Below, piece after piece: positions 1 to 64,000 of a DNA stretch of 64,000 nucleotides. The stretch is from positions 156,508 through 220,507 of the forward strand of contig JAVEYW010000005.1 of NCBI GenBank assembly GCA_034003325.1. Direction: 5' to 3'. The position numbers were made by a program, and so were the translations under genes. The notes beneath the pieces are model-generated. The model did not search any database and had not been told where the DNA came from. It saw nothing but the letters and a program-made list of their open reading frames with translations. Positions within the stretch are counted from its first letter, which is position 1; every line of letters begins with the position of its first letter. The DNA comes from Desulfobacterales bacterium. GTDB lineage: Bacteria; Desulfobacterota; Desulfobacteria; Desulfobacterales; JAFDDL01.

Positions 1-62
1 CCGCGGCTGAAATCATTTGCGCCGCATGGGCGAAAAAATTCTATGAATAGCGCTACCTTCAT
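1..62 (-). CDS. 5' end of an unidentified CDS running off the left edge (MKVALFIEFFRPCGANDFSR...)
   Basis: Reverse-strand ATG at 62-60, with AAGGAGG (rc of 68-74) 5 nt upstream. The frame stays open to position 1. Too short to identify. Confidence 0.3.
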   Translation of the reverse strand, partial: MKVALFIEFFRPCGANDFSR

Positions 63-389
63 CCGGGCCTCCTTCTTTCAAACGGAGGCACTCGCGTTTT
101 TTTGCATCGTTCGGGGTGACAAAAATGTGCATCGACAAAACATAAGAACAATAGTGTGAGTTTTGTCCTTACGGGAAAGCGCGTGCTTCTTCATTTCGGG
201 AAAGGCGTATTTTTCATCGTTCCGTCATCGAATCAAACGGTATATCAAGCAGATAATTCCCACCTCCTTCCGCTCGGAGACACTGCCGATTCTCTTCTTT
301 AATAGCTGGCATCCATTTTGCTTTAAAATTCTGTTAACAGCCCATAACCGCTGTTTTTGACGGGACTTGCTTTTAACAGGGGAGGTTAT

Positions 390-680
390 ATGACCATCGG
401 AAACGCCATCGCCTTTATCAATCGAGCGTTGGTGGACAGCGCGTTGCGCGAGCGCCTGAACAGCACATCGAACGCGGCGGAAATTCAGAACCTTCTGCGA
501 GAAGAGACCCTCGTATTCTCAGTCCGCGATTTTGACGAAGCCGTTCACCACCGGTTGACCCAATGCCGGGAAGAAGAAGAGGCGGAGCAGATCAAAGAAT
601 TAAAGATGTGGTGGCACCTGCTCTTTCAGAGCTCGGAACCGGCCGCATGTATAACGCCATGCAGCGGCTGCTGCGGGTAG
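390..680 (+). CDS. Small Nif11-like domain protein with Cys-rich C-terminal tail (possible RiPP precursor)
   Basis: GGAGG lies 5 nt upstream of ATG 390. The N-terminal ~55 aa (AFINRALVDSALRERLNS..EIQNLLREETLVFSVRDFDEAV) resemble the Nif11 / Nif11-like leader fold. An acidic linker (REEEEAEQIKE) follows. The last 10 residues, CITPCSGCCG, contain 4 Cys. The track ORF start at 357 has no RBS. Confidence 0.55.
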   Translation: MTIGNAIAFINRALVDSALRERLNSTSNAAEIQNLLREETLVFSVRDFDEAVHHRLTQCREEEEAEQIKELKMWWHLLFQSSEPAACITPCSGCCG

Positions 681-698
681 GAATAGAAAGGCGAAAAA

Positions 699-1094
699 AT
701 GATGCGAAAACATAATCTAAACTGGCAAACATGGTTGAAAAATGGGGACCAATACCTGAAAGCGGCAACCCCCAAAGGCGCAACGAGCCGTTTTGGTGCG
801 GATATACGATATAATCTACTTTCCATGTCTCTAGAAGGGTTCATTATGGCCATATTGGATTATCACCATCAATTACCTGACAACCATACCTATATGGATC
901 TCATGGCGGGCCTTGAAACATTGATGCCGATTGATGCGGCACTCAAAAAACGTATTTTGCAGTACGAAAATATTCAGTCCATTTGTTCCATCGAAAAATA
1001 TCATCGCAGCAGTCCGACAGAAGAAAATATCGCCGACCTGAAAGACGCTATTACGGAGATTAGCGTGTTGGCGCATGGAACATGTGAAAATTAG
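699..1094 (+). CDS. Hypothetical helical protein, 131 aa, coupled to the Nif11-like gene
   Basis: ORF starts 18 nt after the upstream stop, with GAAAGG upstream of ATGATG. Vaguely HEPN-like helical pattern, but no diagnostic motif recognised. Confidence 0.5.
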   Translation: MMRKHNLNWQTWLKNGDQYLKAATPKGATSRFGADIRYNLLSMSLEGFIMAILDYHHQLPDNHTYMDLMAGLETLMPIDAALKKRILQYENIQSICSIEKYHRSSPTEENIADLKDAITEISVLAHGTCEN

Positions 1095-1286
1095 CCCTGT
1101 TGCTGCTAAAGCCCGATGGGTATAATCGCGCACGAAAGGGTGATTCCTTCTGCTTCTGGTTGTATCCGAACAGAGGAACAACGACAGCCGGAAGGTAACA
1201 GAACGCAGTTTTAAGCCCCTTTTGGGAAAACAACGTTTTGCCGGAAAAATAACCCCCCAACCAGTCCCTCCTAATAAATGCCTAAC

Positions 1287-1315
1287 TTGACGGCATTACG
1301 ATGCCGATTTAGAAA
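1287..1315 (+). promoter_or_regulatory. Candidate sigma70 promoter for the MCP gene
   Basis: TTGACG (1287-1292), 17-nt spacer, TAGAAA (1310-1315), about 45 nt upstream of the MCP start. Confidence 0.25.
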
Positions 1316-1357
1316 TTCACTCTTGCCGGATTCGACACACTCTTTTTTGATATAACA

Positions 1358-3280
1358 ATGAGGAAGAAGATGAAGAAAAATGGATTCAAGTTCAAGCTTT
1401 ATTTGGGGGTTGTTTTGATCGTGAGCCTACCGCTATCGGTGGTTGGTTATTTTTCATGTGAAAAAGCCGTAAAACTGATTCGACAAAATACGGAAATTCA
1501 GTCCATGCGGACATCTTCAGCGCTTGCGCAGTCCGTGGACCTGGTGTTGGCCGAACAGGGCCGCATTGTAAGAGGGTTGGCGGAAAATTTCAGAAGCTTT
1601 GGCGGCATGGATATACGCTTTTACGGCGGTGCCGGCATCGACGAGGTGACCTCCAAACGTGTCAACACCAAAATTCACAACATGCTTCAGGAACTCGGCG
1701 GAAATTACGAAAGCATCTATATCGGCGATAAGAATGGCCTTCTGTTTGCCGGCTCGCTCGAAAACGGTGAAACGCCATTTTATGGAGTTGACATCAGCAG
1801 CACACAGTTTTTTCCCGCCGCCAAAGAATCGGGCGCTCCGGTTTCAAGTGCCGTATTTGCTTCAAATATAACCTCAAAACCGGTCATGGTGTTTTGCGCC
1901 CCCATACTGGACCAGAAGGAGCGATTTGCGGGTGTGATCGGCATGACATTCAAGTTGGATTCCCTGGCAGCGCTGGTGGCGGGAACCAAAAGCGGAGAAA
2001 CGGGCTACGCGTTTATGGTGAACGCAGAGGGGACGGTGCTTGCCCATCCGCAAACCGATTATATCCTTCAACTGAATATCAAGGAAATAGAAGGGATGGC
2101 TGATATTTCAAAAGCCATACTTTCGGGTCACACCGGTGTTGGGCAATATGAGTTCAAAGGGACTAAAAAGGTGGCGGGATATGCGTCGGTTGCAAATATC
2201 GCCTGGTCTATCGCGGTTACCCAGGATTTAGACGAATTGATGATTCTCGCCGGCTCGATCCGGAAATTCAACGCACTGATAGGGTCCGCTTTTGTTGTGT
2301 TAGCCCTGATGGGCGCGCTGGTTTTTATAAGAAACCTTTGCATGCCGATTGAAAAAGCCGTGAATCATATTCACGCGGGAACCCATCATGTATCGGATGC
2401 TGCCCGGCAAGTTTTTTCAGGCTCCTCCACAGTTGCCTCTGCCGCTGCCCAGCAAACGACCACGCTCGATGAGGCGCTCTCGAAGTTGGATGAAGTCTTT
2501 GAAACCGTCAAGGAAAATGATGCCAATGCACGCCGGGCTGAAGCACTCGTAACGTTGAGTAAGAATGTGGTCCACGAGGCGTTTGCGACCATGGAGGCGC
2601 TGAAGCTCTCGATGGAGGCGATTGAATACTCAGAGAAAGAAACCGCAAAGATCGTTCATGTTATTGATGGCATTGCCTTTCAGACCAATTTGCTGGCACT
2701 TAATGCCTCAGTTGAAGCGGCGCGGGCTGGGGAGAGCGGAAGGGGGTTCGCCGTGGTAGCCAAGCATGTCAGGGATTTGGCCCAACAGGCTGCCGGAGCG
2801 GCCAAAACATCGGCGTGTTTGATTCAAGAGACCACCATGAAGGTTCAAAGTGGCGCCGAGTTGGCGAAAAATGCACAAGACGCTTTCAGCAACGTGGCAG
2901 ATCATACGATTCGTTTTGGCGAGGTTATCATCGAAATTTCAAATGCTTCGTCACGGCAGACCATGGCTATTGCGCAAATCAACCAGTCAATTGCGAATCT
3001 TGAAGGAATTACACGTAAATACGCCGGCTTTGCGGAGGAATCCGCCTCGGCGACCGAACAGATGCATCAGGAGGCGGAATTGATGGTGGGGGTTGCAGAA
3101 GAACTATCCGGTATCATTGGAAATAGTGATACGGTGGGAATCAAAAGGAAGGTTGCCGGTCGCCGAGGGTTCCGAAACGTCTTTCGTTTTCTTCGAAATC
3201 CCGCCCGGCAAAACAAAATTGGTTCCGATGATAGCCCCTCGATTAAAAATTCGGGCACGGTCAGCGCCGTATCGGCTTGA
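1358..3280 (+). CDS. Methyl-accepting chemotaxis protein with periplasmic Cache-like sensor domain
   Basis: N-terminal TM, a ~280-aa extracytoplasmic domain, a second TM, then an MCP signalling domain with the highly conserved [27 protein letters not shown] core. An alternative start at 1370 (MKKNGF) has a GAGGAAG RBS. Confidence 0.9.
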
Positions 3281-3420
3281 CAACCGGTCGGCCAGGAAGA
3301 AAAGGACATGACTTTTGTGAATGCGGCATGACTTACGATTACTGTAAGCGAATGAGGGCAATCGCACATCGCGAGTTCCTTGACCAAGAAGCAAGGTGCG
3401 ATTGCAAAACCTACTGAGCG

Positions 3421-5238
3421 CTAGAAGGTCGCATTCAATGGTTTTTCTTCGGATTGTAGGACGGGGTTTTTGGGAATTGCAATGGTGAAGGTGGTCCCTT
3501 TGCCCAGCTCGCTGTCGACCTGACAATTGCCGCCGTGAACCTGGCAGATGTGCTTGACAATGGCCAATCCCAGGCCGGTTCCTCCCAATTTGCGGCTTCG
3601 CGCCTTATCCACGCGGTAAAACCGTTCGAAAATTCGAGGCAGGTGTTGACTGGGAATGCCGGGGCCGGCATCGGTAATGTGGATGCGAATCTCATCTTCG
3701 GATTGCGCTGCATGGACCTGAACCCGGCTGGCCACCGGACTGTATTTGACGGCGTTATCCAGAAGATTGACGATGGCCTGTTCTATAAGCGTGCCGTCCA
3801 AATTTGCGCGAATATCGGGGTCCGCGACCACCTCGAAGACGATTTTCTTCTCCTCGGCTTTGCCTTTAATGATCTGAATCGCGGTGTCGATAATGTCCTT
3901 CAACCGTCTGGATTCAACCGAAACAAGATCGATGCCGTCCTTTTGCTCCAATCTGGCCAGCGAGAGCAGATCTTCAATGATGGCGCCCATTCGATCCGCA
4001 TGTTTTTTAATGATGCCGAGAAACCGGGACTTTTCTTCTTCGGTCTCGGCGGTTCCCTGTAACAGCGTCTCCACAAACCCCTTGATGGCGGTTAACGGTG
4101 TTTTGATTTCATGGGATACATTGGCCACAAATTCACGTCGAACAGTGTCCAAATTGCGCAACCGGGTCACATCGTTTAGTACCACCAGGGTGCCGATACG
4201 CTGGTTTCCCGCATTGCACAACGGGGTGCATTGTATATTTAGGACTTGTTCCCCCTGCTGGTGCACCACCACATCGCCCTCCTTGTAAATTCCGGTGGCG
4301 AGGGCCTCGGTGATAAACGCATAGACATCCCGGTTGCGAATGGCTTCGAGAATATTTCTTCCTTTTAAATCAGCGGTTCTTAGGTTCAGCATGCGGGTCG
4401 CAGCACCGTTCATACTTAAAATCCGCTCCTGCATATCCACCGCGATAACCCCTTCCAACATGCTGGTGAGCACCGCTTCGTATTCATTTCGTTGGTTGAT
4501 GACCGTTTCAATTCTATTTTCCAACTGCATGGCCATTTGGTTGAGCGCATTGGCCAGACCGGCCAGTTCGATCGTGCCGGGCGGATCCAGGCGCTGCTTT
4601 AGATCGCCCTGGGAAAAGCGTTCGGCGGCTTTGGTCATTTTCTCAATCGGCAGGCTGATGCGCCTGGAAACGAAAAGTCCCAGCCCAGATGCGGCTACGG
4701 CGATAATAAATCCGCCGAGTAACACCTTGATCTGAAGCGATTGAATTTCATGTTCCACGGCCGTGAGCGGCACGGAAGTTCGAATGACGGCCGCGGTGTT
4801 ATCACCATTCGACACCGGTTGCGCGACATACATCATGTTTTGTTGAAGGGTTTTGCTGTACCGAATGGCGGAGCCGATTTTCCCGGTCAGAGCTTGTTGA
4901 ATTTCCCTTCGCCCGCCGTGATTTTCCATGTGAACGGGCATTTCATTGGAATCCCCGGCAACGGTGCCGTCCGGAAGAATAACGGTGATGCGAGTGGCAA
5001 CATTTTTCCCCACCGCCTTGCACAGCCGGTCCACTGCTTCGGCATTGAACGGGGAGATAAGCCCGGAGAGCTGGTATTTCAGAAATTGGCCCTGGGATTG
5101 AAGATCATTTTGAATGCGGTTGATGAAAAAATGGTGAAAAGAGCGGGTTACATACCAACCGACCGCGGACAGGGATAAGAGAATCAGCAGCAGATAGGAA
5201 GGATAAAGTTGCCAGATTAATCGTCTTTTTTTTTTCAT
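3421..5238 (-). CDS. phoR: Phosphate regulon sensor histidine kinase (PhoR-like)
   Basis: Two TMs with a periplasmic domain, then HAMP, PAS, H-box (SHEIKTPLTAI) and HATPase_c (GGTGLGLAIVKH). ATGA start/stop overlap with the upstream response regulator. Located in the pst/phoU context. Confidence 0.8.
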   Translation of the reverse strand: MKKKRRLIWQLYPSYLLLILLSLSAVGWYVTRSFHHFFINRIQNDLQSQGQFLKYQLSGLISPFNAEAVDRLCKAVGKNVATRITVILPDGTVAGDSNEMPVHMENHGGRREIQQALTGKIGSAIRYSKTLQQNMMYVAQPVSNGDNTAAVIRTSVPLTAVEHEIQSLQIKVLLGGFIIAVAASGLGLFVSRRISLPIEKMTKAAERFSQGDLKQRLDPPGTIELAGLANALNQMAMQLENRIETVINQRNEYEAVLTSMLEGVIAVDMQERILSMNGAATRMLNLRTADLKGRNILEAIRNRDVYAFITEALATGIYKEGDVVVHQQGEQVLNIQCTPLCNAGNQRIGTLVVLNDVTRLRNLDTVRREFVANVSHEIKTPLTAIKGFVETLLQGTAETEEEKSRFLGIIKKHADRMGAIIEDLLSLARLEQKDGIDLVSVESRRLKDIIDTAIQIIKGKAEEKKIVFEVVADPDIRANLDGTLIEQAIVNLLDNAVKYSPVASRVQVHAAQSEDEIRIHITDAGPGIPSQHLPRIFERFYRVDKARSRKLGGTGLGLAIVKHICQVHGGNCQVDSELGKGTTFTIAIPKNPVLQSEEKPLNATF

Positions 5239-5927
5239 TCCGCTTCCTTGAATCGGTATCCGACGCCCCGGACCGTCTGAATGAGGTCCCCGTAAGCACC
5301 CAGCTTTTTGCGAAGGCCGACGATTTGCACATCCACGCTTCGATCCGTTACCGGATAGTCGTTGCCGCGGACCGCATCCACGATTTGCGTCCGGGTTAAT
5401 ACCCAGCCCGGTCTTTTGGCCAGATAATAAAGGACCTGAAACTCGGTATACGTTAAATCCACGGCTTGTCCGTCCAACAGGACTTCACGTCGTCCGGGAT
5501 GAATGAGCAGCTCGCGAATATGAATAATGTCGTTGACCTCTTCTTTAATCCGTCCCTTGCGGCGCAGCACGGCTTTGACGCGAGCCAGCAGAATTCTGGG
5601 CGAAAAGGGCTTGGTGATGTAATCGTCTGCCCCGAGCTCCAAGCCCGTCACCACGTCCGCTTCCTCTCCCTTGGCGGTCAACATGACGATGGGCGTGTTC
5701 TTCGTGGCGGGATTGCCTTTAAGTTGCTGCGATACTTCAAGGCCATCGAGCCCGGGTAACATCAGATCCAGCACAATCAGATCAAAGTTGTCCCGGTTGG
5801 CAAGCTTCAGCGCCTTTTCCCCGGTTTCGGCACAGGCGGTTTCATAGCCTTCCTTTTCGAGATTGACCCGCACCAGCTCCTGGATGTCTTCTTCATCATC
5901 GACGATCAATATTTTTGCTTTTCCCAT
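5235..5927 (-). CDS. phoB: OmpR/PhoB-family response regulator (PhoB-like)
   Basis: Receiver domain (DDEEDI, DLIVLDLMLPGLDG, K at TAKG) plus a winged-helix output domain (LTYTEFQVLYYL..VRGVGYRF). Translationally coupled to phoR. Confidence 0.85.
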   Translation of the reverse strand: MGKAKILIVDDEEDIQELVRVNLEKEGYETACAETGEKALKLANRDNFDLIVLDLMLPGLDGLEVSQQLKGNPATKNTPIVMLTAKGEEADVVTGLELGADDYITKPFSPRILLARVKAVLRRKGRIKEEVNDIIHIRELLIHPGRREVLLDGQAVDLTYTEFQVLYYLAKRPGWVLTRTQIVDAVRGNDYPVTDRSVDVQIVGLRKKLGAYGDLIQTVRGVGYRFKEAE

Positions 5928-5974
5928 TATTTACCTTCAACCGTGAAGTGCTTCAAGATGAAATTGCAACGGGA

Positions 5975-6091
5975 GCATTACCGGATTGTTAACACCTCGC
6001 AATTGTAGGGGCAGACCTGCGTGTCTGCCCCAGTGAATTATGGTGCACGCCCCCCGCCAAAACAGGGCGGACACACAGGTCCGCCCCTACG
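5975..6091 (+). repeat. Family-2 GC-rich hairpin element, copy lacking first hairpin and right terminus
   Basis: GCATTACCGGATTGTTAACACCTC, followed by hairpins GGGGCAGAC-CTGCGT-GTCTGCCCC and GGGCGGAC-ACACAG-GTCCGCCC. Collinear with 12573-12735. Confidence 0.75.
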
Positions 6092-6108
6092 TCGGCCGCA
6101 ACCCGCCG

Positions 6109-6765
6109 TCATATTTTCGTGTGCCGGACGATATCTCCCTCGACCATATAGACCACTTCTTCGGCGATATTGGTGGCATGATCCGCCGCTCTTTCCAAAT
6201 GGCGTGAAATCAGCAGCAGATTAATATAATAACCGACTCTTCCCTGGCGCGTATTCATGGCCGCTTTGATACGGTCATACGCGGTGACCTTTAATTTATC
6301 CACCTCATCGTCAAGGGTCAATACGCGATAGGCCAGATCCAGATCCATGTTGACCAATGCATCCAGGCTGGTTTTCAGCATGTAGATGACTTTGCTCATC
6401 ATGGAAGCATAATCGAAGCGAAAGGTGTTCTCTTTTTGCTGGGCCAGAATTTCAACCCGTTGCGCGATGTTGACCGCTTCATCGCCGATTCTTTCAAGAT
6501 CGTTGTTGATTTTGATGACCGCCACCAGAAATCGAAGATCCGCCGCCACCGGTTGGTGCAAGGCCAGGGCCTTGAGGCATTCTTCCTCCAGCTCGACCTC
6601 CATCTCGTCGATCTCATAATCCGTGGCAATTATTTTTGCGGCTATTTGCGCATCGTAATCAGCGATCGCCCGGTCCGCCATGTGGACCCTGTCCTCCACC
6701 ACCGCGCCAAGCGCCAGGACCATTTTTTTAATCTGTTCCAGCTCTCTTTGAAAATGTTTTCTCAT
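6109..6765 (-). CDS. phoU: Phosphate signalling complex protein PhoU
   Basis: 218 aa with two PhoU repeats (..ALALHQPVAADLRF..IGDEAVNIA.. and ..ISRHLERAADHATNIAE..). Confidence 0.9.
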   Translation of the reverse strand: MRKHFQRELEQIKKMVLALGAVVEDRVHMADRAIADYDAQIAAKIIATDYEIDEMEVELEEECLKALALHQPVAADLRFLVAVIKINNDLERIGDEAVNIAQRVEILAQQKENTFRFDYASMMSKVIYMLKTSLDALVNMDLDLAYRVLTLDDEVDKLKVTAYDRIKAAMNTRQGRVGYYINLLLISRHLERAADHATNIAEEVVYMVEGDIVRHTKI

Positions 6766-6836
6766 GTTGTTTTCCTATTCGATGCAACCCGATTGCATGA
6801 AACCCTTCTCTTGCCTCAGCTCTGGATACAGCTATT

Positions 6837-6858
6837 ATGTTAGATCCATGTTAGATTC
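6837..6858. promoter_or_regulatory. Candidate Pho box (two 11-bp phased direct repeats)
   Basis: ATGTTAGATCC ATGTTAGATTC, 10/11 identical and exactly 11 bp apart, in the divergent phoU / pstC control region. An 11-bp phased direct repeat is the architecture bound by OmpR/PhoB-family dimers. Confidence 0.35.
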
Positions 6859-6871
6859 GCGCTTTTGTTTG

Positions 6872-6981
6872 ATTAGGCCCTTTACCAGAAACATGCACGC
6901 TTTTACGTGTATATTCGCCGAAGGTGAAAGATGGCTCTTAAGCATCCCAGCATCCCAGCATCCCAGCTTTGCCGGATTAGG
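6872..6981 (+). repeat. Family-1 structured intergenic element, copy A
   Basis: ATTAGG|CCCTTTACCAGAAACATGCACGCTTTTACGTGTATATTCGCCGAAGGTGAAAGATGGCTCTTAA(GCATCCCA)x3 GCTTTGCCGGATTAGG. Near-identical to six other loci. Confidence 0.85.
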
Positions 6982-7192
6982 GGGGATAAGCGCTCCCAAG
7001 AATTGCGACAAGTCATTCGGAAACCGCCAGCTGACGATGACACCTTACAAAGGTCTAATGGGATGCTAATCGTATGCTAACAATTATTTTTTAACGTAAC
7101 GGCAATGTCGGCCATTGGAAAATCAGTCTTCCGGTTTGCCGGCATGATGATCTTTGCAGCTATTTTCGAACGATAACACAAAGGGCGCTTTT

Positions 7193-8581
7193 ATGTCACC
7201 TTTTACTTTGATGCTCACGATTCTTCTGCTATCGATTTTTGGCTACTTCATCGGCAAAAAACGCGCCTTCGCCGTTGCCGAGGGTGTGTCAAAAACAAAA
7301 ACGCTTCATTCCCGGCCTACTTATTACGGCATGCTGACGGCCCTTTGGTGTGGACTTCCCGCCCTTGCGGTTCTGTGCGGCTGGATGGCGTTTGAATCCG
7401 GCATCATCACGCATCTGGTCATTGCCGATTTGCCTCCGGAGATACGAGAATTGCCTGAAAACAGGCGCAATCTCGTCATTAACGATATTCTCAATCTGGT
7501 TGACGGCAATATTCTTTCCAAACAGGTGGATGACACCCTGCGAAGCGCCGCGGACCATTATCGAAATCTCAAAGCAACCAGCAATGCCGCGCTGATCGTA
7601 TGCGCGGTGTGCGTCGGGATGCTGGGCATCGGAATGATCCGCAATCGAATAAAGCCCGCGATGAGAGCAAGAAACCATGTGGAAAAAGTTATCAAGCTAC
7701 TGCTGATCGCCTGTTCCTGCATCGCCATCTTAACGACCATCGGCATTATCATGTCCGTCCTCTATGAAGCGATTCGATTTTTTCATGTGGTGCCGCTTTC
7801 AGACTTTCTTTTCGGACTTCGCTGGAGTCCGCAGATGGCGATTCGGGTCGATCAGGTGGGGTCATCCGGCGCCTTCGGTGCGGTTCCGGTTCTGGTCGGC
7901 ACGCTGCTTATCTCGGGTATCGCCATGATCGTGGCGGTGCCCATCGGGTTGATGGCCGCCATCTATCTTTCAGAATACGCGGGTAAAAAGCTTCGAACCA
8001 TTGCGAAACCCCTTATGGAAATTCTGGCCGGCATTCCGACCGTCGTGTACGGCTTTTTTGCCGCACTGACGGTGGCGCCGTTTATTCGAGAAGTAGGCAC
8101 GTCCATGGGGCTGGAGGTGGCTTCGGAAAGTGCGTTGGCGGCAGGCGCCGTCATGGGCATCATGATCATTCCGTTTGTTTCATCCATTTCCGATGATGTG
8201 ATCAACGCGGTGCCGCAATCGTTAAGGGACGGGGCTTACGGGCTGGGCGCCACCCAATCCGAGACGATTAAACAGGTGGTGTTGCCGGCGGCGCTGCCAG
8301 GGATTGTCGGCGGGATTTTACTGGCTGTTTCCAGAGCCATCGGGGAAACCATGATTGTGGTGATGGCGGCGGGACTTGCGGCCAATATGACGGTAAACCC
8401 GTTGAAAACGGTCACCACCGTGACGGTCCAGATTGTCACGCTGTTGGTGGGGGACCAGGAATTTGACAGCCCCAAAACACTGGCGGCCTTTGCGCTTGGG
8501 CTGCTGCTGTTTGCTGTCACCTTGGTGCTCAATATTGTGGCCCTGCATGTGGTTAGAAAGTACCGGGAACAATACGAGTGA
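7193..8581 (+). CDS. pstC: Phosphate ABC transporter permease PstC (long form)
   Basis: Multi-TM permease with a PstC-type EAA region (LRDGAYGLGATQSETIKQVVLPAALPGI..SRAIGETM). ATG 7193 is preceded by AAAGGG. The track start at 7154 is a TTG without an RBS. Confidence 0.9.
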   Translation: MSPFTLMLTILLLSIFGYFIGKKRAFAVAEGVSKTKTLHSRPTYYGMLTALWCGLPALAVLCGWMAFESGIITHLVIADLPPEIRELPENRRNLVINDILNLVDGNILSKQVDDTLRSAADHYRNLKATSNAALIVCAVCVGMLGIGMIRNRIKPAMRARNHVEKVIKLLLIACSCIAILTTIGIIMSVLYEAIRFFHVVPLSDFLFGLRWSPQMAIRVDQVGSSGAFGAVPVLVGTLLISGIAMIVAVPIGLMAAIYLSEYAGKKLRTIAKPLMEILAGIPTVVYGFFAALTVAPFIREVGTSMGLEVASESALAAGAVMGIMIIPFVSSISDDVINAVPQSLRDGAYGLGATQSETIKQVVLPAALPGIVGGILLAVSRAIGETMIVVMAAGLAANMTVNPLKTVTTVTVQIVTLLVGDQEFDSPKTLAAFALGLLLFAVTLVLNIVALHVVRKYREQYE

Positions 8582-8590
8582 AATAGAGGA

Positions 8591-8643
8591 AGCTGGTAGC
8601 TGGTAGCTGATAGCTGATAGCTGAAAGCTGATAGCTGACAGCT
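8591..8643 (+). repeat. Heptanucleotide tandem array (AGCTGRN)x7.5 in the pstC-pstA spacer
   Basis: AGCTGGT AGCTGGT AGCTGAT AGCTGAT AGCTGAA AGCTGAT AGCTGAC AGCT, read directly from the sequence. Confidence 0.95.
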
Positions 8644-8673
8644 TTCGGTAAAACAGACGCGGGAATAAAAGCC

Positions 8674-9957
8674 ATGACTCAGGAAAATAAAAAGCCGGTC
8701 AGCACTATCGACATTGTCAACCGGAGGCTCCCCAAGCGGTATCGTGCCGAGCGCCGGTTTCGTCTCTACGGGATGATCGCCATTACCGCCAGTTTGGGCT
8801 TTTTGTCCTTACTGTTTATCAGTATTATCGGAAAAGGGTATACGGCTTTTCAACAGACGTTCATTCAATTGAATGTTTTCATGGACCCCTCGATGCTGGA
8901 CCAGACGGCGCTGGCAAATGCGGATTACAACCGGCTGGTGAAACGATCTTTGGAACAGCTTTTCCCCGAAGTTGAAACACGGCAGGATAAACGCAAGCTG
9001 TATCGGTTGGTGAGCTCAGGGGCGGCATTTCAGATTCGCTCGAGCATTTTGAAAGATACGGGCCTTATCGGAACCACCCGGACCCTGTGGGTGCCGGCGG
9101 ATGACAATGTGGACATGGTGGTAAAGGGGCATTTTCGATCCGCGAATGGCAAAGACCATGGCGGACCCTTGAGCGAAAAGGAATTGGAATGGATATCGCG
9201 GCTTCAATCCGAAGGGCGCCTTGAAAAACGATTTAACCGGACCTTTTTTACCGGAGGTGATTCCAGAGAACCCGAGCTGGCCGGTATCTGGGGGGCGGTG
9301 GTGGGGTCCTTCCTGACGCTGATCGTCACCCTCATCCTTTCCTTTCCCATCGGTGCGGCCGCAGCCGTATACCTGGAAGAATTTGCGCCCAAAAACCAGT
9401 GGACGGATCTGATCGAGGTCAATATCAACAATCTGGCCGCCGTGCCCTCCATCGTGTTCGGATTGCTGGGACTGGCCGTTTTTTTGAATTTTTTCGGTCT
9501 TCCCCGCTCGGCGCCCATTGTGGGGGGGCTGGTGTTGACGCTCATGACCTTACCCACGATCATTATTGTCGGTCGAGCGGCGCTTCAGGCGGTGCCGCCG
9601 TCTATTCGAGAGGCCGCCCTGGGTGTCGGGGCTTCGGGGATGCAGACGGTCATGCACCATGTGTTGCCTTTGGCGCTTCCCGGCATGTTGACCGGAACGA
9701 TTATCGGGATGGCGCGGGCGCTGGGGGAAACTGCTCCTTTGTTGATGATCGGCATGGTTGCGTTTATTGTGGATATTCCCGGCAGCATCACGGACCCCGC
9801 CACTGTGTTGCCCGTTCAAATTTTTTTATGGGCGGATAGCCCTGAGCGGGCTTTTATTGAAAAAACGTCTGCAGCGACCATGGTGTTGCTGGCCTTCTTG
9901 ATTGTTATGAATTCAGCGGCCGTCATTTTAAGGCGCCGCTTTGAGCGTCGCTGGTAG
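8674..9957 (+). CDS. pstA: Phosphate ABC transporter permease PstA
   Basis: TM permease with a large first periplasmic loop and the PstA-type region IREAALGVGASGMQTVMHHVLPLALPGM..ARALGETAPLL. Confidence 0.9.
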   Translation: MTQENKKPVSTIDIVNRRLPKRYRAERRFRLYGMIAITASLGFLSLLFISIIGKGYTAFQQTFIQLNVFMDPSMLDQTALANADYNRLVKRSLEQLFPEVETRQDKRKLYRLVSSGAAFQIRSSILKDTGLIGTTRTLWVPADDNVDMVVKGHFRSANGKDHGGPLSEKELEWISRLQSEGRLEKRFNRTFFTGGDSREPELAGIWGAVVGSFLTLIVTLILSFPIGAAAAVYLEEFAPKNQWTDLIEVNINNLAAVPSIVFGLLGLAVFLNFFGLPRSAPIVGGLVLTLMTLPTIIIVGRAALQAVPPSIREAALGVGASGMQTVMHHVLPLALPGMLTGTIIGMARALGETAPLLMIGMVAFIVDIPGSITDPATVLPVQIFLWADSPERAFIEKTSAATMVLLAFLIVMNSAAVILRRRFERRW

Positions 9958-10097
9958 AAATACAAGTTGAAGGCGAGCGCCGCTAATAAAACAATCATTC
10001 GGCGCTAACATTGTTTGAATATTGAAATACGAATATGAACCGACGTTAGCGAACTCGTCGCGGAATATAAACCAAACGCTTAAGGAGGAAAAAAGAA

Positions 10098-11153
10098 ATG
10101 TTGAAAAGGAAAATCGGTACGTTTACGGCGGCTCTCTTTATTGCCGGATCACTGGGTCTGGCGCATGCGGAATCGGCGCGGGACTATATCAGCATTGTCG
10201 GCTCATCAACGGTATACCCGTTTGCGACCGTCGTGGCCGAACAGTTCGGAAAAACAACCTCATTTAAAACGCCCAAAATCGAATCCACCGGAACGGGCGG
10301 CGGCTTTAAACTTTTTTGCGCCGGTATCGGTGTTGAGCACCCCGATATCACCAACGCTTCCCGGGCGATCAAAAAGTCCGAGTGTGAAAGCTGCGAAAAA
10401 AACGGCGTAAAAGAAATCGTTGAGGTTAAAATCGGGTATGACGGCATCGTGGTGGCCAATTCCAAGAAAGCACCCGTGATGAAGCTGACCCGAAAAGAAA
10501 TTTTTCTCGCATTGGCCAAGGATGTGCCCGACGCCAAAACAGAGGGAAAGCTTGTGGCCAACCCGCATAAAACTTGGAAAAGTGTCAACCCCTCTCTGCC
10601 GGATGTAGAAATTGAAGTTCTCGGACCGCCGCCGACCTCCGGTACTCGGGATGCGTTTGTGGAACTGGCCATGGAAGAAGGCGGGCAAGCGTTCGGGTGG
10701 ATTAAGGCATTGAAAAAGTCGGACGAGAAAAAGTTCAAATCCATTTGCCATACGATTCGTGAAGACGGTGCTTATGTTGAAGCCGGTGAAAACGACAACC
10801 TGATCGTGCAAAAACTCGACGCCAATCCCGATGCGTTCGGTATCTTCGGCTACAGTTTTCTGGAACAAAACCAGGATAAAATTCAGGGCTCCGTCATCGA
10901 AGGCGTTCAACCGAATTTCGATGCGATTGCCTCCGGCAAGTACGCCGTATCCAGGCCCCTGTTTTTCTATGTCAAAAAAGCCCATGTCGATGTCATCCCG
11001 GGTATTCGGGAATATCTCAAAGAGTTTACGAGTGAAAAAGCCTGGGGACCGGAAGGGTATTTGAGTGAAAAGGGTTTGATTCCGATGCCGGACGCGGAAC
11101 GGAAACAATACAGCGACAACGCGAAACACCTCGTCCCGGTCAGCATGAAATAA
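10098..11153 (+). CDS. pstS: Phosphate ABC transporter substrate-binding protein (PstS family)
   Basis: AAGGAGG RBS. Signal peptide (..GLAHA/ES). PBP-like motifs GSSTVYPF and GPPPTSGTRDAF. Confidence 0.9.
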   Translation: MLKRKIGTFTAALFIAGSLGLAHAESARDYISIVGSSTVYPFATVVAEQFGKTTSFKTPKIESTGTGGGFKLFCAGIGVEHPDITNASRAIKKSECESCEKNGVKEIVEVKIGYDGIVVANSKKAPVMKLTRKEIFLALAKDVPDAKTEGKLVANPHKTWKSVNPSLPDVEIEVLGPPPTSGTRDAFVELAMEEGGQAFGWIKALKKSDEKKFKSICHTIREDGAYVEAGENDNLIVQKLDANPDAFGIFGYSFLEQNQDKIQGSVIEGVQPNFDAIASGKYAVSRPLFFYVKKAHVDVIPGIREYLKEFTSEKAWGPEGYLSEKGLIPMPDAERKQYSDNAKHLVPVSMK

Positions 11154-11272
11154 GGGTGTCAAAGAACCACGGTGTATTTATTCTATCGATGGTTTAGGCA
11201 TTATGTTTGCTTTGCTTATCCGTCTATGAGGCCAGGATAAAAACGGCCGTAGCGATGAACAAAAACTGAATG

Positions 11273-11375
11273 CCCCAAAGGGGCTATGTAACATAGCCCA
11301 GGGTTGCGGCGCAGGCCGCTACCCTGGGTAAACCACGAACAAACCAATGAACCATCAACCCCAAAGGGGTTGTGT
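11273..11375. repeat. Cluster of GC-rich hairpins (REP-like) in the pstS-pstB spacer
   Basis: CCCCAAAGGGG; GGGCTATG-TAA-CATAGCCC; CCCAGGGT-TGCGGCGCAGGCCGCT-ACCCTGGG (with nested GCGGC/GCCGC); CAACCCC-AAA-GGGGTTG. Confidence 0.55.
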
Positions 11376-11474
11376 AAACTTGACGAAGGACCGGTGACAT
11401 TGTACCGTCAAGGGCACGGCAGTTCCGTCTTAAAATTTTTTTAATCAGCGGGTTAAATGGAATCGATTTTGGAA

Positions 11475-12350
11475 ATGAAAGACCGTACGACCATACCGGG
11501 GCGGGCAAGCGTCAAGCCGACAGCGGAAAGAGCGGAAGGCGGCATCGCCGTCGGCCGTGATGTACGGGAAACCGTGGGCGAGTGGCAGGTTGAAAATCCG
11601 CGCATGGCGTGTCGGAATGTGAATGTTTATTACGCGGAAAAACAAGCGATTAAAAATGTGTCTTTGGATATCGGACGCAATGAAGTGATCGCCATGATCG
11701 GGCCTTCAGGCTGCGGGAAGTCCACGTTTATTCGATGCTTGAACAGAATGAACGATACCATTGACGGGTGCCGCGTCACCGGACAGATCACCCTGGACGG
11801 AATGGATATCTACGGGGAAAAAGTCGATGTGGTGCCCCTGCGTGCGCAGGTGGGAATGGTGTTCCAGAAACCGAACCCGTTTCCAAAGTCGATTTTCGAT
11901 AATGTGGCCTATGGCCCGAGAATTCACGGCCTGGCGAAAAACAAGGCGGAGTTGAACGAACTGGTCGAGATTTCCCTGAAAAAAGCAGGGCTCTGGAATG
12001 AAGTCAAAGACCAACTAGATCACCCGGGAACCGGGTTGTCCGGCGGCCAGCAACAGCGGTTGTGCATTGCTAGAACCATTGCCGTGAGCCCGGAAGTCAT
12101 TCTGATGGACGAACCTTGTTCCGCGCTTGACCCGATCGCCACGGCAAAGATCGAAGATTTGATTGACGAGCTAAGAGAACAATTTACCATTGTCATCGTG
12201 ACGCACTCCATGCAACAAGCCTCCCGCGTTTCCCAGCGAACCGCCTATTTTCACTTGGGCGATCTGATCGAGGTGGGCACGACCATTCAAATATTCACCA
12301 AGCCACGGCATCAGCTTACCGAAGATTACATCACCGGGCGGTTCGGATGA
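11475..12350 (+). CDS. pstB: Phosphate ABC transporter ATP-binding protein PstB
   Basis: Walker [10 protein letters not shown], signature [13 protein letters not shown], Walker [13 protein letters not shown], PstB-type C-terminus EDYITGRFG. The start is uncertain; ATGs at 11457, 11475 and 11604 are all in frame. Confidence 0.9.
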
Positions 12351-12572
12351 TTTGGTCGTACTAAACGCTGGAAGCTGGGCGGCTGGGCTGCTTGGCGGCA
12401 AACGGCCTTCTCCGATGATACACACTTTATCCCCCCAACACACGCCGCGTATTTTATCCAAAAACGCCGAAATAAATTGTTTGAAACGAGTTAGCCTTGC
12501 TTTTGATGGCAGGCGGTAGACCATCGGTTGTTCCGAATCGAACGTTGTTTTTTTAAAGCTTTCGTGTGGGCG

Positions 12573-12779
12573 CATTACCGGTTTGTTAACACCTCTGGAT
12601 CAACACGGTATAGGGGCGAACCTGTGCGCGCGCCTATTGCCTTTGTAGGGGCAGACCTGCGTGTCTGCCCCCGTGAATCATAGTGCACGCTCCCCGCCCA
12701 ACCCAGGGCGGACACACAGGTCCGCCCCTACGTTGACCGCGACGCCATGGATGTTGTTTTCATAAACAAACCGGTAATG
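12573..12779 (+). mobile_element. Family-2 MITE-like element, full copy with 15-bp terminal inverted repeats
   Basis: The left end CATTACCGGTTTGTT (12573-12587) is the exact reverse complement of the right end AACAAACCGGTAATG (12765-12779). The interior carries three GC-rich hairpins. No coding capacity. Confidence 0.7.
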
Positions 12780-13029
12780 GTCCTTTTCGTATTCGCGTTT
12801 GGGCACCACTGCAAAAAGAAGATCAAAATAAACCGGCTCATAGAGGACTAATCCTTCTTTAATCTTGCCAAAACAAAACTCGTCCAAAAGTAAAACCGTC
12901 TCTCTGATTTCCCATGGCGGTCATAGCTCATATAACCGGCTCAATCGATGGGGGCAGGGCAAAAAAAACAGGAAGAAGGTCATTATCTGGTTGGAAGTAT
13001 TTATCTATTTAATTTAAAGGAGGAGATTC

Positions 13030-14295
13030 ATGAAAAAGAGGTTGGCACTATTCTTCGCGTTGGCGGCACTTTTGTTGATAGCACCGTTTGCGGGAGCAGC
13101 GGATTATAATCAGGAGCTGATCCTTCGGGAGCTTGAATACCTGAAGCAAAAGGTGAAATTCCAGGAAATGGAAATTCAACAACTCAAAGGCGCGACCGGA
13201 GATGCACTGGATAAGAAGATAGAGGAAAAAGTCGATACCAAGATCGCAACCGGGGAAAGCGCAAAGGTTTCCCTTGCCAATGAACTGATCGACCAGCTTG
13301 AAATAAAGGGGGATTTAAGGGTCCGTTATGAAAGAATGGATCGGGACAATCCTGCCGATGATTACGATGCTCAGAATCGGTGGCGAACCCGGTTTCGCGT
13401 GGGCGGTGTTTGGAAAAACAAAACCGAAAACTGGGAGATAGGCGCGGGCTTGGCCACGGGCGGTATCGATGGCACCAGCACCAACGACACCTGGGGGGAA
13501 GAATCTCCGTTCGAGACTGGTGACATTCGGCTCGATTATGCCTATGCCAAGCATAAGATGGAGTCATTTTCTTTTATTCTCGGTCAGCAAAAAAATCCAT
13601 TTGAGACCTCTTGGTTATATTGGGACGGCGATTTGAGACCGACCGGTTTTACCGCCAAATATAAAAGTGATGTTGGTGTGTTTGCCACCTTGGGCGCCTA
13701 CGGGGTTCGTTTTTATAAAAACGACAAAGACACGGCCATGCTCCTCGGTGGCCAGGTCGGCTATGAAAATATAATTGGAGAAGTCGAATTGTTGGCCGCT
13801 GTGGGATACCAGCATTTCGATAGTGAATTCAGTGATGAACAAGCACCCAACCCCGATTATGATTATCAGCTCGGCGATCTTTATGTTGAGGCAACCATTC
13901 CGGCCGGTGCGGTCAAATTAACCCCCTATGGGCATATCTGGTGCAATTTCGGAGCGGATGGTGAGGATGGAGAGGGTCAACTGGGCGGTACGCTGAACCC
14001 CGGGGATGAGGATCTGGGATGGCTGATCGGGTTGGACGCAAAAATCATGAAGTTGTTCAAGGTTGGATATGCCTATGCGGTTGTCGGCGCGGATTCCCTT
14101 TATGGCGGATTGAAAGATTCCGATTTTGGCGCGGGTTTGAGCTCTACAGACTTAAAGGGGCATAAAATCAGCGCTTCTTACAGCATGACGAAAAATATCA
14201 GCACCGGCGTTACGGCCTTCTTTTATGAAGCCGATGCAAGGGAAAACCAGAAAGACGTTGATCTTTATCAATGCGATGTCGTCTATAAGTTCTAA
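13030..14295 (+). CDS. Outer-membrane beta-barrel porin (putative) with N-terminal coiled coil
   Basis: AAAGGAGG RBS. Signal peptide (..PFAGA/AD), heptad-like LRELEYLKQKVKFQEMEIQQLKG, alternating beta-strand pattern rich in G/Y/D, C-terminal ..DVVYKF. Lies next to the pst genes. Confidence 0.7.
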   Translation: MKKRLALFFALAALLLIAPFAGAADYNQELILRELEYLKQKVKFQEMEIQQLKGATGDALDKKIEEKVDTKIATGESAKVSLANELIDQLEIKGDLRVRYERMDRDNPADDYDAQNRWRTRFRVGGVWKNKTENWEIGAGLATGGIDGTSTNDTWGEESPFETGDIRLDYAYAKHKMESFSFILGQQKNPFETSWLYWDGDLRPTGFTAKYKSDVGVFATLGAYGVRFYKNDKDTAMLLGGQVGYENIIGEVELLAAVGYQHFDSEFSDEQAPNPDYDYQLGDLYVEATIPAGAVKLTPYGHIWCNFGADGEDGEGQLGGTLNPGDEDLGWLIGLDAKIMKLFKVGYAYAVVGADSLYGGLKDSDFGAGLSSTDLKGHKISASYSMTKNISTGVTAFFYEADARENQKDVDLYQCDVVYKF

Positions 14296-14470
14296 AGAAG
14301 AACACCATCGGCTTTCCGGCTTGAAAGCGCCGGCGTGAAATAATTCCTCACCGCCCGGTACGTTGAAACCCGAAGGTCATCGTTGAGTGAACATGAGGCG
14401 GCGGATTCCACCGGAATAAAAGGGTGGGGACCGTCGCCTTCTTTTTGTGATACAGCAGCGTGTTGACGGC

Positions 14471-14517
14471 TAAAAACAACAGCGCCCCAACCGATAGGAG
14501 GTTGAGGCGCTGTTGTT
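14471..14517 (-). terminator. Stem-loop terminator candidate downstream of the PHP-GT gene (possibly bidirectional)
   Basis: A perfect 12-bp stem, AACAACAGCGCC...GGCGCTGTTGTT, with a 19-nt loop. On the minus strand the stem runs straight into a TTTTTA tract (rc of 14471-14476). Confidence 0.45.
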
Positions 14518-14533
14518 CGGTTTCGAATGGGAG

Positions 14534-14745
14534 TATTGCCGGTTGGTTAATGAAAACAACATCCATGGTAACTGTCGCGGGCAACGTACGGGGAAACGTA
14601 GGGGCGGACCTGTGTGTCCGCCCTGGTTTGGCGGGGATGCATCATGATTTACGGGGGCAGACACGCAGGTCTGCTCCCTACAGTGGCGACCAAAACGGCA
14701 ATAGGCGCACGCACAGGTTCGCTCCCTGCACCGTGTAATCCGTGA
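14534..14745 (-). repeat. Family-2 element, inverted copy with degenerate termini
   Basis: The reverse complement is collinear with 12573-12779: ATTGCCGGTTGGTTAATGAAAACAACATCCATGG..., the same three hairpins, and the end near 14745 diverged. Confidence 0.7.
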
Positions 14746-14754
14746 AGGATGCCC

Positions 14755-17202
14755 TTAAACGGCGATACTGTGTGAATGGCAAAGGCCCTCATCGTACATC
14801 TCCCACGATTGCATAAAGGCGGCTTCGAAAGATCTTTTTTCCATATAGTCCCGGGCATCGCGTCCCATTTGCGTCAGCCGTTTTAAATCGGTAATGAGGG
14901 AATGAATGGCCTCTTCCAACGCCGCTTCATCATCACCGGCCACGATGAGGCCCGTAATATTCGGCAGCAGGTTTTCACAGGGGCCGCCCTGGTCCGTTAC
15001 AATGACCGGAAGTCCGGAGGCTTGTGCTTCCAGCACCACATTGCCGAAGGTGTCCGTTGTGCTGGGAAAAACGAATAAATCACAAGACGCATAGAGTTCG
15101 GCCAAAGCGTCGCCCTCCATGTACCCGGTGAAGAGGCACGGATATCCATTCAGGGACGCTTTCATATCTTCCAGATAGGGACCGTCTCCAACAATGACGA
15201 GGGACAGGTTTAAATGCCTTTCAGCCAGTGCTTTAAAGGCATTTGCCAGAAGGTGAAGGTTTTTTTCCCTGGAGATGCGCCCGACATATAACAATTTTAA
15301 AATGTTCGGGTACTCGAGATGTTGGTTCAAATGCCCGTTTCGCTTGGACGGATGAAAGAAGTTGATATCGATGCCGCGGGGATACAGCTTTATCTTCTCA
15401 TCTGAAAGGCCTTTATCGACCAACTCCTTACGAGTGCTTTCCGATGGTGCGTAAACCACATCCATCTGGTCATAATACCATAATATGAGCCGCCACATCA
15501 GCTCTTCGATCGCATTGTCGCCGGTCAAGATGCGGGCATATTGCGGAATGGCGGTATGATAGGTGCCGATAAAGGGCAAACGCAGGATTTTGGAGATGGC
15601 CAATGCGGCCAATCCCACGGGGCCGGGGGTGGCCGAGTGAATATGGGTGAACTGATTTTCATAGCAATAGTCGAGCATTTCGAGAAAGGGGGGATAATAG
15701 ATTTTTTGATCCGGATATTCGGGCAGCTCATAAACGCCGATCGGTTCGAAATTGCGCAGGCCCAAGCCGCAGGGATGTTTTTGGGATTCACAGGTGATGA
15801 CGGTGAGGTTTTTTCCGAACTTGATCGCCATCTTAATCTGCTGCTGAAGCGTTTGGGCAACACCGTTGACATCGTAAAAGGTATCGGTGAAATGAACGAC
15901 ATTGGCGGTTTTCCCGCGGACGGCGGCATGATCCGCCGGGGTTCCAAACCGCTGATAAATGTCATCGCTCAATGCCTTGTCTTTGGAAAAAAGGGTATAG
16001 GCAACAAAATAGGGGGCCAGCAGCGTGTAGAGGCCGCCGGCGGAACCGATGGTGTGAAACAGGTTAAAGACATTGGCGCCGGAAAGTTGATCGAGAAGAG
16101 AATCGCCGAAATGGACCATGACCCGGTTGGCGGCGTCATTGACGAAGTTGAACCATCGCAGTTCTTCTTTTTGGCCATCCCCCGGCAGTGCATCGGCCGG
16201 CGCGAGGAGGTCCGGATTATCCTGAATCATGCGCCGGGTTTCATATTTCAGCAGATCGAGCAGGGATTCGGAGACCGGTGCCGTTTCCTTTTTCTGTTTA
16301 CGGTAATGCCACAGGTAGTAGAGCTTTGACAAAATACCGGCTGACGCTTCGCCCTCTCCGCGCAGGGAACGATCCAGAAATCGCATCAGGATGTCTTTTT
16401 CGGCGTAGCGGTGCTGCAGGTTGAATTTGTTGCGATAATACTGGTAGGCGATGCCGTAGAGGTTATGCGACATGGTTTTGGGGGTTGCCGGCTCCGAATG
16501 CACGGTGAAGGCGTGTAACTCAACGGTGCTAAAAAGATCGTCGAGTGTTTCCACCCCCGGAATTTGCGTGTGGGTGCGGGCGATATTTAACCCGCTATGG
16601 TCATCGGAACCGCCGAAAAGGCGCTTTTGCCAGGGCCGGTTCAATTTCGGTTCAAGATGATGTTTTTCTGATAATTGATCGATATTCTCGGGTTTCAGAT
16701 TGCCCAGGATGGCGGATAAGCAATCATTTTCACGTTTATTGCGAGAGCCGTTGATTTCAAAATAATTAAACAGGAGAAGCATTTTTTCAAAATGCGCGAT
16801 GGAGAGTTTCCCGTTGATCGCATAGAGCGGATGGGCCACGATATTTAAAATCCGCTCTAGGTTCAGATATTCGACCAGTTCAAACACATTTTGACGCAGT
16901 CGCTGAATTTCGTTGTGCTGCGCTTCCGTGATATTAAGCGCCAGAACATGCAGTTTACAATTATCTTCCGGGAAATAAGTGGTGATTTCTTCGCTGATGA
17001 AGGTGTCGGGGAGATGCGCGATTTCAAGAGCGCCTTCGATGCTGTTATGATCTGTGATGGTGACATGCGTCATTCCGCGCGCTTTGGCCGTGTTATATAG
17101 AGATGTCGGCTCGGTAAAGCTTTCGGGGCAATTTATTTTTTGAAGAATCCACTGGGAAGGGCGTTTTGAGCTCTTAGAGTGAACATGAAAATCAATTCGC
17201 AT
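14755..17202 (-). CDS. Fusion protein: N-terminal PHP-domain phosphoesterase plus C-terminal GT4 (group 1) glycosyltransferase
   Basis: The N-terminus MRIDFHVHSKSS..VTITDHNSIEG..AHP is a PHP metal-binding pattern. The C-terminal ~380 aa are GT-B/GT4-like (GRISREKNLHLL..FVFPSTTDTFGNVVLEAQASGLPVIVTDQGGPCE). AAAGGAG RBS. Confidence 0.8.
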   Translation of the reverse strand: MRIDFHVHSKSSKRPSQWILQKINCPESFTEPTSLYNTAKARGMTHVTITDHNSIEGALEIAHLPDTFISEEITTYFPEDNCKLHVLALNITEAQHNEIQRLRQNVFELVEYLNLERILNIVAHPLYAINGKLSIAHFEKMLLLFNYFEINGSRNKRENDCLSAILGNLKPENIDQLSEKHHLEPKLNRPWQKRLFGGSDDHSGLNIARTHTQIPGVETLDDLFSTVELHAFTVHSEPATPKTMSHNLYGIAYQYYRNKFNLQHRYAEKDILMRFLDRSLRGEGEASAGILSKLYYLWHYRKQKKETAPVSESLLDLLKYETRRMIQDNPDLLAPADALPGDGQKEELRWFNFVNDAANRVMVHFGDSLLDQLSGANVFNLFHTIGSAGGLYTLLAPYFVAYTLFSKDKALSDDIYQRFGTPADHAAVRGKTANVVHFTDTFYDVNGVAQTLQQQIKMAIKFGKNLTVITCESQKHPCGLGLRNFEPIGVYELPEYPDQKIYYPPFLEMLDYCYENQFTHIHSATPGPVGLAALAISKILRLPFIGTYHTAIPQYARILTGDNAIEELMWRLILWYYDQMDVVYAPSESTRKELVDKGLSDEKIKLYPRGIDINFFHPSKRNGHLNQHLEYPNILKLLYVGRISREKNLHLLANAFKALAERHLNLSLVIVGDGPYLEDMKASLNGYPCLFTGYMEGDALAELYASCDLFVFPSTTDTFGNVVLEAQASGLPVIVTDQGGPCENLLPNITGLIVAGDDEAALEEAIHSLITDLKRLTQMGRDARDYMEKRSFEAAFMQSWEMYDEGLCHSHSIAV

Positions 17203-17324
17203 GCTGTATGGTCTCCTTTTCGGTCTGAATAGACAAGTCTATGCCCGGTAAACGGACTTCAATATATTGTGTTATCAAAAGCACCTTCGTATTTGGCCGG
17301 CATTAGGGGTGAAATAAAAAAGGA

Positions 17325-18641
17325 TTAGGTGCGTTTTCCCTGTTTAAAGACACGCAGGCGTTCCGGGCGGGGCGGCATGCGACCGTTAAAAAAATCGCAG
17401 GCGCCGTAATAGAGTAGATCCTGAAGCCAATGGCGGTAAAATCGGGGGGATTTGACCCATTTTTTCAATTCCCGAACCGGCGCGAACAACCCGTTCAGAA
17501 AGGGACCGGAAAGTGTTGATGGATCGCGAAAACATTCCCAGTCACAGGCCGTGCAGCTTGCCGAAGTATTGATGGCGGTCTGATTCAGCTGTTGAAATTT
17601 GCCGAGATTTTCCATACCCCGGTAACCGCAGGGAAAGGTATCGCCCTGTGATGCATTGACGAAGAAAAAGTCGATCCCGCCGCGGCATGAATACGTGTTG
17701 CCGAACAGGTCGCCACACTGATTTTCAAGCATATCGAGTGAGCAAAGGGGTGTGAAAATACGAATATCGGCGCGAAAGGCTTGGACCGTCTCTCCAAGCG
17801 CTTTAAATAATAGTGCTTTTTCGTAATTTGTAAATCGCACGATGTCGTCCACCGCGGTGGCGGCGTATACGGGAGATAACCCGCTGTCGGTTTCGCTGTT
17901 TCCAAGGCTCATCGGGTAGCATGCACTGACAATGGTAAAACCGAGTGAAAGGATAAAACGATAATACCTATGAAAGGCGTTAAGGTAGCGTGTGTAAAAT
18001 TCGGCCAGATACGCCGCCTCACAATGAAACTGCGTACGGCTAAGCTCCCGCGTGAGATGCCCGCCCAGGTTGCGATTGATGCCGAGGTTTGCGGAAGGGT
18101 ACAGGCCGCGCGCGTGAAAAATCGGCAACGCCTTTTCCAATCCCCGAATAATGCCCTTAAACCCCCTCATGCCCTCGTGAACTTCGGGTATGAAGGAATC
18201 AATACTGATCCAAAAATTTCGCAAGGGGGTTTCCGCAAGGGCATCGGCGACGCGAGCGATTCTTGAGCTGAACTCGGGGGATTGCGAATATTGAAAGATA
18301 AAGCCGTTGGTGCCGGTCCGAATACAGGGAATCCCTTGCGCGCCGGCGTAAGAAATCAGCGTTGTCAGCTCTTTGAGACGCAACAGCGGTTCGCCGCCCG
18401 TAAAGGAGACCGCCGCAAAACCCTTTTCAGCGGCAGCCCGAAGCATCGGCTTGATCCTTTCGACGGATAAGCTCGATCGGTCAAAGGGTTCGGTGACGCG
18501 CATGCCGCATTGAGGGCAACGGGCATTGCATCGATCGGTCAACTGAATCACCAGTTGGCCGGGAAGCCTTTTGTGCCGCAGCATGGATAAGATTCGGGTT
18601 GCTTTAATTTTGCCGTGAGCGGTCATTGGAAGAGAAGACAT
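17325..18641 (-). CDS. Radical SAM enzyme with C-terminal Cys-rich (SPASM-like) extension
   Basis: CNARCPQCGM (CxxxCxxC) near the N-terminus and GGEPLL. C-terminal cysteines CSLD..NQC, YSCRGG..FPCGYRG and SCTACDWEC are compatible with auxiliary Fe-S clusters. Confidence 0.8.
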   Translation of the reverse strand: MSSLPMTAHGKIKATRILSMLRHKRLPGQLVIQLTDRCNARCPQCGMRVTEPFDRSSLSVERIKPMLRAAAEKGFAAVSFTGGEPLLRLKELTTLISYAGAQGIPCIRTGTNGFIFQYSQSPEFSSRIARVADALAETPLRNFWISIDSFIPEVHEGMRGFKGIIRGLEKALPIFHARGLYPSANLGINRNLGGHLTRELSRTQFHCEAAYLAEFYTRYLNAFHRYYRFILSLGFTIVSACYPMSLGNSETDSGLSPVYAATAVDDIVRFTNYEKALLFKALGETVQAFRADIRIFTPLCSLDMLENQCGDLFGNTYSCRGGIDFFFVNASQGDTFPCGYRGMENLGKFQQLNQTAINTSASCTACDWECFRDPSTLSGPFLNGLFAPVRELKKWVKSPRFYRHWLQDLLYYGACDFFNGRMPPRPERLRVFKQGKRT

Positions 18642-18871
18642 TCTCCTTTGGCGGTTAATCTAAGGCTTGAGAAGGGGTTGAGTTTGTATTCGATTATTCC
18701 GATGGCCGATAGTTCGTTCACGGCGGTTTCAAACAGTTGTTTTTCAATTCGGGACAGTTTTTCCAGGTATTCCCTGCGCAGCCATAACCCGGAGAGAATA
18801 TGTCGTTCACTGCTCATGGTTTTGAACTTGAATAAAATATCGCGCTTGATTTCTTTAATGCTCTTTGCCAT
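18623..18871 (-). CDS. Small hypothetical protein (82 aa), overlaps the radical SAM start by 19 nt
   Basis: AGAGGT RBS 6 nt upstream of the ATG. The pattern ..LFETAVNELSAIGIIEYK.. suggests a winged-helix / PqqD-like (RRE-like) fold, but this is weak. Confidence 0.5.
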   Translation of the reverse strand: MAKSIKEIKRDILFKFKTMSSERHILSGLWLRREYLEKLSRIEKQLFETAVNELSAIGIIEYKLNPFSSLRLTAKGECLLFQ

Positions 18872-18943
18872 TTTCTACCTCTTTTCTTTTTCCGGTGAAC
18901 GGGATGCGCATCCAAGCCAAACGATATTATTGCCGAAGCAGCA

Positions 18944-20749
18944 TTAGTTGGCCAGTCGAAGCCCCAATCTCGGGAACTCCGGTGCGATTTCGCTGATGCA
19001 CAGCTTATCGTCGGATTGTTTGGCGGTCTTTTTCATGGCGGCCAATTTGGTGCCGATGTTTTCGACAGAATAGACACCGCGATCCCCGGGGGGCAATACC
19101 AAGATGCTCGTGCTCACGGTCAACAGCGGTATTTTCTTCTCCTGGCCTTCCCGATCCCGAGTCAAAATGAATCCATCCCGGACGGCCTCGGGCTCATAAA
19201 AGCTTTCAGCGTCATTTTTAAATTGGGCGGCTAACCGCCGAACGCCGGTGATGACCTTTGGGGATACGAGGTTTTTCAGCCCGAGGAAAAAATCGTCTCC
19301 GCCGATATGCCCCACCAGCTTACCCGCGAACTCATCGAAGCTACTGAGAAGCTCGGCAAACCGCAGAATCAACCGATCGCCGTGCCGGAACCCGTATTTG
19401 TCGTTAAACGCCTTAAAATTATCAAAGTCAAAATGAATACAATAGTATTGGTTCTCAAGGTCGCTGAGTGCCGTGGAGATATATTCGTAGATAATCGTAT
19501 TGCCGGGAAGTTTTGTCAGCGGGTTCTGATCTCTGGCGATGGAGAGGTTTTTTTCGTTCAGAATCTTCAATAGGGATTGAGCGCTTAAAAAGCCGATGTA
19601 CTTTAGATCCTCTAAAATAAGCAACCCTTCCAAGGTTTCGTTCTGTGCAAAAATTTTCAACACTTTTTCAATGGAAGTTGTTAAACTCGCAACGGGAAAT
19701 TTGCTGATAAAGCGGGAAAGGCTTTTCCCGAACGTCGGATTTTCCAGAAGTTGCCGGCCGTAACGGGAATAGGCATAATCCTTGAATGCCGACTCGCGAA
19801 TGATGCCAAGCGGCTCCCCGTTGTGATTGATGACGGGGAAAAAAGGCGAGTTTTTGTCTTCCCGAAATTTTTCAAAAACGGTGATGATATCCTGATCCTC
19901 TTGAATAGGCGGCAGATGACGCATTTCCGTTTTAATCAGGGTTTGATCAATGGTGGTGTCATATCGCCTGTCCGACTGGCTCATCAGCTCGATGGTGTCA
20001 TATTTTTTTTGTAATTCGGAAATGTCCGTTTGTGGTTTTTGCACGAGATAGCCTTGCACCAGGTCGCACCCGATGCTTCGGCAGCCGTAAAACTCCTGGC
20101 GGGTTTGCACGCCTTCAGCCACTACCACCGCTCCCATCAGATGGGCGATTTCGACGATACTGGAGACAAAAAGCCGCTTTTTGGCATCCGTTTCGATGTC
20201 CATGATGAAAAAACGGTCGATCTTAATATAGTCCGGCTCAGCGTAATATAACAGTTTCAACCCCGAAAAGCCGCTGCCGCAATCATCCACCGCGATTCTG
20301 AACCCCTGGGTTCGATAGGTGCAAAAGGTTGCCGCAGCCTTTTGCCCGTCAGCCAGTTGGTGCTTTTCTGATATTTCAAAACAAAGGCAGGTATGTGGCA
20401 GCCCCAGCTTCTCCATCTGTCGAATGGTTTGACCGTTTTTATAATCCGATGAATCAAAAAGACGGTTATCGAGATTATAAAATAATTTGGTGAACCGGCA
20501 CCACGCGATATCGGCAAATTTATGGATGGCCTTTTCCCTGAGCCGTAAATCTACCTGATGAAGTATATTTTCGTTGAAAGCCCGGTCAAATAAATTCCCG
20601 ATCGACGTAAAGCCGGCGGCTTCCCAGTTGCGCAAGAGCGCCTCGTATCCGTAGCAGACACCGGAATGAATATTCACGATGGGCTGAAACGCAAAGTCAA
20701 TGCGTTCTATTCTATCGAGCCAATCGTTGCTGATCGCGTCGTTATTCAT
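18944..20749 (-). CDS. c-di-GMP protein: EAL - tandem CBS - degenerate GGDEF (GGDDF)
   Basis: EAL motifs (GYEALLR, DDCGSGFSGL, IKIDRFF, AEGVQT, VQGY), a central CBS pair, and a C-terminal GGDEF-like domain with HIGGDDFFLG. Confidence 0.85.
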   Translation of the reverse strand: MNNDAISNDWLDRIERIDFAFQPIVNIHSGVCYGYEALLRNWEAAGFTSIGNLFDRAFNENILHQVDLRLREKAIHKFADIAWCRFTKLFYNLDNRLFDSSDYKNGQTIRQMEKLGLPHTCLCFEISEKHQLADGQKAAATFCTYRTQGFRIAVDDCGSGFSGLKLLYYAEPDYIKIDRFFIMDIETDAKKRLFVSSIVEIAHLMGAVVVAEGVQTRQEFYGCRSIGCDLVQGYLVQKPQTDISELQKKYDTIELMSQSDRRYDTTIDQTLIKTEMRHLPPIQEDQDIITVFEKFREDKNSPFFPVINHNGEPLGIIRESAFKDYAYSRYGRQLLENPTFGKSLSRFISKFPVASLTTSIEKVLKIFAQNETLEGLLILEDLKYIGFLSAQSLLKILNEKNLSIARDQNPLTKLPGNTIIYEYISTALSDLENQYYCIHFDFDNFKAFNDKYGFRHGDRLILRFAELLSSFDEFAGKLVGHIGGDDFFLGLKNLVSPKVITGVRRLAAQFKNDAESFYEPEAVRDGFILTRDREGQEKKIPLLTVSTSILVLPPGDRGVYSVENIGTKLAAMKKTAKQSDDKLCISEIAPEFPRLGLRLAN

Positions 20750-21014
20750 ACATCCCTTTCCTGCGCCGAATTGGCGCTATCGTGCAGTTATACTTCCTAC
20801 ATGAACCGTGCGGGAAAATATCGGACCAATATTTGGGTTCAATGATGGTTGTGTTAAAAAGAGATTACGCCGGCTTTCTGATTCTGACCGATGGACTCAT
20901 TCGTTACGGGAATCCCGGGATGACATCAACAACATAAATATTTTGCATAATCTTAATAAAAACCAAACAGAGCCGACATAATTATGGCGTATCAATGAAG
21001 AGAGAAAAGGCGCC

Positions 21015-21290
21015 ATGGTGGAAGAAACAGTTAAATGCCCGTCCTGCGGATCCACGGCATATTACCAATACGGCCGGGTAAAGAATGGTAAAAAGAGGCG
21101 CTTGTGTCTGAGTTGTAACCGGCAGTATGTCGTTGAAGGGAGGCCGGCAGATATCTTGAGTCGACCTCGATGCCCGGTATGTAATGCACCGATGCATGTT
21201 TATAAACGGGAGGCGGCCTTGACGCGATATCGATGTAAGTATTATCCCGAATGTAAAACGTTTGTAAAGATCCAGAATAAAGAGGAATAA
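21015..21290 (+). CDS. Double zinc-ribbon protein (91 aa)
   Basis: Four CxxC pairs: CPSC..CLSC and CPVC..CKYYPEC. The second half resembles topoisomerase-type C4 fingers. Confidence 0.55.
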   Translation: MVEETVKCPSCGSTAYYQYGRVKNGKKRRLCLSCNRQYVVEGRPADILSRPRCPVCNAPMHVYKREAALTRYRCKYYPECKTFVKIQNKEE

Positions 21291-21300
21291 GGAGGTATCA

Positions 21301-21669
21301 ATGAGCTACTATGTTCATCATACACCGGGAAGATTGCGAATACGGATTCCCGCGATACGGAACAATCCCCGAAAGGTGGATGCGGTCAAAACGATTTTGG
21401 ATATTCGCGGAACGGAAAGGGTCGAGGTGAATCCGTTGACCGGAAGCGTCGTTATTACTTATGATGCAGCCGTTATCAACTCGCAAGAGCTGTTTAACGT
21501 GTTGCAACATCATGGGTTCTATAGTGAGGGGCGCGCCATCACGCTTGATGCACAAATTCAGCAGGCCAGTCACAAGGCGGCTCGCAAGGTGGGTCGGGCC
21601 TTTTTTGGCTGGGCCGTCGGCAGGGTTCTGGAAGACAGTGGACTGGCGTTCATTGCGGCGTTAATTTAG
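21301..21669 (+). CDS. HMA2-like (heavy-metal-associated-like, no CxxC) domain protein
   Basis: AAGGAGG RBS. HTPGRLRIRIP...VEVNPLTGSVVITYD is the same pattern as the N-terminus of the ATPase at 23486-26566 and of the ORF at 26825-27325. Confidence 0.6.
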   Translation: MSYYVHHTPGRLRIRIPAIRNNPRKVDAVKTILDIRGTERVEVNPLTGSVVITYDAAVINSQELFNVLQHHGFYSEGRAITLDAQIQQASHKAARKVGRAFFGWAVGRVLEDSGLAFIAALI

Positions 21670-21707
21670 TTCGCATCATCCGAATGCAGGTCCAGGGGTA
21701 ACGCCTT

Positions 21708-22259
21708 TTATCCGGAATCGGAGGTGCGGGCAGTATTTCGTTTTTTTTCAAGTCTACCAATCCTTCCTTCAAAGCCTGTTTTTGTTCCGTTTTTTAATCC
21801 ATACGACAACGCCTTGTTACAGAGGATAATCGCTTCATCATAACGTTTATCTTCTTCCATTGCGATAGCCGCCAATTTAAATGTTTCAATGCGCCCGGGG
21901 CGGTCATTTCCGGATTGGCCGATTGCTGTCAGCACGGTGGGAATCATGTCGATGTGCCGGCCCGAGTAGCGGTAGAAGGCCTCTCTGGCGGCTGGTTCGG
22001 ATCGCATGCGATAATATATGGCAACAATTCGTGTAAGAAGCGCGTCTTGAAGCAACGGGTCGTTTGTCGCCTCAAGCAGCGCGGTCATCATCGTTATGTC
22101 TCCGGAAGCCAAGGCGTTTTCAACATTTTCCCGAATCCTCACAATGGAATTTACGTCACCTGCCGGTCGGGATTTTTTTCGTTTTAAAGTGTTTATACCC
22201 TTTAATAGAAGATAAAGGAGCCCCCCTAAGCCGCTTACGGAAATCCAAAAAAAACTCAT
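21708..22259 (-). CDS. Membrane-anchored helical-repeat (TPR-like) protein
   Basis: GGAGG 5 nt upstream of ATG 22259. One N-terminal TM (FFWISVSGLGGLLYLLL) followed by a helical soluble domain. Last gene of the ATPase operon. Confidence 0.5.
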   Translation of the reverse strand: MSFFWISVSGLGGLLYLLLKGINTLKRKKSRPAGDVNSIVRIRENVENALASGDITMMTALLEATNDPLLQDALLTRIVAIYYRMRSEPAAREAFYRYSGRHIDMIPTVLTAIGQSGNDRPGRIETFKLAAIAMEEDKRYDEAIILCNKALSYGLKNGTKTGFEGRIGRLEKKRNTARTSDSG

Positions 22260-22286
22260 AATAACCTCCAAAAGGATCGCTTTAGC

Positions 22287-23468
22287 TTACAACGGGTCGA
22301 TTGCGCCCGTTTTTTCCCATGGAAGCGCAATATCTTCCCGCCCGAAATGGCCGTAGGACGACAGCCTTTGAAAAAAGCCATCCGGATGCCGGGCAGGCAG
22401 ATGCCTGAGTTCAAATGCCTTCAGAATGCCGGCCGGTCTGAATTCAAAACGCTCCTGAACCAGATCGGTTAGATGTTGATCTGATTCTCGTCCCGTGCCG
22501 AAGGTGTTGACCATAATCGATACCGGTGCGGCCAGACCGTTAGCATAGCTCACCGCGACTTCGCAGGATGTCGCCAAACCGGCCGCCACCAGGTTCTTGG
22601 CCGCATACCGGGCCGCGTAGGCGCCGATCCTATCCACCCGCATCGGGTCTTTACCACTGAGGGCCTTACCGCTTTGGCGGGCGTACTCGCCGTAGGTGTC
22701 AACGGCGTTCTTCCGGCCGGTTAGCCCGGAATGATTTAAAGGACCACCCAAATAAGGGCCGTCGGGGTTGACATTCACCCATGTTTTCTCATCGGGTGTA
22801 ATCGCCATGGAATGAAACACCGGGGTGACGACCGCATCGAGCAGATCCTGTTTCAGAATTTCCGTATTCGGGTTGCTCAAGTGTCGCGTGTGAATTTCCA
22901 TCGTGATGCTGTGAATTCGATACGGTATTCGCTGCTTATATTCTACGCCCACTTGAACCTTGCTGTCCGGCATGAGGTAGGGAAGCACCCTTTCTTTTCT
23001 AACTGCGCTCAAGCGCTGCGTTAGCCGATTGGCCAGAAATATGGGCAGCGGCATAAGTACGGGACTTTCGTTTGTGGCATATCCGAATACAGTCACCTGG
23101 TTTCTGGCCGGGATGTTGTTTATTTCGGAATCCGAAAGGGTGCGTTCGTCAAAACGGCTGCTTTCATCGATCGCCGCGGCCTGCGGCGACGTGAGAATAC
23201 TGCAGTTTTTCGGGTTGAATTCCGGCTGATCATACCCGATCCGTTTAATGACCTTTCTGGCCACATGCGTCAAATCTACGGTAACGGTGGAAGCAAATCG
23301 CGCAGCGATAAAGACGATGGCGCCCGAAACGGCACACTCGCAGCGAACCTTTGAACAGGGTTCAAGCGCGAGAAAATGATCCACCACGGCATCGCTGACC
23401 TGATCGCATAGCTTGTCGGGGTGGCCTTCGGTTACGGATTCGGAGGTGAAAACAAAATTATCAATCAT
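22287..23468 (-). CDS. S-adenosylmethionine synthetase (MetK) family paralog with degenerate signature motifs
   Basis: Clear MetK fold (SESVTEGHPDKLCDQVSD, GLTGRK, SGKDPMRVDR, AAYAARYAAKNLVAAGLA, YGHFGRE). However, GAGDQG reads ARNQVT, GGPxGD reads GGPLNH, and GGGAFSGKD reads QSGKALSGKD. Starts 17 nt after the ATPase stop. Confidence 0.8.
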   Translation of the reverse strand: MIDNFVFTSESVTEGHPDKLCDQVSDAVVDHFLALEPCSKVRCECAVSGAIVFIAARFASTVTVDLTHVARKVIKRIGYDQPEFNPKNCSILTSPQAAAIDESSRFDERTLSDSEINNIPARNQVTVFGYATNESPVLMPLPIFLANRLTQRLSAVRKERVLPYLMPDSKVQVGVEYKQRIPYRIHSITMEIHTRHLSNPNTEILKQDLLDAVVTPVFHSMAITPDEKTWVNVNPDGPYLGGPLNHSGLTGRKNAVDTYGEYARQSGKALSGKDPMRVDRIGAYAARYAAKNLVAAGLATSCEVAVSYANGLAAPVSIMVNTFGTGRESDQHLTDLVQERFEFRPAGILKAFELRHLPARHPDGFFQRLSSYGHFGREDIALPWEKTGAIDPL

Positions 23469-23485
23469 AATAGCTCCCCATGGCG

Positions 23486-26400
23486 TTAAACAGGTGTCTT
23501 TGCACCCTCTACTTCAGGTTTTCGAATATGGGATTTCGTTTTTGCCGCTTCATTGAACAACAGGGGTAAAACGGAGGTGCCGGCGATAACGGCCAGATCC
23601 ATCAGGGCGGGCGCCTTAAGGCCCAGCAACGAGCGAAGCGGCGGAAAGACCATTGTCAGCGCCTGCAAGGCCAGAGAGCCGCCGACCGCGATGCGCAGAT
23701 AGGGGTTGGCGGCCGTCTTCCTTCGGCCGAACAAGCTGGCATGCTCCGAGCGGCAACTGATCGCGTGCAGCAGTTGTGCGATGGTGAGGCTCTGAAAGGC
23801 CAACGAAGCAGCCCCGCTTCCGAGTCCGTATCGCGCAATCCCATAGCCGTATGCGGCCAGGGCCCCGCCGGTGATGGCCGCGGACTCGCGGGTCATTTGA
23901 AGGAAATCACCGGCTGAAAAGAGGGGCGCGGCCGTCTGGCGCGGGGGCCGGCTCATTACATCGTCTTCGGCCTCCTCCATCGCAAGGGCCAGCCCGGGAA
24001 AGATATCGGAAATAATGTTGATCCATAACAGTTGCATGACGTTTAACGGGAACCCGATGCCCAAGGCCATGGCGGCCGTCATCAGTATGATTTCGCTGAT
24101 GTTGGTGGACAGAAAAAAGTGAACCGATTTGCGAATATTGACATGAATGGTCCGGCCGTCTTTTAGCGCCAGCGCCAGTGTTTCCAGGTCATCTTCCTCC
24201 AGTACCATATCTGCGACATCCCTGGCCACATCGGTGCCTGTTTTGCCCATTGCAATGCCGATATCCGCGGCTTTGAGCGCGGGGCCATCGTTAATGCCGT
24301 CTCCGGTCATGGCCACAGTGACGCCGGCTGACTGCAGCGCTTGGACAATCTGCAACTTGTGCGCGGGACTGACCCTTGAATAAACGTGAGCCTTGGTGGC
24401 CAGCGCCTTGAGGGTTTCCGGATTTACAGCGGACAGATTCGATGAGTCGAGAATTTCGATAGGCCCGTCAGCGGCCAGATTCAATTGTTCAGCAATGGCA
24501 AAGGCGGTCGAGCTTTGATCGCCGGTGATCATGATGGTGTCGATACCGGCGCGATGGAATACCTGAATCAACGGCTGAACCCCCGGTCGAATCGGGTCCG
24601 CCATTCCCACCAATCCCAGCCAGACCAAATCTGAATCGTTCTCCACTCCCGTATCATCTGAAAACCGCTTATAAGCAAACCCAAGCACGCGCAGCGCCGC
24701 CGAAGCCATCTTTTCATTTTCGGATTCGATCGAGAGCCGCCTTGCGTCCGTCAACGGCTGTACAGCGCCGTTTACAGCCTCGCTGCTGCACATGGCCAAA
24801 ACTTCCGGCGGGCTTCCCTTGGTGTAACCTATCCGGTCATTTTCAGGCGTTCTGTGCAACGTGCTCATGAAAAGGCGGTTTTCGGATCGGTGATTGATCT
24901 CCAATCGGCGATAATCATGATTCATTCGGTGAATGTTAAAGCCGGCATCGATGGCCAGTTGCACCAGGGCTTTTTCAGTGGCGGAGCCGAACAACTCGAT
25001 TTGTCCCGATGCATTCGTCCCGTTGAGCTTAACCTCATGACATAGGGCGCAGGCTGTAATGAGTTGTAACAGGCCCTCATCGGTCGATGGATCGGCTGAT
25101 GAGGCATTGCCGGCGGTCAGACGACCGTTGGCGACGTTGTAGCAATGTTCCCCGGCGCAGATGCGCTGAACGGTCATGAGATTACGGGTAATGGTTCCCG
25201 TTTTGTCCATACATATGGCTTGAACGGCGCCCAATGTTTCCACCGCATGTAAATGCCGGATCAACACGCGATGCTTGCGCAGTTTTTTAATACCGAGAGC
25301 GAAATTGATGGTGGCGGCAGCCGGCAACCCCTCGGGAACGGCGGCCGCCGCCAGGGATATGGCCATTCGCAACATGGTTAGAAAACCATATCCCTGAAGC
25401 AAGCCGATGAGAAACACGACGCTGCAGATACCCCCGCACATGAGCACCAGATGGTCCCCCATTTGCCTCAATTGCCGTTCAATCGGCGTTTCCGGCGTTT
25501 CCGTCCGGTTGAGCATCATCTGAATATGACCGATTTGAGTGGCTTCGCCGGTTGCAACCACCACGGCGAGGCCTTGCCCGCCGGTGACCAGTGTTCCCAT
25601 ATAAGCCATGTTGGTACGGTCTGCCAGCGCGATATCGGCCGCTGTTAACCGTCCGGCATGCTTATCCACCGGCAGGCTTTCGCCGGTGAGCATGGATTCG
25701 TCGATACTTAAATGAGCCGCCGAAAGAATTCTAGCATCCGCGGCGACATAAGCGCCGGGTTTAAAGACGAGTATATCACCAGCCACGACGGATTGGACGG
25801 GAAGCGCCCTTGTTTTGCCATCGCGTATCACCTCGGCATGGGGTCGTACCAGGCTTTTGAGCGAATGGATGGTTTTTTCCGCCGCGCTTTCCGTAAAATA
25901 GCCGACGACCGCATTGGCGACCACCACCCCCATGATCACAGCCGCATCAAATAGCCCTCCGGTCAATACCGACACCCCGGCCGCAGCGCCCAAAAGATAA
26001 ACGGGCAGGCTGTTCATCTGATTCAAAAAGATTTGCCAGCCGGATCTCGGTTCGGCTTCAGGCAGCAGATTCGGGCCGTATTCTTTCAGAAGGGAATCGG
26101 CGAATCGATCGGACAATCCGAGTTTGTCGGAAGAGTGAAGCGTTTCAAGAATGGATCGGCTTTCCATTAAATGCCATTTTGGATTGTCACCTGTTTCCGG
26201 CGGTATCGGCAATGGGGTTGAATTTGTTTTTGGGCGCGCCTGTCTTTGTTTCCCTTTCGAGTTGTCACCCCTTCGAGGTCGAATCACTCGTTGCGAAACA
26301 ACGGAATTTTCCGAGTCCTGGATATATGTTTGAACGATCTGTTGAATGATTACCGCAACCGAATGGTGATTGTTATTCGAATTGTAAGACACCAGCAGGT

Positions 26401-26566
26401 TGCCGGTAATACAGCTTGCAGATGCCTTAATAATAGCGGAATCACGGCTTAGCTGATGCTCCAGGTATTGTTTGACGCCCGGTTCGTGTCGAAGACCCGG
26501 AATTTTAAAACGGGCGCGACCGCTCACCTTGGTATGGAGGGGTTGAATCGATGGCATGCTAAACAT
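23486..26566 (-). CDS. P-type (P2-like) cation-transporting ATPase with N-terminal HMA2-like domain
   Basis: TGES, PEGLP in TM4, CMDKTGTITRN, MITGD and GDGINDGPALKAADIGIAMG. Cation_ATPase N- and C-terminal regions. The first ~80 aa contain GRARFKIPGL...ASCITGNLLVSY. Confidence 0.9.
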   Translation of the reverse strand: MFSMPSIQPLHTKVSGRARFKIPGLRHEPGVKQYLEHQLSRDSAIIKASASCITGNLLVSYNSNNNHHSVAVIIQQIVQTYIQDSENSVVSQRVIRPRRGDNSKGKQRQARPKTNSTPLPIPPETGDNPKWHLMESRSILETLHSSDKLGLSDRFADSLLKEYGPNLLPEAEPRSGWQIFLNQMNSLPVYLLGAAAGVSVLTGGLFDAAVIMGVVVANAVVGYFTESAAEKTIHSLKSLVRPHAEVIRDGKTRALPVQSVVAGDILVFKPGAYVAADARILSAAHLSIDESMLTGESLPVDKHAGRLTAADIALADRTNMAYMGTLVTGGQGLAVVVATGEATQIGHIQMMLNRTETPETPIERQLRQMGDHLVLMCGGICSVVFLIGLLQGYGFLTMLRMAISLAAAAVPEGLPAAATINFALGIKKLRKHRVLIRHLHAVETLGAVQAICMDKTGTITRNLMTVQRICAGEHCYNVANGRLTAGNASSADPSTDEGLLQLITACALCHEVKLNGTNASGQIELFGSATEKALVQLAIDAGFNIHRMNHDYRRLEINHRSENRLFMSTLHRTPENDRIGYTKGSPPEVLAMCSSEAVNGAVQPLTDARRLSIESENEKMASAALRVLGFAYKRFSDDTGVENDSDLVWLGLVGMADPIRPGVQPLIQVFHRAGIDTIMITGDQSSTAFAIAEQLNLAADGPIEILDSSNLSAVNPETLKALATKAHVYSRVSPAHKLQIVQALQSAGVTVAMTGDGINDGPALKAADIGIAMGKTGTDVARDVADMVLEEDDLETLALALKDGRTIHVNIRKSVHFFLSTNISEIILMTAAMALGIGFPLNVMQLLWINIISDIFPGLALAMEEAEDDVMSRPPRQTAAPLFSAGDFLQMTRESAAITGGALAAYGYGIARYGLGSGAASLAFQSLTIAQLLHAISCRSEHASLFGRRKTAANPYLRIAVGGSLALQALTMVFPPLRSLLGLKAPALMDLAVIAGTSVLPLLFNEAAKTKSHIRKPEVEGAKTPV

Positions 26567-26824
26567 CCGACGGCATTAAATGAAGTTGGAATGATAGAAA
26601 AACCTCGAACTGGCGGCGATTGCGCAGCTCTAAAGGCGGCATCCTGCGGCAGCAACTTTTCGAAAAGAGTCGATGATCACATCGGGGTGGTTAGTCGAAA
26701 AAAAAATCGATTCAACAAAACAAATTAAGTTTTGGCGGCGCATGGGCGGAATGGGAACCGCATATGGAAACATGACATGATAAGCACGAGCGCAACTTTA
26801 ACCAAACACAACCCGCAGGGTTTG

Positions 26825-27325
26825 TTACCTGTCGATATCGATCGTCCGGTTTAATTCGTCGTAGAGCGACTTTGAAAAAAGTCCGAATGCGTACCAGAAC
26901 GCGGTGTACCAAGGTGGTCGTCTGAAATTACCAATGGCCAATTCCCACACGCCAAAAATCAGGAGAAGGAGAAACAGTGCACCAGGCAAATCCAGCGCAC
27001 CGTCCGACAGCACATTAATTCCGCAATTTACTTTTCTGATGGGCGCGGCGATGCGTTCGGCAAGCTTTTTGGGTGCCGGCGTGCCGGGGGTAATCAGAAA
27101 TAATTGGCGTTGGGATGCGATGGAACGCACCGCTTCAATGTTGACCGAGTCGTTCTCTATTACCAAGCAGCCCGTTAGCGCCGAAACCGTTATGGTGGAT
27201 GATGAAAGCGCTTCTTTAAGCCAATTTTCAACCTTTTCAAAATAGGCTGAATCCCCTCTTTTCGACATAACTTGAAGACGCAACCGTCTTCTCAGGCTGT
27301 GTTTAATCGTCGCTTCCGGTAACAT
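26825..27325 (-). CDS. HMA2-like domain protein with C-terminal membrane segment(s)
   Basis: RRRLRLQV...VSALTGCLVIEND pattern, then the hydrophobic stretch LPGALFLLLLIFGVWELAIG. Confidence 0.6.
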   Translation of the reverse strand: MLPEATIKHSLRRRLRLQVMSKRGDSAYFEKVENWLKEALSSSTITVSALTGCLVIENDSVNIEAVRSIASQRQLFLITPGTPAPKKLAERIAAPIRKVNCGINVLSDGALDLPGALFLLLLIFGVWELAIGNFRRPPWYTAFWYAFGLFSKSLYDELNRTIDIDR

Positions 27326-27372
27326 GTCAATCCCAATGCACTCGGTTAAAGCCTGTTGTCATCGAAACGGCG

Positions 27373-27624
27373 TCATTCCGGTGTGCTTTCGTTTGCCTGC
27401 AAAATCTCGGATTTGGCTTCAGCCGCCAAATCTTCGAGGGTTTCCTTGGTTTCGGCAATGGTCACCTTGACCCCTTCATAGGCAAGCAGCCCGCCCTTGA
27501 TGATGGCCTTGGCCAGAGGTTTCAGTATGCTGCCGACTACGGGAATAATAACGGGTGCAAGGAGCACGACACCCGCGCCGATGGCAATGTTGCCTACACT
27601 TAATCCGCCGCTGAAAATCTTCAT
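27373..27624 (-). CDS. DUF5132-like small membrane protein (83 aa)
   Basis: GGGAGG 6 nt upstream of ATG 27624. Gly/Ala-rich TM (GNIAIGAGVVLLAPVIIPVVG) followed by an amphipathic acidic helix (LEDLAAEAKSEIL). Assignment is from recalled family appearance only. Confidence 0.5.
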   Translation of the reverse strand: MKIFSGGLSVGNIAIGAGVVLLAPVIIPVVGSILKPLAKAIIKGGLLAYEGVKVTIAETKETLEDLAAEAKSEILQANESTPE

Positions 27625-27767
27625 GCTGCACCTCCCTTTAAAATATATCGTGTGAGACACATGGTTTTACCCTATCATTCGTAATCGAAAAAAGTCGATA
27701 CAAACTTTCATTACTTTACCTACCGGATGAGGGGTTCCCCCGGGTTGGTCGGAGAGAAGCCGTTGGA

Positions 27768-29657
27768 TCATGCGGCATTGGCGTTTGTATGTGTTCGATG
27801 GGTCGTTCCGGCAAGGTAATGGTTAAAATTGAAAAACATCGCTGCGCCATCTTTTCCCATATATCGCGCAAGGGTTTTTTGATCGTTTTTAAATAAATCC
27901 ACAATAATCAGCCCGTCCAATGCATGATTGAACTGTTTGTCCACATTAAAAGCGAGTATCTGGCCGCCGAGATTCAGGTAATGCTTCAGCAGAATCGGAA
28001 TGCCCTTGTTGTCGATTTCGATATCGGAGATAACGGCGTTGACCTCATGGATGTCACGGCAGAAACTTTCCATATCATCCGCTTGACAGCCTTTCACCCG
28101 AACCGGTTTCAAGGCCGGCGGTGATTTTGGCCTCACCATGGCCGCAATATCGCCTGCGTGATGATGCCAGAGCAGGGTTGTGGTTATTAACTGCCGTGAA
28201 AAGTCGCTGTAATCGCGGCTGATACTGACCGGTCCGAACAGCATGCGGTATTTCGGGTTTCTGGCGATGAAATGACCGATTCCTTTCCACAACAACAATA
28301 ACGGAGAATAGGATTTTTGATATTCGGGCCGGACAAAAGACCGGCCCAGCTCAAGCGCCGGTCCGATCTTTTCATAGAAAGCCGTGTGGCTATGAAATAA
28401 AGTCGCGGTATACAGGCCGCTTTTACCGTAACGATCGAGAATAATATCGGTACGGCCGAGACGGTAGGCGCCAACCACTTCACGGGTTTGATTATTCCAG
28501 ATGAAGATATGAAGGTAATGAGAATCAAAAGCGTCCATGTCGATGGCATTCCCGGAGCCCTCGCCTGCCAACCGGAAACTTTGTTCCCGAAGACGGCTGA
28601 TTTCAATCATCAGGCGGGGTATCTGCTCAAAGGAAGCCTGCCAAACCGTGAACGGACCGCTGGTGATAAGTTGCTGGCGTACCGGAAGCGTGTTTATCTC
28701 CGCCAGGAGAACTACCGGATCCATTGGCCCGGCGACCGGCCGGTTGCGGTGCGATGCCTGAGCGGGGTTTGTGTGAGGGGGAGCGGCGCGCCTTTTCCCG
28801 GCGTGACTGAGTAAATAGGTTCGCCATCTGAGGTAACCCATCAACCGGTCTTCCGCGCAGATTGCACGAAGATGCGGATAAGGAATCAACTTTCCGATTT
28901 TGATCGTTATTTTCCGGTTACGTTTATTTACTAATTCGCGTGGCAGCAGAGCGGTTCTCAGGGCCGGATGAATGAGGCCGAGAAGTTGAAATAATGTTCC
29001 GTTTGCGCCATCTATAAAAATCGGCAGAACCGGAGCTTGTGCTTTGTGAATGATCTTGCCGCTGCCCGTATTCCAGGCGGGGTCGGATATTTCGCGCCGG
29101 GAAAGGCTCAAATGGGAAACGGTTCCAGACGGAAATACCAGCAGGGCGCCCCCCTGTTGGACCCATTGAATCGCTTTTCGCATGGGGCCGATATTGGTAT
29201 GCATTGATTTTTCGGAGGGGTTCGGATCCACCGATAATAATAATTCCCGCATTTGGGGAATCCGATCGAGTATGAAATTCGCCATCACCTTGATATCCGG
29301 CCTGATGGAAAGCAACAGCGCCGTCAGCATAATGCCTTCTAATGCGCCGAAAGGGTGATTCGCCACAATCACCAGCGGGCCTTTTTTCGGGATAGCGGCC
29401 TTTTCCGTTTCATTCACGGAGAATTGAATATCGAGGGCGATTAAAATGCTCTCGAAGAATTCACGAGGGCCTTGGTTGGCATCCAGCGTTTGATACAGAT
29501 GCCGGCATTGCTGAATGGCTGTCAGCGATACAAACGGTTTTGCGAGAAGATTCAGGACGCGATGTTCGCGTTTGCCGTTTTCTGGCATAAACGACGTCAT
29601 TGAATGGGGGGATATCGTTTCCGGGAAGAGAAGCAATTGTTTTTCGGCGGATTCCAT
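27768..29657 (-). CDS. Bifunctional acyltransferase: N-terminal PlsC-type plus C-terminal OlsB-like GNAT (OlsF-like aminolipid synthase)
   Basis: The N-terminal half has VIVANHPFGALEG and FPSGTVS (lysophospholipid acyltransferase blocks). The C-terminal half has FDSHYLHIFIWNNQTREVVGAYRLG (N-acyl amino acid synthase / OlsB-like pattern). AGGAGA RBS. Confidence 0.7.
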   Translation of the reverse strand: MESAEKQLLLFPETISPHSMTSFMPENGKREHRVLNLLAKPFVSLTAIQQCRHLYQTLDANQGPREFFESILIALDIQFSVNETEKAAIPKKGPLVIVANHPFGALEGIMLTALLLSIRPDIKVMANFILDRIPQMRELLLSVDPNPSEKSMHTNIGPMRKAIQWVQQGGALLVFPSGTVSHLSLSRREISDPAWNTGSGKIIHKAQAPVLPIFIDGANGTLFQLLGLIHPALRTALLPRELVNKRNRKITIKIGKLIPYPHLRAICAEDRLMGYLRWRTYLLSHAGKRRAAPPHTNPAQASHRNRPVAGPMDPVVLLAEINTLPVRQQLITSGPFTVWQASFEQIPRLMIEISRLREQSFRLAGEGSGNAIDMDAFDSHYLHIFIWNNQTREVVGAYRLGRTDIILDRYGKSGLYTATLFHSHTAFYEKIGPALELGRSFVRPEYQKSYSPLLLLWKGIGHFIARNPKYRMLFGPVSISRDYSDFSRQLITTTLLWHHHAGDIAAMVRPKSPPALKPVRVKGCQADDMESFCRDIHEVNAVISDIEIDNKGIPILLKHYLNLGGQILAFNVDKQFNHALDGLIIVDLFKNDQKTLARYMGKDGAAMFFNFNHYLAGTTHRTHTNANAA

Positions 29658-30058
29658 TTTATTCTCCTATGATAAGGTTTGACGAACCGGCGGCACACCT
29701 TTCCGTTCGGGTTGCTTTTCGGGCAAGGGGCTTTTTTTTCCTTGAAACCGATATCGAATTGAATAGGCCCTGATCGTTATTATTTTACTAGCGTTTGATT
29801 AATATACCGCAAGATGGAGAACGGTCATAAAAACAGCCGGCAGCACCGATTCCGTTTTCCGGACAAGCATATATTGATTGAAATGAAGAGATGTTGATGC
29901 TACGATTCATCATCAAAACCATTCTTATCAGTGCCTTTATCAGAAATATACGGGCACGAACGCGCTTGTTCGTATCTATTCAATAGTGATTGTTGATGTC
30001 TGCGTCTTTTGACCTTCCAGCTTTCAGCTTACGGCGTTGCCGGGATCGGAGATGGGGT

Positions 30059-31390
30059 ATGGCAAATCGAAAGAAAAAAAATTTTGTCCTGGATACCAAT
30101 GTCATTTTACATGACAGCAGTTGCCTTTACCAATTTGATGAACACAATGTCGTGATTCCGATTTCCGTGATTGAGGAATTAGACGGGTTTAAACGGGGCA
30201 AAGAGACCATCCATTGCAACGCACGAGAATTTCTTCGCAATCTGGATATGCTATCCGGCGATAAGCTGTTCAACGGCGGTGTCAGCATCGGCTCGGGAAA
30301 AGGCAAAGTCAGCATTCATCTGGGGGGTGAGTTTCATGAAAAACTGAAGATGAACTTTTCAGTCGGAAAATCCGACCATCATATTTTGAACACGGCGTAT
30401 CGGATTGCCGAAAAAACGTCCTTTGAACAAACGGTTTTGGTGACAAAGGATGTCAACCTGAGAATGAAAGCAAAATCCATCGGTCTTAAGGCGGAAGATT
30501 ATACTACCGATCACGTTAAAAATATTTCCGAAATATACAAAGGTCGTCATGTCCTGGAAGATTTTCCCCTACCCGCCATCGAGCAACTCTACCAGCTTCC
30601 GTTTGAAACGCCATTGCCGGAAGCCCTATCCCGTGAGCCGCTGATGCCGAATGAATATCTGATTATGAAAAACGGCAGCGTGTCGGCCCTGGGCGTATTT
30701 GATCCGGCTATCGGGAAAATTCGTCGCATTGAAAGTAAACCCTGCTCGGGTGTCAAAGCGCGAAATGCGGAACAGGTTTTTGCATTGGACGCGCTCATGA
30801 ACCGCAACATTCCGCTGGTCACGCTTACCGGAAAAGCGGGAACCGGTAAAACGCTCGTGGCGCTGGCTGCCGCACTGGAAAGTAAAAAGTTTTACCGTCA
30901 GATTTTTCTGGCCCGGCCGGCGGTGCCCCTGAGCAACAAGGATATCGGCTTTCTGCCCGGTGATATCAAGAGCAAACTGGACCCTTATATGCAGCCGCTT
31001 TTTGATAACCTGTCCGTCATCGAAAACCGGCCTTGCGGGGACAGCAATCGGAAGATGCAGGTCAAGGAACTCCTGGATTCCGAAAAAATTATCATCACGC
31101 CGCTTTCTTACATTCGCGGCCGGAGCATCGTGAAAGTCTTTTTCATTGTGGATGAGGCGCAGAACCTGACCCCCCATGAGGTCAAAACGATCATTACCCG
31201 GGCCGGGGAGGGGACCAAGATTGTTTTGACGGGAGATATTTTCCAGATCGATCACCCGTATCTGGACAGTCAGTCAAACGGGCTGAGCTACCTCATCGAG
31301 CGAATGAAAGGACAAAAGCTCTATGCCCACGTCAATTTGGAAAAAGGGGAGCGCTCCGAGCTTTCCGAACTCGCCATTTCGTTGCTGTAG
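30059..31390 (+). CDS. PIN-PhoH fusion ATPase (PhoH2 / YlaK type)
   Basis: PIN (FVLDTNVILHD, VVIPISVIEELD), then a PhoH ATPase (GKAGTGKT Walker A, FFIVDEAQNLTPHEVKTIITRAGEGTKIVLTGD). Confidence 0.85.
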   Translation: MANRKKKNFVLDTNVILHDSSCLYQFDEHNVVIPISVIEELDGFKRGKETIHCNAREFLRNLDMLSGDKLFNGGVSIGSGKGKVSIHLGGEFHEKLKMNFSVGKSDHHILNTAYRIAEKTSFEQTVLVTKDVNLRMKAKSIGLKAEDYTTDHVKNISEIYKGRHVLEDFPLPAIEQLYQLPFETPLPEALSREPLMPNEYLIMKNGSVSALGVFDPAIGKIRRIESKPCSGVKARNAEQVFALDALMNRNIPLVTLTGKAGTGKTLVALAAALESKKFYRQIFLARPAVPLSNKDIGFLPGDIKSKLDPYMQPLFDNLSVIENRPCGDSNRKMQVKELLDSEKIIITPLSYIRGRSIVKVFFIVDEAQNLTPHEVKTIITRAGEGTKIVLTGDIFQIDHPYLDSQSNGLSYLIERMKGQKLYAHVNLEKGERSELSELAISLL

Positions 31391-31426
31391 ATTCGACAAG
31401 TAAAATATTCAAGAAACCGAATGACT

Positions 31427-31543
31427 TTCAGACCCTTTACCAGAAACATGCACGCTTTTGCGTGTATATTCGCCGAAGGTGAAAAATGGCTTTTATGCAT
31501 CCGGGCATCCCAGCATCCCAGCATCCGGCTTTGCCGGATTAGG
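31427..31543 (+). repeat. Family-1 structured intergenic element, copy B
   Basis: Same consensus with four 8-mer units (GCATCCGG GCATCCCA GCATCCCA GCATCCGG). Starts 37 nt after the PhoH2 stop. Confidence 0.85.
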
Positions 31544-31713
31544 TGCTTATCACCGATAAGGTGCGGCTCGGTAACATTTTATGGGCCGGCTAACAATGAC
31601 CTAACAATTGAAGGGTAGACTGAAACAGAATCGATCGCATGACGGGAGAATGTGGCGAGTGCCCCATAACGTGATCGTCACCTGTTTTTTATGGAAAGGC
31701 GTGTGAGGCCAAT

Positions 31714-32064
31714 ATGTTGTCCTTAAATTATGATATCGGTGAGTTTATCAGAGCGCTGGGAAGCAGGGATCGTCATGAAGCGATCTGGCTGGCCCATCAA
31801 GAGGCCTTGTCGGTGGAGCGATTGCTTCTAAAACCGATGTTGACGATCAATCTCAAAAAACAACAAATGGAAAAATACTCGATGGATCTTAAAAATCTAA
31901 TTGCCTCCATCCGATACCTTTCCGTTCCTAAAAAAGTGTATGGCGCCGGATGGTTTGAGCTTTTGAATCGGCAGTTTCAACGTGGTGAGTTGCCTTCTGA
32001 TCACTGGCGGCGCGAATCTTATACGCAAAAAAAACGGCCTTACCCAATTTTAACCGATTTTTAA
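31714..32064 (+). CDS. Hypothetical protein (116 aa)
   Basis: ORF with plausible composition and a weak RBS. No motif recognised. Confidence 0.4.
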   Translation: MLSLNYDIGEFIRALGSRDRHEAIWLAHQEALSVERLLLKPMLTINLKKQQMEKYSMDLKNLIASIRYLSVPKKVYGAGWFELLNRQFQRGELPSDHWRRESYTQKKRPYPILTDF

Positions 32065-32146
32065 TCCGCGCCCAATCGCAATCTCCCAATATACATTCGG
32101 TCGTATTTAGGCCGATATCGTTGATCCATAACAGGGGAGAATGCGT

Positions 32147-34567
32147 ATGGGGTATAGCCGTGCCGGGATTTTCCAACTTCCCGGGCCGAATCGGTCCGGG
32201 CGACTAAGCACCCATGATCCGGAAAGAATTCGGCATCTCTTGTCCGTGCCGGCGCCGGGTCATTCATTGTTTGCAATGCACCTGCCTTTTGCCGGTAACG
32301 ATACCACCGCCGGGATTGAAAACGAGATTCAAACCGCGGTTATCGGCACGGCCGATTCAGCGGACTTGCCACTGGCCATCAAAGCCTCCAGTTACTATAA
32401 GAATCTTCTTCGGCGAACCGCATCGGGCGATTGCTCCAAAAAGTTGATTGAAGGCCTTACCGATTATCTGGAAGACGATCGGGTGAGCGTTTGGGAAAAT
32501 AGTTGGGTCCGATTCGCGCTGAACCTGCTGAACGATTATGCGCGTCGAGTGTTAAACCGCGATCTGGCGGCGGATAAAACCGTTACCGACGGCCCGCCGC
32601 GGGGGGATTGCCACCGATTTTTGATGGATCGGGGTGAGCCGGGAGCGTTGCGAATACCGGTAAGTTATCTACTGAAATTGGCCCTGGCCGATGCCATTGG
32701 TGGTGAGAAGACCGACGGGATGGTTCGAGCGTCCGGGGAGCTGGCCATGGAGCATTTCTCCAATGACAACACGAGCCCGGAAACATGCTCGTTTTATCCG
32801 GTGCCGACGCGTTATGGGGCCGGATTGGGCATGGGTGTCGTGAAGGAAACGGCCAAGCGCTTTTTGCTCTGCCAGCTTTTGACCGAGTATGCCAATCAAA
32901 AATTCCGGTTGACGCAGACCGGACAGCGAACCGTGGTTTATTTTGCGCCCAACCCGCCGTACCGTCAGCGATTATTGAACAATTTGATACCGGACGCTTT
33001 TTATCGGGAGCTATTCATGAGTCCCTGCTTGTCCGGGTGGCGTTGCGGCGAGGACAAATACCGTTATATGGTCAAATGCCATCAGGTGCTTTCCCGAAGC
33101 CAGCTAAACGCCCTTCATAAGTTAAAAGATGCCAATATCATCGTGAATAACCTTGTGGTGTTGCCCAACACCTCCAATGTGAGTCTGGCCAATAACGGCA
33201 CGCATATCAGCCTGGGCAGCCGGAAACTGACCCGGCTGCTGAAGGACCCCGGTTCGGGGTTCGGTCCCGCGGACGAAAAGTATCTGGGGGATCTCGTCAT
33301 TAAGATCATGGAGCATTTTTTGCCGCTTTTTGTCGGCACCTACAGCGCGGCGCCGTATCGGTTCGATTTTCAGGATTTTCACCCCGAAAAGATGCTCGGG
33401 TTTTTGCCCCACGAGCTGGATTATACGCATTTGCGAATGCTCTGGCGCCGGTGGAAGAAAAAGGCTTCGCTGAAACTTTTCGGTCATCCGGTCACGCCCT
33501 TTGGACCGGAGTGGCTGGATCGGTTGCTGAGTCGTGTTTGCGGGCTCAAAGGCGATACGGTATGCGATTTGAGGTTGCTCGATTATTTCGTGTCCGTCCT
33601 GAGCACCGATGAGAATCCGGCCCTGAACGGGGAATTGAACAATGAAGTGGGGCTCAAACAGGATTTGGCGAATATGGGGGTTTTTGACACCGAGATGCCG
33701 TTATACCTGCTGTATCGGCTGCGGCAATGCCGGCAAATGGGGTTTTCCGGTTTTGAGGGCCGTTACTACAGTTTGTTTGAAAGCCTGACCGGGGACATGA
33801 GTCGCGCAGTGGAGCTTCAGACCTTGTTGACGGCGCTGGCGTATAAATACATACTGGCCGGAACGGTTTCACATGAAGATATTCCCGACAGCCCCACCAT
33901 TGAAAGCGAACGGCGGCAATTTTTTTTCGGTGCGGCCATCGGTATTCCCACTTTTTATGTCCACAAGAAGACGCAGAACCGGTTTCTGCTCAAAATTCTT
34001 CGCCATGCCCGCCATACACGCGCAAGCCGCCGCTATCCGGACTATGTGCGCGTGCATCATTCGGCATACCAAATGGCGTTGATTCACATGCTGAAAGAAG
34101 ATGCTTCGGATTTGCTCGAGCTATTCCATGCGGCGCCTCTGGTTGAAGACCTTGAAAATCGATTGCTGCACGCAGACGAATGTTCCGCGGCCGGGAAAAT
34201 GACGAGGCGCATTCTTTCGGACTTCGGGGTATCCGATCCGCTGAAGGTCGATGCCCTGGCGTTTAACACGCGGTCCGAAACCATCTTCCGTGAGCAATTG
34301 CTTCGAAAGCATGTGAATGAGGCCTTTGATTTGCTGCTGGATGATGTCCGGGTGCTTGACTCGTTTGATTCATGGCGCCACGGCGCATACAACAAATCAT
34401 TACTGAGCATACTGGCAGCCGGAAATGCCGGCGATTTTGTTCAAGCCGGCCGCAGGGATTTCCACGCCGGAGAGATTCAACTTGAAACCGTTCAAAAGCT
34501 GATTCACTTGTGTTTGCTGACCATCGATCATGACCGCCGGCAAAGTGAGAAAGTGATTAACCTATGA
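32147..34567 (+). CDS. Large conserved-looking protein of unknown function (806 aa)
   Basis: GGGGAG 7 nt upstream of ATG 32147. Soluble, no TM segments, no motif I can assign. The stop overlaps the next start (ATGA). Confidence 0.7.
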   Translation: MGYSRAGIFQLPGPNRSGRLSTHDPERIRHLLSVPAPGHSLFAMHLPFAGNDTTAGIENEIQTAVIGTADSADLPLAIKASSYYKNLLRRTASGDCSKKLIEGLTDYLEDDRVSVWENSWVRFALNLLNDYARRVLNRDLAADKTVTDGPPRGDCHRFLMDRGEPGALRIPVSYLLKLALADAIGGEKTDGMVRASGELAMEHFSNDNTSPETCSFYPVPTRYGAGLGMGVVKETAKRFLLCQLLTEYANQKFRLTQTGQRTVVYFAPNPPYRQRLLNNLIPDAFYRELFMSPCLSGWRCGEDKYRYMVKCHQVLSRSQLNALHKLKDANIIVNNLVVLPNTSNVSLANNGTHISLGSRKLTRLLKDPGSGFGPADEKYLGDLVIKIMEHFLPLFVGTYSAAPYRFDFQDFHPEKMLGFLPHELDYTHLRMLWRRWKKKASLKLFGHPVTPFGPEWLDRLLSRVCGLKGDTVCDLRLLDYFVSVLSTDENPALNGELNNEVGLKQDLANMGVFDTEMPLYLLYRLRQCRQMGFSGFEGRYYSLFESLTGDMSRAVELQTLLTALAYKYILAGTVSHEDIPDSPTIESERRQFFFGAAIGIPTFYVHKKTQNRFLLKILRHARHTRASRRYPDYVRVHHSAYQMALIHMLKEDASDLLELFHAAPLVEDLENRLLHADECSAAGKMTRRILSDFGVSDPLKVDALAFNTRSETIFREQLLRKHVNEAFDLLLDDVRVLDSFDSWRHGAYNKSLLSILAAGNAGDFVQAGRRDFHAGEIQLETVQKLIHLCLLTIDHDRRQSEKVINL

Positions 34568-35562
34568 GACACCAGTACATTGCCCGCGATTCCGCGGCCG
34601 TAGTGACCGAAAGACTGATTGCCGATCAATGGGTGGGGGTGTTGTATGCTTCGGTCAGGGAACAGAGCCCGTTTCTATTCAAGTTGCTGACATCGGCAAG
34701 AATGTCGGCGCTGCTCGGATGCCTCCAATTTGATTCCGTTCATACCTCCGCGCGAAAAATGATTCGCCGGCTTGGCGTCGATCCGCTGGAGTGTCTTGCC
34801 CCCATGAATCAGCTGAATTCGCCCCGCAAGGTATTTGAACGCAAAATTTGCTACTGGCGATGCCGCCCCTTGCCGCTGCAGGAATCCGACATTGTCGCGC
34901 CGGCGGATTCCAGAATGCTGGTGGGATCATTTCGCAGCGAGTCCCAAGTCTTTGTCAAAGAAAAATTCTTTGATTTTGAACAACTGCTGGGAGCGAACAA
35001 AGTATCGTGGCTTTCCGCCTTTCATCACGGCGGCTATGCCGTCTTTCGGTTAACGCCTGAAAAGTATCATTATTCCCATACGCCGGTCTCAGGACGCGTC
35101 ATTGATTTTTATGACATCAGCGGCGCCTATCATTCATGCAATCCAAGCGCCGTGGTAGAGATGGCGCAGCCCTATTCAAAGAACAAACGGGTCGTGACCA
35201 TCATCGACACGGATGTGGCCGGCGGTACCGGGGTCGGGCTGGTGGCCATGATTGAAGTGGTGGCGTTGATGATCGGCGATATTCTTCAGTGCTATAGCGA
35301 AGCACGGTATGATGAGCCCGTGGGCATCACCCCGGGAATGTTTTTGAAAAAAGGGCAACCCAAGGGGCTCTTTCGGCCGGGCAGCTCGGTGGTTATTTTG
35401 ATATTTCAGGAACATCGGATTGAGTTTTGTGAAGATATTCTTCTGAACTTGCATCGAACCGATGTCGTCAGCCGGTTTTCGGCCGGTTTCGGCCAAACCC
35501 TCGTGGAAACGGAAGTCAATGTCCGGTCCAAAATCGCCTATGGGAGCGCTGCGCCATGTTAA
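34564..35562 (+). CDS. psd: Phosphatidylserine decarboxylase family proenzyme
   Basis: PSD pattern: FRLTPEKYHYSHTPVSG..SCNPSAV..KNKRVV, and a GSS self-cleavage motif in LFRPGSSVVILIF close to the C-terminus. Confidence 0.75.
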   Translation: MRHQYIARDSAAVVTERLIADQWVGVLYASVREQSPFLFKLLTSARMSALLGCLQFDSVHTSARKMIRRLGVDPLECLAPMNQLNSPRKVFERKICYWRCRPLPLQESDIVAPADSRMLVGSFRSESQVFVKEKFFDFEQLLGANKVSWLSAFHHGGYAVFRLTPEKYHYSHTPVSGRVIDFYDISGAYHSCNPSAVVEMAQPYSKNKRVVTIIDTDVAGGTGVGLVAMIEVVALMIGDILQCYSEARYDEPVGITPGMFLKKGQPKGLFRPGSSVVILIFQEHRIEFCEDILLNLHRTDVVSRFSAGFGQTLVETEVNVRSKIAYGSAAPC

Positions 35563-36608
35563 ACGAAATCGTCGTCATCACCCTGATCCTTTTACTGTCA
35601 GCGTTGTTGTGGTGGAGCTTTACCTTTTTGTCTCGTGAGGGGTGGCAATTTATCGCGTCGGTGCCGGTTAAAAAGCGGGGCGAAGGCCAATGGCAAGGGC
35701 TGAATTTCACCTATTATGGCTTTTTCAATGCGATGGCCGTGACGCTGGCTTCGGCAATGGGGATCATTCTGCTGGCCGCCTGCGGGATACCCACCCTTAC
35801 CGTCATCGGCGTCATCATCAGTATTCTGGCGCTTTGCGTGCCTGCCGCCCGCCTGGTTGCCGGGTGGGTGGAAAAAAAACGGTATACTTTCAGTATCGGC
35901 GGGGCTTCATTTGTGGGGTTGCTGGGAGCCCCCTGGATCATTTTGCTTTTTCGAGCGGGTAGTAAAGGACCGGAAGGCTCGGCGCTGCAACCGATCGTGG
36001 TGCTTTCCGCCATTGTCGTGGCCTATGCCCTCGGTGAAGGCGTGGGCCGGCTGGCGTGTATCAGTTTCGGCTGTTGCTACGGCAAACCGATCGACACCCT
36101 TCATCCGGCCCTACGCCGTCTGTTTTATCGAATCGGGGTTTCTTTTTACTGCCCCACCCGAAAGGCGGTTTACGCCGATCACCTGGCGGGGGTTCGTCTC
36201 GTTCCGATTCAGGCGATAACCTCGGTCATCAACTGCCTGGCGGCCGTTGCGGGGATGTATTTGTTTTTGACCGGCAGGTTCGCAGCCGCCTTTCTGGTGT
36301 CGATGATGCTGACGCAACTTTGGCGGGTTGCTTCTGAATTTTTGCGTGCGGATTATCGCGGAAATGGCCGGTTGTCCGCCTATCAATGGATGGCCCTGAG
36401 CGCCATTCCCTATTCGCTGTTGATCAGCCGCTTATTTACCATGACCGGAAGCCGTGTTCCCGATGTGGCCGCCGGGTTTCAGGCGCTCTGGCATCCCGCA
36501 GTGTTGATCAATTTACAGCTCTTATGGATCTTGGTGTTTATTTATTTTGGAAAAAGCCGCGTGACCGAATCTTCACTAAGCTTTCACGTTGTGCGGGATC
36601 GTGTTTGA
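35556..36608 (+). CDS. Polytopic membrane protein of the Lgt (prolipoprotein diacylglyceryl transferase) family
   Basis: About 8 TM segments. GVGRLACISFGCCYGKP resembles the GR(I/L)GCF..GCCYG block of Lgt-family proteins. The start overlaps the psd-like stop by 7 nt. Confidence 0.6.
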   Translation: MLNEIVVITLILLLSALLWWSFTFLSREGWQFIASVPVKKRGEGQWQGLNFTYYGFFNAMAVTLASAMGIILLAACGIPTLTVIGVIISILALCVPAARLVAGWVEKKRYTFSIGGASFVGLLGAPWIILLFRAGSKGPEGSALQPIVVLSAIVVAYALGEGVGRLACISFGCCYGKPIDTLHPALRRLFYRIGVSFYCPTRKAVYADHLAGVRLVPIQAITSVINCLAAVAGMYLFLTGRFAAAFLVSMMLTQLWRVASEFLRADYRGNGRLSAYQWMALSAIPYSLLISRLFTMTGSRVPDVAAGFQALWHPAVLINLQLLWILVFIYFGKSRVTESSLSFHVVRDRV

Positions 36609-36880
36609 ACGCAGCGATCGCAGGCGTTCAAAAGGGTTTTCAGGCGTGAATGTAAGCCGGGAAATATGGCGAGTCGTCGCAGTATTGCAGCGCGAAGGCT
36701 GGGGGATTTGCAGCAAAGGATCATGGCGCCCGTCAACATCATCAATAGACCGCCCGGCAAAGGGGTGATAAACAGAATCAGGCCAAAGCCGGTCAGACCC
36801 CAGCCGGCAAGAAGTCCGATAAATTTAGGAACAGATTGTAGCCAGCAACGCTGTGTGTCGGTTTGCTTTTTCATTTTCAA
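36584..36880 (-). CDS. Small two-TM membrane protein (98 aa)
   Basis: Two hydrophobic helices (IGLLAGWGLTGFGLILFITPLPGGLLMMLTGAMIL), PGPGW-like. The 3' end overlaps the convergent Lgt-like gene by 25 nt. Confidence 0.45.
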   Translation of the reverse strand: MKMKKQTDTQRCWLQSVPKFIGLLAGWGLTGFGLILFITPLPGGLLMMLTGAMILCCKSPSLRAAILRRLAIFPGLHSRLKTLLNACDRCVQTRSRTT

Positions 36881-37256
36881 ATTGTCTTGTCCTTCTCTAA
36901 AACCATTTTTTTTCCCACGCGGTTAGGCGTGGGAACGGGGACAAGGTCAGCGCGTCTCTTTTGCTACTTCACTTCTGCTGGTGGATCGGCCGTCATCCGG
37001 AAGGTTAATCGTTCGGGTAATTGGCGACGGACGGTTCAGGCATGCGACAGTCCACCTCCGTGCCGAAAAAAAGCCCCACCGATTTGATAAATACGCTCAG
37101 AACAAACCGGCCCGGACCGAAACACTCATCAATCGAGGCATCATATTTATGTTCCGGCTCCCATAATGCTTCTGCACGTCAGTTTGACCTGATGCTCGAC
37201 TTCCAGAACCAGAAATCGAAGATTTCCCCAAATCGTTTCTGAATGGTTCAATCGGT

Positions 37257-37523
37257 TCATGTTCCTATGGAAAGATTGGCGGTATCGCTCTCTTTGGAGA
37301 GGTGCTTCCATGAGATCTTCATTTCAAGCCGGCTCTTGTCTTTTTTTTTCTTGGCGCTGATCTTGAATTTGAGCAGCATTTGAGGACTCAGTTCCAGCGT
37401 TTCATTATCCGAGCTAAGAATGATTTGACCGGACTCAAATCCCTGGTTCAACGAGTCCAAAAAACTGCAAATGGTGCGGACATCCTGTATGGATTCATAA
37501 TCGAAACTGCCGTCTTCCGTCAT
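37257..37523 (-). CDS. Amphi-Trp domain protein (88 aa)
   Basis: GGGAGG RBS. FDYESIQDVRTICSFLDSLNQGFESGQIILSS..LELSP..LKFKISAKKKKDKSRLEMKISWKH matches my recollection of the amphi-Trp small-protein family. Confidence 0.6.
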   Translation of the reverse strand: MTEDGSFDYESIQDVRTICSFLDSLNQGFESGQIILSSDNETLELSPQMLLKFKISAKKKKDKSRLEMKISWKHLSKESDTANLSIGT

Positions 37524-37572
37524 GGTTGCCTCCCGTCCGTGTGGGGTTTACAATGATTCGGCCAGGCACCCT

Positions 37573-37895
37573 TCAGCCGTCCAGGCGCTGCCGGTATTCG
37601 GTAATGACGCGGGGGCGATCCATTCCCGCGCGGATAAGGCCTTTTCGAATGGTCACCTCTTCCCAAACCGGTTGGCACCCGATTTCCCGGTTGGCTTTCA
37701 TCGGATCACGCAAGACCGGTTCGCGCACTTTTTCGCCCATGTGCGTGTCGTCCCCCATGAAAATGAGCAGGTTGCGGGTTGATGCCCCGGCCCGGCAATT
37801 TTTACGGTGAATGACGTCGGGGTCACTTCCTTTGGAATTTTGCTCGGAATCACGGCGGCCCATTCACGAAGGGGGTTTGTGGTGATCACTTTCAT
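37573..37895 (-). pseudogene. Gene interrupted by a frameshift at an A5 run (or a programmed -1 shift)
   Basis: ATG 37895 lies 7 nt after the upstream stop. Frame 1 (MKVITTNPLREWAAVIPSKIPKEVTPTSFTVK) runs into GTAAAAATT (rc of 37797-37805). One extra A, or a -1 slip, joins it to the frame encoding NCRAGASTRNLLIFMGDDTHMGEKVREPVL...VITEYRQRLDG, ending at 37573. Confidence 0.45.
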
Positions 37896-37902
37896 GGGCG
37901 TG

Positions 37903-38163
37903 TCATTCCCCGGACCTTTCGGGAGAATCATGAGGCGGCGCCTTGTCGGGCATTTGGGCATGTTCCGTCTTGATTCTCACGGTGAAATTCTTGCCTTTGG
38001 GCTTAATTTTCAATTCGAGCAGTTCCAGCCGCTCAAACGGGTTGGCAATATCAGCGCCGGAAAGGGTGTGGCGGGTGGTGAACTCGTTGCCCAAGCGGCA
38101 CAGAAAGTCCGCCAATGCCTGCGTATTCAGTTCTCTTTTTAGTTTATTTTTTATTTTTTCCAT
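37903..38163 (-). CDS. Amphi-Trp-like small protein, paralog lacking the Trp (86 aa)
   Basis: LADFLCRLGNEF..LELLELKIKPKGKNFTVRIKTEH parallels the 37257-37523 product. Confidence 0.45.
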   Translation of the reverse strand: MEKIKNKLKRELNTQALADFLCRLGNEFTTRHTLSGADIANPFERLELLELKIKPKGKNFTVRIKTEHAQMPDKAPPHDSPERSGE

Positions 38164-38434
38164 AATAGTGATGCCGTTTTGAACAGGGTTGAATGAATTT
38201 TCTCGTTTTATCTCAGGTGAATGTGAAGATAGCGTTAGCGGTTGATTAGAAATTGAGTGCCGGTTTCAAGCCGTTTTCAGTTTGGTCAAGGTCAATGCGA
38301 GTGAAATAAAAGTTGCGTTGCGCCTCAAAAATATCGGATTGAATCAGAATAGGGAGCGCGACGAGCCGAGTTCATGGGGTAACCGGGATGGAAAGGAAGT
38401 CACCAACAGCCGATGCCGGGTAACACAAGTGAAC

Positions 38435-39805
38435 ATGAAGAGAAAATCGATGACGGAAAAAATCCCGAACGGTTTCAGTAAACGAAATCTGTTGGCCTTA
38501 ACGGTTGTATTGTCTGTATTTGGCTGTATTGGCGGGGCGATGAGTCTACCCTTTTTGTTCGAGTCGCCGACGATGTACTATAAATTCGGCGTGAATAAAC
38601 TATTGCTGCGTTCGGCCAAGATGGTCGGTTTGGCGGCCGCTGTTCTGCTGTTGCTGCAATTGCCCCTGGCCGGCCGGCTGAAGTGGCTGGACCGCATTTT
38701 TTCCCTTCCCGGCTTGTATCGCCTTCACCGGTTAAACGCGTATGTTATCGGGGTGCTGGTGGTGAGCCATCCCGTGCTGGTGCTGGCGCCTGAAGGCAGG
38801 TGGCTTCTTCCCTTTGAGCTTCGCTATTGGCCTGAATGGGTGGGCGCCGCTCTCCTGACAATGATTATCGCGCAGCTCGCATTGGGCCGCTGGCATGGTC
38901 GAATTTTTCGCGCTTACCACAACTGGCGCGGGATTCATTTGAACTTGGGCATTCTCATTCTCATCCTGCTAATGGTTCATATTCTGTTTGTCAGTGAAAC
39001 CTTTGAATCGGTGGGTCCTCCCCGCAACCTGGTATTCGGGGCGGCTATCGGTTCGATCGTGCTTTGGGTATGGATTCGAATGAGTCGGCTGCGGTGGGGG
39101 GAAAAGCGGTTTCTGGTTACCCGAGTCGAGATGGCGGGCTTAAATGCCTATTGCATTGATCTTAAGCCGGAAAGACCACCCCATTTCCGCTATGTACCGG
39201 GGCAATTTGCCTTTATCTCGTTAATCTCCGCGCATATTTCCAGGGAGTACCATCCGTTTACGATAGCGTCCACGCCATCGCGTCCCGGCACGGTGCAATT
39301 GATCATTCGGTGTTGCGGAGATTGGACCCATCGAATCAATACCGTTCAAAAAGGAGACCGTGCTTTTATTCAAGGGCCTTTCGGGCGATTCAGTCACCTA
39401 ATGATTCCGTCGTGGCGGGAGGTGATTATGATTGCCGGCGGCATCGGCATTACGCCCATGATGAGCATGTTGCAGTTTATGACCGATCAGGGGGATTCGC
39501 GGCCGATTACCCTGATATGGAGCAACCGGACACGGGCGCATTTGTTCGGTGTGAATGAACTGACGGCCATGCGGGAAAAATTGACAAGCTTTCATTGGGT
39601 TCCTATTTTTACGCGAGAATCGGAAAATGATGGTCGGCCTGGGCGGTTAGACCGAAACGCCCTGGAAACCCTTCTTTCTGCATGCCGTCGGGATGCCGCC
39701 ATTTTTCTGTGCGGCCCGCCTCTGATGGTGAAGCAGGTTCGAAAGGATTTACGCCGGATCGGGTTTGCGGCAAAATCGATCCACTTTGAGGCATTTAATT
39801 TCTGA
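38435..39805 (+). CDS. NOX/FRE-like flavocytochrome: ferric-reductase TM domain fused to an FAD/NAD(P)H-binding domain
   Basis: Six TM segments with two His pairs, each 13 residues apart (HRLNAYVIGVLVVSH; HLNLGILILILLMVH). HPFT FAD motif (EYHPFTIAS), GGIGITP NAD(P)H motif, CGPP. ATG 38435 is chosen over the upstream non-ATG track start. Confidence 0.8.
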   Translation: MKRKSMTEKIPNGFSKRNLLALTVVLSVFGCIGGAMSLPFLFESPTMYYKFGVNKLLLRSAKMVGLAAAVLLLLQLPLAGRLKWLDRIFSLPGLYRLHRLNAYVIGVLVVSHPVLVLAPEGRWLLPFELRYWPEWVGAALLTMIIAQLALGRWHGRIFRAYHNWRGIHLNLGILILILLMVHILFVSETFESVGPPRNLVFGAAIGSIVLWVWIRMSRLRWGEKRFLVTRVEMAGLNAYCIDLKPERPPHFRYVPGQFAFISLISAHISREYHPFTIASTPSRPGTVQLIIRCCGDWTHRINTVQKGDRAFIQGPFGRFSHLMIPSWREVIMIAGGIGITPMMSMLQFMTDQGDSRPITLIWSNRTRAHLFGVNELTAMREKLTSFHWVPIFTRESENDGRPGRLDRNALETLLSACRRDAAIFLCGPPLMVKQVRKDLRRIGFAAKSIHFEAFNF

Positions 39806-39866
39806 TCCGCCCGTTACGGCGGCCTTTTCATTATTGATACTTTGAATTCAAACAGGAGGCCGAACT

Positions 39867-40463
39867 ATGAAAAGAGCAGCATCTTTAATTTTGGGGATTT
39901 TCTTTCTTTTGATACTGGGGAGCAACAGTTTTGCGGCGGCGCCCGAATGGAAGATTGATTCGGATCATTCAGGAATTTATTTTGGTGTCAGTCATATTTA
40001 TTCAACGGTCAAAGGACACTTCAATGCGTTTGAAGGGGTTGTTGCATTCGACCCCGCGAATCTTAAAGAAAGCCGATTTGATTTTAAAGTAAAGGTCAAA
40101 AGTATTGATACGAATAACAGTAAACGGGACGGGCATCTGCAATCCGCAGATTTTTTTGATGCCGGAAAATACCCCGAAATGACCTTCAAGAGCACCGCCA
40201 TTGCGCATGCCGGAGGCGATCAATATACGGTTGAAGGGACGATGACCGTCAAAGATGTCAGCCAAAAGATCACCCTGCCGTTTACTTTTTTCGGCGCCAA
40301 GCAGCACCCGTTCGACCCCAAGTTGGAAGTGGCCGGGTTCGAAGCCCGCATGGACATTGACCGATTGGCCTACCATGTGGGATACGGCAAGTTTTATCAA
40401 ATGGGCGTGGTGGGCAAGGATGTGAAAGTATTGATCAGCATAGAGGCGACCCGGAATAAGTAG
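39867..40463 (+). CDS. YceI-family periplasmic (polyisoprenoid-binding) protein
   Basis: AGGAGG RBS. Signal peptide. WKIDSDHSGIYFGVSHIYSTVKGHF..KSIDTNNSKRDGHL is the YceI pattern. Confidence 0.85.
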   Translation: MKRAASLILGIFFLLILGSNSFAAAPEWKIDSDHSGIYFGVSHIYSTVKGHFNAFEGVVAFDPANLKESRFDFKVKVKSIDTNNSKRDGHLQSADFFDAGKYPEMTFKSTAIAHAGGDQYTVEGTMTVKDVSQKITLPFTFFGAKQHPFDPKLEVAGFEARMDIDRLAYHVGYGKFYQMGVVGKDVKVLISIEATRNK

Positions 40464-40557
40464 GGTGCCTGCCGTCCGGTTTCAGCGAGGTCCAAGGGCC
40501 TTCCATAGTTCGGCGGCCGGCCGCCCCAACCATCAAAATAGAAGAAAAGGAGTTTTT

Positions 40558-40794
40558 ATGAGCGACGTTCGTATGACCGCCGAAGTTCGAACCGATTATG
40601 ACTGCGAGGCAACCGGACTGCCGGCCCAGCGTTGGGGTGAAGCCGTCTTTAAAATAGGGGATGAGGAGCTGATCTTTGAAGTCAGCGTTGAAAAAGATGT
40701 GATCGTTTCCATTATGACCGATGAGGAAACGACGTGGAAGGGTACGTTGGCAGGGCTGAAACGGATGATCAAAAATGCGATAAAACCGGCCTGA
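40558..40794 (+). CDS. Small hypothetical protein (78 aa)
   Basis: AAAGGAG RBS 6 nt upstream of ATG 40558. No motif recognised. Confidence 0.45.
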   Translation: MSDVRMTAEVRTDYDCEATGLPAQRWGEAVFKIGDEELIFEVSVEKDVIVSIMTDEETTWKGTLAGLKRMIKNAIKPA

Positions 40795-40873
40795 TGGCGT
40801 GGCCTTCCGGTTAAACGGCCGGGAGGCTTTGCGGCAGCGGTCCTTTTGCCGTTCAGCCGCCCGGGCGTCCCGG

Positions 40874-42070
40874 TTATTGTCCCGAAGCGGAACCGGGTTG
40901 GAAAATTTTTACAAAATTCCCATAGCCCTCTTTTTCAAGATCCGCGGTTGGAACAAAGCGAAGCGCGGCCGAGTTGATGCAATAGCGAAGCCCCGTGGGC
41001 GCAGGACCATCGTCAAAAACATGCCCGAGGTGAGAATCCGCGAGTTTGCTGCGCACTTCCGTTCTTGCCATAAAAAAGCCTTTGTCTGTTTTTTCTATGA
41101 TATTCTCCGGAACCAGCGGCCGGGTGAAACTCGGCCACCCGGTTCCGGAATCAAACTTGTCCATCGAGCTGAAAAGCGGCTCGCCGGAAATAATATCGAC
41201 ATAGATACCGGCCCGGTGGTTGTTCCAGTATGGATTCTGAAAAGGCGTTTCGGTTCCGTTTTGCCGGGTTACCTCATATTGAATGGGTGTCAATCGTCGG
41301 CGCAGTGACTCATCATCCGGACGATGATACCCTATGTCGGTCCAATTGTTTTCATTCTTGCTCGTTTTTTTCGGATCTTTTATTTCGGAAGACGCGGCTG
41401 CCGTCATTTTTCCCCCCTCCTGTTCCTTCTCAGGTTCTTTTTCTGTCCATGTTGTGGTAATAAACTGATCCCGGCCGGAACCGGATCGATACCATTTGTA
41501 GCGAATCGGATTTTTCTTATAGTAATCCTGGTGATAATCTTCAGCCGGGTAGAAAGTGTTTAAGGGAAGAATTTCGGTTGCGACGGGTTTGTCAAAACGC
41601 CCCGAGGCTTCCAACTGTTGCTTGGACATCTCGGCGATATGCTGTTGCGTTTCATCGGCGTAAAAAATAACGCTGCGGTATTGCGAGCCCCGGTCCACGA
41701 ATGAACCGCCTGCGTCCGTGGGATCGATATACCGCCAGAAATAATCCAGTAATTGTTCATAAGTGATCTTGGTCGAATCATAGTGGACCTTCACGGCTTC
41801 CACATGACCGGTGCCGCCCGCCGAGACCTCTTCATAGGTGGGGGTCATCGTCTTTCCGCCGGCATATCCGGAAATCACTTCAATCACCCCTTCCGCTTTT
41901 TCAAAATCAGCCTCCACACACCAGAAGCAGCCCCCGGCAAAAACAGCCGTGTTAACTTGCTCCGGAGATGTCTTCATCTTTTTTTCCATACTTTTTCCCA
42001 TGCCCCTGACCGGGTAAAACCCGAAAAAGGCAGCCATCGTGACCATTAATGTGATGATAAGGGTTTTCAT
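40874..42070 (-). CDS. msrAB: Secreted bifunctional methionine sulfoxide reductase MsrA-MsrB
   Basis: GGGAGG RBS. Signal peptide. MsrA block [11 protein letters not shown], MsrB block [23 protein letters not shown]. Confidence 0.9.
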
Positions 42071-42185
42071 ATCATACCTCCCTGAACCGGTGTTACCGGT
42101 GAGTTATGCCGTTTCATTAAATTCGAGCCCAATTAATCTTGAATATAGGCACTCCAGATGAATTTGCCATAGAAAGCGGTCAAAG

Positions 42186-42294
42186 ATTAGACCTTTTATC
42201 AGAAACAAGCACGCTTTTGCGTGTATATTCGCCGAAGGTGAAAAATGGCTTTTGTGCATTCCAGCATTCTAGCATCCGGCTTTGCCGGATTAGG
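42186..42294 (+). repeat. Family-1 structured intergenic element, copy C
   Basis: ATTAGA|CCTTTTATCAGAAACAAGCACGCTTTTGCGTGTATATTCGCCGAAGGTGAAAAATGGCTTTTGT(GCATTCCA GCATTCTA GCATCCGG)CTTTGCCGGATTAGG. Confidence 0.85.
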
Positions 42295-42455
42295 TGAAGA
42301 CGGGAGGGAAGGGATGAAACAATATTTGAAACATCGGACGTGGTTGCATGCAATTTCATGGATGTGATATGTCGAGATTGAAAAGCGCTCCTGCCAAACG
42401 GCCGGCGATGAAAACCGATTCGCTTCAATCTATGAATTTTTCTTTCGAGTGATTT

Positions 42456-43073
42456 ATGCTGAATTATTTGCTTGTCGGGACGGTATTGGGGGTTTCGGCC
42501 GGTTTTTCACCCGGACCGCTTCTGGCGCTTGTGATTTCCGAAACCCTCAGGCATGATGTAGCGGCCGGCATCAAGGTGGCGATAGCACCCATCGTCACGG
42601 ATTTGCCGATTATCTTGGTTTCCGTGTTCATATTGGCGAAGCTTTCCGACCATCGCATGATTTTCGGCCTGATTTCCTTTTTCGGAGGCATGTTGCTTGT
42701 GTATATGGGGTATGAGTGTTTTTGGGTGAAATCCGTCGATTTGAGGTTGGATACCCGAAAGCCGAATTCGCTAAGGCGGGGAATCATGGTCAACGTGTTA
42801 AGTCCATACCCTTATCTTTTTTGGATCAGTGTCGGTGCGCCGACCACTATTAAGGCCCTGAATGAGAGTCCTGCTGCCGCAATGTCTTTTAATATCGGGT
42901 TTTATGCGCTCCTGGTTGGATCGAAGGTCGTACTGGCGATATTGGTCGGTAAATCAAGGTCGTTTCTGAAGGGGAAACTTTATTTGGGAATCATGCGGGG
43001 GTTGGGCCTCGTATTGATTGTGTTTGCCTTGTTTCTGATTCGGGATGGGATGAAAAGCTTCGGTGTTTTTTAA
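42456..43073 (+). CDS. LysE/RhtB-family amino-acid exporter
   Basis: 205 aa, 5-6 TM segments, N-terminal GxSPGP motif (GVSAGFSPGPLLALV). Confidence 0.8.
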   Translation: MLNYLLVGTVLGVSAGFSPGPLLALVISETLRHDVAAGIKVAIAPIVTDLPIILVSVFILAKLSDHRMIFGLISFFGGMLLVYMGYECFWVKSVDLRLDTRKPNSLRRGIMVNVLSPYPYLFWISVGAPTTIKALNESPAAAMSFNIGFYALLVGSKVVLAILVGKSRSFLKGKLYLGIMRGLGLVLIVFALFLIRDGMKSFGVF

Positions 43074-43133
43074 CACCGCGAACGGAGGCCATCCATAATC
43101 AGACCCCGTTTGATTATACCCATGGAGGATACA

Positions 43134-43622
43134 ATGGTGAACCCCATCAGACAACGGGCGATAGACGGATTACAACCCGGAGATACCTTTACGATCGAGC
43201 GTACCTTTACCCGGGCGGAAACAAATGCTTTCGGTGATATTACCCGGGATTATAATCCGGTTCATTATGATAGCCGATGGGCTGAGGGAAAGGGGTTTAA
43301 CGACCTTATCTGCCATGGGTTGCTGGTCGGATCCATGATTTGCGAATTCGGCGGTCAGGTGGGATGGCTTGCCACTGGCATGAATTTCAAATTTTTTCGC
43401 CCAGTCTACTTTGGCGATACGATTACCTGCAGTATTGTTATTACCAAGATAGCTGCCTCCGGTAGGGCTGAAGCGAAAGCACTTTTCAGCAACAACGCAG
43501 GGGACCAGGTAGGCCAAGTGCATATGACCGGCCGCTTGCCACTTGATTCGGATCGTGATCTGCTGAAACAAATGATATTCGAAGGGGACCCGACGAATAA
43601 GCTAAATGATGATGCAGCGTAA
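43134..43622 (+). CDS. MaoC-like (R)-specific enoyl-CoA hydratase / hot-dog fold dehydratase
   Basis: GDYNPVHYD..A....F...ICHGLL pattern. GGAGGA RBS before ATG 43134. Confidence 0.8.
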   Translation: MVNPIRQRAIDGLQPGDTFTIERTFTRAETNAFGDITRDYNPVHYDSRWAEGKGFNDLICHGLLVGSMICEFGGQVGWLATGMNFKFFRPVYFGDTITCSIVITKIAASGRAEAKALFSNNAGDQVGQVHMTGRLPLDSDRDLLKQMIFEGDPTNKLNDDAA

Positions 43623-43735
43623 CCATGCTGAGAAAAAAGCTGCCGGCATGGTTTCGAGGGCACATAAATCAACCCTGGATTATGTCATCGGCATCATGCT
43701 TGACAAGATATCCTTGCTTAGTTTAAGTGTATTTA

Positions 43736-43746
43736 AACCAACAGAC
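43736..43746 (+). promoter_or_regulatory. AACCARCAGAC motif, site 1 (downstream of TTGACA-17-TTAAGT)
   Basis: AACCAACAGAC, preceded by TTGACA (43700-43705), 17 nt, TTAAGT. About 260 nt upstream of the LolA-like gene. Confidence 0.35.
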
Positions 43747-43815
43747 CGGACAATTTTAAACATGCCCATTATGCAGTTAACCGGGCGGGGATATTCCTGA
43801 AATCAGCCGCTGCGC

Positions 43816-43912
43816 CCCAAACCGGCAAAGCCGGAACCCGGGCGGCTTGGCGGCCAATGACCTTCTCCAGTTATGCGCGCTTTTTGGTGCATGTTTCTGA
43901 TAATGGGTCTAT
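43816..43912 (-). repeat. Family-1 element, diverged inverted copy G
   Basis: CCAAACCGGCAAAGCCGGA...GGTGCATGTTTCTGATAATGGGTCT aligns with the reverse complement of the family-1 consensus. The 8-mer array is replaced by other sequence. Confidence 0.5.
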
Positions 43913-44007
43913 CGCAATCGGGTTTGACAGAGTGATTTCGTGGTGTGAGAAAGCACGGATAGTGTGCTTTGTGCCGCTTAACTTTAAACCAAAACACGAG
44001 GGGAAAA

Positions 44008-44832
44008 ATGAAAAAACAGTTACTTTTTGCTACGCTAATGTGCCTGATGCTATCTGTTGGTTCCGTGAAAGCTGAAACGCTCGATGCCGGGGCGATTATG
44101 GAGAAAATGTTAAGCGTGGTCGACGGCCGAAGTGGGGTGTCCCATAAGATCAACATTATTATAAAGGACAAGGATGTCGTCGTCGGCCAAATGATGGCCG
44201 GGGCTGCGGCGAAAAAGATTCAAGATGGCAACCGGCTGCTTATCGTTTTGCTGGAGCCAAAGGAGGTTAAGGGCGTCAGTTATCTGCTTCATAAATTCAA
44301 TGCTTCCGAGATTGAGCAATGGAGTTATTTCCCCTACATAGGAAGGGTGCGCCAAATTTCAGGCGCCTCGGTTTATGACAGCTTTCTGGGCACGGATTTT
44401 AATTTTTCGGATTTAGGCTATTCGCATCGAAACGGTGTGCATAAATTGCTGGGCGAAGAAACACTTGACGGGGCGTTGACCTATAAAATCGAGACGATAT
44501 CCCAGGCAAAACCGGTTTTCTATTCACGGATTGTTTCGTGGGTGGCCAAAGACTCCTTTTTACCCCTTCGCCAGGATTATTATGATGCGGCCGGACGGTT
44601 ATGGAAGCGGCAGCTTTATGAAAACATAACGAATATCAATAATTTTGCCGTTCCGCTCTTAATCCGGATGCTGGATTTGCAGCGCAACACCAGTACGGAG
44701 TTCAATATGAGCGAGATCAATACGGACAGCACACTTGTTAATGACGAAATGTTCACGCCTGAACAGCTTAAATATTCTTTGGTATGCCCGGTGTGGGAAA
44801 AAGTTTGCTATCCGGTTGAAACCGACAAATAG
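44008..44832 (+). CDS. LolA-like outer-membrane lipoprotein-sorting family protein
   Basis: Signal peptide. Size and pattern (..EQWSYFPYIGRVRQISG..SFLGTDFNFSDLG..) match recalled LolA_like/DUF4367-type proteins that accompany MMPL/RND exporters. Confidence 0.6.
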   Translation: MKKQLLFATLMCLMLSVGSVKAETLDAGAIMEKMLSVVDGRSGVSHKINIIIKDKDVVVGQMMAGAAAKKIQDGNRLLIVLLEPKEVKGVSYLLHKFNASEIEQWSYFPYIGRVRQISGASVYDSFLGTDFNFSDLGYSHRNGVHKLLGEETLDGALTYKIETISQAKPVFYSRIVSWVAKDSFLPLRQDYYDAAGRLWKRQLYENITNINNFAVPLLIRMLDLQRNTSTEFNMSEINTDSTLVNDEMFTPEQLKYSLVCPVWEKVCYPVETDK

Positions 44833-44900
44833 AGAGGTCCTTCTTGAAGGCAGGTTCTTTGCGAAGATACGTAAAGAACCTGCCGGCGGCGGGCAAAGAA

Positions 44901-45018
44901 ATTAGGCTCTTTCAACCCTTTACCAGAAACATGCACGCTTTTACGTGTATATTCGCTGAGGGTGAAAGATGGCTTTCATGCATCCCAGCATTCCAGCATC
45001 CGGCTTTGCCGGATTAGG
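44901..45018 (+). repeat. Family-1 structured intergenic element, copy D
   Basis: ATTAGG + 9-nt insert + consensus. Three 8-mer units. The terminal GGATTAGG contains the TAA stop (45014-45016, minus strand) of GntR-1. Confidence 0.85.
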
Positions 45019-45754
45019 ATAATACCATTTCGCGATAAAAGATGTTTGCCGTGCTGATCATATCCCAGCAGATGCGGTTATGACGCTTTTCATCCGTAAG
45101 AACAACCGTGTGGTAAAAAACCGGCGTGCCGTCGGGTAACCCCAGCAGCTCGGCCATATCGTCGGTACAGAGAAAGGGCAGCAGCGATTCTCTCATTTTG
45201 AGCGAATTGGACTCCAGCCATTCGGTAACACCAATAATGATGTCGCGAGGCGGGGTTGCTTCTTCGAGATTGGAAGCGGCCAGCCATTTTTCAGGAAGAT
45301 AGAAGGTCATCAGCGCTTTGAATTTTAGCTTGCCGGTAAAAATAATCCGGCAGTATAATTTATAAAGGGATTGTTGCGCGGCAGCTTCCGTTAAATTCAT
45401 CAGGCTTGCGAGCCGGGGATTTGGTTTTATCCAGTCTTTTGAAATAAATTCAAGATCCGCGGTTTTTACTTCCGGGATGGTTCTTTTGGAACTGATGAGC
45501 GTTGCAAGATCAAAAAACTGCAAGTCAAGGTTTTTGGGGACAACCGTACCCCATCCTTGTTTTCTGATCAGGAGTCCTTCCATTTCAAGAAGATCGAGGC
45601 TCTTTCGAACGCTCGTCTGGGACATGCCATGTTGCCGCGCCAATTCCACTAAGGTGTCAATTTTGGTTCCCTCTTGAATTTCACCCCTGATGATATCTTG
45701 CTTAAGCTTGTGATACAGACGAAAAAAGAGCGGAATGTTTTGACCTAAGGCCAC
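45014..45754 (-). CDS. GntR-family transcriptional regulator, paralog 1
   Basis: AAGGAG 8 nt upstream of GTG 45754. wHTH (SQTSVRKSLDLLEMEGLLIRKQGWGTVV) plus a ~170-aa effector domain. About 70% identical over the N-terminal 80 aa to the 56677-57417 product, which also starts with GTG. Confidence 0.8.
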   Translation of the reverse strand: MALGQNIPLFFRLYHKLKQDIIRGEIQEGTKIDTLVELARQHGMSQTSVRKSLDLLEMEGLLIRKQGWGTVVPKNLDLQFFDLATLISSKRTIPEVKTADLEFISKDWIKPNPRLASLMNLTEAAAQQSLYKLYCRIIFTGKLKFKALMTFYLPEKWLAASNLEEATPPRDIIIGVTEWLESNSLKMRESLLPFLCTDDMAELLGLPDGTPVFYHTVVLTDEKRHNRICWDMISTANIFYREMVLS

Positions 45755-45939
45755 TTGAATTGTCTCCTTGACAGCAGTGCGAGTCTGAATACCATTTGTC
45801 ACCCCATTAAACGCCCCTTTCGGCCAAAAAACAATCAACATAAAAGGGCTTTGTTTTGAGGGCCAAGATTTCATGGCAATAACGAAAAGACGTCAGCAGC
45901 ACGATTCCATCGCAACTGCTATTAATACATAATTTTTTT

Positions 45940-45998
45940 TTGACATATCTATAAATGGATGTCAATGTAAATTATGCTTAATTAATTAACCAACAGAC
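45940..45998 (+). promoter_or_regulatory. Promoter-operator module copy 1: TTGACA-N15-GTCAATGT-N19-AACCAACAGAC
   Basis: TTGACA 45940-45945, GTCAATGT 45961-45968, AACCAACAGAC 45988-45998. Spacing is identical to the module at 46325-46383. Confidence 0.4.
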
Positions 45999-46172
45999 CA
46001 AGATATTCTTTGCTGAAATAATTCGTTATGGGGTATCTATCCAAATGACACCACTAAAAGTTTGATTGCTTCCGTGCCATTGTTTTGATGGAATTAAATA
46101 AATAAAACAAATCGTTGCAATATAAAAAATAGGGGCGCTCATCTTGGCGACACGACCCAACGGAGTGCGCCT

Positions 46173-46289
46173 TTTAGACCCTTTACCGGAAACATGCACG
46201 CTTTTGCGTGTATATTCGCCGAAGGTGAAAGATGGCTTTTATGCATCCCAGCATCCCAGCATTCCAGCATCCGGCTTTGCCGGATTAGA
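46173..46289 (+). repeat. Family-1 structured intergenic element, copy E
   Basis: TTTAGA|CCCTTTACCGGAAACATGCACGCTTTTGCGTGTATATTCGCCGAAGGTGAAAGATGGCTTTTAT(GCATCCCA x2, GCATTCCA, GCATCCGG)CTTTGCCGGATTAGA. Confidence 0.85.
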
Positions 46290-46324
46290 TAACATGATAA
46301 AACATGTTTATAGGTAATTTTTTC

Positions 46325-46383
46325 TTGACAGGGCCCGGAATGTTTGTCAATGTGCAGTACGGTTTGCCCAAAAACCAACAGAC
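46325..46383 (+). promoter_or_regulatory. Promoter-operator module copy 2: TTGACA-N15-GTCAATGT-N19-AACCAACAGAC
   Basis: TTGACA 46325-46330, GTCAATGT 46346-46353, AACCAACAGAC 46373-46383. Confidence 0.4.
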
Positions 46384-47021
46384 ATCACCTCTTACCAGTT
46401 GTAGTAGGCACATCAAAGATCAGATTGAATTCAAAAGGAACGGGCGGTGTGTCTATGCCAAAAATATGCGAGCTCGATAGTTGAGCCTGAAGCGGTAAGG
46501 ATGACCTCCGAACCGGGTGTCGCGGATATAGTGGAATCCCGGGGCATTTATACGACAAAAACGACAAATGGCCTGAGACGGTGTACGGGCTTTTCCTGCA
46601 TCGGGCCATGAATACTCGGGAAAACGGCGATGCACCGGCCAGAGCACGAAAACGAACGACTTCATAGGGAACGTGACATTTTAAAACAAGCAGTGGCATG
46701 ATCTTGACGGCTACGCGTTGATTGCGGATACCCGCAATGTTTCGGTTTGTATTGGCGGCGTGCCGAGTATTTTAAGTTTCTTGCAGATGACGAACCGAAA
46801 AACGATTGAAGTTTTAGAAAGAGAGGTGATTGAAGAAGACACCGCGGGTCTCAGGAGCCGTTAAGGGCGATTATGGCTGCTTTTACGATCGAATTGCGAT
46901 TTACCCGAAGCTCGGGCGGGTAAAGTGGGTTTTCGTGTCAATATTCTTTTTTTGAATTCAATGACGCGGTCCACGCGGGCGCCCCCACATAGCAAGGGAT
47001 AAATAGAAAAAGGAAACGGAT

Positions 47022-48041
47022 ATGCTCGGGAAGAACTATCGAAAAAATCAATGGTGGGTTCCATTTCAAATAATGATTTGTCTGATGATGTTTTTACCCC
47101 CGGTCGGTAAAGCGCAGGAATCGTTGCCGCCGGATTTGGAGAACGCCAAACTATTTTTGAACCAAAATATAAATTTCAGAGAGAAATTTTATGACGCTGC
47201 AGCGATCAACGGAAGCGCGTGGTTGGTTGGTTATTACGGCACCATTTTGCACGTCACCGAGAATATGACGCAATTTGAAAGGCAGGACAGCGGCACCAAA
47301 GAGCCGCTGTTAAGCGTCAGCTTTGCGGATGGGAACAACGGGGTCATCGTAGGGACAAGGGGACTTATTCTTAAAACGGCCGACGGCGGCAAAACCTGGA
47401 CTAAAATTAAGACTGAATTTGATAAACACCTTTTTGCCGTGGCATTTGGCGATGTCAATAACGGCTGGGCCGTGGGTGAATTCGGCACGATTTTACATAC
47501 GGCCGATGGCGGCAATTCGTGGCAAGCGCAGTCGCTGGAAGGAATAGATGTCACCCTTTACGGTTGTTATTTTCTTGATGCCATGAAAGGCGTTGTGGTC
47601 GGAGAATTTGAAGTCATATTGTCCACCGTTGACGGTGGCGTCACCTGGCAGACGATACAGATGAACGACACGGATGGCGTCGCCCTGTGTGATGTGCTGT
47701 TCAAGACACCGGAAGAGGGAATTGCCGTGGGACAAAACGGTGTGTTGTTACAAACGCAGGATGGCGGCGTAAGCTGGGAGCGGACCAAGCTGCCGATTTC
47801 GGATAACCTGCTGGGTATCGGCGTGATGGATGATACGATATTTGTGGTCGGGCTTCGAGGGGTCATGCTGGAAAAGGCAGCGAGCGGCGAGTTTGAACTG
47901 AATAAGACGCTGGGCATATCGGGTTGGCTTCAATGTGTCGTGGGTTCCAAAAAAGGGCCTGCGCTCATCGCCGGGGATCACGGTCGTATCCTCTGGTCGG
48001 GGGGCGGAGAGGCGAAAAGAAAATGGATCATCCTGAACTAA
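47022..48041 (+). CDS. BNR/Ycf48-like beta-propeller protein (secreted)
   Basis: Signal peptide. Repeated G(T/F)ILxTxDGGxxW and GWAVG units, as in Ycf48/BNR-repeat propellers. Confidence 0.75.
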   Translation: MLGKNYRKNQWWVPFQIMICLMMFLPPVGKAQESLPPDLENAKLFLNQNINFREKFYDAAAINGSAWLVGYYGTILHVTENMTQFERQDSGTKEPLLSVSFADGNNGVIVGTRGLILKTADGGKTWTKIKTEFDKHLFAVAFGDVNNGWAVGEFGTILHTADGGNSWQAQSLEGIDVTLYGCYFLDAMKGVVVGEFEVILSTVDGGVTWQTIQMNDTDGVALCDVLFKTPEEGIAVGQNGVLLQTQDGGVSWERTKLPISDNLLGIGVMDDTIFVVGLRGVMLEKAASGEFELNKTLGISGWLQCVVGSKKGPALIAGDHGRILWSGGGEAKRKWIILN

Positions 48042-48138
48042 CCTGCCGATTGGCGAATGAGGCGGCATCATGTCGCCCGGAAACTAATTTTCTCATTCCG
48101 GCTAATTTGCAATGTAACGAAATGGAGTGCGGTTTTCA

Positions 48139-50490
48139 ATGAAAACGTTTTCTGAAATCATTATCAGACATCGCTTGTTTATTTTATTGGTACTGGCGGC
48201 TATTACAGGATTTTTCGCCTACCATCTTAAGGAGTTGAAAGTCAGGACCGAGTTTGACGATTTGCTGCCGGCCAACCATCCCTATGTTGCCTTGCATAAG
48301 TCCGTTCGGAGCATCTTCGGCGGCGCCAATCAGGTGACGGTTGTGGTGAAAGTCAAAGACGGGGATGTGTTCAACGTTGAAACCTTATCGAAAATTCAAC
48401 GGTTGACAAGAGCCGCTCAGCTACTGCCGTCCGTCAACAACTACCAGATCATCTCGCTTGCCAGTCGAAAGGTAAAGGATATTCGGGCGATTCCCGGCGG
48501 GGTTCAGGTGGGAAGCATTATGTTGTTTCCCGATGTGCCGCAGGATCAAGCCGAATTAGATGCCTTAAGGCGGAATGTCGCGAGCAATGACTTTATTTAC
48601 GGCTCCATGGTGTCCCTTGATTTCAAGGCGGCGTCCTTATCCATCGATTTTCTGGAAGTGGACCTGGATTACAACGAGATTTTTAATGCGATCAAACAAA
48701 TGTGCGATGCGGAGCGGGATGAGAAGCACAGCATTCATATGATCGGAACGCCCATTTTGTATGGGTGGGTGTATAAAAGTTTTCCGGATATCTTGCGAAT
48801 TTTTCTCTTGACCGGCGTGGTCACGGTTCTGTTGCTGTTCTTTTTTGCAAGAGGCAACTACCGGGGCGTGTTGTTGCCGGTGATAACCGCGGCGGTGTGC
48901 GGTATATGGGGGGCCGGACTGGCCGGTATGCTCGGTTACGCCATTGATCCGCTTCTTTTTGTCATTCCCTTTCTGATAAGCGCGGATGCCATTCGCCACG
49001 GCTTTCAGGTCACCATGCGCTTTATCGAAGAGCAGATGAAGACCGGAAAGCGAAAAGAGGCGGCGGTGGTAACGATACGGTCGCTTCTTATGCCCTGTTC
49101 GGTGTCACTCATCACGGATGTGGCCGGTGCGATTTTTTTGGTTTACAGTCCGATGCCCTTATTACAAAAGCTTTCGATCGTCGCTTCCTTTTGGATCGGC
49201 AGCATTTTGATCGGGGTCCTCGTGTTGGGGCCCATTTTGCTTTCCTATTTTCCCGTCAGCCAGAAAGCGACGGAAAAGTACAAGAAGAGTCTTGAATCGC
49301 CGGGGTTTATCAACGGTGTCTTCGACAAGATCATGCTGATTTTTGCAAAACTGCCCCATTACAAGAAAACCTCGGTCGCTGTTATTGTGGTACTTTTTGC
49401 GATTTTGGTGGTGACCACGAATTTGGGATTAAAGGTTCAAATCGGCGACATTCGGCCGGGGAGCCCGATTTTATGGCAGGATTCCGAATATAACAAAGAC
49501 TTTGCAGAGGTCAATGCGTCTTTCATGGCGTCCGAGCCATTGACCGTCGTTGTCCAAGGGAAAAAGAACGATGCGATTAAAAGCTCGGTCGTGGCGCATC
49601 TGATGTACGACTTTCAGCGGCATATGGAAAAAGACCCGTCCGTGGGGTATTCGGTTTCCGCTGTGGATGTGGCGCGCAAGATCAACATGGTCATGTACGG
49701 CGACAACCCGAAATATGAATTTATTCCGAGCACCTGGGATGAGATCGGGTATTTGTATTATACCTATATTTCACAGGGCGAGCCGGGCGATTTCCAGCGC
49801 TTCGGGGACATTCATTACAAGGATGCCAGTATTCAGGTGTTGTGCCTGGATCATAAGGGCGATACCATCAGCCGAATCCTGGACAGGGCGAAAACGTTTA
49901 TTGACGCGAATCCCATAGAGGAAGCGGAAATCAAGCTGGCAGCCGGCCTTCTGGGAATTCTGGGTGCGGCAAACCAAGAAATCTACATGGCGCAATTGAT
50001 TACCGTCATTCTGGCCTTTGTGTTTGTGTTTTTCTTCAGCTGGATCAGTTTTAGAAGCATTTTTGCCGCTTTTTTATTGCTGACCCCGCTCGTTTTTTCA
50101 AATTTTCTTACTTTTGCGTTTATGTATCTCAATAAAATCGGGTTGAATGTGAATACGCTTCCGGTAGCCTGCTTGGGCGTCGGGCTTGGCGTCGACTACG
50201 GGATTTATATTGTCAGCCGGATTAAGGAAGAATATGCGGTCCTCGGCGATGTGGAGGCTGCGGTTGAAAGTGCGTTGATGACCAGCGGCCGGTCCGTTTT
50301 GGCCACCGCGATTACAATCGTGATGAGTGTGGTGCTGTGGGCGTGGGCGCCGCTGCGTTTTTTGGCGGAAATGGGTATTTTACTCGCCTTCTGGATGGGT
50401 GTTGTGGCCATCGTCGCCTTGATCACCATACCGATTTTTGTTGTCTGGTTTAAGCCTAAATTTATAACAAAACAAGCGCTTGCTCACTGA
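48139..50490 (+). CDS. RND-superfamily (MMPL-like) transporter
   Basis: Two blocks of ~6 TM segments, each preceded by a large periplasmic loop, ~785 aa. The start is ambiguous (GTG 48127 or ATG 48139). Confidence 0.8.
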   Translation: MKTFSEIIIRHRLFILLVLAAITGFFAYHLKELKVRTEFDDLLPANHPYVALHKSVRSIFGGANQVTVVVKVKDGDVFNVETLSKIQRLTRAAQLLPSVNNYQIISLASRKVKDIRAIPGGVQVGSIMLFPDVPQDQAELDALRRNVASNDFIYGSMVSLDFKAASLSIDFLEVDLDYNEIFNAIKQMCDAERDEKHSIHMIGTPILYGWVYKSFPDILRIFLLTGVVTVLLLFFFARGNYRGVLLPVITAAVCGIWGAGLAGMLGYAIDPLLFVIPFLISADAIRHGFQVTMRFIEEQMKTGKRKEAAVVTIRSLLMPCSVSLITDVAGAIFLVYSPMPLLQKLSIVASFWIGSILIGVLVLGPILLSYFPVSQKATEKYKKSLESPGFINGVFDKIMLIFAKLPHYKKTSVAVIVVLFAILVVTTNLGLKVQIGDIRPGSPILWQDSEYNKDFAEVNASFMASEPLTVVVQGKKNDAIKSSVVAHLMYDFQRHMEKDPSVGYSVSAVDVARKINMVMYGDNPKYEFIPSTWDEIGYLYYTYISQGEPGDFQRFGDIHYKDASIQVLCLDHKGDTISRILDRAKTFIDANPIEEAEIKLAAGLLGILGAANQEIYMAQLITVILAFVFVFFFSWISFRSIFAAFLLLTPLVFSNFLTFAFMYLNKIGLNVNTLPVACLGVGLGVDYGIYIVSRIKEEYAVLGDVEAAVESALMTSGRSVLATAITIVMSVVLWAWAPLRFLAEMGILLAFWMGVVAIVALITIPIFVVWFKPKFITKQALAH

Positions 50491-50509
50491 ATTATAAATA
50501 ACAACGAAT

Positions 50510-50536
50510 CGGGGGCATGCGCAATGCATGCCCCCG
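50510..50536. other. Perfect 11-bp stem-loop after the RND gene
   Basis: CGGGGGCATGC-GCAAT-GCATGCCCCCG. There is no U-tract on either strand, so this is not a canonical intrinsic terminator. Confidence 0.4.
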
Positions 50537-50668
50537 AAAAGAAGTAATAGTGCCCCGATGGAATTGCATTGCCTTCGAAATCGATGCGATTTCAAGGGAT
50601 GATATAGCGCGACATGCCCAAAGTGATCTATTCATTGAAGAAAAACAACCAAAACTAAAGGGGGAGGA

Positions 50669-52219
50669 ATGAACAGAAAAAATCACATGTTAAGCTTGAG
50701 AAGGGTTTTTGTGACCGTTGCCATCCTGTCGGGATTTATTCTGCTCGGGGCGATCAGCGGTGGAGCGTATGAAATCAGTGAGTCGCTGCAGGTAAACGGG
50801 TTTCTCGAGAATCAAACCGGGTTCAGGACGCAGGATCATTCCCAGGGGTTTGCCGAAGAGGGCGATCTTTCGATCATGCGAACCACGGCGCAGGTGGAAG
50901 GAAAGGGCCGGCTGACTGAAAATTTGACTTACAGCGTCAAAGTCCGCGCCTGGTGGGAGGGAATGTATGAGTTCGACAACAACATCGACCAGCGGCCGGA
51001 TGAGTATGATGAGGACATCAAAGACATTGATTTCGGAAAGTATGTTCTTTCCGGCGAATACGGCCGATGGAATTTTCAGATCGGCAGCCAGGAACTGGTT
51101 TGGGGGGAGACGGATTTATTCCGAATGGCGGACGTGATCAATCCGGTGGATTTCAGTTGGCATTTTCTCTATACGAACCTGGATGCCGACGGCTACAGGC
51201 AACCCTTGCGCATGGCGGTATTGGGCTACGATACCGGCTGGAACCAGGTGGCCTTTCAGTTTGTGGTGATTCCGGAAGAATTTCGTCCGATCAAATTGGC
51301 GGCGGAAGGGGCGACCTGGTCGCATCCGGTTTTCAACGGGCTTTCTCTGGCCACCTTGGGCACTACCGGGTCTCCGACCTACAATCTGGCCAATATTTTG
51401 ATGCGCGAGGGGGACGATACTTCCGATTTCGATAACTGCGCGGCCGGCGGTCGAATCAGGGGAATGATCGGGGATGCGGACCTGAGCATGTTCTATTTTT
51501 ATTCTCGTGTTCAGGAGCCGACCATCGAGTTTGACGAGCATGGCGCCATGGCCGCGGGGGCGCTTGCGCAAGGTGTTTTACTGCCCGGATACAGCGTCGC
51601 CAAAATACAGCAGTTGGCATCCAGAGCCTTCATGGAAGTAAAATACCCCAAATATCATACGCTGGGTGTTACCGCGAACTATTTCGAACCGCATCTGAAC
51701 ATGGTGTTCAGGGTTGAAGCGGCGTACGATATTGACCATCCCTATATCGACCAGCAACTGACGTTCCTGGGGGAAGCGGTCGGCCTGGTGCCGACGGTGA
51801 TCAAAAGAGATGTGTTCGCCTACATGGTCGGCTTTGACAAAGAGTTTGCCTTTAAATGGATGCGTGGCAGAAACCTCAATATGTTCGGTCAGATGTTTCA
51901 GAAGTACATTATCGATTCGCCGGATACGCTGCTTTATCCATTTATGGACGATACGGACGATCAGACCATGTTCACCTTGATTTTCAATTGCTTTCTCGGC
52001 CAGGGAAACAGATGGCAGCCGCAAGTTGTATTCGGCTATGATGTTACCGGTGCCGGCATGGTATGGCCGTCAATCAAATACGCCCCGTCCGACAATTGGT
52101 CTGTCGGCCTGAATTACACTTACATAGACGGGAAATTCGACAACGGCATGGGGGGCGGATACTTCAATCCGTATGAGAGAAACGATGAAGTGTATTTGCA
52201 AGTTCGGTTGAAATTATAA
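50669..52219 (+). CDS. DUF1302-like outer-membrane protein
   Basis: Signal peptide. N-terminal LQVNGFLENQTGFRT pattern and a long beta-rich sequence. Paired with a DUF1329-like gene, as in the known DUF1302/DUF1329/BNR/RND clusters. Confidence 0.65.
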   Translation: MNRKNHMLSLRRVFVTVAILSGFILLGAISGGAYEISESLQVNGFLENQTGFRTQDHSQGFAEEGDLSIMRTTAQVEGKGRLTENLTYSVKVRAWWEGMYEFDNNIDQRPDEYDEDIKDIDFGKYVLSGEYGRWNFQIGSQELVWGETDLFRMADVINPVDFSWHFLYTNLDADGYRQPLRMAVLGYDTGWNQVAFQFVVIPEEFRPIKLAAEGATWSHPVFNGLSLATLGTTGSPTYNLANILMREGDDTSDFDNCAAGGRIRGMIGDADLSMFYFYSRVQEPTIEFDEHGAMAAGALAQGVLLPGYSVAKIQQLASRAFMEVKYPKYHTLGVTANYFEPHLNMVFRVEAAYDIDHPYIDQQLTFLGEAVGLVPTVIKRDVFAYMVGFDKEFAFKWMRGRNLNMFGQMFQKYIIDSPDTLLYPFMDDTDDQTMFTLIFNCFLGQGNRWQPQVVFGYDVTGAGMVWPSIKYAPSDNWSVGLNYTYIDGKFDNGMGGGYFNPYERNDEVYLQVRLKL

Positions 52220-52299
52220 GCCTGGTCGGTCAATGGATTGTACGGGCAAGAAATAAACCGCGAACAAACAAAAATAAATTTTAAAATGGGGGGTTTGGA

Positions 52300-53541
52300 A
52301 TGAGAAAAGCAATTGCGGCGATAGCAGCCTTATTATTCATCGGAGGGGCCTTGGTCCTCACGCCGGCGGCTTTCTGTGAAGAACCGGCTGTCGGAACCAA
52401 AATCGGGCCGGATAACTGGAAGCAATACGAAAAATATATTCCGCAATCCTTGAGTGAGCAAATTACAAGAGGACAAATGACTTTTGAAGTCGGCGGCGAT
52501 GCAACGAAATTCGTGCAACCTTCTTCAGGATATAAAAGAGCGACCGAGCAGAACAAGGGCAAAGCCAAAATCGACGCCAACGGCGCAATGACCGGTTGGG
52601 AGGCTGGCCGGCCGTTTCCAGATATCGATCCCAAGGATCCCATGGCCGGCTTTAAGATCGCTTACAACCTGGAGAGACGATATGAAGGGGATGACCAGTC
52701 TCTTCAAGCCTATCAGTTGATTAACGTCGACTCCAAAGGTCAGGAGCGTTATGTGACCGGAACTGAGTACGGCTGGATGTGGCTTTCGATTAAAGGACGT
52801 GTGGACTGCGAACCGCTGGGGGAGTGGGCTCCAAATCCAAAACAAATCTGGCGCTATAACACACTTGCCATTGATTTTCCTTATGACATCAAAGGTACTT
52901 CGCGACTGTTGATCCGGTATCTCGATTCTGCAAAAGACGACGATATCTGGATGTACATTCCCACGATGCGCCGCATTCGTCGTATGTCCGGCGCCCAGCG
53001 ACAGAACAATTTCGTTGGGACGGTTTGTACCTACGATGACATTCGAACGTTTCAGGGTAGACCCATGGAATACGACTGGAAGCTCATTGGGGAAGATCGC
53101 GTGTTGTGCGCGGCATTGGACGGAAAAACCCCGCATCCGAAGAACGAAAAAGGGTTTTGGATTGAACCAAGAAGCATGCGGGACTGCTGGATAGTGGAAG
53201 CTGTTCCACGCGACAAAAACTATGTGTATACCAAAAGATTATTCTGGATCGACAAGGAATGTTTTGTTCCCTGGCACGAGAATGTTTTTGACGTTCAGGG
53301 CCGCACATGGAAGGTCTGTGAGAATTATAATGCGCCTATTTTTATGGGCGAAAAAGCAGATGGTGAATTGGTCGTCTATGAGCAGTCCTTTATCTGGCTG
53401 GATCTGCTGGACAATACCCATACGCTGCTGGAGTACGTCGGATGGGATAAGGATGGGAAACAGACCGGTAAGATAAGCACCGGACAGACAAGAGAATGGT
53501 ACACGATTGAAAATATCGCCAAACGCGGCCGTCGGAACTAA
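52300..53541 (+). CDS. DUF1329-like (LolA-fold) periplasmic/outer-membrane protein
   Basis: Signal peptide. WEAGRPFPDIDPKDPMAGFKIAYNLERRY resembles the DUF1329 N-terminal signature. Confidence 0.65.
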   Translation: MRKAIAAIAALLFIGGALVLTPAAFCEEPAVGTKIGPDNWKQYEKYIPQSLSEQITRGQMTFEVGGDATKFVQPSSGYKRATEQNKGKAKIDANGAMTGWEAGRPFPDIDPKDPMAGFKIAYNLERRYEGDDQSLQAYQLINVDSKGQERYVTGTEYGWMWLSIKGRVDCEPLGEWAPNPKQIWRYNTLAIDFPYDIKGTSRLLIRYLDSAKDDDIWMYIPTMRRIRRMSGAQRQNNFVGTVCTYDDIRTFQGRPMEYDWKLIGEDRVLCAALDGKTPHPKNEKGFWIEPRSMRDCWIVEAVPRDKNYVYTKRLFWIDKECFVPWHENVFDVQGRTWKVCENYNAPIFMGEKADGELVVYEQSFIWLDLLDNTHTLLEYVGWDKDGKQTGKISTGQTREWYTIENIAKRGRRN

Positions 53542-53841
53542 AGAGAGAAAAACTCTCCATCTTTACACCGTAAAACCGCGAACAGGTCGGCATTAAGCTT
53601 TAAATAGCTGCATTCATCGGCTTCTCCGTTTCATAGCGGGGGAGCCGATTTTGCTTCAGGCCGCGGATAAAAGCTTTCTGCGAATCTTTTTTCAAGCTAA
53701 TCGTGTTAAGTCAAACCGGTAATGCGCCCAATTGACTCCGGTTCGTTTCTCAGCGGCAGGCGGATATTGTGCATTGACAATATGTTAGCCGCAGTGTATG
53801 CTTCAACTATTGTAAAAATCATTTTATTTCAAGGAGGAGTA

Positions 53842-54273
53842 ATGTTTAAGCATATCATGGTAACTTTGGACGGTTCCAAAATCGCAGAGGAGAGTATCCC
53901 CGTCGCAATCGGCATGAGCAAAAAAATGGAAGCGAAAGTTGTTTTGTTACAGGTTGTCGAAGTTTTTTCTCTTCTGAAAGCGGATAAGGAAGCAGAAGAG
54001 AAAGCCCTTAAAAATACCGCACAAGAGTATTTAAATTCAATCAAAAGCAAAATTGAAAAAGAGGGGATTCAAACGGATATTGCCATTCTAACCGGAAAAT
54101 CCAGTGTGGAAATTTGCAACTACGCCAAACAAAGCGGTGTGGATCTTATCATTATGACCGCTCATGGACGCAGTGGGCTCACGGGATGGGCTGTTGGTTC
54201 TGTTTCGGAAAAGGTCGTTCGGCATGCGTGTAAGCCGGTGCTTCTGTTGCGGTCCACTTTAAAGGAAGAGTAA
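53842..54273 (+). CDS. Universal stress protein (UspA family)
   Basis: AAGGAGG RBS. MFKHIMVTLDGS..., the ATP-binding-type motif TAHGRSGLTGWAVGSVSEKVVRHACKPVLLL. Confidence 0.85.
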   Translation: MFKHIMVTLDGSKIAEESIPVAIGMSKKMEAKVVLLQVVEVFSLLKADKEAEEKALKNTAQEYLNSIKSKIEKEGIQTDIAILTGKSSVEICNYAKQSGVDLIIMTAHGRSGLTGWAVGSVSEKVVRHACKPVLLLRSTLKEE

Positions 54274-54304
54274 TCTCTGACGAAAGCGTTTTTAAAGAAA
54301 GTGG

Positions 54305-54356
54305 GACCTCTCGTAAAAAGGCGGAAGATAACTTTTTACGAGAGGTCTTATTTTTC
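54305..54356. terminator. Strong bidirectional intrinsic terminator between convergent operons
   Basis: A perfect 15-bp stem, GACCTCTCGTAAAAA / TTTTTACGAGAGGTC, with a 13-nt loop, followed by TTATTTTT on the plus strand. Confidence 0.7.
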
Positions 54357-54416
54357 CGGTTTAAAAACAAACGCTATGTTTGATGGCACCTGTTCGAAGG
54401 ACAACAGGGAAAAAAA

Positions 54417-54695
54417 TCACAACAATTCTGACAGCCAATAAGCACCAACGATTATCACGGTAATGGCTACTGTCCAAAGTTCATATACCACGCGCCAGGG
54501 CTTGGGTTTCCATTTCAATTCCATAAAATAGATGAAAACGAGACGCACCTTGAACGCGGCGATCAATATCACGGCGGTGGCTGCGATTTTTGCTGGATTT
54601 GCCTGATGCTCTGCGAGCCACCAGCTCAGGATGGTCACGGCCATCAGGGTCAACCAGACCCTTGTGGCGGGAAGACGAAACACGTTGTTGCTCAT
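54417..54695 (-). CDS. Small 3-TM protein, prokaryotic cytochrome oxidase subunit IV-like
   Basis: 92 aa with three TM helices. ATGA overlap with the upstream CoxIII-like gene. The assignment rests on size, topology and context only. Confidence 0.5.
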   Translation of the reverse strand: MSNNVFRLPATRVWLTLMAVTILSWWLAEHQANPAKIAATAVILIAAFKVRLVFIYFMELKWKPKPWRVVYELWTVAITVIIVGAYWLSELL

Positions 54696-55327
54696 GATGA
54701 AGCCCTCAATAGGTAAAGCATGGGAAAAAGAACAATCCAGAGCATATCCACCATATGCCAGTAGCTGCCGCTGGATTCAATCCATACGAGGTATTTATTG
54801 TCGATCGGCTCACGCCGCGCTTTGAAAAAACACACCAACATCACACCCATTCCGGCCAAAAAATGGATGAAATGAATGGCGGTAAACGCATAATAATAGG
54901 TGAAAAAAGGATTGGTCTGCGGTGTAATGCCGGCCTGAATTTTAATCGTATATTCGGTTATTTTTAAAACCGCGAAGCCGAGGCCGACCAACATGGCGAG
55001 CATGAGGTTTCGTTTCACAGAATCGCGATGGCCTTCCCGGGCGGCCTCTACGGCAAGAACCATAAACCAACTGCTTGTTAGTAGAATCAGTGTGTTTGCA
55101 AGGCCGAAGTTGGCGTTGAGAAGTTGACGAGACTGTTCATACAGTTCGGGATTGCTCAACCGTTCGACACTGAATACAAGGAAAAAAAGGCAGAACAGAA
55201 AGACGTCGGCTGTGATGAACGTCCAGATGCCGGGGTCGCCGGGCAATTTGATGCCCTCTGCCTTCACGGGGGTTTGCGTGGACACGTTGACCGTAGCCTG
55301 TTGTCTATAAAGTACGGTATCATGCAT
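54692..55327 (-). CDS. Cytochrome c oxidase subunit III family protein (NorE-like)
   Basis: 211 aa, 5 TM segments. The C-terminal SGSYWHMVDMLWIVLFPMLYL matches the conserved YWHFVDVVW block of subunit III. Confidence 0.75.
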   Translation of the reverse strand: MHDTVLYRQQATVNVSTQTPVKAEGIKLPGDPGIWTFITADVFLFCLFFLVFSVERLSNPELYEQSRQLLNANFGLANTLILLTSSWFMVLAVEAAREGHRDSVKRNLMLAMLVGLGFAVLKITEYTIKIQAGITPQTNPFFTYYYAFTAIHFIHFLAGMGVMLVCFFKARREPIDNKYLVWIESSGSYWHMVDMLWIVLFPMLYLLRASS

Positions 55328-56099
55328 TGGCCGGTTGCTCCATTTCTATACTCTGCATAGCCTTAACTTCAGGCGATACGGGAATTTTTCCCAGTGCTTC
55401 TTGTTCCAGGCGAGGAATGGCCTTAAGGACATAAACGGACATCCAAAAGCACCAGACATACCAGATCACAAATTCGATCCAGTAGTTAAGAATACCGTCG
55501 CGAGCAAAAGCGCCAGTTTTGAAAAAGGGCATCAGGCATTCGGTGGCGAATGAAATGCCGACCCAAATGCCGTACCAGGCGAACCATCTGGGAACGAGCG
55601 GTTTTTCACGCTTGTCGCTCAGAAAGGCGACGCCCATCGCTACAAGCTGAACCGTTGTGGTGGAATACGCCAGATCAATCAATATCCACGCCATGTCATA
55701 GAACGTCATGACGGCCCAATCCGGCAGCTCGGTCGGACGATATACGCAAGAAAGAAAAAAGGACAGGGAAACGAGGACAGGTACCACGGTCAGGCCGGCG
55801 CCCCAGACTTGCAGATCAATCAGAACACTGTCTTTGCCGACTATTTTTCCCATGATTCTGCCGATGACCACGCCAAATATCAGATAGGGGATACAAAAGG
55901 TCATGCTGACGACCATGCCGGTGCGTACCATATTGGCATTTTCGCGAAAATATCCGGCAATTTCAGCCGGGGGAAGGCTTGCGGAATGAGGTGGCAGGTT
56001 ATGGCCCATAATCGCCCAGAACACGACAAACACAAACATGAACAGCGGGCCGTTCCAAGCACAGATGCGCCAATAATTGAATTCTTTCAGATTTGACAT
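55320..56099 (-). CDS. Polytopic membrane protein of unknown function (259 aa)
   Basis: About 7 TM segments. The stop overlaps the CoxIII-like start by 8 nt. First gene of a three-gene operon. Confidence 0.55.
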   Translation of the reverse strand: MSNLKEFNYWRICAWNGPLFMFVFVVFWAIMGHNLPPHSASLPPAEIAGYFRENANMVRTGMVVSMTFCIPYLIFGVVIGRIMGKIVGKDSVLIDLQVWGAGLTVVPVLVSLSFFLSCVYRPTELPDWAVMTFYDMAWILIDLAYSTTTVQLVAMGVAFLSDKREKPLVPRWFAWYGIWVGISFATECLMPFFKTGAFARDGILNYWIEFVIWYVWCFWMSVYVLKAIPRLEQEALGKIPVSPEVKAMQSIEMEQPANA

Positions 56100-56281
56100 G
56101 ATTTGCTCTCCTCCTTGCGGGTTTGATGTTTCCGGTATGGACGCTCTTTACCGGTAACATAAGTGATGATGGTTGTTTATCTTGTAGCTGCGGAAAAAAT
56201 CAGCTTTGTGTGGCTTCGCGCCTTGGCCGAAAAGAAACGCTTTAAAATCAGCTTTATTTTACATATTGTGCTGATTGTATG

Positions 56282-56292
56282 GTCTGCTGGTT
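56282..56292 (-). promoter_or_regulatory. AACCARCAGAC motif, site 4 (AACCAGCAGAC on minus strand)
   Basis: rc of GTCTGCTGGTT. About 185 nt upstream of the 259-aa gene and downstream of a minus-strand TTGACA (rc of 56333-56338). Confidence 0.35.
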
Positions 56293-56534
56293 TTTAAACA
56301 CTTTCTTCATCTTTTACATTTATTTTTCTTGTTGTCAAGTTTAAAAAACGGTTTAAAAAACGGTGAAATTGTATTTGGGGTGAATAAGATTTATTAGCCT
56401 TTGAAAATTATGTATCTTTCGTTTTTTTTATGCCCATCATCACTTTCATTTTGGCCGTTTTGACGGATACCGCCAAAAGGGCGGCGAAAGGTATCAAAAA
56501 GACACTTTCTACGAGAAAATGGCGGTAGTTTTCT

Positions 56535-56564
56535 TTGACATGGTTATACCCATTGCCTTATGAT
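56535..56564 (+). promoter_or_regulatory. Candidate sigma70 promoter of GntR paralog 2
   Basis: TTGACA (56535-56540), 18 nt, TATGAT (56559-56564), about 110 nt upstream of GTG 56677. Confidence 0.35.
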
Positions 56565-56676
56565 GTGTTGAATGGGCGCAGAACCTTAATCCTGAAAAGA
56601 TGAGATTCCGTTAAAGGTTGCTGCGCATATGAAATTTTCAGTGGATGAATTCTATTTATATAAGGAGTAGCCGCTT

Positions 56677-57417
56677 GTGGCGATAGGACAGAATATTCCT
56701 CTTTTCTTTCGATTATATCACAAACTCAAGCAGGATATCATTCGGGGTGAAATCCAAAAAGGATCTAAAATCGAAACCATAGAAGAGTTGTCGCAGCGGC
56801 ATTCCATGTCGCAGACCAGTGTTCGAAAAAGTTTAGAACTTCTTGAAAAAGAGGGACTTTTATTTCGAAAACAGGGATGGGGCTCACTGGTTCCGGAGAA
56901 TTTGGATTTGCACTTTTTTGACTTGGCGGATCTTATCAGTTCGCGAAAAGCGATTCAGGAAGTTAAATATGCCGATATCCAACTGATTAGTTCGGAATGG
57001 ATCAACCCGACCCGTCGGTTGATAACGCTTCTGAATTGTAAGGATACTGCTTTGAAGGATAGAATACTCAGATTATATTGCCGGCTTAGTTTTACAGATA
57101 AATTAAAGTTTAAGGCACTGATGGTATTCTATTTCACAGAAAAGTGGCTAAAGGAAGGCGGAGTAACCGCTTCTTCGCCGGCTCGTGAAATCATTATTCG
57201 CGCTTCGGAATGGCTGGAGTCGGGCACCATAAAAATGAAAGAATCGCTTGTCCCTTTTCTCTGCACGGATGAAATGGCGGAAAATCTGGGACTACCTGAC
57301 GGCACACCGGTGTTCTATCAAACTGTGGGGTTCTTGGATACTGTTCACAAGACATGTATGAGCTGGGATATGATCAGCACGGCAAACGTTTTTTACCGTG
57401 ACATGAATTTGAATTAA
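56677..57417 (+). CDS. GntR-family transcriptional regulator, paralog 2
   Basis: AAGGAG 9 nt upstream of the GTG start. Same length (246 aa) and collinear with paralog 1. Confidence 0.8.
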   Translation: MAIGQNIPLFFRLYHKLKQDIIRGEIQKGSKIETIEELSQRHSMSQTSVRKSLELLEKEGLLFRKQGWGSLVPENLDLHFFDLADLISSRKAIQEVKYADIQLISSEWINPTRRLITLLNCKDTALKDRILRLYCRLSFTDKLKFKALMVFYFTEKWLKEGGVTASSPAREIIIRASEWLESGTIKMKESLVPFLCTDEMAENLGLPDGTPVFYQTVGFLDTVHKTCMSWDMISTANVFYRDMNLN

Positions 57418-57422
57418 TGGCC

Positions 57423-57541
57423 CTTAGACCCTGTATCAGAAGCATTCACGCTTTTGCGTGTGTCTTGACCGAAGGTGGTAGGTGCCTTTTTTTGCATCCC
57501 GGCATTTCAGCTTCCCAGCAATCCGGCTTCGCCGGGTTAGG
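57423..57541 (+). repeat. Family-1 structured intergenic element, copy F (most diverged forward copy)
   Basis: CTTAGA|CCCTGTATCAGAAGCATTCACGCTTTTGCGTGTGTCTTGACCGAAGGTGGTAGGTGCC...GCATCCCG GCATTTCA GCTTCCCA GCAATCCGGCTTCGCCGGGTTAGG. Begins 5 nt after the GntR-2 stop. Confidence 0.75.
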
Positions 57542-57574
57542 TACTGTCCATCAGAGATCAGCCGGTTTTTTAAC

Positions 57575-58501
57575 ATGGTAACATTCGCGCAAGGACGGGC
57601 AAGGCTGACGTTTCCCCTCCTTTTTTCTCAATCCGCCGTATCGGCCACCTGTGCCGCCATAATAGCCTCGGCTTTCCTGCTTGGCGGCTGTTCTGCTGTT
57701 TTCTCTTCCTATAGCGCATCGGCAACGATTCACATGGCCGACAATCTATCCCGCTCCTTTTTAAACTGCGATGATCCGGCCACTGTGGAAACCGCGGCAC
57801 CGGCATATCTGTTGATGATCGACAGCCTGCTGATTGACCACCCGAATAATGAGTCCTTGCTGCTTGTGGCGGTCAAGCTGTATACGAGCTACACAACCGC
57901 ATTTGTGAAAGACACGCAACGTGCCAAAAGCCTGAGTCAAAAAGGATTTGATTATGCGCTTCGTGCGGCGTGCAACCGGGACGTGAAGCTGTGCAAGGCG
58001 CGGGAAATGTCGTTTGATGGATACACTCAGGCCCTGTCCCAAATGACAAAGGCTGATTTACCGATACTCTATGCACTCGGCGCGGCCTGGGCGAATTATC
58101 TGGAGGCCCGCCAAGGCGATTGGCGGATGATTGCGCAAGTGCCGAGGGTTGAGGCGATCATGAAACGGGTGGTCGCGCTGAATGAGTTCTATGAAGACGG
58201 TGGGGCGCATCTGTATCTGGGCGTATTTGCGACCTTGGTGCCGCCGGCCTTGGGAGGGCGTCCAGAAATCGGAAAGGCACATTTCGAGCGCGCATTGGCG
58301 ATATCCGGTAAAAAAAATTTGATGGCCTACGTTCTGTACGCCAGGCATTACGCAAAAATGCTGTTTAACCGATCGCTGCACGACCGGCTGCTAAACGAGG
58401 TGCTGTCTTCGAATCCCCGAATGGATGGCTATATATTGAGCAATATGGTTGCGCAGGCCGAAGCACGGGACTTGCTGGCGGCGGCGGATGGCTATTTTTA
58501 G
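57575..58501 (+). CDS. TatT-like TPR lipoprotein (TRAP-T associated family)
   Basis: Lipobox LLGGC. AAPAYLLMIDSLLIDHPNNESLLLVAVKLYTSYTTAFV resembles the TatT family N-terminal region. No TRAP transporter genes are adjacent. Confidence 0.5.
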   Translation: MVTFAQGRARLTFPLLFSQSAVSATCAAIIASAFLLGGCSAVFSSYSASATIHMADNLSRSFLNCDDPATVETAAPAYLLMIDSLLIDHPNNESLLLVAVKLYTSYTTAFVKDTQRAKSLSQKGFDYALRAACNRDVKLCKAREMSFDGYTQALSQMTKADLPILYALGAAWANYLEARQGDWRMIAQVPRVEAIMKRVVALNEFYEDGGAHLYLGVFATLVPPALGGRPEIGKAHFERALAISGKKNLMAYVLYARHYAKMLFNRSLHDRLLNEVLSSNPRMDGYILSNMVAQAEARDLLAAADGYF

Positions 58502-58532
58502 TAACTTTTTTTATAAGGAATAATCAAAAAAG

Positions 58533-59378
58533 ATGGCTGAAAACCAAAAAAGAGCGATTCTCTGCCCGAACTGCCGCAAGTTGGTGAGCGCCGATGAGGT
58601 TCGATGTCCCTATTGCGGTCAAGCGGGCCCGGGCGCCGTTTGGCGGAATAACCCTCTGATGCGAGGATTTCAATCTTCGGATCAGTTTGTTAAAGTGATT
58701 ATTTGGGCGAACGTGGGGATGTTTTTTATTTCGATCCTGTTTAATCTGCGACAATTGCAAATTACGTTGAATCCCTTAAGCTTTCTCTCGCCGCACAGTG
58801 ATATTTTGATTCTTCTGGGGGCGACCGGCACTATTCCCATAGATCAACTTCACCGATGGTGGACGCTTATTACCGCTAATTATCTTCACGGCGGACTGCT
58901 CCATATTCTCTTCAACATGATGGCCGTTCGTCAGCTTGCGCCCTTTATCATTCGGGAGTTCGGCATGCATCGCATGTTTATTATTTACACGCTGGGAGGC
59001 GGGATAGGATTTTTGATTTCCTACATGGCGCGGGTGCGGCTGACGATCGGTGCTTCCGCCGCCCTTTGCGCCCTAATCGGCGCCGCTTTGTATTACGGCA
59101 AGAGCCGTGGTGGTGCTTATGGGCAGGCGGTATATCGCCAGGTTAGCGGCTGGGTGGTGGGTTTATTCTTCTTTGGCCTGCTGGTTCCCGGAATCAATAA
59201 TTGGGGCCACGGTGGCGGTATTGTGGGGGGGATCGCGCTGGCCTATTTTTTCGGGTATAATGAAAAGCGAAAGGAAACCATTGGGCACAAATACCTGGCT
59301 GTTTTGTTAGGGGTGATGACGGCGGCGACGCTGGCCTGGGCCGTGGTGAGCGGCGTGTATTTCCGGTTCGCTATTTAA
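58533..59378 (+). CDS. Rhomboid-family intramembrane serine protease with N-terminal zinc ribbon
   Basis: CPNC..CPYC ribbon. Rhomboid motifs HGGLLHILFNM, GASAALCALIGA (GxSxxxxG) and a downstream His in WGHGGG. Confidence 0.85.
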   Translation: MAENQKRAILCPNCRKLVSADEVRCPYCGQAGPGAVWRNNPLMRGFQSSDQFVKVIIWANVGMFFISILFNLRQLQITLNPLSFLSPHSDILILLGATGTIPIDQLHRWWTLITANYLHGGLLHILFNMMAVRQLAPFIIREFGMHRMFIIYTLGGGIGFLISYMARVRLTIGASAALCALIGAALYYGKSRGGAYGQAVYRQVSGWVVGLFFFGLLVPGINNWGHGGGIVGGIALAYFFGYNEKRKETIGHKYLAVLLGVMTAATLAWAVVSGVYFRFAI

Positions 59379-59424
59379 TTGGGCCATAAGCCTGACCAGT
59401 AAACATGGCCGGGAGAAAGGCGAA

Positions 59425-59829
59425 TTACAGTTGTCGGAGAATGCCGGTGATTTCCCGTTCGAATTTGATGCCGATGCCTTTTTTATCCTTTCTTGTGATT
59501 CTCCCGTTCACTTTGACGGGTTTGCGGCTTTTCGGATGTTCCAGTGTCATAATGATTTCCCTGCCGACCGAAAAAGGTCCGGCCGGTTCGATGAACATTC
59601 CCGTAGCGCTGATATTTCTGGTCACGCCGGAGGCTATGCGCTGATTGTCCGAATAAATTACTTCCGTGCAATAATCGATTCTCGGGTAATCCCGATCATC
59701 TTTTATCCATTGCTTGATGGCTGCGAGAAGATATTTCTGCTGCGCTTGGGACAATTGTTTGATCACTTCGTTCAGTTGATCCATCGTGCTCTTTCCGCCT
59801 GCGTCCGCCGGCGTTTGAAATTCGATCAT
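59425..59829 (-). CDS. PilZ-domain protein
   Basis: AGGAGG RBS before ATG 59829. RDYPR (RxxxR) and NISATG ((D/N)xSxxG) c-di-GMP-binding motifs. Confidence 0.7.
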   Translation of the reverse strand: MIEFQTPADAGGKSTMDQLNEVIKQLSQAQQKYLLAAIKQWIKDDRDYPRIDYCTEVIYSDNQRIASGVTRNISATGMFIEPAGPFSVGREIIMTLEHPKSRKPVKVNGRITRKDKKGIGIKFEREITGILRQL

Positions 59830-59879
59830 GGTACCTCCTTTTAACTCATTGCAGCGCTTGCGATGAGTCATATCACCGC

Positions 59880-60479
59880 TTAGCCCTCGACAATAGAGAT
59901 GAAATCCATGTTAATAATAGCGGCTTGAATGGGACGGCCCCTGAAGTCGGCGTCATAAACCAGCAACCATTGCTTGCCCGGAAGATTCAGCAGGTCACTG
60001 ACCCGATCGGTTTGCTGGGCTTCACCCCACAGGTTGATTTTCCCGGTGATTTGACCGATTGAGGATTTTAATTTGATGGTAACGGGGGTATCCTGCCTCA
60101 ATTCCGGGTTGAAATGTACAAACTGCTCATGGGGGATGACCATGGCGATGTCTTTGACACTGACCATGACAACTTTTCCGGGGATTCCGATAAACACGGT
60201 GTTATATAAGGTGACAAACCGGATTTCACTTTTAATGAAGAAATCACTGACCCGGTCCACCATCACCCGGGCGGAATTAAGATTGATGGTTCCTTTGTAT
60301 TCCCCGCTTCCGGTAATGATGGAAATATTCTTATCGTTTGTAACCGTTCTTCTGTCCGGCATGCCCCGGCGGTTTTCTATCCCGTTTTCCCGGGTATCGG
60401 GCTTTCCGATTCGTCGGTTGATTGGACCGGTGCGCCTTTCATCAGGCGGGTTTTGATTGAAACGGAATTCCTCTTCCAT
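59880..60479 (-). CDS. Hypothetical protein with Arg-rich N-terminus and an internally duplicated ~60-aa domain
   Basis: AAGGAG RBS before ATG 60479. Domain repeats G.Y.GTINL....DRVSDFF...TLY... and G.ITGKINL....DRVSDLL...LVY... Confidence 0.5.
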   Translation of the reverse strand: MEEEFRFNQNPPDERRTGPINRRIGKPDTRENGIENRRGMPDRRTVTNDKNISIITGSGEYKGTINLNSARVMVDRVSDFFIKSEIRFVTLYNTVFIGIPGKVVMVSVKDIAMVIPHEQFVHFNPELRQDTPVTIKLKSSIGQITGKINLWGEAQQTDRVSDLLNLPGKQWLLVYDADFRGRPIQAAIINMDFISIVEG

Positions 60480-60589
60480 ATCGAGGCATCTCCTTAATTG
60501 GTCATTCGGAAGCATTAACGGCTGCTGATTATGTTACTATTCCAAATGAAAAATAATTTGTCAAATGGTTTCAGCGCATTGCAAATCAA

Positions 60590-62989
60590 TCAGCCTGAAG
60601 CGCGCCAGAACGACGCCAAAGCCATCGCAATATCATTTTTGTTTTTTACTTGAATCGGGTGCCAATGTGCGGGAAGGAGCGAACGGTATTGCGATGTGGC
60701 ATAGCGTTCATCCATCAGCAGCACGGCGCCACGGTCTGTCTCGGATCGAATGACCCTGCCCGCTGCCTGAAGCACCCGGTTAATGCCCGGATAAAGGCTG
60801 GCGTATTCAAATCCGGTGCCGGCCAGGCGATTAAAATAGTCGCGGATCAAAGTGTTTTCCAGGGAGATGCCCGGAAGTCCCACCCCGATGATGACCGCGC
60901 CGGAGAGTCGTTCGCCTTCCAGGTCGATGCCTTCACCAAAAATGCCGCCCATGACCGCAAAGCCCGCCAATGGGCGGGTATTGTCTTTGGAAAACCTTTC
61001 CAGAAAAGCATTTCGATCCGATTCGCTCATGCCGGGTGCCTGAACAATTAATTCGGTTTCAGGGTAGGCGGCGGAAAATGCCTTGCGGGCCATGGTGAGG
61101 TACTCGTAGGAAGGGAAAAAAATCAAATGATTGCCGGGTGTTCCGGATATGATCGCATTGATCATGTGAATCAAGTCAGTTAGGCTTTCCTCCCGGCGCC
61201 GGTACCGCGTCGTAACGGTAGGCGCCATGAGAAGACAGAAATTGGCGCTGGGGAAAGGGGACGAAAGTGTTATGAAGCGGGCCTCATTGCCGCACCCGAA
61301 CAGATGTTTGAAGTAATTAGCCGGACTCAGGGTGGCGGAGAAGAAAACAACGGATTGGCAGCGGGCAAGTGCGGCTTTCATTTGCCGGGCGGGGTCCATG
61401 CAAAAGAGTTTCAGGCGAAGATCTTTTCCCATGGCCTCCGCGCAAGTTACATAGCAATCATCATAGCCTTCCAATATGTTCAAAAAAGCGCTCACCTCGA
61501 GGTAAACATCGAGCAGCTTTTCCCGAAATTCGGTGGCAATGTTCCGGGCCAGCCAGCGCTGTGTCTGGAAATGAAAGGCGGCCAAAAGCCCGGCAATTGT
61601 CATGGGCGCGTTTGGTTCCGCAAAGGCGCTGCCAGACGTCTCGCATTTTTTTCTGATCTTGACCAGCGCCGTGTTGATTTGTCCGAGTGTTTTATAGATG
61701 CTCGGCAAGTCGTTTTGAATTCGTTTTCTAAGATCAAGGAGGGATTGTTTCAGAATTTGTGCTGAAAACATTTCTCTTGAGCGGTTAACCAGGTTATGGG
61801 CTTCATCCACGAGAAAGGTGTAGGTGCCGCCGTTTTCCGCGAAAAACCGGCGCAAGTAAACTCGGGGATCAAAGGCATAATTATAATCGCAGATAATGAC
61901 ATCCGAAAACTGCGTAAGATCAAGCGAAAATTCAAAGGGGCAGATCCGGTACGCTCGGGCAACGTTCTCGACGGTCTTCCGGGTCAGCTGGTCGTGATCG
62001 GTGAATATGGCGACGGTGGCATCGCCGACCCGGTCAAAATGCCCCTTGGCATAGGGACATTCCTCTGCATTGCACGCTGATTCCGGACTGAAACATATTT
62101 TATCTTTAGCGGTCAGTGTCAGGGCTTTGATCCTCAGGCCCTGTTGTCCCAGAAAAACGATCGCTTTTTCAGCCACGGTTCTGGCTGTCGTGCGCGCGGT
62201 GAGATAGAAGAGCTTTTCAGTCAAATGGCTGCCGAGCGCTTTGATGGCAGGATAAAGAACGGCCATGGTTTTGCCGATACCGGTTGGCGCCTGAACCAGA
62301 AGTTGCTGTTTGTGCCGTATGGTCTTGAAAACCGCTACCGCCATCTCCCGCTGCCCTGGGCGAAACCCCGAAAAGGGAAACCCGAGGTTTTCGATGCTGT
62401 TATCCCGCAGCCTGCGCCAGGAGACCAATTGCATCGCCCATGCCAGATATTTTTCCACCAGCACGTGAAAGAAGCCGGATAAATCGTCAAGGGTAAACCG
62501 GCGCCGAATTTCCGCAACGCGGCCGGTGTCGAGCTGATAATACGTGAGCTGAATGTCGATTTGTTCCAGCTTGTTTGCGGTGGCGTAAATATAGGCATAA
62601 ACCTTGGCTTGCGCCCAGTGCAGCGGCTGATCGCTGCTTTCATACGCGCCCGGGTCATCGGTAGTGGTCTTGATCTCTTCGATCAGAACGAAGTTTTCGG
62701 AACCGCTATCCGTCGAGGTGAACGCATTGCCCTTGTAAACCCCATCGATGCGACCGCTGATTTCAAGAAGCAGCGCATCGGTTTCAAGAAGATGGGCAAC
62801 CGTGAGTTCCGCTTCATAACCGGGGGGACGGGATTTCTGAACTTTCTGATGCGCGCGAATTGCGTCAAGCGTTCGGCTGGCACCGGTAAAGGTCGAACTC
62901 AGGTCTCCGGAACGCAGCGTGTGCGCCACCAAGTCACGCACGGCAATTTGTAGTTTTTCCTTCAAATGGGATCTTTTGCTCTTCGACAA
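60590..62989 (-). CDS. PD-(D/E)xK nuclease domain fused to an XPD/DinG-family Fe-S helicase
   Basis: N-terminus: GRIDGV...LIEEIKT...QAKVYAY (D, ExK, QxxxY). Helicase: APTGIGKT, the four-Cys cluster CFSPESACNAEECPYAKGHF, DEAH-box (VDEAHNL) and a C-terminal helicase domain. No in-frame ATG near the 5' end; TTG 62989 is used by the track. Confidence 0.85.
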   Translation of the reverse strand: MSKSKRSHLKEKLQIAVRDLVAHTLRSGDLSSTFTGASRTLDAIRAHQKVQKSRPPGYEAELTVAHLLETDALLLEISGRIDGVYKGNAFTSTDSGSENFVLIEEIKTTTDDPGAYESSDQPLHWAQAKVYAYIYATANKLEQIDIQLTYYQLDTGRVAEIRRRFTLDDLSGFFHVLVEKYLAWAMQLVSWRRLRDNSIENLGFPFSGFRPGQREMAVAVFKTIRHKQQLLVQAPTGIGKTMAVLYPAIKALGSHLTEKLFYLTARTTARTVAEKAIVFLGQQGLRIKALTLTAKDKICFSPESACNAEECPYAKGHFDRVGDATVAIFTDHDQLTRKTVENVARAYRICPFEFSLDLTQFSDVIICDYNYAFDPRVYLRRFFAENGGTYTFLVDEAHNLVNRSREMFSAQILKQSLLDLRKRIQNDLPSIYKTLGQINTALVKIRKKCETSGSAFAEPNAPMTIAGLLAAFHFQTQRWLARNIATEFREKLLDVYLEVSAFLNILEGYDDCYVTCAEAMGKDLRLKLFCMDPARQMKAALARCQSVVFFSATLSPANYFKHLFGCGNEARFITLSSPFPSANFCLLMAPTVTTRYRRREESLTDLIHMINAIISGTPGNHLIFFPSYEYLTMARKAFSAAYPETELIVQAPGMSESDRNAFLERFSKDNTRPLAGFAVMGGIFGEGIDLEGERLSGAVIIGVGLPGISLENTLIRDYFNRLAGTGFEYASLYPGINRVLQAAGRVIRSETDRGAVLLMDERYATSQYRSLLPAHWHPIQVKNKNDIAMALASFWRASG

Positions 62990-63001
62990 GAAAATCTTTG
63001 T

Positions 63002-63739
63002 CTAGAACACCTTTTGAATCGTTTCCCTGGGCGCGTTCAGGCGTTGCTCTTGTTTTGCCTGCTCCTTTTCGAGAAGAGATTGAATATTTCCGTTGAAATA
63101 AAAGCCGAAATGAAACTCGGGGGTGCCGATTCGCGTTTTGGTTTCCGATACGATTAGATAATCATCGCTTTGTTGCCAATAATAGGATTGCCCTTTTCCA
63201 TTCGCCCATTCAATGGTGTGGGGAACGCCGTATTTTTCTTTCAAGGTGGAAAGGAATTCAAATCCCTCCTGCGTGGTCCGGATATAGAAGAAAAGCGGTT
63301 TTCCGGTATCCGATGCGAAAATCAGGCGAACAAAATCCAGGGGGGTGTTTTTTTTACGGGCGTACCGGTAGGTCAGCCTTATCGCGTCATATTCCACTCG
63401 TCCCCGGGGCAGATAATTGAGTTGGCGGTTCAGGGTGTTGATTTCTGGAAAGTAAGCCGCCAAGAATCCGGAATCGTGCATTTCCAGATTAATTGTTGTT
63501 CGGGTTGCATAGGCTTCGGGGCCGAGTTCGCTTTTCAGAGATTCTCGTCGCTCATTTGTGATTCGGGTTTGGTTGTTCATGTTTAAAAAGCTGAGCCCTG
63601 CGGATTCCAAGCCGGGCGCCGGCGCTTCGGTTGGCTGTTTGTTTTTAGCCGGCGAGCGCAGAAAGACGACTGTGAGCGCGACAGCGCAAATTCCTATTGC
63701 CACGAAAACAAGGCTCAATTTTTTTTTTGACATATTCAT
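63002..63739 (-). CDS. Hypothetical membrane-anchored/secreted protein (245 aa)
   Basis: N-terminal hydrophobic anchor LSLVFVAIGICAVALTVVFL. No motif recognised. Confidence 0.5.
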   Translation of the reverse strand: MNMSKKKLSLVFVAIGICAVALTVVFLRSPAKNKQPTEAPAPGLESAGLSFLNMNNQTRITNERRESLKSELGPEAYATRTTINLEMHDSGFLAAYFPEINTLNRQLNYLPRGRVEYDAIRLTYRYARKKNTPLDFVRLIFASDTGKPLFFYIRTTQEGFEFLSTLKEKYGVPHTIEWANGKGQSYYWQQSDDYLIVSETKTRIGTPEFHFGFYFNGNIQSLLEKEQAKQEQRLNAPRETIQKVF

Positions 63740-63914
63740 TTGTAATTGTCCGAAACAAGTTCAACGGGTTCAGGAGATGAATAGAATTTTAAGATATGCT
63801 AAAGATCAAGATCCTGCAAGTATCCTTTTGACCGCGCCCGCATTTCGATGCTTCAAGGCCTTTGGGGCATGGTTATCCCGGTTATTTGGCAGAACCATAC
63901 CCAATAGCTTATTA

Positions 63915-63998
63915 TTATTCAGGAAAGCTGATTGAGAGCTTATCGTGACCGTCTTCGGACTTAATTTTGATGCCCAGATCAATGCTGCTATCGCGAAT
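63915..63998 (-). CDS. Possible 3' end of a CDS entering from the right edge (...IRDSSIDLGIKIKSEDGHDKLSISFPE*)
   Basis: Minus-strand frame open from the window edge to TAA (rc of 63915-63917). A second frame is also open for ~63 codons, so the assignment is uncertain. Confidence 0.2.
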   Translation of the reverse strand: MRDSSIDLGIKIKSEDGHDKLSISFPE

Positions 63999-64000
63999 GC

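Follow-up and report, generated by a model that had tools for sequence, protein, structure and literature searches.

A probable PATE-like miniature element of the IS200/IS605 type in the intergenic regions of a Desulfobacterales bacterium

The stretch of Desulfobacterales DNA analysed here (64,000 nt; the window) contains an intergenic repeat of ~105-112 nt, which is scattered over the window and is probably a miniature IS200/IS605-type ('peel-and-paste') transposon without genes, that is, a non-autonomous, PATE-like element. It is most likely a fresh example of a known element type and not a new type. A first reading, made from the sequence only, had proposed such a single-strand-type element; the ends, the target, the palindromes and the guide speak for this proposal, whereas the strand bias and the covariation do not.

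The sequence-only reading had listed six forward copies and one inverted copy, and all seven align where they had been placed. A 40-nt core pattern (≤3 mismatches) finds 5 matches in the window, whereas 100 shuffles give an expectation of 0.00, and a covariance model of the repeat, built from 31 copies, scores the seven known copies at 60-153 bits. Scanning the window with this model added an eighth, decayed forward copy (31.1 bits, E=7e-6), and one metagenome holds 25 further copies that have different flanks. A 3'-end fragment that had been claimed at 17291-17308 (GCCGGCATTAGG) is not distinguishable from chance; it was missed by the covariance model as well as by the right-end pattern with ≤3 mismatches.

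Copy A (6878-6981, + strand, 119.5 bits) lies between phoU (-) and pstC (+) and is flanked by the putative target motif TTAGG at 6873-6877; its hairpin 3 is damaged (CCAGC instead of CCGGC), and the same locus is found in the metagenome with 99.8% identity (L021). The added copy, H (29933-30049, + strand; model match 29926-30053), is strongly decayed, matches the left-end pattern with 3 mismatches and is located directly upstream of a PIN/PhoH-like gene. Copy B (31433-31543, + strand, 148.6 bits) is found downstream of the PhoH-like gene and has the flank motif TCAGA (31428-31432), a one-base variant of TTAGR. Copy C (42192-42294, + strand, flank motif TTAGA at 42187-42191, 129.3 bits) lies between msrAB (-) and lysE (+) and contains two of the internal octamer units. 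The inverted copy, G (43816-43907, - strand, 59.9 bits), with the flank motif ATAGA at 43908-43912 on the - strand, belongs to a diverged subfamily with internal units of the type GCMGCCCA and the tip TTTGGGG. Copy D (44907-45018, + strand, 127 bits) is preceded by TTAGG (44902-44906); its true left boundary is probably 44907, with a 9-nt duplicated element start, CTCTTTcaa, followed by CCCTTTACC from 44916. Copy E (46179-46289, + strand, 152.8 bits), which serves as the reference copy, has the flank motif TTAGA at 46174-46178, and copy F (57429-57541, + strand, 105.7 bits; flank motif TTAGA at 57424-57428), a member of a diverged subfamily, begins 11 nt past the stop codon of the second GntR paralog.

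Pairwise comparison of the left 66 nt shows the copies to be 93.6% identical on average, and the sequences suggest a young family within a wider superfamily. The closest relative genome (L029) carries a homologous element with the same ends and a different internal repeat. A scan of 185,579 species genomes with the exact core gave 0 matches, hence the species is not represented among them. BLAST of the element against plasmids and phages gave no match, and viral contigs scanned with the left-end and right-end patterns gave 0 matches. A left-end-like match in another locus (L065) was discarded as chance; it sits inside an IS630-type transposase gene.

The TTAG-type boundaries described in the sequence-only reading are real and sharp (n=29-30 copies). 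On the left, random flank gives way to TTAGR, which is followed by an invariant CCC; on the right, the element closes with ...CCGGATTAGG, and random flank follows immediately. The left pentamer departs from TTAGR in 14/29 copies, by roughly a single base each time, with G and A at the fifth position in 15 cases each. The right pentamer, in contrast, is TTAGG in 24/29 copies and variant in 2/29; in copy E, the terminal motif is TTAGA (46285-46289, + strand). Variation in one pentamer is never mirrored in the other, and the number of copies whose left pentamer recurs as the right flank is 0/29, which indicates that no target duplication is made. A variable left and a near-invariant right pentamer without co-variation further imply that the left motif belongs to the flank and the right one to the element itself; judged by this conservation, TTAGR would be the target, abutting the element on the outside. 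Terminal inverted repeats are absent, as had been noted before: local alignment of the first 25 nt with the reverse-complemented last 25 nt yields no match better than 4 nt, and the ungapped end-to-end similarity amounts to 12/25 matches (p about 0.01). An empty site was looked for in assemblies of other samples and none was seen; their contigs do not differ from the window and end within the repeats.

Each element can form three hairpins, whose positions are given here for copy E (+ strand). Hairpin 1 (ATGCACGC-TTTT-GCGTGTAT, 46194-46213) has 8 pairs including one G.T and is proposed to be the left imperfect palindrome. It begins 15-16 nt from the left boundary and is directly followed by AT and then by the 15-nt hairpin 2 (TTCGCC-GAA-GGTGAA, 46215-46229; 95% of cells paired). 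Hairpin 3 (ATCCGGC-TTT-GCCGGAT, 46269-46285; 98% of cells paired), the proposed right palindrome, ends 4-6 nt from the right boundary. Between hairpins 2 and 3 lies an octamer array, (GCATYCCA) x3 at 46243-46266, the unit number of which ranges from 1 to 7 among the copies (mode 3); element lengths cluster at ~105-112 nt and range from roughly 95 to 145 nt, and the coding capacity is limited to short chance ORFs running through. Of the three stem-loops, which were thought to be maintained, hairpins 1 and 3 form robustly when the single strand is folded, whereas hairpin 2 lies outside the minimum-energy fold. Maintenance by covariation could not be substantiated: 96.6% of cells are paired, yet shuffles equal that value, and covariation is uninformative since the copies are too alike.

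The foot of hairpin 1 is immediately preceded on its 5' side by the four nucleotides AAAC (46190-46193, + strand), which we propose as the left guide by analogy with IS608 of Helicobacter pylori. In IS608, the foot of the left hairpin is preceded directly by the guide AAAG and, at a distance of 19 nt on the 5' side, by the target TTAC, and the hairpin is followed by AT and a 15-nt second hairpin (PMC3201880, PMC5934647). As TTAC pairs with AAAG according to the IS608 rule, a TTAG target predicts AAAC, i.e., a compensatory swap from C:G to G:C; this match is a single coincidence of about 1 in 256 and was noticed post hoc. The repeat thus resembles IS608 in the left flanking target tetranucleotide outside the element, in a guide whose position and complementarity to it obey the same rule, and in the AT and 15-nt hairpin of the same position and size after hairpin 1. 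Guide variants of decayed copies (AAGC, AAAT, AAAG) show no co-variation with the flank motif. The repeat also shares with ISDra2 of Deinococcus radiodurans the insertion 3' of a pentanucleotide that flanks the left end in all copies; however, the ISDra2 motif is TTGAT instead of TTAGR, and ISDra2 is autonomous, with tnpA and tnpB.

From these features we infer a mechanism in which a Y1 HUH transposase (TnpA), encoded elsewhere in the genome, would bind the top strand, in its single-stranded state, at the two hairpins near the ends. The left cut would be made 3' of the flanking TTAGR, the motif being read by pairing with AAAC 5' of hairpin 1, and the right cut 3' of the TTAGG at the tip of the element itself. 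Once excised as a single-strand circle, the element would re-insert 3' of another TTAGR or a one-base variant of it, a step that would leave no target duplication, and the family may be currently active.

The right end fits the IS608 model less well. Depending on the placement of the foot, the 4 nt 5' of hairpin 3 are CAGC, AGCA or GCAT; these bases are not AAAC and differ among subfamilies, and pairing with the terminal motif reaches at best 2/3 of the predicted pairs, so that no IS608-type right guide is recognisable. The terminal TTAGG starts at the foot of hairpin 3, with no spacer between hairpin and cut. In comparison with IS608, the distance from the right foot to the tip is 4-6 nt instead of 10 nt, the target-to-foot distance on the left is 15-16 nt instead of 19 nt, both cleavage motifs are identical (TTAG) instead of TTAC on the left and TCAA on the right, the bias towards one replication strand is weak or absent, and neither tnpA nor tnpB is present. 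A tip that equals the target is unlike the elements studied so far.

The atypical right end, the identity of tip and target, the weak orientation bias and the lack of a Y1 transposase in the accessible DNA weigh against the IS200/IS605 reading, as do the guide variants that fail to follow the flank motif, the lack of an empty site and the chance level of the guide match. Another explanation, which we consider unlikely, is that the repeat is mobile but moved by other machinery that joins DNA at a short shared core. The enzyme could be a rolling-circle Y2 HUH protein (IS91 or Helitron-like, in which a hairpin sits near the 3' terminus), or a site-specific recombinase or IS110-type enzyme, for which TTAGG would be the crossover core. 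A perfect right hairpin followed by only 4-6 nt is nearer to rolling-circle terminators than to the right end of IS608, the presence of one and the same core at both junctions could be the leftover of conservative site-specific recombination, and no Y1 gene was found in the window or the loci searched. However, the left end matches IS608 point by point (distance, guide, AT and second 15-nt hairpin), the left core is far more variable than the right one, as fits a cut 3' of a loosely read target, and no gene for such an enzyme is present among the window ORFs either.

Quite improbable, in our view, is that the family is a distinct single-strand transposon variant whose tip copies the target (TTAGG = TTAGR) and whose right end is read without a guide in cis. 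Either the left guide AAAC could read both the donor flank and the circle junction, or a non-canonical HUH enzyme could do the reading. Such a variant would combine scarless insertion into stop codons with a self-made next target, and the lineage-specific octamer arrays beside the right hairpin would be a by-product of right-end processing.

That the window lacks a transposase was borne out by Pfam and NCBIfam scans of its about 50 ORFs, which detected housekeeping genes only; no Y1 transposase, TnpB or any other transposase is among them. Searches by tblastn with approximate sequences of IS200, IS608 and RAYT proteins as queries found nothing in the window nor in 1.49 Mb of loci (26 metagenome contigs and 80 related loci), and a full-length element with the ends of the repeat was not seen in the window or these loci.

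The gene-less element is found in divergent, convergent and tandem gene contexts, in line with the independence from neighbour orientation noted earlier. Nine copies have a convergent downstream gene, and in 7/9 of them the stop codon of that gene overlaps the element tip or is a few bases away from it (offsets -4 to +9; verified base by base for copy D only). In copy D, a convergent GntR gene (45014-45874, - strand) uses the TTA of the right tip (45014-45016) as its TAA stop codon, and in silico deletion of the copy leaves the C-terminus of GntR unchanged and its length the same as that of its paralog. In the proposed mechanism, an element landing in the TTA of a convergent stop codon would restore this stop, as the tip copies the target. 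The tip of each copy would likewise be a new target, thereby giving rise to head-to-tail pairs. At three loci (L022, L025 and L026), an old G-type copy is immediately followed on its 3' side by a young A-type copy, and the partners have one TTAGG or TTATG in common. The idea that older tips are insertion hot spots was dropped, as the tandem rate (3/29) is close to the value expected from the share of such tips among intergenic TTAGR sites. Avoidance of TTAG by the genome because of the element was also rejected: TTAG is equally depleted in relatives, and all words containing TAG are rare.

The strong strand bias reported for the repeat holds inside the window, where 7/8 copies are on the + strand, which is the G-rich strand, but not among the 25 extra copies. 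With local GC skew as a proxy, 15/25 of the latter lie on the locally G-rich strand, compared with about 23 expected if all copies did, and the fraction of copies on the G-rich strand is estimated at about 0.62. IS608 and ISDra2, by comparison, target the lagging-strand template.

Alternatively, the copies could encode small structured RNAs or act as cis-regulatory RNA elements, with hairpins that function in the transcript. This possibility, which the sequence-only reading had kept as its alternative, is very unlikely. The three potential stem-loops with G.U-compatible pairs on the + strand, folds that are more stable than those of shuffles (z -2.7 to -3.4) and a co-oriented downstream gene in 15/24 copies would suit an RNA. 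However, the complementary strand folds about equally well, no covariation is seen, and there is no conserved promoter or terminator, as the flanks are random right up to the boundaries. Rfam gave 0 matches in the window at the gathering score; the sole match at E ≤10, CC0196, reaches 11.8 bits against a gathering score of 35 and is noise. The occurrence in all gene-orientation contexts, the overlap of some copies with stop codons, an internal repeat of 1 to 7 units and copies arranged head to tail with other copies also argue against an RNA family.

REPs are single palindromes of 20-40 nt that carry GTAG on their 5' side and typically occur as inverted pairs. That the repeat belongs to the REP/BIME (REPIN) type, on which a RAYT (TnpA-REP) acts, had also been suggested in the sequence-only reading and would suit its intergenic hairpins, the conserved tetranucleotide beside one of them and the presumed handling by a Y1 HUH enzyme, but is highly improbable: the repeat is a composite of >100 nt with three different hairpins, its TTAG lies 3' of hairpin 3 and not as GTAG at the 5' side, its copies are not in inverted pairs, and no RAYT was found by tblastn in the window or the loci. 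A second, separate repeat family of the same window does have the real REP layout, GTAG plus a palindrome in inverted pairs, and the REP/RAYT alternative fails for the family described here. A classical MITE derived from a DDE insertion sequence is hardly credible either, since the size, the intergenic spread and the weak end similarity are set against the lack of real terminal inverted repeats (longest run 4 nt) and of target site duplications (0/29). In integron attC sites, a 5' inverse core RYYYAAC pairs with a 3' core GTTRRRY; this identity was rejected, as the right tip ATTAGG is core-like, but the left end CCCTTTA is not its complement CCTAAT, and the element ends do not form an imperfect palindrome.

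Among known non-autonomous elements, the closest counterparts of the repeat are palindrome-associated transposable elements (PATEs), which lack inverted terminal repeats, have near-terminal palindromes, make no target duplication, are non-coding and show a longer distance from tip to palindrome at the 5' than at the 3' end; families are known from Haloquadratum and Natronomonas, and 'homogeneous' families have >90% identity (PMC3119063). All of these properties are found in the repeat, which is too short for a transposase. Geobacillus stearothermophilus contains IS605-type elements and PATE-like minimal ISGst elements with similar pentanucleotide target and tip motifs (PMC10055086). The repeat resembles PATEs and ISGst in lacking terminal inverted repeats, target duplication and a protein, in its near-terminal palindromes, in the 4-5 nt targeting sequence on the 5' side and in the longer 5' tip-to-palindrome distance. 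Unlike them, it resides in a bacterial Desulfobacterales host in which no parent IS605-type element is known, its terminal motif is the target motif, and its ~105-112 nt include a variable octamer array. A MITE carrying a minisatellite has been described in Porphyromonas gingivalis (PMC4596501); it is likewise small and non-autonomous and contains an internal tandem array of variable unit number, but, in contrast to the repeat, it is of the DDE type and has terminal inverted repeats.

A protein database search with translations of the element revealed that look-alike short ORFs within it have already been deposited as 'hypothetical proteins'. The matches include the same insertions on long JGI contigs, and other matches had only the octamer repeat in common with the element. 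If the repeat is indeed a PATE-like IS200/IS605-type element, annotators should treat such ORFs with caution, and the family would account for the fact that assemblies of the organism break at these sites. A literature search found no PATE family for Desulfobacterales, to which a compact, high-copy family would be added. No new mechanism is opened by the finding, and only the atypical right end could do so. The element would illustrate in nature how the IS608 guide-target rule accommodates a compensatory swap (TTAG/AAAC), and its target-mimicking tip would allow insertions into stop codons that leave the encoded protein unchanged.

The repeat family is real, and at least 33 distinct insertions are known. 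All seven copies of the sequence-only reading, six forward and one inverted (G, 43816-43907, -), could be aligned over their full length, and a degenerate 40-nt core matches the window five times, versus 0.00 expected from 100 dinucleotide-preserving shuffles. A covariance model was made from 31 copies and used to scan the window with filters off; the seven reported copies score 60-153 bits, and an additional, strongly decayed copy H was found at 29926-30053 (+; 31 bits, E=7e-6), immediately 5' of a PIN/PhoH-like gene. The 3'-end fragment claimed at 17291-17308, which reads GCCGGCATTAGG, was recovered neither by the model nor by a right-end pattern with up to 3 mismatches, and loose matches of its size are common (4.45 expected at one mismatch). 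The coding content of the window consists of housekeeping genes only, among them the pho/pst cluster, msrAB, a P-type ATPase, olsF, metK and two GntR paralogs.

The PIN/PhoH-like protein shares at most 72% identity with any species-representative genome, its best matches being Desulfobacterales MAGs, and the exact element core has no match in 185,579 species genomes, which places the host in an uncultured Desulfobacterales lineage that lacks a close reference. The core is present on 26 contigs of one JGI metagenome (Ga0265295). One of them, L021, corresponds to window copy A (6878-6981, +; 99.8% identity), while the other 25 differ in their flanks and thus represent further insertions; mean pairwise identity among copies is 93.6% over the left 66 nt. 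Contigs from two other public samples, L027 (ENA ERZ27247324) and L028 (Logan SRR25572339), are 99.9-100% identical to window 42197-48714 and start or stop within element copies: the repeat breaks short-read assemblies of the host organism. No empty site was seen. Across the element, stop codons are absent from four of the six reading frames, for instance at 6764-7069, 31421-31618 and 46139-46378, which accounts for spurious gene calls: public 'hypothetical proteins' of 43-77 aa are mere translations of it (P0001, P0003, P0006-P0011), and four of the metagenome insertions (JGI contigs of 117-328 kb) have also been deposited in this form. The long JGI contigs that bear the insertions range up to 423 kb (117-423 kb).

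To define the boundaries, 29-30 copies were aligned on the core and information was computed per column. On the left, random sequence extends as far as T (24/30), T (27), A (28), G (23) and R (15 G, 15 A), followed by CCC in 30/30 copies, and the right terminus, ...GCCGGATTAGG, reads T (29/29), T (27), A (29), G (29), G (26), with the very next base again random. The left end can be written as TTAGR/CCCTTTAYCAGAAAY and then a hairpin, the right end as ...CCGGNTTAGG. The left pentamer deviates from TTAGR in 14/29 copies, nearly always by one base (TTAA, ATAG, TCAG, CTAG, TTAT), the right one in two. Variants of the two pentamers do not co-vary in the aligned copies and the left pentamer was found beyond the right tip in 0/29, so there is no target site duplication. 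The left motif has the behaviour of target DNA in the flank that is tolerantly read, and the right motif that of a part of the element. Terminal inverted repeats are absent, the longest matching run being 4 nt.

In copy E (46179-46289, +), the flank motif TTAGA (46174-46178) precedes the element start CCC at 46179, the proposed guide AAAC (46190-46193) and hairpin 1 (46194-46213, ATGCACGC-TTTT-GCGTGTAT). A single A (46214) separates this from hairpin 2 (46215-46229, TTCGCC-GAA-GGTGAA), after which come a linker (46230-46242, AGATGGCTTTTAT), an octamer array (46243-46266, three units of GCATYCCA), hairpin 3 (46269-46285, ATCCGGC-TTT-GCCGGAT) and the terminal motif (46285-46289), which is TTAGA here and TTAGG in most copies. 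The array comprises 1 to 7 units across copies, most often 3. Three maintained stem-loops had been proposed; hairpins 1 and 3 are borne out as single-strand DNA folds on both strands (fold z-scores -2.7 to -3.4 on the + strand and -1.9 to -2.5 on the - strand), whereas hairpin 2 lies outside the minimum-energy structure. Behind a canonical TTAGG, the start of the element is duplicated in two independent copies, namely copy D (44902-44924, TTAGG/CTCTTTcaa/CCCTTTACC) and the left end of the copy at locus L014 (TTAGG/CCCTTTcgattaccatatg/CCCTTTACC), and these may stem from an aberrant left-end event or be the remnant of an older copy.

The element is best read as a palindrome-associated transposable element (PATE)-like, non-autonomous member of the IS200/IS605 type with the target motif TTAGR. 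In IS608, the target TTAC lies outside the element, 19 nt 5' of the left hairpin foot, and is read by the guide AAAG, the four bases immediately 5' of the foot; T-4 pairs with A+17, T-3 with A+16 and C-1 with G+19, A-2 is left unpaired, the third base of the guide being flipped into the protein. A+42 and T+43, 3' of the hairpin, form base triples, and another small hairpin spans +46 to +60 (PMC3201880, PMC5934647). For TTAG, this rule predicts the guide AAAC, and AAAC is found immediately before the hairpin 1 foot, a match that taken alone is a roughly 1-in-256 coincidence spotted post hoc. Since the element likewise has AT 3' of hairpin 1, then a 15-nt hairpin, and a motif-to-foot distance of 15-16 nt compared to 19 nt in IS608, its left half closely resembles an IS200/IS605 left end in structure, with a compensatory C:G to G:C swap. 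Guide variants of decayed copies do not co-vary with the flank motifs. Pentanucleotide targets occur in the IS200/IS605 family, for instance TTGAT in ISDra2, and TTTAT or TTCAT in Geobacillus, where the tip differs from the target at two positions only and gene-less 'PATE-like' derivatives occur (PMC10055086). The element shows all the hallmarks of PATEs: it is non-coding, lacks inverted terminal repeats and target duplication, has near-terminal palindromes and a 4-5 nt 5' targeting sequence, and its tip-to-palindrome distance is larger at the 5' than at the 3' end (PMC3119063).

The right end could be the sole unusual part, as its tip copies the target and a recognisable guide is absent. TTAGG starts at the hairpin foot, so that foot and cut are 4-6 nt apart compared to 10 in IS608, and the tip equals the target motif, unlike in the studied elements. 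Depending on foot placement, the tetranucleotide that precedes hairpin 3 reads CAGC, AGCA or GCAT, which allows at most two of the three predicted pairs, and it varies among subfamilies A, F, G, H and a homolog in the related genome L029. This atypical right end keeps alive the alternative that a different single-strand or core-based recombination system moves the element. Neither the window nor 1.49 Mb of fetched loci yielded a transposase of any class.

A family of structured RNAs, the alternative offered by the sequence-only reading, is unlikely: Rfam gave no match, covariation and a conserved promoter or terminator are absent, both strands fold equally well, copies lie in all gene-orientation contexts and overlap stop codons, and the element contains an internal variable-number repeat. 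The covariation check itself is uninformative either way, because 96.6% of cells form the proposed pairs, a value that shuffled controls equal, and a double change occurs at one pair only. The core idea of a single-strand IS200/IS605-type element is supported in part; the strong strand bias cited as its hallmark and the REP/RAYT option are not supported. GC skew is positive over the entire window, and the top strand of 7/8 copies is the G-rich strand. When the 25 extra contigs were oriented by the element and skew was measured outside it, 15/25 were positive (pooled skew 0.0045); length-matched sub-windows of the window are positive in 92%, so about 23/25 would be expected if all copies lay on the G-rich strand. 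The estimated G-rich-strand fraction of about 0.62 is compatible with no bias. For a REP/RAYT element, unit size, signature and arrangement are all wrong. Classical REP/BIME (REPIN) units, linked to RAYT enzymes, are inverted pairs of GTAG plus palindrome, and this layout, GTAG and a GC-rich imperfect palindrome, twice and inverted, is seen in a separate, unrelated repeat family at 5971-6102 (+), 12568-12789 (+) and 14524-14725 (-), and in the left flank of the element at locus L011 (core GTAGGGGCAGACCTGCGTGTCTGCCCC ... GGGCGGACACACAGGTCCGCCCCTAC). These REP-like repeats flank on both sides a phosphate regulon cluster (3421-12350; phoR-like kinase, response regulator, phoU, pstC, pstA, pstS-like, pstB), whose divergent phoU/pstC intergenic region harbours copy A. 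The defining features of classical MITEs and of integron attC sites are absent.

A covariance-model scan of 1.3 Mb from 80 related genomes gave a single match (25 bits), in the closest relative L029 (Desulfobacterales MAG CAXXXZ010000002.1; L029:6683-6859, -). This homologous element shares the left (TTAG/CCCCTTTACCCGAAATATACAC) and right ends (GTCGGCTTTGCCGGATCAGG), and its internal array consists of about nine units of CGACTGWC in place of GCATYCCA; units of the G-type subfamily are GCMGCCCA. As these arrays differ and the ends are retained, the architecture predates the A-type burst. The tandem repeat beside the right hairpin is lineage-specific, every unit repeating the bases immediately before it, and looks like a product of slippage. 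A-type octamer arrays (CAGCATYC) without the element's ends are present in Desulfonatronum parangueonense (GCA_054656975.1, L109:10010-10140, about 19 units) and other metagenomes (L110:1920-2110; L111; L112); these stand-alone arrays lie in toxin-antitoxin/ATPase-rich islands, where their annotation is that of hypothetical proteins containing the repeat MLECWDAG.

Three metagenome loci (L022, L025, L026) carry an old diverged G-type copy followed immediately by a young A-type copy, the pair sharing a single TTAGG or TTATG (...GCCGGTTTAG/GCCCTTTAAC...); here, the tip of one element was the target of the next. There is no case for calling such tips a hot spot, as the tandem rate of 3/29 is not above that predicted from their share of intergenic TTAGR sites. 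Where the downstream gene is convergent, its ORF ends -4 to +9 nt from the tip in 7/9 copies, with a base-by-base check for copy D (44907-45018, +) only. There, the TAA stop of the convergent gene is the complement of the tip's TTA (CCTAA). Removing 44907-45018 in silico leaves the GntR C-terminus (...REMVLS, then stop) unaltered and equal in length to that of its paralog (...RDMNLN, then stop), which is the nearest obtainable approach to an empty-site reconstruction. The two GntR-family paralogs (45014-45874, -; 56677-57417, +) are about 74-89% identical at the nucleotide level towards their 3' ends. Both have an element copy at that end, the two copies being oriented oppositely relative to the gene; copy D provides the stop codon of the first, and copy F (57429-57541, +) begins 11 nt past that of the second. 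TTAG is among the rarest tetranucleotides in the genome (observed/expected 0.26, rank 4-5 of 256), and all TAG-containing tetranucleotides are strongly depleted in the window, down to 0.04 for CTAG. The depletion is equal in Desulfobacterales relatives without the element (L029 with L030, and L093 with L094), so it is no response to the element and reflects a general avoidance of TAG, which leaves targets scarce and concentrated at gene ends.

Follow-up and report, generated by a model that had tools for sequence, protein, structure and literature searches.

A conserved operon of a P2A-type cation pump, CoBaHMA modules and a MetK-like protein in a Desulfobacterales bacterium: a possible ferrosome-like calcium store

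What is the role of a P-type ATPase that is encoded among three HMA-like modules, small membrane proteins and a relative of the SAM synthetase MetK? This question was raised by one locus of a Desulfobacterales bacterium, lying in the window (the whole stretch of 64,000 nucleotides analysed here), for which a first-pass annotation had listed seven open reading frames and knew of no described function. All seven ORFs were confirmed by their translations, and the genes and domains were found as described. The minus strand carries, in order, the genes for a DUF5132 protein, a CoBaHMA-hairpin protein, the ATPase, a MetK-like protein (after a 17-nt gap from the ATPase stop) and a last membrane protein, and the genes of a zinc-ribbon protein and a stand-alone HMA-like protein converge on this operon, as had been proposed. 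The operon is widely conserved, this locus being one of its copies, and centres on a P2A-type cation pump with an N-terminal CoBaHMA domain; the cluster contains a Ca-type pump, three CoBaHMA copies, two tiny membrane proteins and an altered MetK. The synteny comparison gave a conserved gene order in 60+ loci of five phyla: DUF5132, HMA_2 hairpin, HMA_2-ATPase and MetK-like genes are shared across Desulfobacterota, Nitrospirota, Methylomirabilota and Binatia, and the ATPase and MetK-like pair is present in Cyanobacteria as well. DUF5132 precedes the hairpin protein and pump in 29/32 Desulfobacterota and 5/5 Nitrospirota loci; both accessory genes occur in 3 of the 14 cyanobacterial loci, most of which lack the two. 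The interpretation given at first pass was thus supported on the three points where it could have failed, namely synteny, a common profile for the modules and the relatives of the pump.

The first-pass annotation had seen one module three times, each time lacking CxxC, and both statements hold. The PF19991 (HMA_2) profile, with a cut-off of 30 bits, matches the small protein of 122 aa (21301..21669, plus strand; 46.6 bits, E 4.5e-12), aa 11-79 of the ATPase (26330..26536, minus strand; 30.9 bits) and the 166-aa protein with a two-helix membrane hairpin (26825..27325, minus strand; 34.9 bits, profile positions 9-152 of 154). The translations contain no CxxC motif in any of the three, the small protein has zero cysteines, and H, R-x-R, R and T-G are invariant when the three copies are aligned. 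In the ATPase module, H-x4-GRxRF[KR] (H8, G13, R14, R16) is invariant among 22 diverse homologues, and the conserved residues in these alignments are basic, not metal ligands. HMA_2 corresponds to CoBaHMA, a family without metal-binding cysteines whose basic patch is a proposed binding site for anionic partners (PMC8890360; bioRxiv 10.1101/2024.07.07.602159), in agreement with the earlier view that these domains are unlikely to be simple metal chaperones. A regulatory role of CoBaHMA via anionic lipids has also been proposed in the literature. The modules share with the family (Benzerara et al. 2022, PMC8890360) the ferredoxin-like HMA core with an extra N-terminal strand, the conserved His and basic residues, and the occurrence alone or fused to membrane or transport proteins. 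The P2A pump fusion, the MetK-like link and the present cluster are absent from the accessible descriptions, and no description of the cluster was found in the searchable literature, but the module itself was already named, and the fusion to the pump may be among those listed by Gaschignard et al. 2024 (Proteins 92:776). The small protein had been regarded as free; its HMA_2 match stands, but it carries a hydrophobic or amphipathic C-terminal tail, conserved as GRAxFGWAVGxxLExxGLxxxAAxI. In 20 or more loci, an orthologue of 122-126 aa converges on the operon. The double zinc-ribbon gene (91 aa; 21015..21290, plus strand) is the first of a two-gene unit, 10 nt upstream of the small CoBaHMA gene, with weak IS1/IS1595-type (NCBIfam IS1_IS1595_Zn, 31.7 bits, cut-off 28) and Topo-I-type zinc-ribbon matches; 17 loci, and the locus L090 as well, have a homologue beside the small CoBaHMA gene.

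The pump gene (23486..26566, minus strand; 1023-1026 aa) encodes the N-terminal CoBaHMA module, a basic low-complexity linker of ~50 aa and the Pfam domains Cation_ATPase_N, E1-E2, Cation_ATPase, Hydrolase and Cation_ATPase_C. The ORF of 1026 aa is present as annotated, but the start is most likely three codons later, at 26557 (1023 aa), as in an identical database protein and the homologues. The motifs are TGES (294), PEGLP (411), DKTGT (454) and TGDGINDGPAL (~754-764; GDGIND 755). A P2-like pump, not a P1B heavy-metal pump, had been proposed, and this was borne out: the best NCBIfam models were PMR1-type (606 bits, cut-off 798) and SERCA-type (519 bits, cut-off 703), no equivalog cut-off was reached, the P1B model scored 235.6 bits (cut-off 346), and the best-scoring models, PEGLP and the Cation_ATPase_N and C regions assign the subtype P2A. 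The protein groups with P2A Ca2+ pumps, its closest solved relatives being SPCA1 (8iwp, 478 bits), LMCA1 (6zhf, 453 bits) and SERCA1 (SERCA1a, 1su4; 373 bits), and comparison with the P2A models and solved structures gave no characterised relative whose accessory proteins are known. It shares with these three the full P2A domain set, TGES, DKTGT, GDGxND and the TM4 PEGLP, and adds the CoBaHMA module and basic linker. The ion site is formed by E of AVPEGLP (TM4), N and E of STNISE (TM5) and N/S/D of WINIISD (TM6), with Q in TM8 where SERCA has E908, and is invariant or near-invariant across 120 homologues. The TM5/TM6 ligand type is that of SERCA, whereas SPCA1 has S and A in place of the TM5 N and E. 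Because this SERCA-like site is invariant in the family, Ca2+ is the likely substrate. In addition, a Na_Ca_ex gene lies inside the cluster in 5 loci, which together with the ion site was counted for the Ca2+ reading, and MntP-type Mn exporters adjoin it in 8 loci.

The AF2 model of the hairpin protein (41 sequences, pLDDT 87.3) predicts strands at 4-11 (the extra beta0), 14-18, 44-48 and 53-57, helices at 26-39 and 63-72, an amphipathic helix at 88-106 and the membrane hairpin at 113-131 and 139-165. Its intramembrane motif PPWYTAFWYAFG is invariant, the family has 218 representatives (50% clustering, E<=1e-30), and no PDB entry matched the fold significantly, the resemblance to Atx1, GolB and ZntA-N being weak. 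The first operon gene (27373..27624, minus strand; 83 aa) is a DUF5132 member as supposed, with a PF17195 score of 46.4 bits (cut-off 25); its start is probably the ATG at 27624, with the RBS GGGAGG 7 nt upstream. This protein consists of an N-terminal glycine-rich TM segment with GxxxG, followed by an acidic helix. Since the DUF5132 tail is acidic (net charge -6; family median -3.5), the CoBaHMA N-termini are basic, and DUF5132 is fused to the hairpin protein in Nostocales, a physical association of these proteins is suggested. The last operon gene (21708..22271, minus strand) encodes an all-helical protein of about 183-187 aa, anchored by one N-terminal TM helix. It had been called a TPR-like membrane protein; the membrane anchor and helices stand, but it is only possibly TPR-like, as no Pfam or NCBIfam model matched and the TPR proteins on top of the fold matches of its single-sequence AF2 model (pLDDT 65, nine helices) were not significant (E 0.02-0.1). 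Only 12 loci, all Desulfobacterales-type, have a homologue at this position. A short motif, ATCGAYTYTTTT(N0-3)CGA, occurs twice at 26660..26711 (minus strand), within the 258-nt spacer that precedes the ATPase gene, and a third time at 27685..27699 (minus strand), ~60 nt ahead of the DUF5132 start; the 258-nt spacer showed neither an Rfam match nor an unusual fold. The pattern, drawn up post hoc from the copies, has these 3 matches in 64 kb, all in the two 5' spacers of the operon (0/100 shuffles), and is absent in 86 related loci.

The MetK-like protein (393 aa; 22287..23468, minus strand) contains all three MetK Pfam domains, as expected of the MetK paralog first reported, and judged by its residues it is a distinct subfamily, not an ordinary MetK. 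It shares with canonical MetK (E. coli 1rg9/1p7l; TIGR01034) the three-domain fold, the catalytic His, the ribose ligand D163 and the Mg/K/triphosphate ligands, the retained residues being H14, D16, K17, E42, D163, K165, R244, K245, K265 and D271; the ATP residues are retained as well. Compared with E. coli MetK and the PDB MetK structures, GAGDQG is replaced by PARNQV (D118N/Q, the loop being gone), GGEIT by AARFA, GD(C/A)G by NHSG and K269 by R, and the G-rich loop HGGGAF by HSGxAL. All four methionine ligands, with roles taken from PMC1282579 and PMC3853416, are changed (E55R, Q98 to L/Y/A, D238H, K269R), H for D238 being found in 67/67 locus copies and 119/120 database homologues. Identity is 53-80% across phyla and 40-42% to E. 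coli MetK, and the proteins form a separate clade. The gene almost always follows the pump, directly 3' of it in 48 of the 61 loci with room; starting from the MetK side, pump adjacency was found in 4/4 places with stop/start overlaps of 4 to 11 nt, likewise seen in other loci.

Phosphate genes (pst, phn, PHO4, phoU, ppk1 or ppx) lie <=10 kb away in 17/41 non-cyanobacterial loci and in 0/14 cyanobacterial ones; chance is ~3% per 20-kb window by a rough calculation, and such proximity is association only. The window holds the whole Pho core (phoR-like, phoB-like, phoU and pstCASB), an OlsF-like gene and a PIN-PhoH gene. No Pho-box-like repeat was found at the cluster, though one precedes pstC in the window. 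Furthermore, a partition pair, made up of a ParA-like ATPase and a membrane-tailed partner of 64-66 aa, adjoins the cluster in 6 loci, which we counted as a sign of discrete cargo.

Two published systems come close. In the fez clusters, which build iron-storage organelles (ferrosomes), R-rich motifs are found at the N-terminus of a P-type ATPase, in FezC (an HMA domain and two TM helices) and in a soluble protein, and small GxxxG membrane proteins are encoded as well (Grant et al., bioRxiv 10.1101/2020.01.10.902569); FezA and FezB suffice for ferrosomes in E. coli (10.1101/2025.09.22.677801), and the ferrosome mineral is iron phosphate (PMC13307979). Drawn from these descriptions and not from a sequence alignment, the parallel suggests that the present cluster resembles fez component by component: both have a P-type ATPase whose N-terminus is an arginine-rich (RxR/RxRxR) module, an HMA-like two-TM partner bearing the same motif, a small soluble motif protein and at least one small hydrophobic protein with GxxxG. 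The phosphate in the fez mineral was counted as a further likeness to the proposed Ca store. In contrast, FezB is P1B-6 with D[YF]SCA and HNxxT (a motif search that here covered the neighbouring ATPases only), whereas the present pump is P2A with PEGLP; fez neighbours are iron genes and here they are phosphate genes, and a MetK-like or DUF5132 gene is reported in no fez cluster. The calcyanin gene (ccyA) of Microcystis aeruginosa PCC 7806, linked to intracellular amorphous calcium carbonate, is flanked by two DUF5132 copies, a Ca2+/H+ exchanger gene and the genes of a CoBaHMA-hairpin and a further CoBaHMA protein, and it shares its expression pattern with the DUF5132, hairpin and exchanger genes (Bruley et al., bioRxiv 10.1101/2024.07.07.602159). 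Common to both neighbourhoods are DUF5132 with a TM segment and long helix, the CoBaHMA-hairpin fusion, a stand-alone CoBaHMA and a nearby Ca2+ transporter gene, with correlated expression in Microcystis. However, the transporter is a CAX exchanger there and a P-type ATPase here, calcyanin is absent here and the MetK-like gene there, and the hosts here are mostly anaerobic Desulfobacterota.

The best explanation, which we hold tentatively at a probability of about 0.4, is that the module is ferrosome-like and fills a membrane-bound Ca-phosphate store with Ca2+. The pump would export Ca2+, possibly also Mn2+, from the cytosol. The basic CoBaHMA faces may dock on an anionic partner, the acidic DUF5132 helix and/or anionic lipids, and this docking would gather the pump, the hairpin protein and DUF5132 in one membrane patch. 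The MetK-like protein would make no SAM and may serve as a stoichiometric pump partner handling ATP or (tri)phosphate. By analogy with fez, the patch would become or feed a membrane-bounded store that keeps Ca2+ together with phosphate or polyphosphate. Against a store, P2A export of Ca2+ across the cell membrane would show an identical sequence. The cyanobacterial copies, mostly without accessory genes and all without phosphate neighbours, also speak against it, as do the missing Pho-box-like repeat, the lack of a calcyanin-like gene within the cluster and the finding of no close pump copy on cyanobacterial plasmids.

An ordinary Ca2+/Mn2+ efflux pump of the cell membrane, without any organelle, is the chief alternative and also quite plausible, if short of an even chance. 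DUF5132 and the hairpin protein would then regulate the pump as phospholamban and sarcolipin regulate SERCA, CoBaHMA would sense anionic lipids (the regulation proposed in the literature) or a soluble polyanion, and the system would be used when shifts in phosphate or polyphosphate raise free divalent cations. The solved relatives, which are Ca2+ exporters or Ca2+/Mn2+ pumps, the Mn exporters and Na_Ca_ex genes nearby, and the cyanobacterial copies that work without accessory genes are in favour of this; PPWYTAFWYAFG suits a helix-helix contact with the pump, and phosphate neighbours are equally compatible with a stress-response role. It leaves without explanation the ParA-like pairs, the four-way resemblance to fez and the occurrence of DUF5132 and CoBaHMA beside a biomineralisation marker gene, and it gives the MetK-derived enzyme no role.

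It is unlikely that the MetK-like enzyme is itself the cluster centre, using ATP as the adenosyl donor for a new acceptor, probably an anion, or serving as a dedicated tripolyphosphatase or polyphosphate-end enzyme, with the pump and partners supplying or removing cations in a small metabolic unit and not an ion store. H14, the catalytic acid, is retained together with every triphosphate ligand, the acidic acceptor pocket (E55, D238) has turned basic in every member (R55, H238, R269), the identity across phyla would argue for retained activity, and low-molecular-weight phosphatase/ArsC-like genes adjoin the MetK-like gene in at least 9 loci. However, no further biosynthetic gene is conserved alongside, the pump is the only invariant partner, and a Microvirga plasmid has DUF5132, hairpin proteins and the pump with no MetK-like gene. 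We consider it very improbable that this gene is a housekeeping SAM synthetase placed beside the pump without meaning: it passes the NCBIfam metK equivalog cut-off (TIGR01034, 371 vs 309 bits) and is named methionine adenosyltransferase by NCBI and JGI, but the methionine ligands and GAGDQG loop are replaced in every member, the clade is its own, and the pump adjacency with overlapping codons extends over five phyla. A second, canonical metK is inferred in the carrier genomes. Heavy-metal resistance, in which HMA-like metallochaperones pass a soft metal to the ATPase, is hardly credible, for the Pfam name 'heavy metal associated domain 2', a weak CopZ-like match (E 0.008), the weak fold resemblances and CoBaHMA-bearing P1B-type ATPases beside the cluster in 5 loci are contradicted by modules without CxxC (the small one cysteine-free) and with basic conserved residues, and by a pump with PEGLP instead of CPx, Cation_ATPase_N and C regions and a sub-cut-off P1B score.

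The repeated module, with its own literature, and the DUF5132 and CoBaHMA neighbours of the calcyanin gene were already known; new in the present study are the distinct MetK subfamily, the DUF5132-hairpin fusion, the ParA-like pairs and the phosphate-gene context. If the reading as a Ca-phosphate store is true, the system would be tied to the phosphate economy of the cell.

In the present study, seven genes at 21015-27624 of the window were found to form a cluster around a P-type ATPase, hereafter the pump. Their composition and coupling were observed directly, and every open reading frame proposed by the first-pass annotation was found in place. The minus-strand operon opens with a DUF5132 protein (27373-27624; Pfam 46.4 bits), with an ATG at 27624 and a GGGAGG ribosome site, and continues with a 166-aa protein that joins a CoBaHMA domain (Pfam HMA_2) to a membrane hairpin (26825-27325), here called the hairpin protein. 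The third gene encodes the pump (23486-26566; 1023/1026 aa). A MetK-like protein with all three MetK Pfam domains follows 17 nt after the ATPase stop (22287-23468), and the last gene encodes a membrane-anchored helical protein of 187 aa (21708-22271). On the plus strand, a double zinc-ribbon protein of 91 aa (21015-21290) and a small CoBaHMA protein of 122 aa (21301-21669), which starts 10 nt after the zinc-ribbon gene, converge on this operon. The HMA_2, DUF5132, P2 ATPase and MetK domain calls were upheld by Pfam. The 187-aa protein had been described as a TPR-like membrane protein; the membrane anchor stood, the TPR-like label was weakly supported by a single-sequence structure model of low confidence, and the protein matched no family.

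The order DUF5132, hairpin protein, pump and MetK-like protein, first described for the window, recurs in related genomes. The neighbourhoods of three pump homologues had an identical gene order each time, with the start of the MetK-like gene overlapping the pump stop by 4-17 nt. A scan of one genome per species, by alignment of the N-terminal 282 residues of the pump, returned 80 loci, among them Desulfosarcina variabilis, many Desulfobacterota MAGs, Nitrospirota, Methylomirabilota, Binatia and 18 cyanobacteria (including Fischerella, Chlorogloeopsis fritschii PCC 6912, Nostoc, Calothrix and Microseira). Genes were then counted with profiles built from the proteins of the window. The MetK-like gene lies directly downstream of the pump in 48 of the 61 loci with room for it, and in more when one intervening gene is allowed. 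DUF5132 is found upstream of the pump in 29/32 Desulfobacterota, 5/5 Nitrospirota and 3/14 cyanobacterial loci, and the hairpin protein in 26/32, 5/5 and 3/14, respectively. The small convergent CoBaHMA protein occurs in at least 20 loci, the zinc-ribbon protein in 17 and the 187-aa protein in only 12. When the cluster was approached from the MetK side, through four homologues picked solely by the length of their contigs, all four lay directly after a CoBaHMA pump with DUF5132 and hairpin genes upstream. In addition, an alphaproteobacterial megaplasmid, pMVF16-1 of Microvirga sp. VF16 (locus L085; NZ_CP069355.1, ~1.18-1.20 Mb), encodes a CoBaHMA pump, with DUF5132 and CoBaHMA-hairpin genes in two copies each and no MetK-like gene.

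The pump has the full P2 set of Pfam domains (Cation_ATPase_N, E1-E2, Cation_ATPase, Hydrolase and Cation_ATPase_C), with all P-type catalytic motifs intact and PEGL in TM4. Its earlier placement as P2-like, not P1B, was borne out by NCBIfam, in which P2A models rank first and P1B models far lower. Membership of P1B fails on both score and motif, since TIGR01525 gives 235.6 bits against a cut-off of 346 and PEGLP stands where CPx is expected. The scores also stay below the equivalog cut-offs of the PMR1 type (606 vs 798 bits) and the SERCA type (519 vs 703 bits), and the pump was therefore filed as a P2A-like clade of its own and not as a PMR1 or SERCA orthologue. The nearest solved proteins are SPCA1 (478 bits), Listeria LMCA1 (453 bits) and SERCA1 (373 bits). 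To the ion site TM4 contributes the E of AVPEGLP, TM5 the N and E of STNISE, TM6 the N, S and D of WINIISD, and TM8 a Q at the SERCA E908 position; these residues are invariant or nearly so in 120 homologues. SERCA numbers were placed on the pump through the SPCA1 alignment and from what we take to be the SERCA ligands; E309/N768/E771/N796/T799/D800/E908 then become E/N/E/N/S/D/Q, so that E908 alone departs, to Q, the other six positions being identical or conservatively changed, and ion selectivity is not readable from the pattern. The set of residues is nearer to the two-site pattern of SERCA than to that of SPCA1, whose TM5 has S and A. On these residues Ca2+ is the most likely substrate, and Mn2+ may also be carried.

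The MetK-like protein passes the TIGR01034 cut-off (371 vs 309 bits) and has the three-domain MetK fold by Pfam, and the NCBI and JGI source names for its relatives are methionine adenosyltransferase or S-adenosylmethionine synthetase. Its residues were read from an alignment with the E. coli enzyme and with MetK proteins of solved structure from the PDB. The ligands of ATP, triphosphate and metal are kept in 62-67 of the 67 locus copies: the catalytic His14, the ribose ligand D163 and the triphosphate ligands D16, K17, E42, K165, R244, K245, K265 and D271, together with the Mg and K ligands. In E. coli MetK, the amino group of methionine is held by Glu55 and Asp238 and its carboxylate by Gln98 and Lys269 (PMC1282579; PMC3853416). 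All four positions are changed here: E55R in 63/67 copies, D238H in 67/67 (His238 also in 119 of the best 120 database homologues), K269R in 66/67, and Q98 to L, Y or A, at a point where the alignment runs through a loop and is less certain. Furthermore, the GAGDQG loop has become xVxNQV in all 67 copies. Identity is 53-80% between phyla and 40-42% to E. coli MetK. Since the methionine ligands are replaced, the triphosphate ligands are kept and the identity range is separate, we concluded from the sequences that this is a neofunctionalised clade. ATP or triphosphate is probably still bound, and binding of methionine is unlikely. A housekeeping MetK, the reading carried by the database names, was rejected on the same methionine-site and loop residues. 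In the E. coli enzyme, the substitutions D118N and D238N remove SAM synthesis and leave much of the tripolyphosphatase activity, which would fit a phosphate-handling role for the MetK-like protein.

The three repeated modules, suspected from the first to be one domain, share a single profile: PF19991 scored 46.6, 30.9 and 34.9 bits at a curated cut-off of 30. Their alignment shows a His, an RxR, an R and a TG that do not vary, in keeping with the family pattern of a conserved His ahead of beta1 and basic residues in beta1/beta2. The H, RxR and R are constant in 22 pump N-termini too, and R14 and R16 across 41 hairpin proteins. As had been noticed earlier, the CxxC metal site of classical HMA domains is absent from all three translations. 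On this feature, together with the PEGLP of the pump, the reading of the modules as heavy-metal chaperones was rejected. HMA_2 corresponds to CoBaHMA ("conserved basic residues HMA"), which was originally recognised as the N-terminal part of calcyanin, a protein that marks intracellular amorphous calcium carbonate in cyanobacteria (PMC8890360). The family lacks the metal-binding cysteines, has an extra strand beta0, and its basic face is thought to bind anionic partners, perhaps lipids (bioRxiv 10.1101/2024.07.07.602159). An AF2 model of the hairpin protein, the copy modelled, was built on 41 homologues (pLDDT 87.3) and reproduced this fold, a ferredoxin-like beta-alpha-beta-beta-alpha core after beta0, with strands at 4-11, 14-18, 44-48 and 53-57 and helices at 26-39 and 63-72. 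Beyond the domain, the model has an amphipathic helix and then a membrane hairpin of two helices, in which the motif PPWYTAFWYAFG is invariant. The model had no significant match among solved structures, classical HMA chaperones being weak hits. An exhaustive profile search for the hairpin family, clustered at 50%, counted 218 representatives with E<=1e-30 and 1401 with E<=1e-10.

The helix of DUF5132 is acidic, with a net charge of -6 in the window and a family median of -3.5, and each CoBaHMA module has a charge of +4 to +6 over its first 30 residues. This makes DUF5132 a candidate anionic partner of the modules. Three genomes of Nostocales have, directly ahead of the pump, a gene that fuses a DUF5132-like N-terminus to the membrane hairpin of the hairpin protein, without CoBaHMA (L073 9294-9848, L082 9329-9865 and L083 9047-9622; L-numbers denote related loci), a Rosetta-stone hint that DUF5132 and the hairpin may work together.

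A known system close to this cluster in its parts is that of the ferrosome (fez) genes. These encode a P-type ATPase with an N-terminal RxR or RxRxR; FezC, which shares this motif and has an HMA domain plus two transmembrane helices; a soluble protein that shares the motif as well; and small GxxxG membrane proteins (bioRxiv 10.1101/2020.01.10.902569). FezA and FezB suffice for an organelle in E. coli (10.1101/2025.09.22.677801), and the ferrosome mineral is iron phosphate (PMC13307979). Set against the published descriptions, each class has a counterpart here: the CoBaHMA pump, the hairpin protein, the small CoBaHMA protein and DUF5132, which carries a GxxxG-bearing membrane segment. The R-rich motif is present on all three of the former, as GRARFK in the pump, RRRLRLQ in the hairpin protein and GRLRIRIP in the small protein. 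The pumps differ, in that FezB is a P1B-6 ATPase with D[YF]SCA and HNxxT, whereas the one here is P2A and of Ca2+ type; the search for these two motifs covered the additional ATPases of the related loci only. The surroundings differ as well, with iron genes beside fez and phosphate genes beside this cluster. A word-indexed search with the hairpin protein gave 80 hits, all of them cluster orthologues, and did not reach FezC. A second comparison is offered by Microcystis, in which the calcyanin gene is flanked by two DUF5132 genes and by genes for a CoBaHMA-hairpin, a CoBaHMA protein and a Ca2+/H+ exchanger, several of them with correlated expression (bioRxiv 10.1101/2024.07.07.602159). Thus, DUF5132 and CoBaHMA beside a calcium transporter have a precedent. 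A direct link to calcyanin was rejected, since searches of a plasmid collection with the MetK-like protein and the Fischerella pump matched no cyanobacterial plasmid carrying ccyA; they recovered canonical MetK at no more than 46% identity and a single Microvirga plasmid. The open reading frames of the cluster all have assignments other than calcyanin, a protein with a triple glycine zipper as its C-terminal domain.

Phosphate genes recur near the cluster. At least one of pstSCAB, phnCDE, PHO4 with PhoU, or ppk1 with ppx lies within 10 kb in 17 of the 41 non-cyanobacterial loci of at least 15 kb, where a rough calculation, not a measured control, gives a random expectation of ~3% per 20-kb stretch. 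With PIN-PhoH and OlsF-like lipid-synthase genes the count rises to 28/41, and in cyanobacterial loci phosphate genes were near the cluster in 0/14. The window itself has a complete Pho core at 3421-14295, 9-18 kb from the cluster: a PhoR/PnpS-like kinase (3421-5238) and a PhoB-like regulator (5235-5927), with PhoU (6109-6765), all on the minus strand; the divergent group pstC (7154-8581), pstA (8674-9957), pstS (10098-11153) and pstB (11457-12350); and a putative porin (13030-14295). Closer to the cluster are an OlsF-like bifunctional aminolipid synthase (27768-29657, minus strand; 398 bits, below the 620 cut-off), which recurs near it in 5 loci, and a PIN-PhoH (PhoH2-like) gene (29990-31390, plus strand), with homologues within 10 kb in 12-14 related loci. 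An 815-aa protein with a PHP domain and a GT4 glycosyltransferase (14755-17202, minus strand) recurs near the cluster in 14-15 loci, and phosphatidylserine-decarboxylase-like and Lgt-like genes lie at 34564-35562 and 35556-36608 (plus strand). The OlsF-like, PHP-GT4, phosphatidylserine-decarboxylase-like and Lgt-like genes make up a set of membrane-lipid genes around the cluster in the window.

At 7052-7080 (plus strand), ~75-100 bp upstream of pstC, the heptamers GGTCTAA, ATGCTAA and ATGCTAA stand at 11-bp spacing in a Pho-box-like arrangement. This triple repeat had no counterpart at the cluster or in the other intergenic regions checked, and the E. coli-type Pho box was absent upstream of the DUF5132 genes. 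Control of the cluster by PhoB was accordingly set aside, as no shared PhoB-type site was found. The 258-nt spacer that precedes the pump gave no Rfam match at E<=1 and a folding z-score of 0.01, and the idea that it holds a riboswitch or a structured leader was likewise rejected. The motif ATCGAYTYTTTT(N0-3)CGA, a pattern written after its copies had been seen, occurs three times in the 64-kb window (26660-26674, 26695-26711 and 27685-27699, minus strand), confined to the two 5' spacers of the operon, and 0 times in shuffles. As it is in none of 86 related loci, a conserved operator was rejected, and the motif may be a local operator or due to chance.

Other neighbours were found in the related loci. 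Within the cluster, 5 loci have a Na_Ca_ex gene, and in 8 loci an MntP-type gene comes after the cluster. A ParA/MinD-like ATPase of 204-228 aa is beside the cluster in six loci (L062, L068, L077, L081, L087 at 8229-9057 and L089 at 8782-9596), and in L062, L081, L087 and L089 it adjoins a partner of 64-66 aa whose N-terminus is basic and whose C-terminus forms a membrane helix. ParA-like pairs position discrete cargos in bacteria, and these two proteins look like such a pair; it is not present in the window. Near the pump, 20 loci of Syntrophobacterales, Desulfobaccales, Nitrospirota, Methylomirabilota and Binatia encode a protein of ~238 aa that matches no Pfam family and contains amphipathic repeats rich in G, A and V; in L055 (294-1010) it ends 75 nt before the pump start. 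It is absent from the window and could be a coat or scaffold protein. Some loci also have, beside the cluster, a further P-type ATPase with an N-terminal CoBaHMA domain, either a P1B type of 720-750 aa with a CPC motif and 468 bits for TIGR01525 (L009 at 6714-8879, L012, L016, L070 and L081) or a P2A-like type of ~990 aa without PEGLP and with 390 bits for the PMR1 model (L007 at 16125-19106, L008, L017, L025, L027, L033 and L075). At least 9 loci have a low-molecular-weight phosphatase/ArsC-like gene (LMWPc, ~143-164 aa) adjoining the MetK-like gene or the pump, and 8 have PadR-type regulators near by; together these were seen in L020, L023, L026, L038, L053, L055, L058, L061, L068, L089 and L090. 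In the window, an EAL-CBS-GGDEF signalling protein (18944-20749, minus strand) diverges from the zinc-ribbon gene, with a radical-SAM protein (17325-18641, minus strand) downstream of it.

Because each fez class has a counterpart here, and the pump is of Ca2+ type with phosphate genes for neighbours, we propose a calcium phosphate store as the tentative main reading, with a probability of roughly 0.4 for the mechanism as a whole. The pump and its small partners would gather in a membrane patch through contacts of the basic CoBaHMA faces, and the patch would move Ca2+ into a store of Ca-phosphate or Ca-polyphosphate enclosed by a membrane, with the MetK-derived enzyme as a stoichiometric partner handling ATP or triphosphate. 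Here we infer the ion, the protein contacts, the location in the cell, the store and the enzyme activity from the conserved genes and residues. Ranking second, close behind and also doubtful, is a regulated Ca2+/Mn2+ efflux pump in the cell membrane with no organelle; sequence alone does not tell the two apart. A wider version of the calcium store is unlikely on present evidence: the cluster would be the blueprint of an unrecognised, ferrosome-like, membrane-bounded Ca-phosphate or Ca-polyphosphate organelle, loaded by a P2A pump, positioned in some species by a ParA-type system of its own, and serving anaerobic Desulfobacterota, Nitrospirota and relatives as a reserve of phosphate and calcium. 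The rebuilt MetK-fold enzyme would then catalyse a reaction new for this fold, either a dedicated processing of tri- or polyphosphate or the transfer of adenosyl groups to an anionic acceptor.

Earlier publications cover the fez principle, the CoBaHMA domain and the presence of that domain next to DUF5132, and the fusion of CoBaHMA to a pump may be in print as well (Gaschignard et al. 2024). In the searchable literature we did not find the cluster as a unit, in line with the first-pass remark that no function was described for this gene combination, nor the obligate MetK-like partner with its rebuilt pocket, the DUF5132-hairpin fusion, the ParA pairs or the association with phosphate genes. 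The cluster reaches at least five phyla. At least 120 MetK-like sequence clusters bear the name "methionine adenosyltransferase" in public databases, probably a wrong annotation, and the MetK fold may have gained new chemistry. A P2A pump that bears a CoBaHMA tag and has small subunits of its own would represent a new way of regulating such pumps. The formation of Ca/P-rich inclusions by bacteria could be studied in cultured carriers such as Desulfosarcina variabilis, Desulforhabdus sp. TSK, and PCC strains of Fischerella and Chlorogloeopsis. Recent work on ferrosomes and on CoBaHMA and calcyanin suggests that a P-type pump or Ca2+ transporter with small basic-domain and hairpin proteins suffices to build or supply a mineral compartment in bacteria, and the cluster would carry this building principle of a pump plus small proteins from iron to a calcium-type pump.

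Follow-up and report, generated by a model that had tools for sequence, protein, structure and literature searches.

The window analysed here, a 64,000-nucleotide stretch of contig JAVEYW010000005.1 from a Desulfobacterales bacterium (GenBank assembly GCA_034003325.1), encodes on the minus strand, at positions 22287..23468, a 393-aa paralog with the fold of methionine adenosyltransferase (MAT, MetK), with a replaced methionine pocket and a preserved core for triphosphate, Mg2+ and K+. This MetK-like gene is part of a module of minus-strand genes that starts with a DUF5132 membrane protein of 83 aa (27373..27624; PF17195, E 3e-12), conserved in at least 14 loci. The respective open reading frame runs mechanically to 27660, but the homologs and the ribosome-binding site favour the ATG at 27624. 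The DUF5132 gene is followed by a stand-alone HMA_2 (PF19991) protein of 166 aa with the N-terminal basic signature H-x3-RRRLRL (26825..27325), which has orthologs in the same position in 14 loci, by a 1026-aa P2-type cation ATPase with an N-terminal HMA_2 (CoBaHMA-like) domain (23486..26566), by the MetK-like gene itself and by a gene for a 183-aa protein with an N-terminal transmembrane helix and a weakly TPR-like helical region (21708..22259), orthologs of which come next after the MetK-like gene in 11 or more loci. A second stand-alone HMA_2 protein, of 122 aa, is encoded on the plus strand (21301..21669), convergently with the module. Upstream of the DUF5132 gene lies a conserved element, TAGGTAAAGTAATGA, followed by a -35-like TCGACT (27693..27722, minus strand), and about 12 related loci have the same block ahead of DUF5132; the TAGG..AATGA motif is found in exact form only once in the window and thus gives no basis for inferring a regulon.

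All three MetK Pfam domains (PF00438, PF02772 and PF02773; E 4e-52, 5e-32 and 9e-31, respectively) match the MetK-like protein, and its AlphaFold (AF2) model has an intact MAT fold (pLDDT 90, pTM 0.90) that is superimposed by Foldseek on MAT structures with TM values of 0.87-0.92. Alignments generated with HMMER against solved MATs, including E. coli MetK, and with MAFFT against E. coli MetK, the numbering of which is used here for residue equivalents, agree with the first-pass annotation, made by eye, that the MetK fold and the blocks GHPDK, GLTGRK, SGKD..VDR and YGHFGR are retained. The score against the TIGR01034 metK equivalog model passes the cutoff by a narrow margin (371.1 versus 309.4 bits), which accounts for the name methionine adenosyltransferase under which the protein appears at NCBI (MDX9786518.1). 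The identity to E. coli MetK is about 42% for the MetK-like clade, compared with 52-60% for canonical MetKs from other phyla. A neighbour-joining tree recovers the wider clade, defined by H238 and R269, as monophyletic, although with moderate bootstrap support only (54%); the occurrence of the clade across phyla is patchy and accessory. The long homologs P0131 and P0296, checked for fusions, contain MetK domains only and no extra ones. When the window and 25 loci were searched by tblastn with E. coli MetK, each of them yielded a single gene of the MetK type. No Rfam family matched anywhere in the window, and thus no SAM riboswitch or RNA leader is present, nor is a sigma-70-like site predicted before the MetK-like gene, as anticipated by the first-pass claim that the gene has neither riboswitch nor promoter of its own.

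To the eye, the signature motifs of this protein appear degraded, as would be expected of a decaying pseudogene or of a chance or misaligned resemblance. However, the open reading frame is intact, the dN/dS of about 0.1 (0.08-0.16) indicates purifying selection, identical substitutions recur in over 120 orthologs, the AF2 model is of high confidence and the synteny is conserved. Decay is ruled out by the dN/dS values, the conservation across homologs and the fold model, and we assign a vanishingly small probability to this explanation as a whole.

The substitutions were counted among the 120 closest database homologs and, for position 238, also among the 34 members of the wider clade. In canonical MetK, Asp238 and Glu55 bind the amino group of methionine, Gln98 and Lys269 bind its carboxylate and Ile102 contacts its side chain (PMC3853416; PMC6850014); Ser99 acts as a sensor for gating. 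Every methionine-contacting residue is replaced in the MetK-like clade according to the alignments: in the window protein, E55, D238, Q98, K269, I102 and S99 are exchanged for R, H, A, R, E and A, respectively, and the clade-wide changes are E55 to R or H, Q98 to L, S99 to P, D118 to N, D238 to H and K269 to R, with I102 variable, that is, mostly to basic or hydrophobic residues. The E55 equivalent is R57 (codon 23298..23300, minus strand as for all codons given here) and is R or H in 117 of the 120 homologs. H246 (22731..22733) takes the place of D238, which in E. coli MetK is a ligand of both the methionine amino group and the ribose O3', and is H in all 120 close homologs and in 34/34 members of the wider clade. 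R277 (22638..22640), at the position of K269, is likewise R in 120/120. D118 of the GAGDQG motif corresponds to N123 (23100..23102), with N in 102 of the 120 and D in only one. At the motif level, GGEITT became AARFAS, GAGDQG became PARNQV, GGPMGD became GGPLNH and HGGGAFSGKD became QSGKALSGKD. Three of these changes, namely the altered GGEITT strand, the D238 to H replacement (apparent in both the profile and the MAFFT alignments) and the altered GGG loop, had already been recognised by eye; for the GAGDQG motif, the proposed D118 to N exchange holds, but the register given for it, ARNQVT, was one residue off. The alignments add the K269 to R277 exchange, the loss of Q98 and S99, and a gating loop that is longer than the canonical one and variable in sequence and length across the clade. 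The substitution pattern is far beyond chance; it recurs in all 120 closest homologs. Cys43, His237 and His238 could be considered as a candidate new metal site.

In MetK, D16 and D271 are ligands of Mg2+, E42 is a ligand of K+, R244, K245 and K265 hold the triphosphate and F230 stacks on the adenine. The window protein contains H14, D16, K17, E42, R244, K245, K265 and D271, all of which are invariant or nearly so among the 120 homologs, as well as D163 and K165. His14, the acid catalyst of MetK (PMC1282579), is represented by H16 (codon 23421..23423) and is kept in 120/120. In the close subfamily, to which the window protein belongs, position 165 is K or R in all 120 sequences, D163 is present in 119 and an aromatic residue occupies position 230 in 117. 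Several distant members of the clade lack K165 (Q, T or V instead) and F230, yet the triphosphate ligands are never lost, so what constrains all members of the clade alike is the triphosphate site. The first-pass annotation had spoken of eroded catalytic signatures and had called for a profile alignment; such an alignment bears out the swaps in the signatures but not the erosion, given that the core for catalysis and triphosphate binding does not vary, the same new residues occur clade-wide and dN/dS is about 0.1. Only the methionine contacts have changed, to the same residues across a clade under purifying selection, which is a re-specification and not a decay.

The resemblance to canonical MATs (E. 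coli MetK, human MAT2A, TIGR01034) comprises the three-domain fold, the four sequence blocks and the catalytic, metal and triphosphate residues. The MetK-like clade departs from them in every methionine contact, in its modified GAGDQG and GGG loops and in a gating loop of greater and variable length; in addition, the gene has no riboswitch and is always located behind a P-type ATPase. A close experimental parallel is provided by MAT variants in which SAM synthesis is lost and phosphatase activity is kept, namely human MATa1 D258G and K289N (equivalent to E. coli D238 and K269), MATa2 S114A (E. coli S99) and E. coli gating-loop mutants (PMC6850014). The same positions are changed in these variants, with the triphosphate site untouched and the tripolyphosphatase activity surviving; however, they are single laboratory or disease mutations, in contrast to the natural, combined changes of the MetK-like clade, which are directed to basic residues and conserved.

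Could the protein still be a genuine, very divergent SAM synthetase that serves the cluster, for example by feeding the radical-SAM enzyme encoded at 17325-18641, or even the only MetK of the genome? Apart from the equivalog score and the database name, one could point to the distance of 3.6 kb to the radical-SAM gene and to the human Q113A variant (E. coli Q98), which alone barely affects MAT (PMC6850014). Against this, the direct methionine ligands are all replaced together, D238 and E55 included, and each of hD258G, hK289N and hS114A alone cripples SAM synthesis (PMC6850014). The radical-SAM gene is missing from the annotated related loci and from the top neighbour families, and SAM supply to this gene was rejected as a general explanation because other loci do not have it next to the module. 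The patchy, accessory occurrence of the clade and its low identity to E. coli MetK, given above, also speak against a SAM synthetase. A SAM-synthesising role appears quite improbable, and the MetK-like protein is probably not a SAM synthetase. It behaves like an accessory paralog with altered signature positions; of the two alternatives considered at first, neofunctionalisation agrees with the data much better than a divergent SAM synthetase that serves the cluster.

The MetK-like gene starts 17 nt after the ATPase stop, as originally noted, and this spacer (23469..23485, minus strand) contains a GGGGAG Shine-Dalgarno sequence. The link to the pump proved stronger than could be seen from a single stretch of DNA: a P2-type (SPCA/LMCA1-like) ATPase gene is located directly upstream of the MetK-like gene in 21 of the 21 loci that extend far enough upstream, among them relatives that are 41-45% identical and all five distant members (5/5). 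The two genes overlap or abut (1-17 nt) in 19 of the 21, and usually their stop and start codons overlap. The MetK-like gene is translationally coupled to the pump gene. The ATPase contains the DKTGT, TGES and PEGLP motifs, N..E in TM5 and N..D in TM6, with SERCA-type site ligands in TM4, TM5 and TM6. Its best sequence matches are P2A Ca2+-ATPases (SPCA1/PMR1, Listeria LMCA1 and SERCA; E 5e-142 to 1e-110), SPCA1 and the Listeria Ca2+-ATPase LMCA1 being the nearest solved relatives, and its best NCBIfam match is TIGR01522 (PMR1-type), with 606 bits against a cutoff of 798 and below every equivalog cutoff. By similarity alone, the pump would be assigned to the Ca2+ type; unlike the known P2A enzymes, it carries a CoBaHMA-like domain as an addition at its N-terminus, and its gene is obligately followed by a MetK-like one.

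The reading that we favour, while giving it somewhat less than an even chance, is that the MetK-like protein is a neofunctionalised, methionine-blind MAT homolog that would still bind or cleave Mg-triphosphate and act as a partner of the pump. SAM synthesis would have been lost, Mg-ATP or Mg-tripolyphosphate would still be bound in the old triphosphate site and probably cleaved, and the old methionine pocket would have turned into an anion-binding extension. Of the two half-reactions of MAT, the tripolyphosphatase one would thus be retained, with PPPi, short polyphosphate and the triphosphate of ATP as possible substrates. Under phosphate limitation, the protein may act as the cytosolic partner of the pump and link the turnover of phosphate and polyphosphate to the export of divalent cations. 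We know of no mechanistic reason that ties PPPi hydrolysis to the pump, and the invariance of His14, which a pure tripolyphosphatase would not obviously need, counts against the tripolyphosphatase reading.

The retention of K165 and of the aromatic residue at position 230 in the close subfamily, moreover, means that adenosyl transfer from ATP might still take place. In that case, the protein would be an adenosyltransferase with a new nucleophile, which would cleave the C5'-O5' bond of ATP and transfer the adenosyl group to a substrate other than methionine, probably an anionic one held by R55, H238 and R269, or to water, yielding adenosine and PPPi, with the product or the reaction serving the pump module. 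The near-complete conservation of the adenosyl-transfer residues His14, D163, K165 and aromatic 230 in the close subfamily agrees with this possibility, and the replacement of the two acidic amino-group ligands by R/H and H looks like a charge inversion of the pocket, not a loss. Nevertheless, K165 and F230 are gone in distant members that are still linked to the pump, the adenine-sensing S99 is lost, the gating loop is variable in sequence and length, and the neighbourhood offers no conserved candidate substrate pathway. We consider such an adenosyltransferase rather unlikely.

An allosteric regulator or scaffold of the P-type ATPase, a catalytically silent pseudoenzyme in which the old site only binds Mg-ATP, K+, Mg2+ or polyanions, would correspond to the ligand sensor of the first-pass annotation. 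In favour of this reading, genes for stoichiometric subunits typically show such obligate adjacency and translational coupling, the half-site for methionine has disappeared, and the CoBaHMA domains, module partners of the MetK-like protein, have themselves been proposed to be regulatory anion binders. Pseudoenzymes, however, usually lose catalytic residues, whereas the catalytic and metal ligands of the MetK-like proteins are all invariant among sequences with otherwise only 40-60% identity; binding alone could impose the same constraint on the ligands. On balance, we assign a low probability to a silent subunit. Duplicated or associated metabolic proteins are known as dedicated partner subunits, such as the trypanosome AdoMetDC prozyme and MAT2B for MAT, but the prozyme lost its catalytic residues, which the MetK-like protein keeps, and the partner in the present case would be a membrane pump instead of the protein's own paralog.

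The favoured role as a triphosphate-processing pump partner can be viewed against the other module genes. PF19991 HMA_2 domains, with a conserved His and a basic beta1 strand, are present both at the N-terminus of the pump and in the stand-alone proteins (signature strings H..GRARFKIP, H..RRRLRLQV and HHTPGRLRIRIP), and these features suggest that PF19991 corresponds to the published CoBaHMA family. The combination of an N-terminal HMA-superfamily domain in a pump with separate small proteins of the same domain resembles CopA-CopZ, in which a P1B ATPase with an N-terminal HMA domain is accompanied by a soluble HMA chaperone; in contrast, the module pump is of the P2 type with Ca2+-like ligands, and its HMA_2 domains are basic instead of carrying CxxC. 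We know of no P1B system with a MAT-like partner. The calcyanin (ccyA) neighbourhood of iACC-forming cyanobacteria also combines DUF5132 and CoBaHMA/HMA_2 genes with an adjoining Ca2+-type transporter, there a Ca2+/H+ exchanger, and an exchanger of the Na_Ca_ex family is found in some module variants as well. The differences are that no calcyanin was identified here, with a GlyZip-type annotation present on none of the module genes, that the hosts are Desulfobacterales and other non-cyanobacteria, and that the transporter is a P2-ATPase fused to an HMA_2 domain. No MetK-like gene is reported for cyanobacterial ccyA neighbourhoods in the literature searched.

The module adjoins a Pho island (3421..14295, both strands) that encodes a phoR-like kinase (3421-5238, minus), a phoB-like regulator (5235-5927, minus), phoU (6109-6765, minus), pstC (7154-8581), pstA (8674-9957), pstS (10098-11153), pstB (11457-12350) and a porin (13030-14295). 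Two genes typical of phosphate limitation, for an OlsF-like ornithine-lipid synthase (27768-29657, minus) and for PhoH2 (29990-31390, plus), flank the module as well. In relatives, the module neighbourhoods include PHO4/PhoU_div, PhoD, alkaline phosphatases, phosphonate-binding ABC systems, MGDG synthase and OlsF-type genes. Tandem CTAAY boxes precede pstC (7044-7081, plus) and phoU (6839-6854, minus) in the window, and the same boxes, putative regulator sites, form CTAAY-N6-CTAAY direct repeats with 11-bp phasing before the modules of relatives, namely upstream of the ATPase in loci L005-L008 and of DUF5132 in L001, L002 and L018. Exact matches to this pattern fall into defined module promoter regions in 13 of the 26 cases (Poisson P ~1e-19). 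Before the module of the window itself, there is no exact CTAAY box and none within one mismatch.

The MetK-like gene is a member of a conserved and apparently undescribed clade of MAT-fold paralogs; no description of such a MetK-like or MAT-like paralog, or of a pairing of MetK with a P-type ATPase, including in the Pho regulon, was found in the literature searched. In a more far-reaching interpretation, which we consider tentative and doubtful as a whole, the protein would have the first non-SAM function of the bacterial and eukaryotic MAT fold: the inverted methionine pocket would be an anion site used for processing tripolyphosphate or polyphosphate, or for adenosylation of an anionic nucleophile, and the protein would dock physically to a Ca2+-type pump gated by CoBaHMA. 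With the DUF5132 and HMA_2 proteins as further components, it would constitute a Pho-regulated machine that couples the mobilisation of phosphate or polyphosphate to the export or sequestration of divalent cations and that is evolutionarily related to the calcyanin gene set of carbonate-biomineralising cyanobacteria.

MAT is treated as a one-function family, and annotation pipelines accordingly label this protein methionine adenosyltransferase. If the second-substrate site has been re-specified in this large, conserved clade, a systematic mis-annotation would be exposed. The clade would then represent a natural experiment on the uncoupling of the two half-reactions of MAT and would provide the first enzyme-like accessory partner of a P2-type ATPase; the poorly understood CoBaHMA/DUF5132 gene set would also gain a testable physiological setting, that is, phosphate starvation combined with the handling of divalent cations. 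The conserved linkage to the pump and the preserved triphosphate machinery point to what may be a new job for the MAT fold.

The MetK-like gene (22287..23468, minus strand) encodes a 393-aa protein with all three Pfam MetK domains, and its score against the NCBIfam metK model TIGR01034 (371 bits) slightly exceeds the 309-bit cutoff, which accounts for the GenBank name 'methionine adenosyltransferase' (MDX9786518.1, Desulfobacterales MAG). HMMER alignments to solved methionine adenosyltransferases (MATs), including E. coli MetK, and a MAFFT alignment bear out the changed signature positions that the first-pass annotation had read by eye: the substitutions were right, but the register of the GAGDQG motif had slipped by one residue. 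In E. coli numbering, the changes are E55R, Q98A, S99A, G117R, D118N, G120V, D238H, G258S, G260K, F262L and K269R, and the gating loop is longer. Residues H14, D16, K17, E42, D163, K165, R244, K245, K265, D266 and D271 are retained, as is an aromatic residue at position 230. In MATs, the acid catalyst is His14. Asp238 has two roles, binding the ribose hydroxyls together with Asp163 and the amino group of methionine together with Glu55; the methionine carboxylate is held by Gln98 and Lys269, the methionine side chain touches Ile102, and Phe230 stacks the adenine (PMC3853416, PMC1282579, PMC6850014). By these published roles, the changes hit precisely the methionine half-site and leave the ATP/triphosphate/metal half-site intact. 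The clade also gained a near-invariant Cys (T43C) beside the K+ ligand Glu and a His at position 238, with most members carrying another His at 237; together with Glu42, these residues could form a new metal site (window-protein codons on the minus strand: C45, 23334-23336; N245, 22734-22736; H246, 22731-22733).

The first-pass annotation had called the signatures eroded, and this did not hold. The substitution pattern is shared by the 120 closest database proteins, which are 58-79% identical to the window protein and come mostly from Desulfobacterales MAGs. H238, L262 and R269 are present in all 120 and S258 in 115; position 55 is R in 106 and H in 11, and position 118 is N in 102, S in 10, H in 4, T in 3 and D in 1. 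The canonical residue at positions 14, 16, 17, 42, 244, 245 and 265 is likewise kept in 120 of 120, and D271 in 118. Compared pairwise with three orthologs, the window gene gives dN/dS values of 0.08-0.16 (dS being close to saturation), and the gene is under purifying selection. An AlphaFold2 model built with 62 family sequences is of high confidence (mean pLDDT 90, pTM 0.90) and superposes on MAT crystal structures with TM scores of 0.87-0.92. The protein has been re-specified rather than eroded, and the reading as a pseudogene is refuted. In a 'betaproteobacterium' MAG, the MetK-like gene (L019, 1194-2362) aligns as three separate tblastn pieces, which suggests that this copy is frameshifted, either as a pseudogene or through long-read assembly errors.

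From the altered methionine half-site, we infer that the protein cannot bind methionine canonically, and a role as a SAM synthetase appears very unlikely; even a divergent SAM synthetase, as had been proposed, is poorly supported. Taylor and Markham reportedly found that the E. coli D118N and D238N enzymes drop about 10^3-fold in SAM synthesis, and that the H14N and K165M mutants still have tripolyphosphatase activity. Human MAT mutants D258G and K289N (E. coli D238 and K269), S114A (E. coli S99) and gating-loop mutants lose SAM formation and keep phosphatase activity, the two activities being mutually independent (PMC6850014). Transfer of the adenosyl group to water or a new anionic nucleophile is a less likely alternative to our leading hypothesis (below) and would be compatible with the H14, D163, K165 and aromatic residue 230 that the close subfamily retains. 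Exhaustive scanning of 1.84 billion representatives with HMMER yielded 17,291 MetK-superfamily proteins; among the best 150 of these, the combination of C43, R/H55, H238, L262 and R269 marks a set that reaches down to sequences 41-53% identical to the query and forms a single clade of 36 sequences with moderate support (54/100 bootstrap replicates, neighbour-joining tree). Across this wide clade, position 118 is variable and several members have lost K165 (to Q, T or V) and the adenine-stacking residue 230, and no triphosphate or metal ligand is lost in any sequence aligned. The constraint common to the whole clade thus seems to be the Mg-triphosphate site.

The proposed coupling to the cation pump, the adjacent P-type ATPase gene (23486..26566, minus strand), was examined in 17 close-subfamily loci from a scan of species-representative genomes (Desulfosarcina, Desulfatibacillum, other Desulfobacterales, one Desulfuromonadaceae, one 'Nitrospira' and one 'betaproteobacterium' MAG), and in two long contigs and five distant clade members obtained through contig look-ups. 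An orthologous P2-type ATPase gene lies directly upstream of the MetK-like gene in all 21 loci with enough upstream DNA (window counted). In 19 of them, the ATPase stop and the MetK-like start overlap or abut, by 1-17 nt; the window and L029, with gaps of 17 and 69 nt respectively, are the two exceptions. The coupling is therefore confirmed: it is obligate and translational, ancient and tight. The 17-nt gap described earlier holds a GGGGAG ribosome-binding site. The claims that the gene lacks a SAM riboswitch and a promoter of its own also stood, since no Rfam family matched anywhere in the window and no sigma-70-like site was predicted 5' of the gene.

The module runs from a DUF5132 membrane protein (27373..27624 in the window) through a ~165-aa HMA_2 protein (26825..27325) and the ATPase (1026 aa, with an N-terminal HMA_2 domain) to the MetK-like gene, followed in some loci by a 63-aa protein and a Na_Ca_ex exchanger. 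It ends with a ~185-aa transmembrane/TPR-like protein (21708..22259) and, on the opposite strand, a second HMA_2 protein (21301..21669), and is often closed by a second HMA_2-ATPase; in the distant clade members, the DUF5132-HMA_2 pair flanks the ATPase-MetK-like pair from the opposite side. The ATPase carries DKTGT, TGES and PEGLP motifs and SERCA-like TM5/TM6 ligands; its nearest relatives are SPCA1 and Listeria LMCA1, but it scores under every NCBIfam equivalog cutoff. In the HMA_2 domains, a basic strand comes after a conserved His (H..GRxRxR/K), matching the published signature of calcyanin CoBaHMA domains. In Microcystis, the biomineralisation marker ccyA and a Ca2+/H+ exchanger are flanked by DUF5132 and CoBaHMA genes; the literature found on this neighbourhood makes no mention of any MetK-like gene.

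Many loci encode a second P-type ATPase that shares 35-38% identity with the first and lacks a MetK-like partner of its own (L005-L007, L010-L014, L016 and L017 at about 12.2-15.9 kb; L027, 9652-12336; L030, 6334-9033), whose N-terminal HMA_2 domain was confirmed in L005, the locus checked. Other divalent-cation transporters in or near the module include Na_Ca_ex exchangers in Desulfosarcina-type loci (L001, 11451-12482; L003, 2018-3004; L004, 5752-6708) and, at L015, 11199-12197 and L029, 1633-2700, a CorA-like protein ('Nitrospira' MAG) and MgtE. A 91-aa ORF (21015-21290, plus strand) with four Cys pairs (CPSC, CLSC, CPVC, CKYYPEC) resembles a zinc-ribbon or IS1 InsA-like protein, has no Pfam match and stops 10 nt before the second HMA_2 gene.

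The module sits in a Pho-type context. The window contains a full Pho island (3421-14295), 7-24 kb from the MetK-like gene, with a phoR-like kinase, a phoB-like OmpR-family regulator, phoU, pstC, pstA, pstS and pstB (an unusual pstC-A-S-B order) and a Porin_5 porin, and the module is directly flanked by an OlsF-like ornithine-lipid synthase and PhoH2. The OlsF-like bifunctional acyltransferase (27768-29657, minus strand) reaches 398 bits, under the NF052615 cutoff of 620, and may therefore make a different aminolipid; its gene stops only 46 nt upstream of the conserved promoter motif of the module. Descriptive counts from 87 neighbouring ORFs in 11 other loci recover phosphonate-binding ABC systems (3), alkaline phosphatase (2), inositol monophosphatase (4), OlsF-type acyltransferases (2), MGDG synthase (2) and ArsA-like ATPases with an HSP20-like domain (4). 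ArsA-family ATPases with C-terminal ArsA_HSP20 lie directly upstream of the module in L005, L006, L008 and L013 (about 4.1-5.5 kb), a ParA/ArsA-like gene immediately follows the MetK-like gene in L002, and an HSP20/ArsA_HSP20 protein is nearby in L028. Further combinations in the annotated loci are PHO4 and PhoU_div, PhoD and a phosphonate ABC system, and alkaline phosphatase and pyrophosphatase. Three genes between the island and the module (14755-20749, minus strand), encoding a GT4 glycosyltransferase extended by ~430 aa at its N-terminus (weak PHP match), a radical-SAM protein without a match to a specific family, and an EAL-CBS-GGDEF protein, are not conserved beside the module in other genomes.

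PhoB/PhoP-type boxes are known to be built of direct repeats phased at 11 bp. The phoU-pstC intergenic region contains tandem CTAAY boxes with this phasing (7044-7081, plus strand; 6839-6854, minus strand), and each of the six exact CTAAY-N6-CTAAY sites that the window contains lies between genes; they are candidate Pho boxes for this lineage. The remaining positions are 31590-31605 (plus), 38234-38249 (minus) and 1271-1286 (plus); the boxes would add to the same regulon the operon 31714-36608 (a 116-aa ORF, an 808-aa ORF without Pfam match, a PS-decarboxylase-like and an LGT-like gene), a ferric-reductase-like/YceI pair (38282-40463) and an MCP at 1358. Such boxes occur <260 nt before the ATPase in L005-L008 and <400 nt before DUF5132 in L001, L002 and L018, most other matches falling in the divergent region before a 94-aa gene and the second ATPase. 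For the Desulfobacterales loci (L005-L017), a conserved ~74-aa (L1_94-like) ORF and a CTAAY box divergently precede the second ATPase. Altogether, 13 of 26 exact matches in 334 kb lie within the 10 kb defined as module promoter regions (Poisson P about 1e-19). No exact box was found before the module of the window itself, so the Pho link in this genome rests on adjacency. The window also has a 258-nt gap between the HMA_2 gene and the ATPase (26567-26824, minus strand) with two terminator-like hairpins (26822-26810, 26684-26671); because the equivalent gap in relatives contains CTAAY boxes, the ATPase and MetK-like genes may form a bicistron under separate regulation. Upstream of DUF5132 in about 12 loci (window, L001, L005-L008, L010, L011, L013-L015, L018) is a non-palindromic TAGGyAAAnnAATGA element with a -35-like TCGACA about 10 nt on (27708-27722, or 27693-27722 with the -35-like part, minus strand), probably a dedicated promoter or activator site of the module.

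In the literature searched, we found no description of this MetK-like clade and no MAT-like partner of any P-type ATPase. The methionine site now presents R/H, H and R together with hydrophobic residues, and the triphosphate/Mg/K site and His14 are intact. That the protein is a non-catalytic ligand-sensing subunit is, like adenosyl transfer, a less likely alternative. Because the Mg-triphosphate site appears to be the clade-wide constraint, our leading hypothesis is triphosphate binding or hydrolysis: the protein would bind Mg-PPPi, short polyphosphate or the triphosphate of ATP, and probably hydrolyse it, the new basic residues enlarging the anion site. It would then act as a cytosolic partner of the pump under phosphate scarcity. 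More speculatively, polyphosphate mobilisation or metal-phosphate import might free divalent cations that the pump removes, and the CoBaHMA domains might sense the polyanion.
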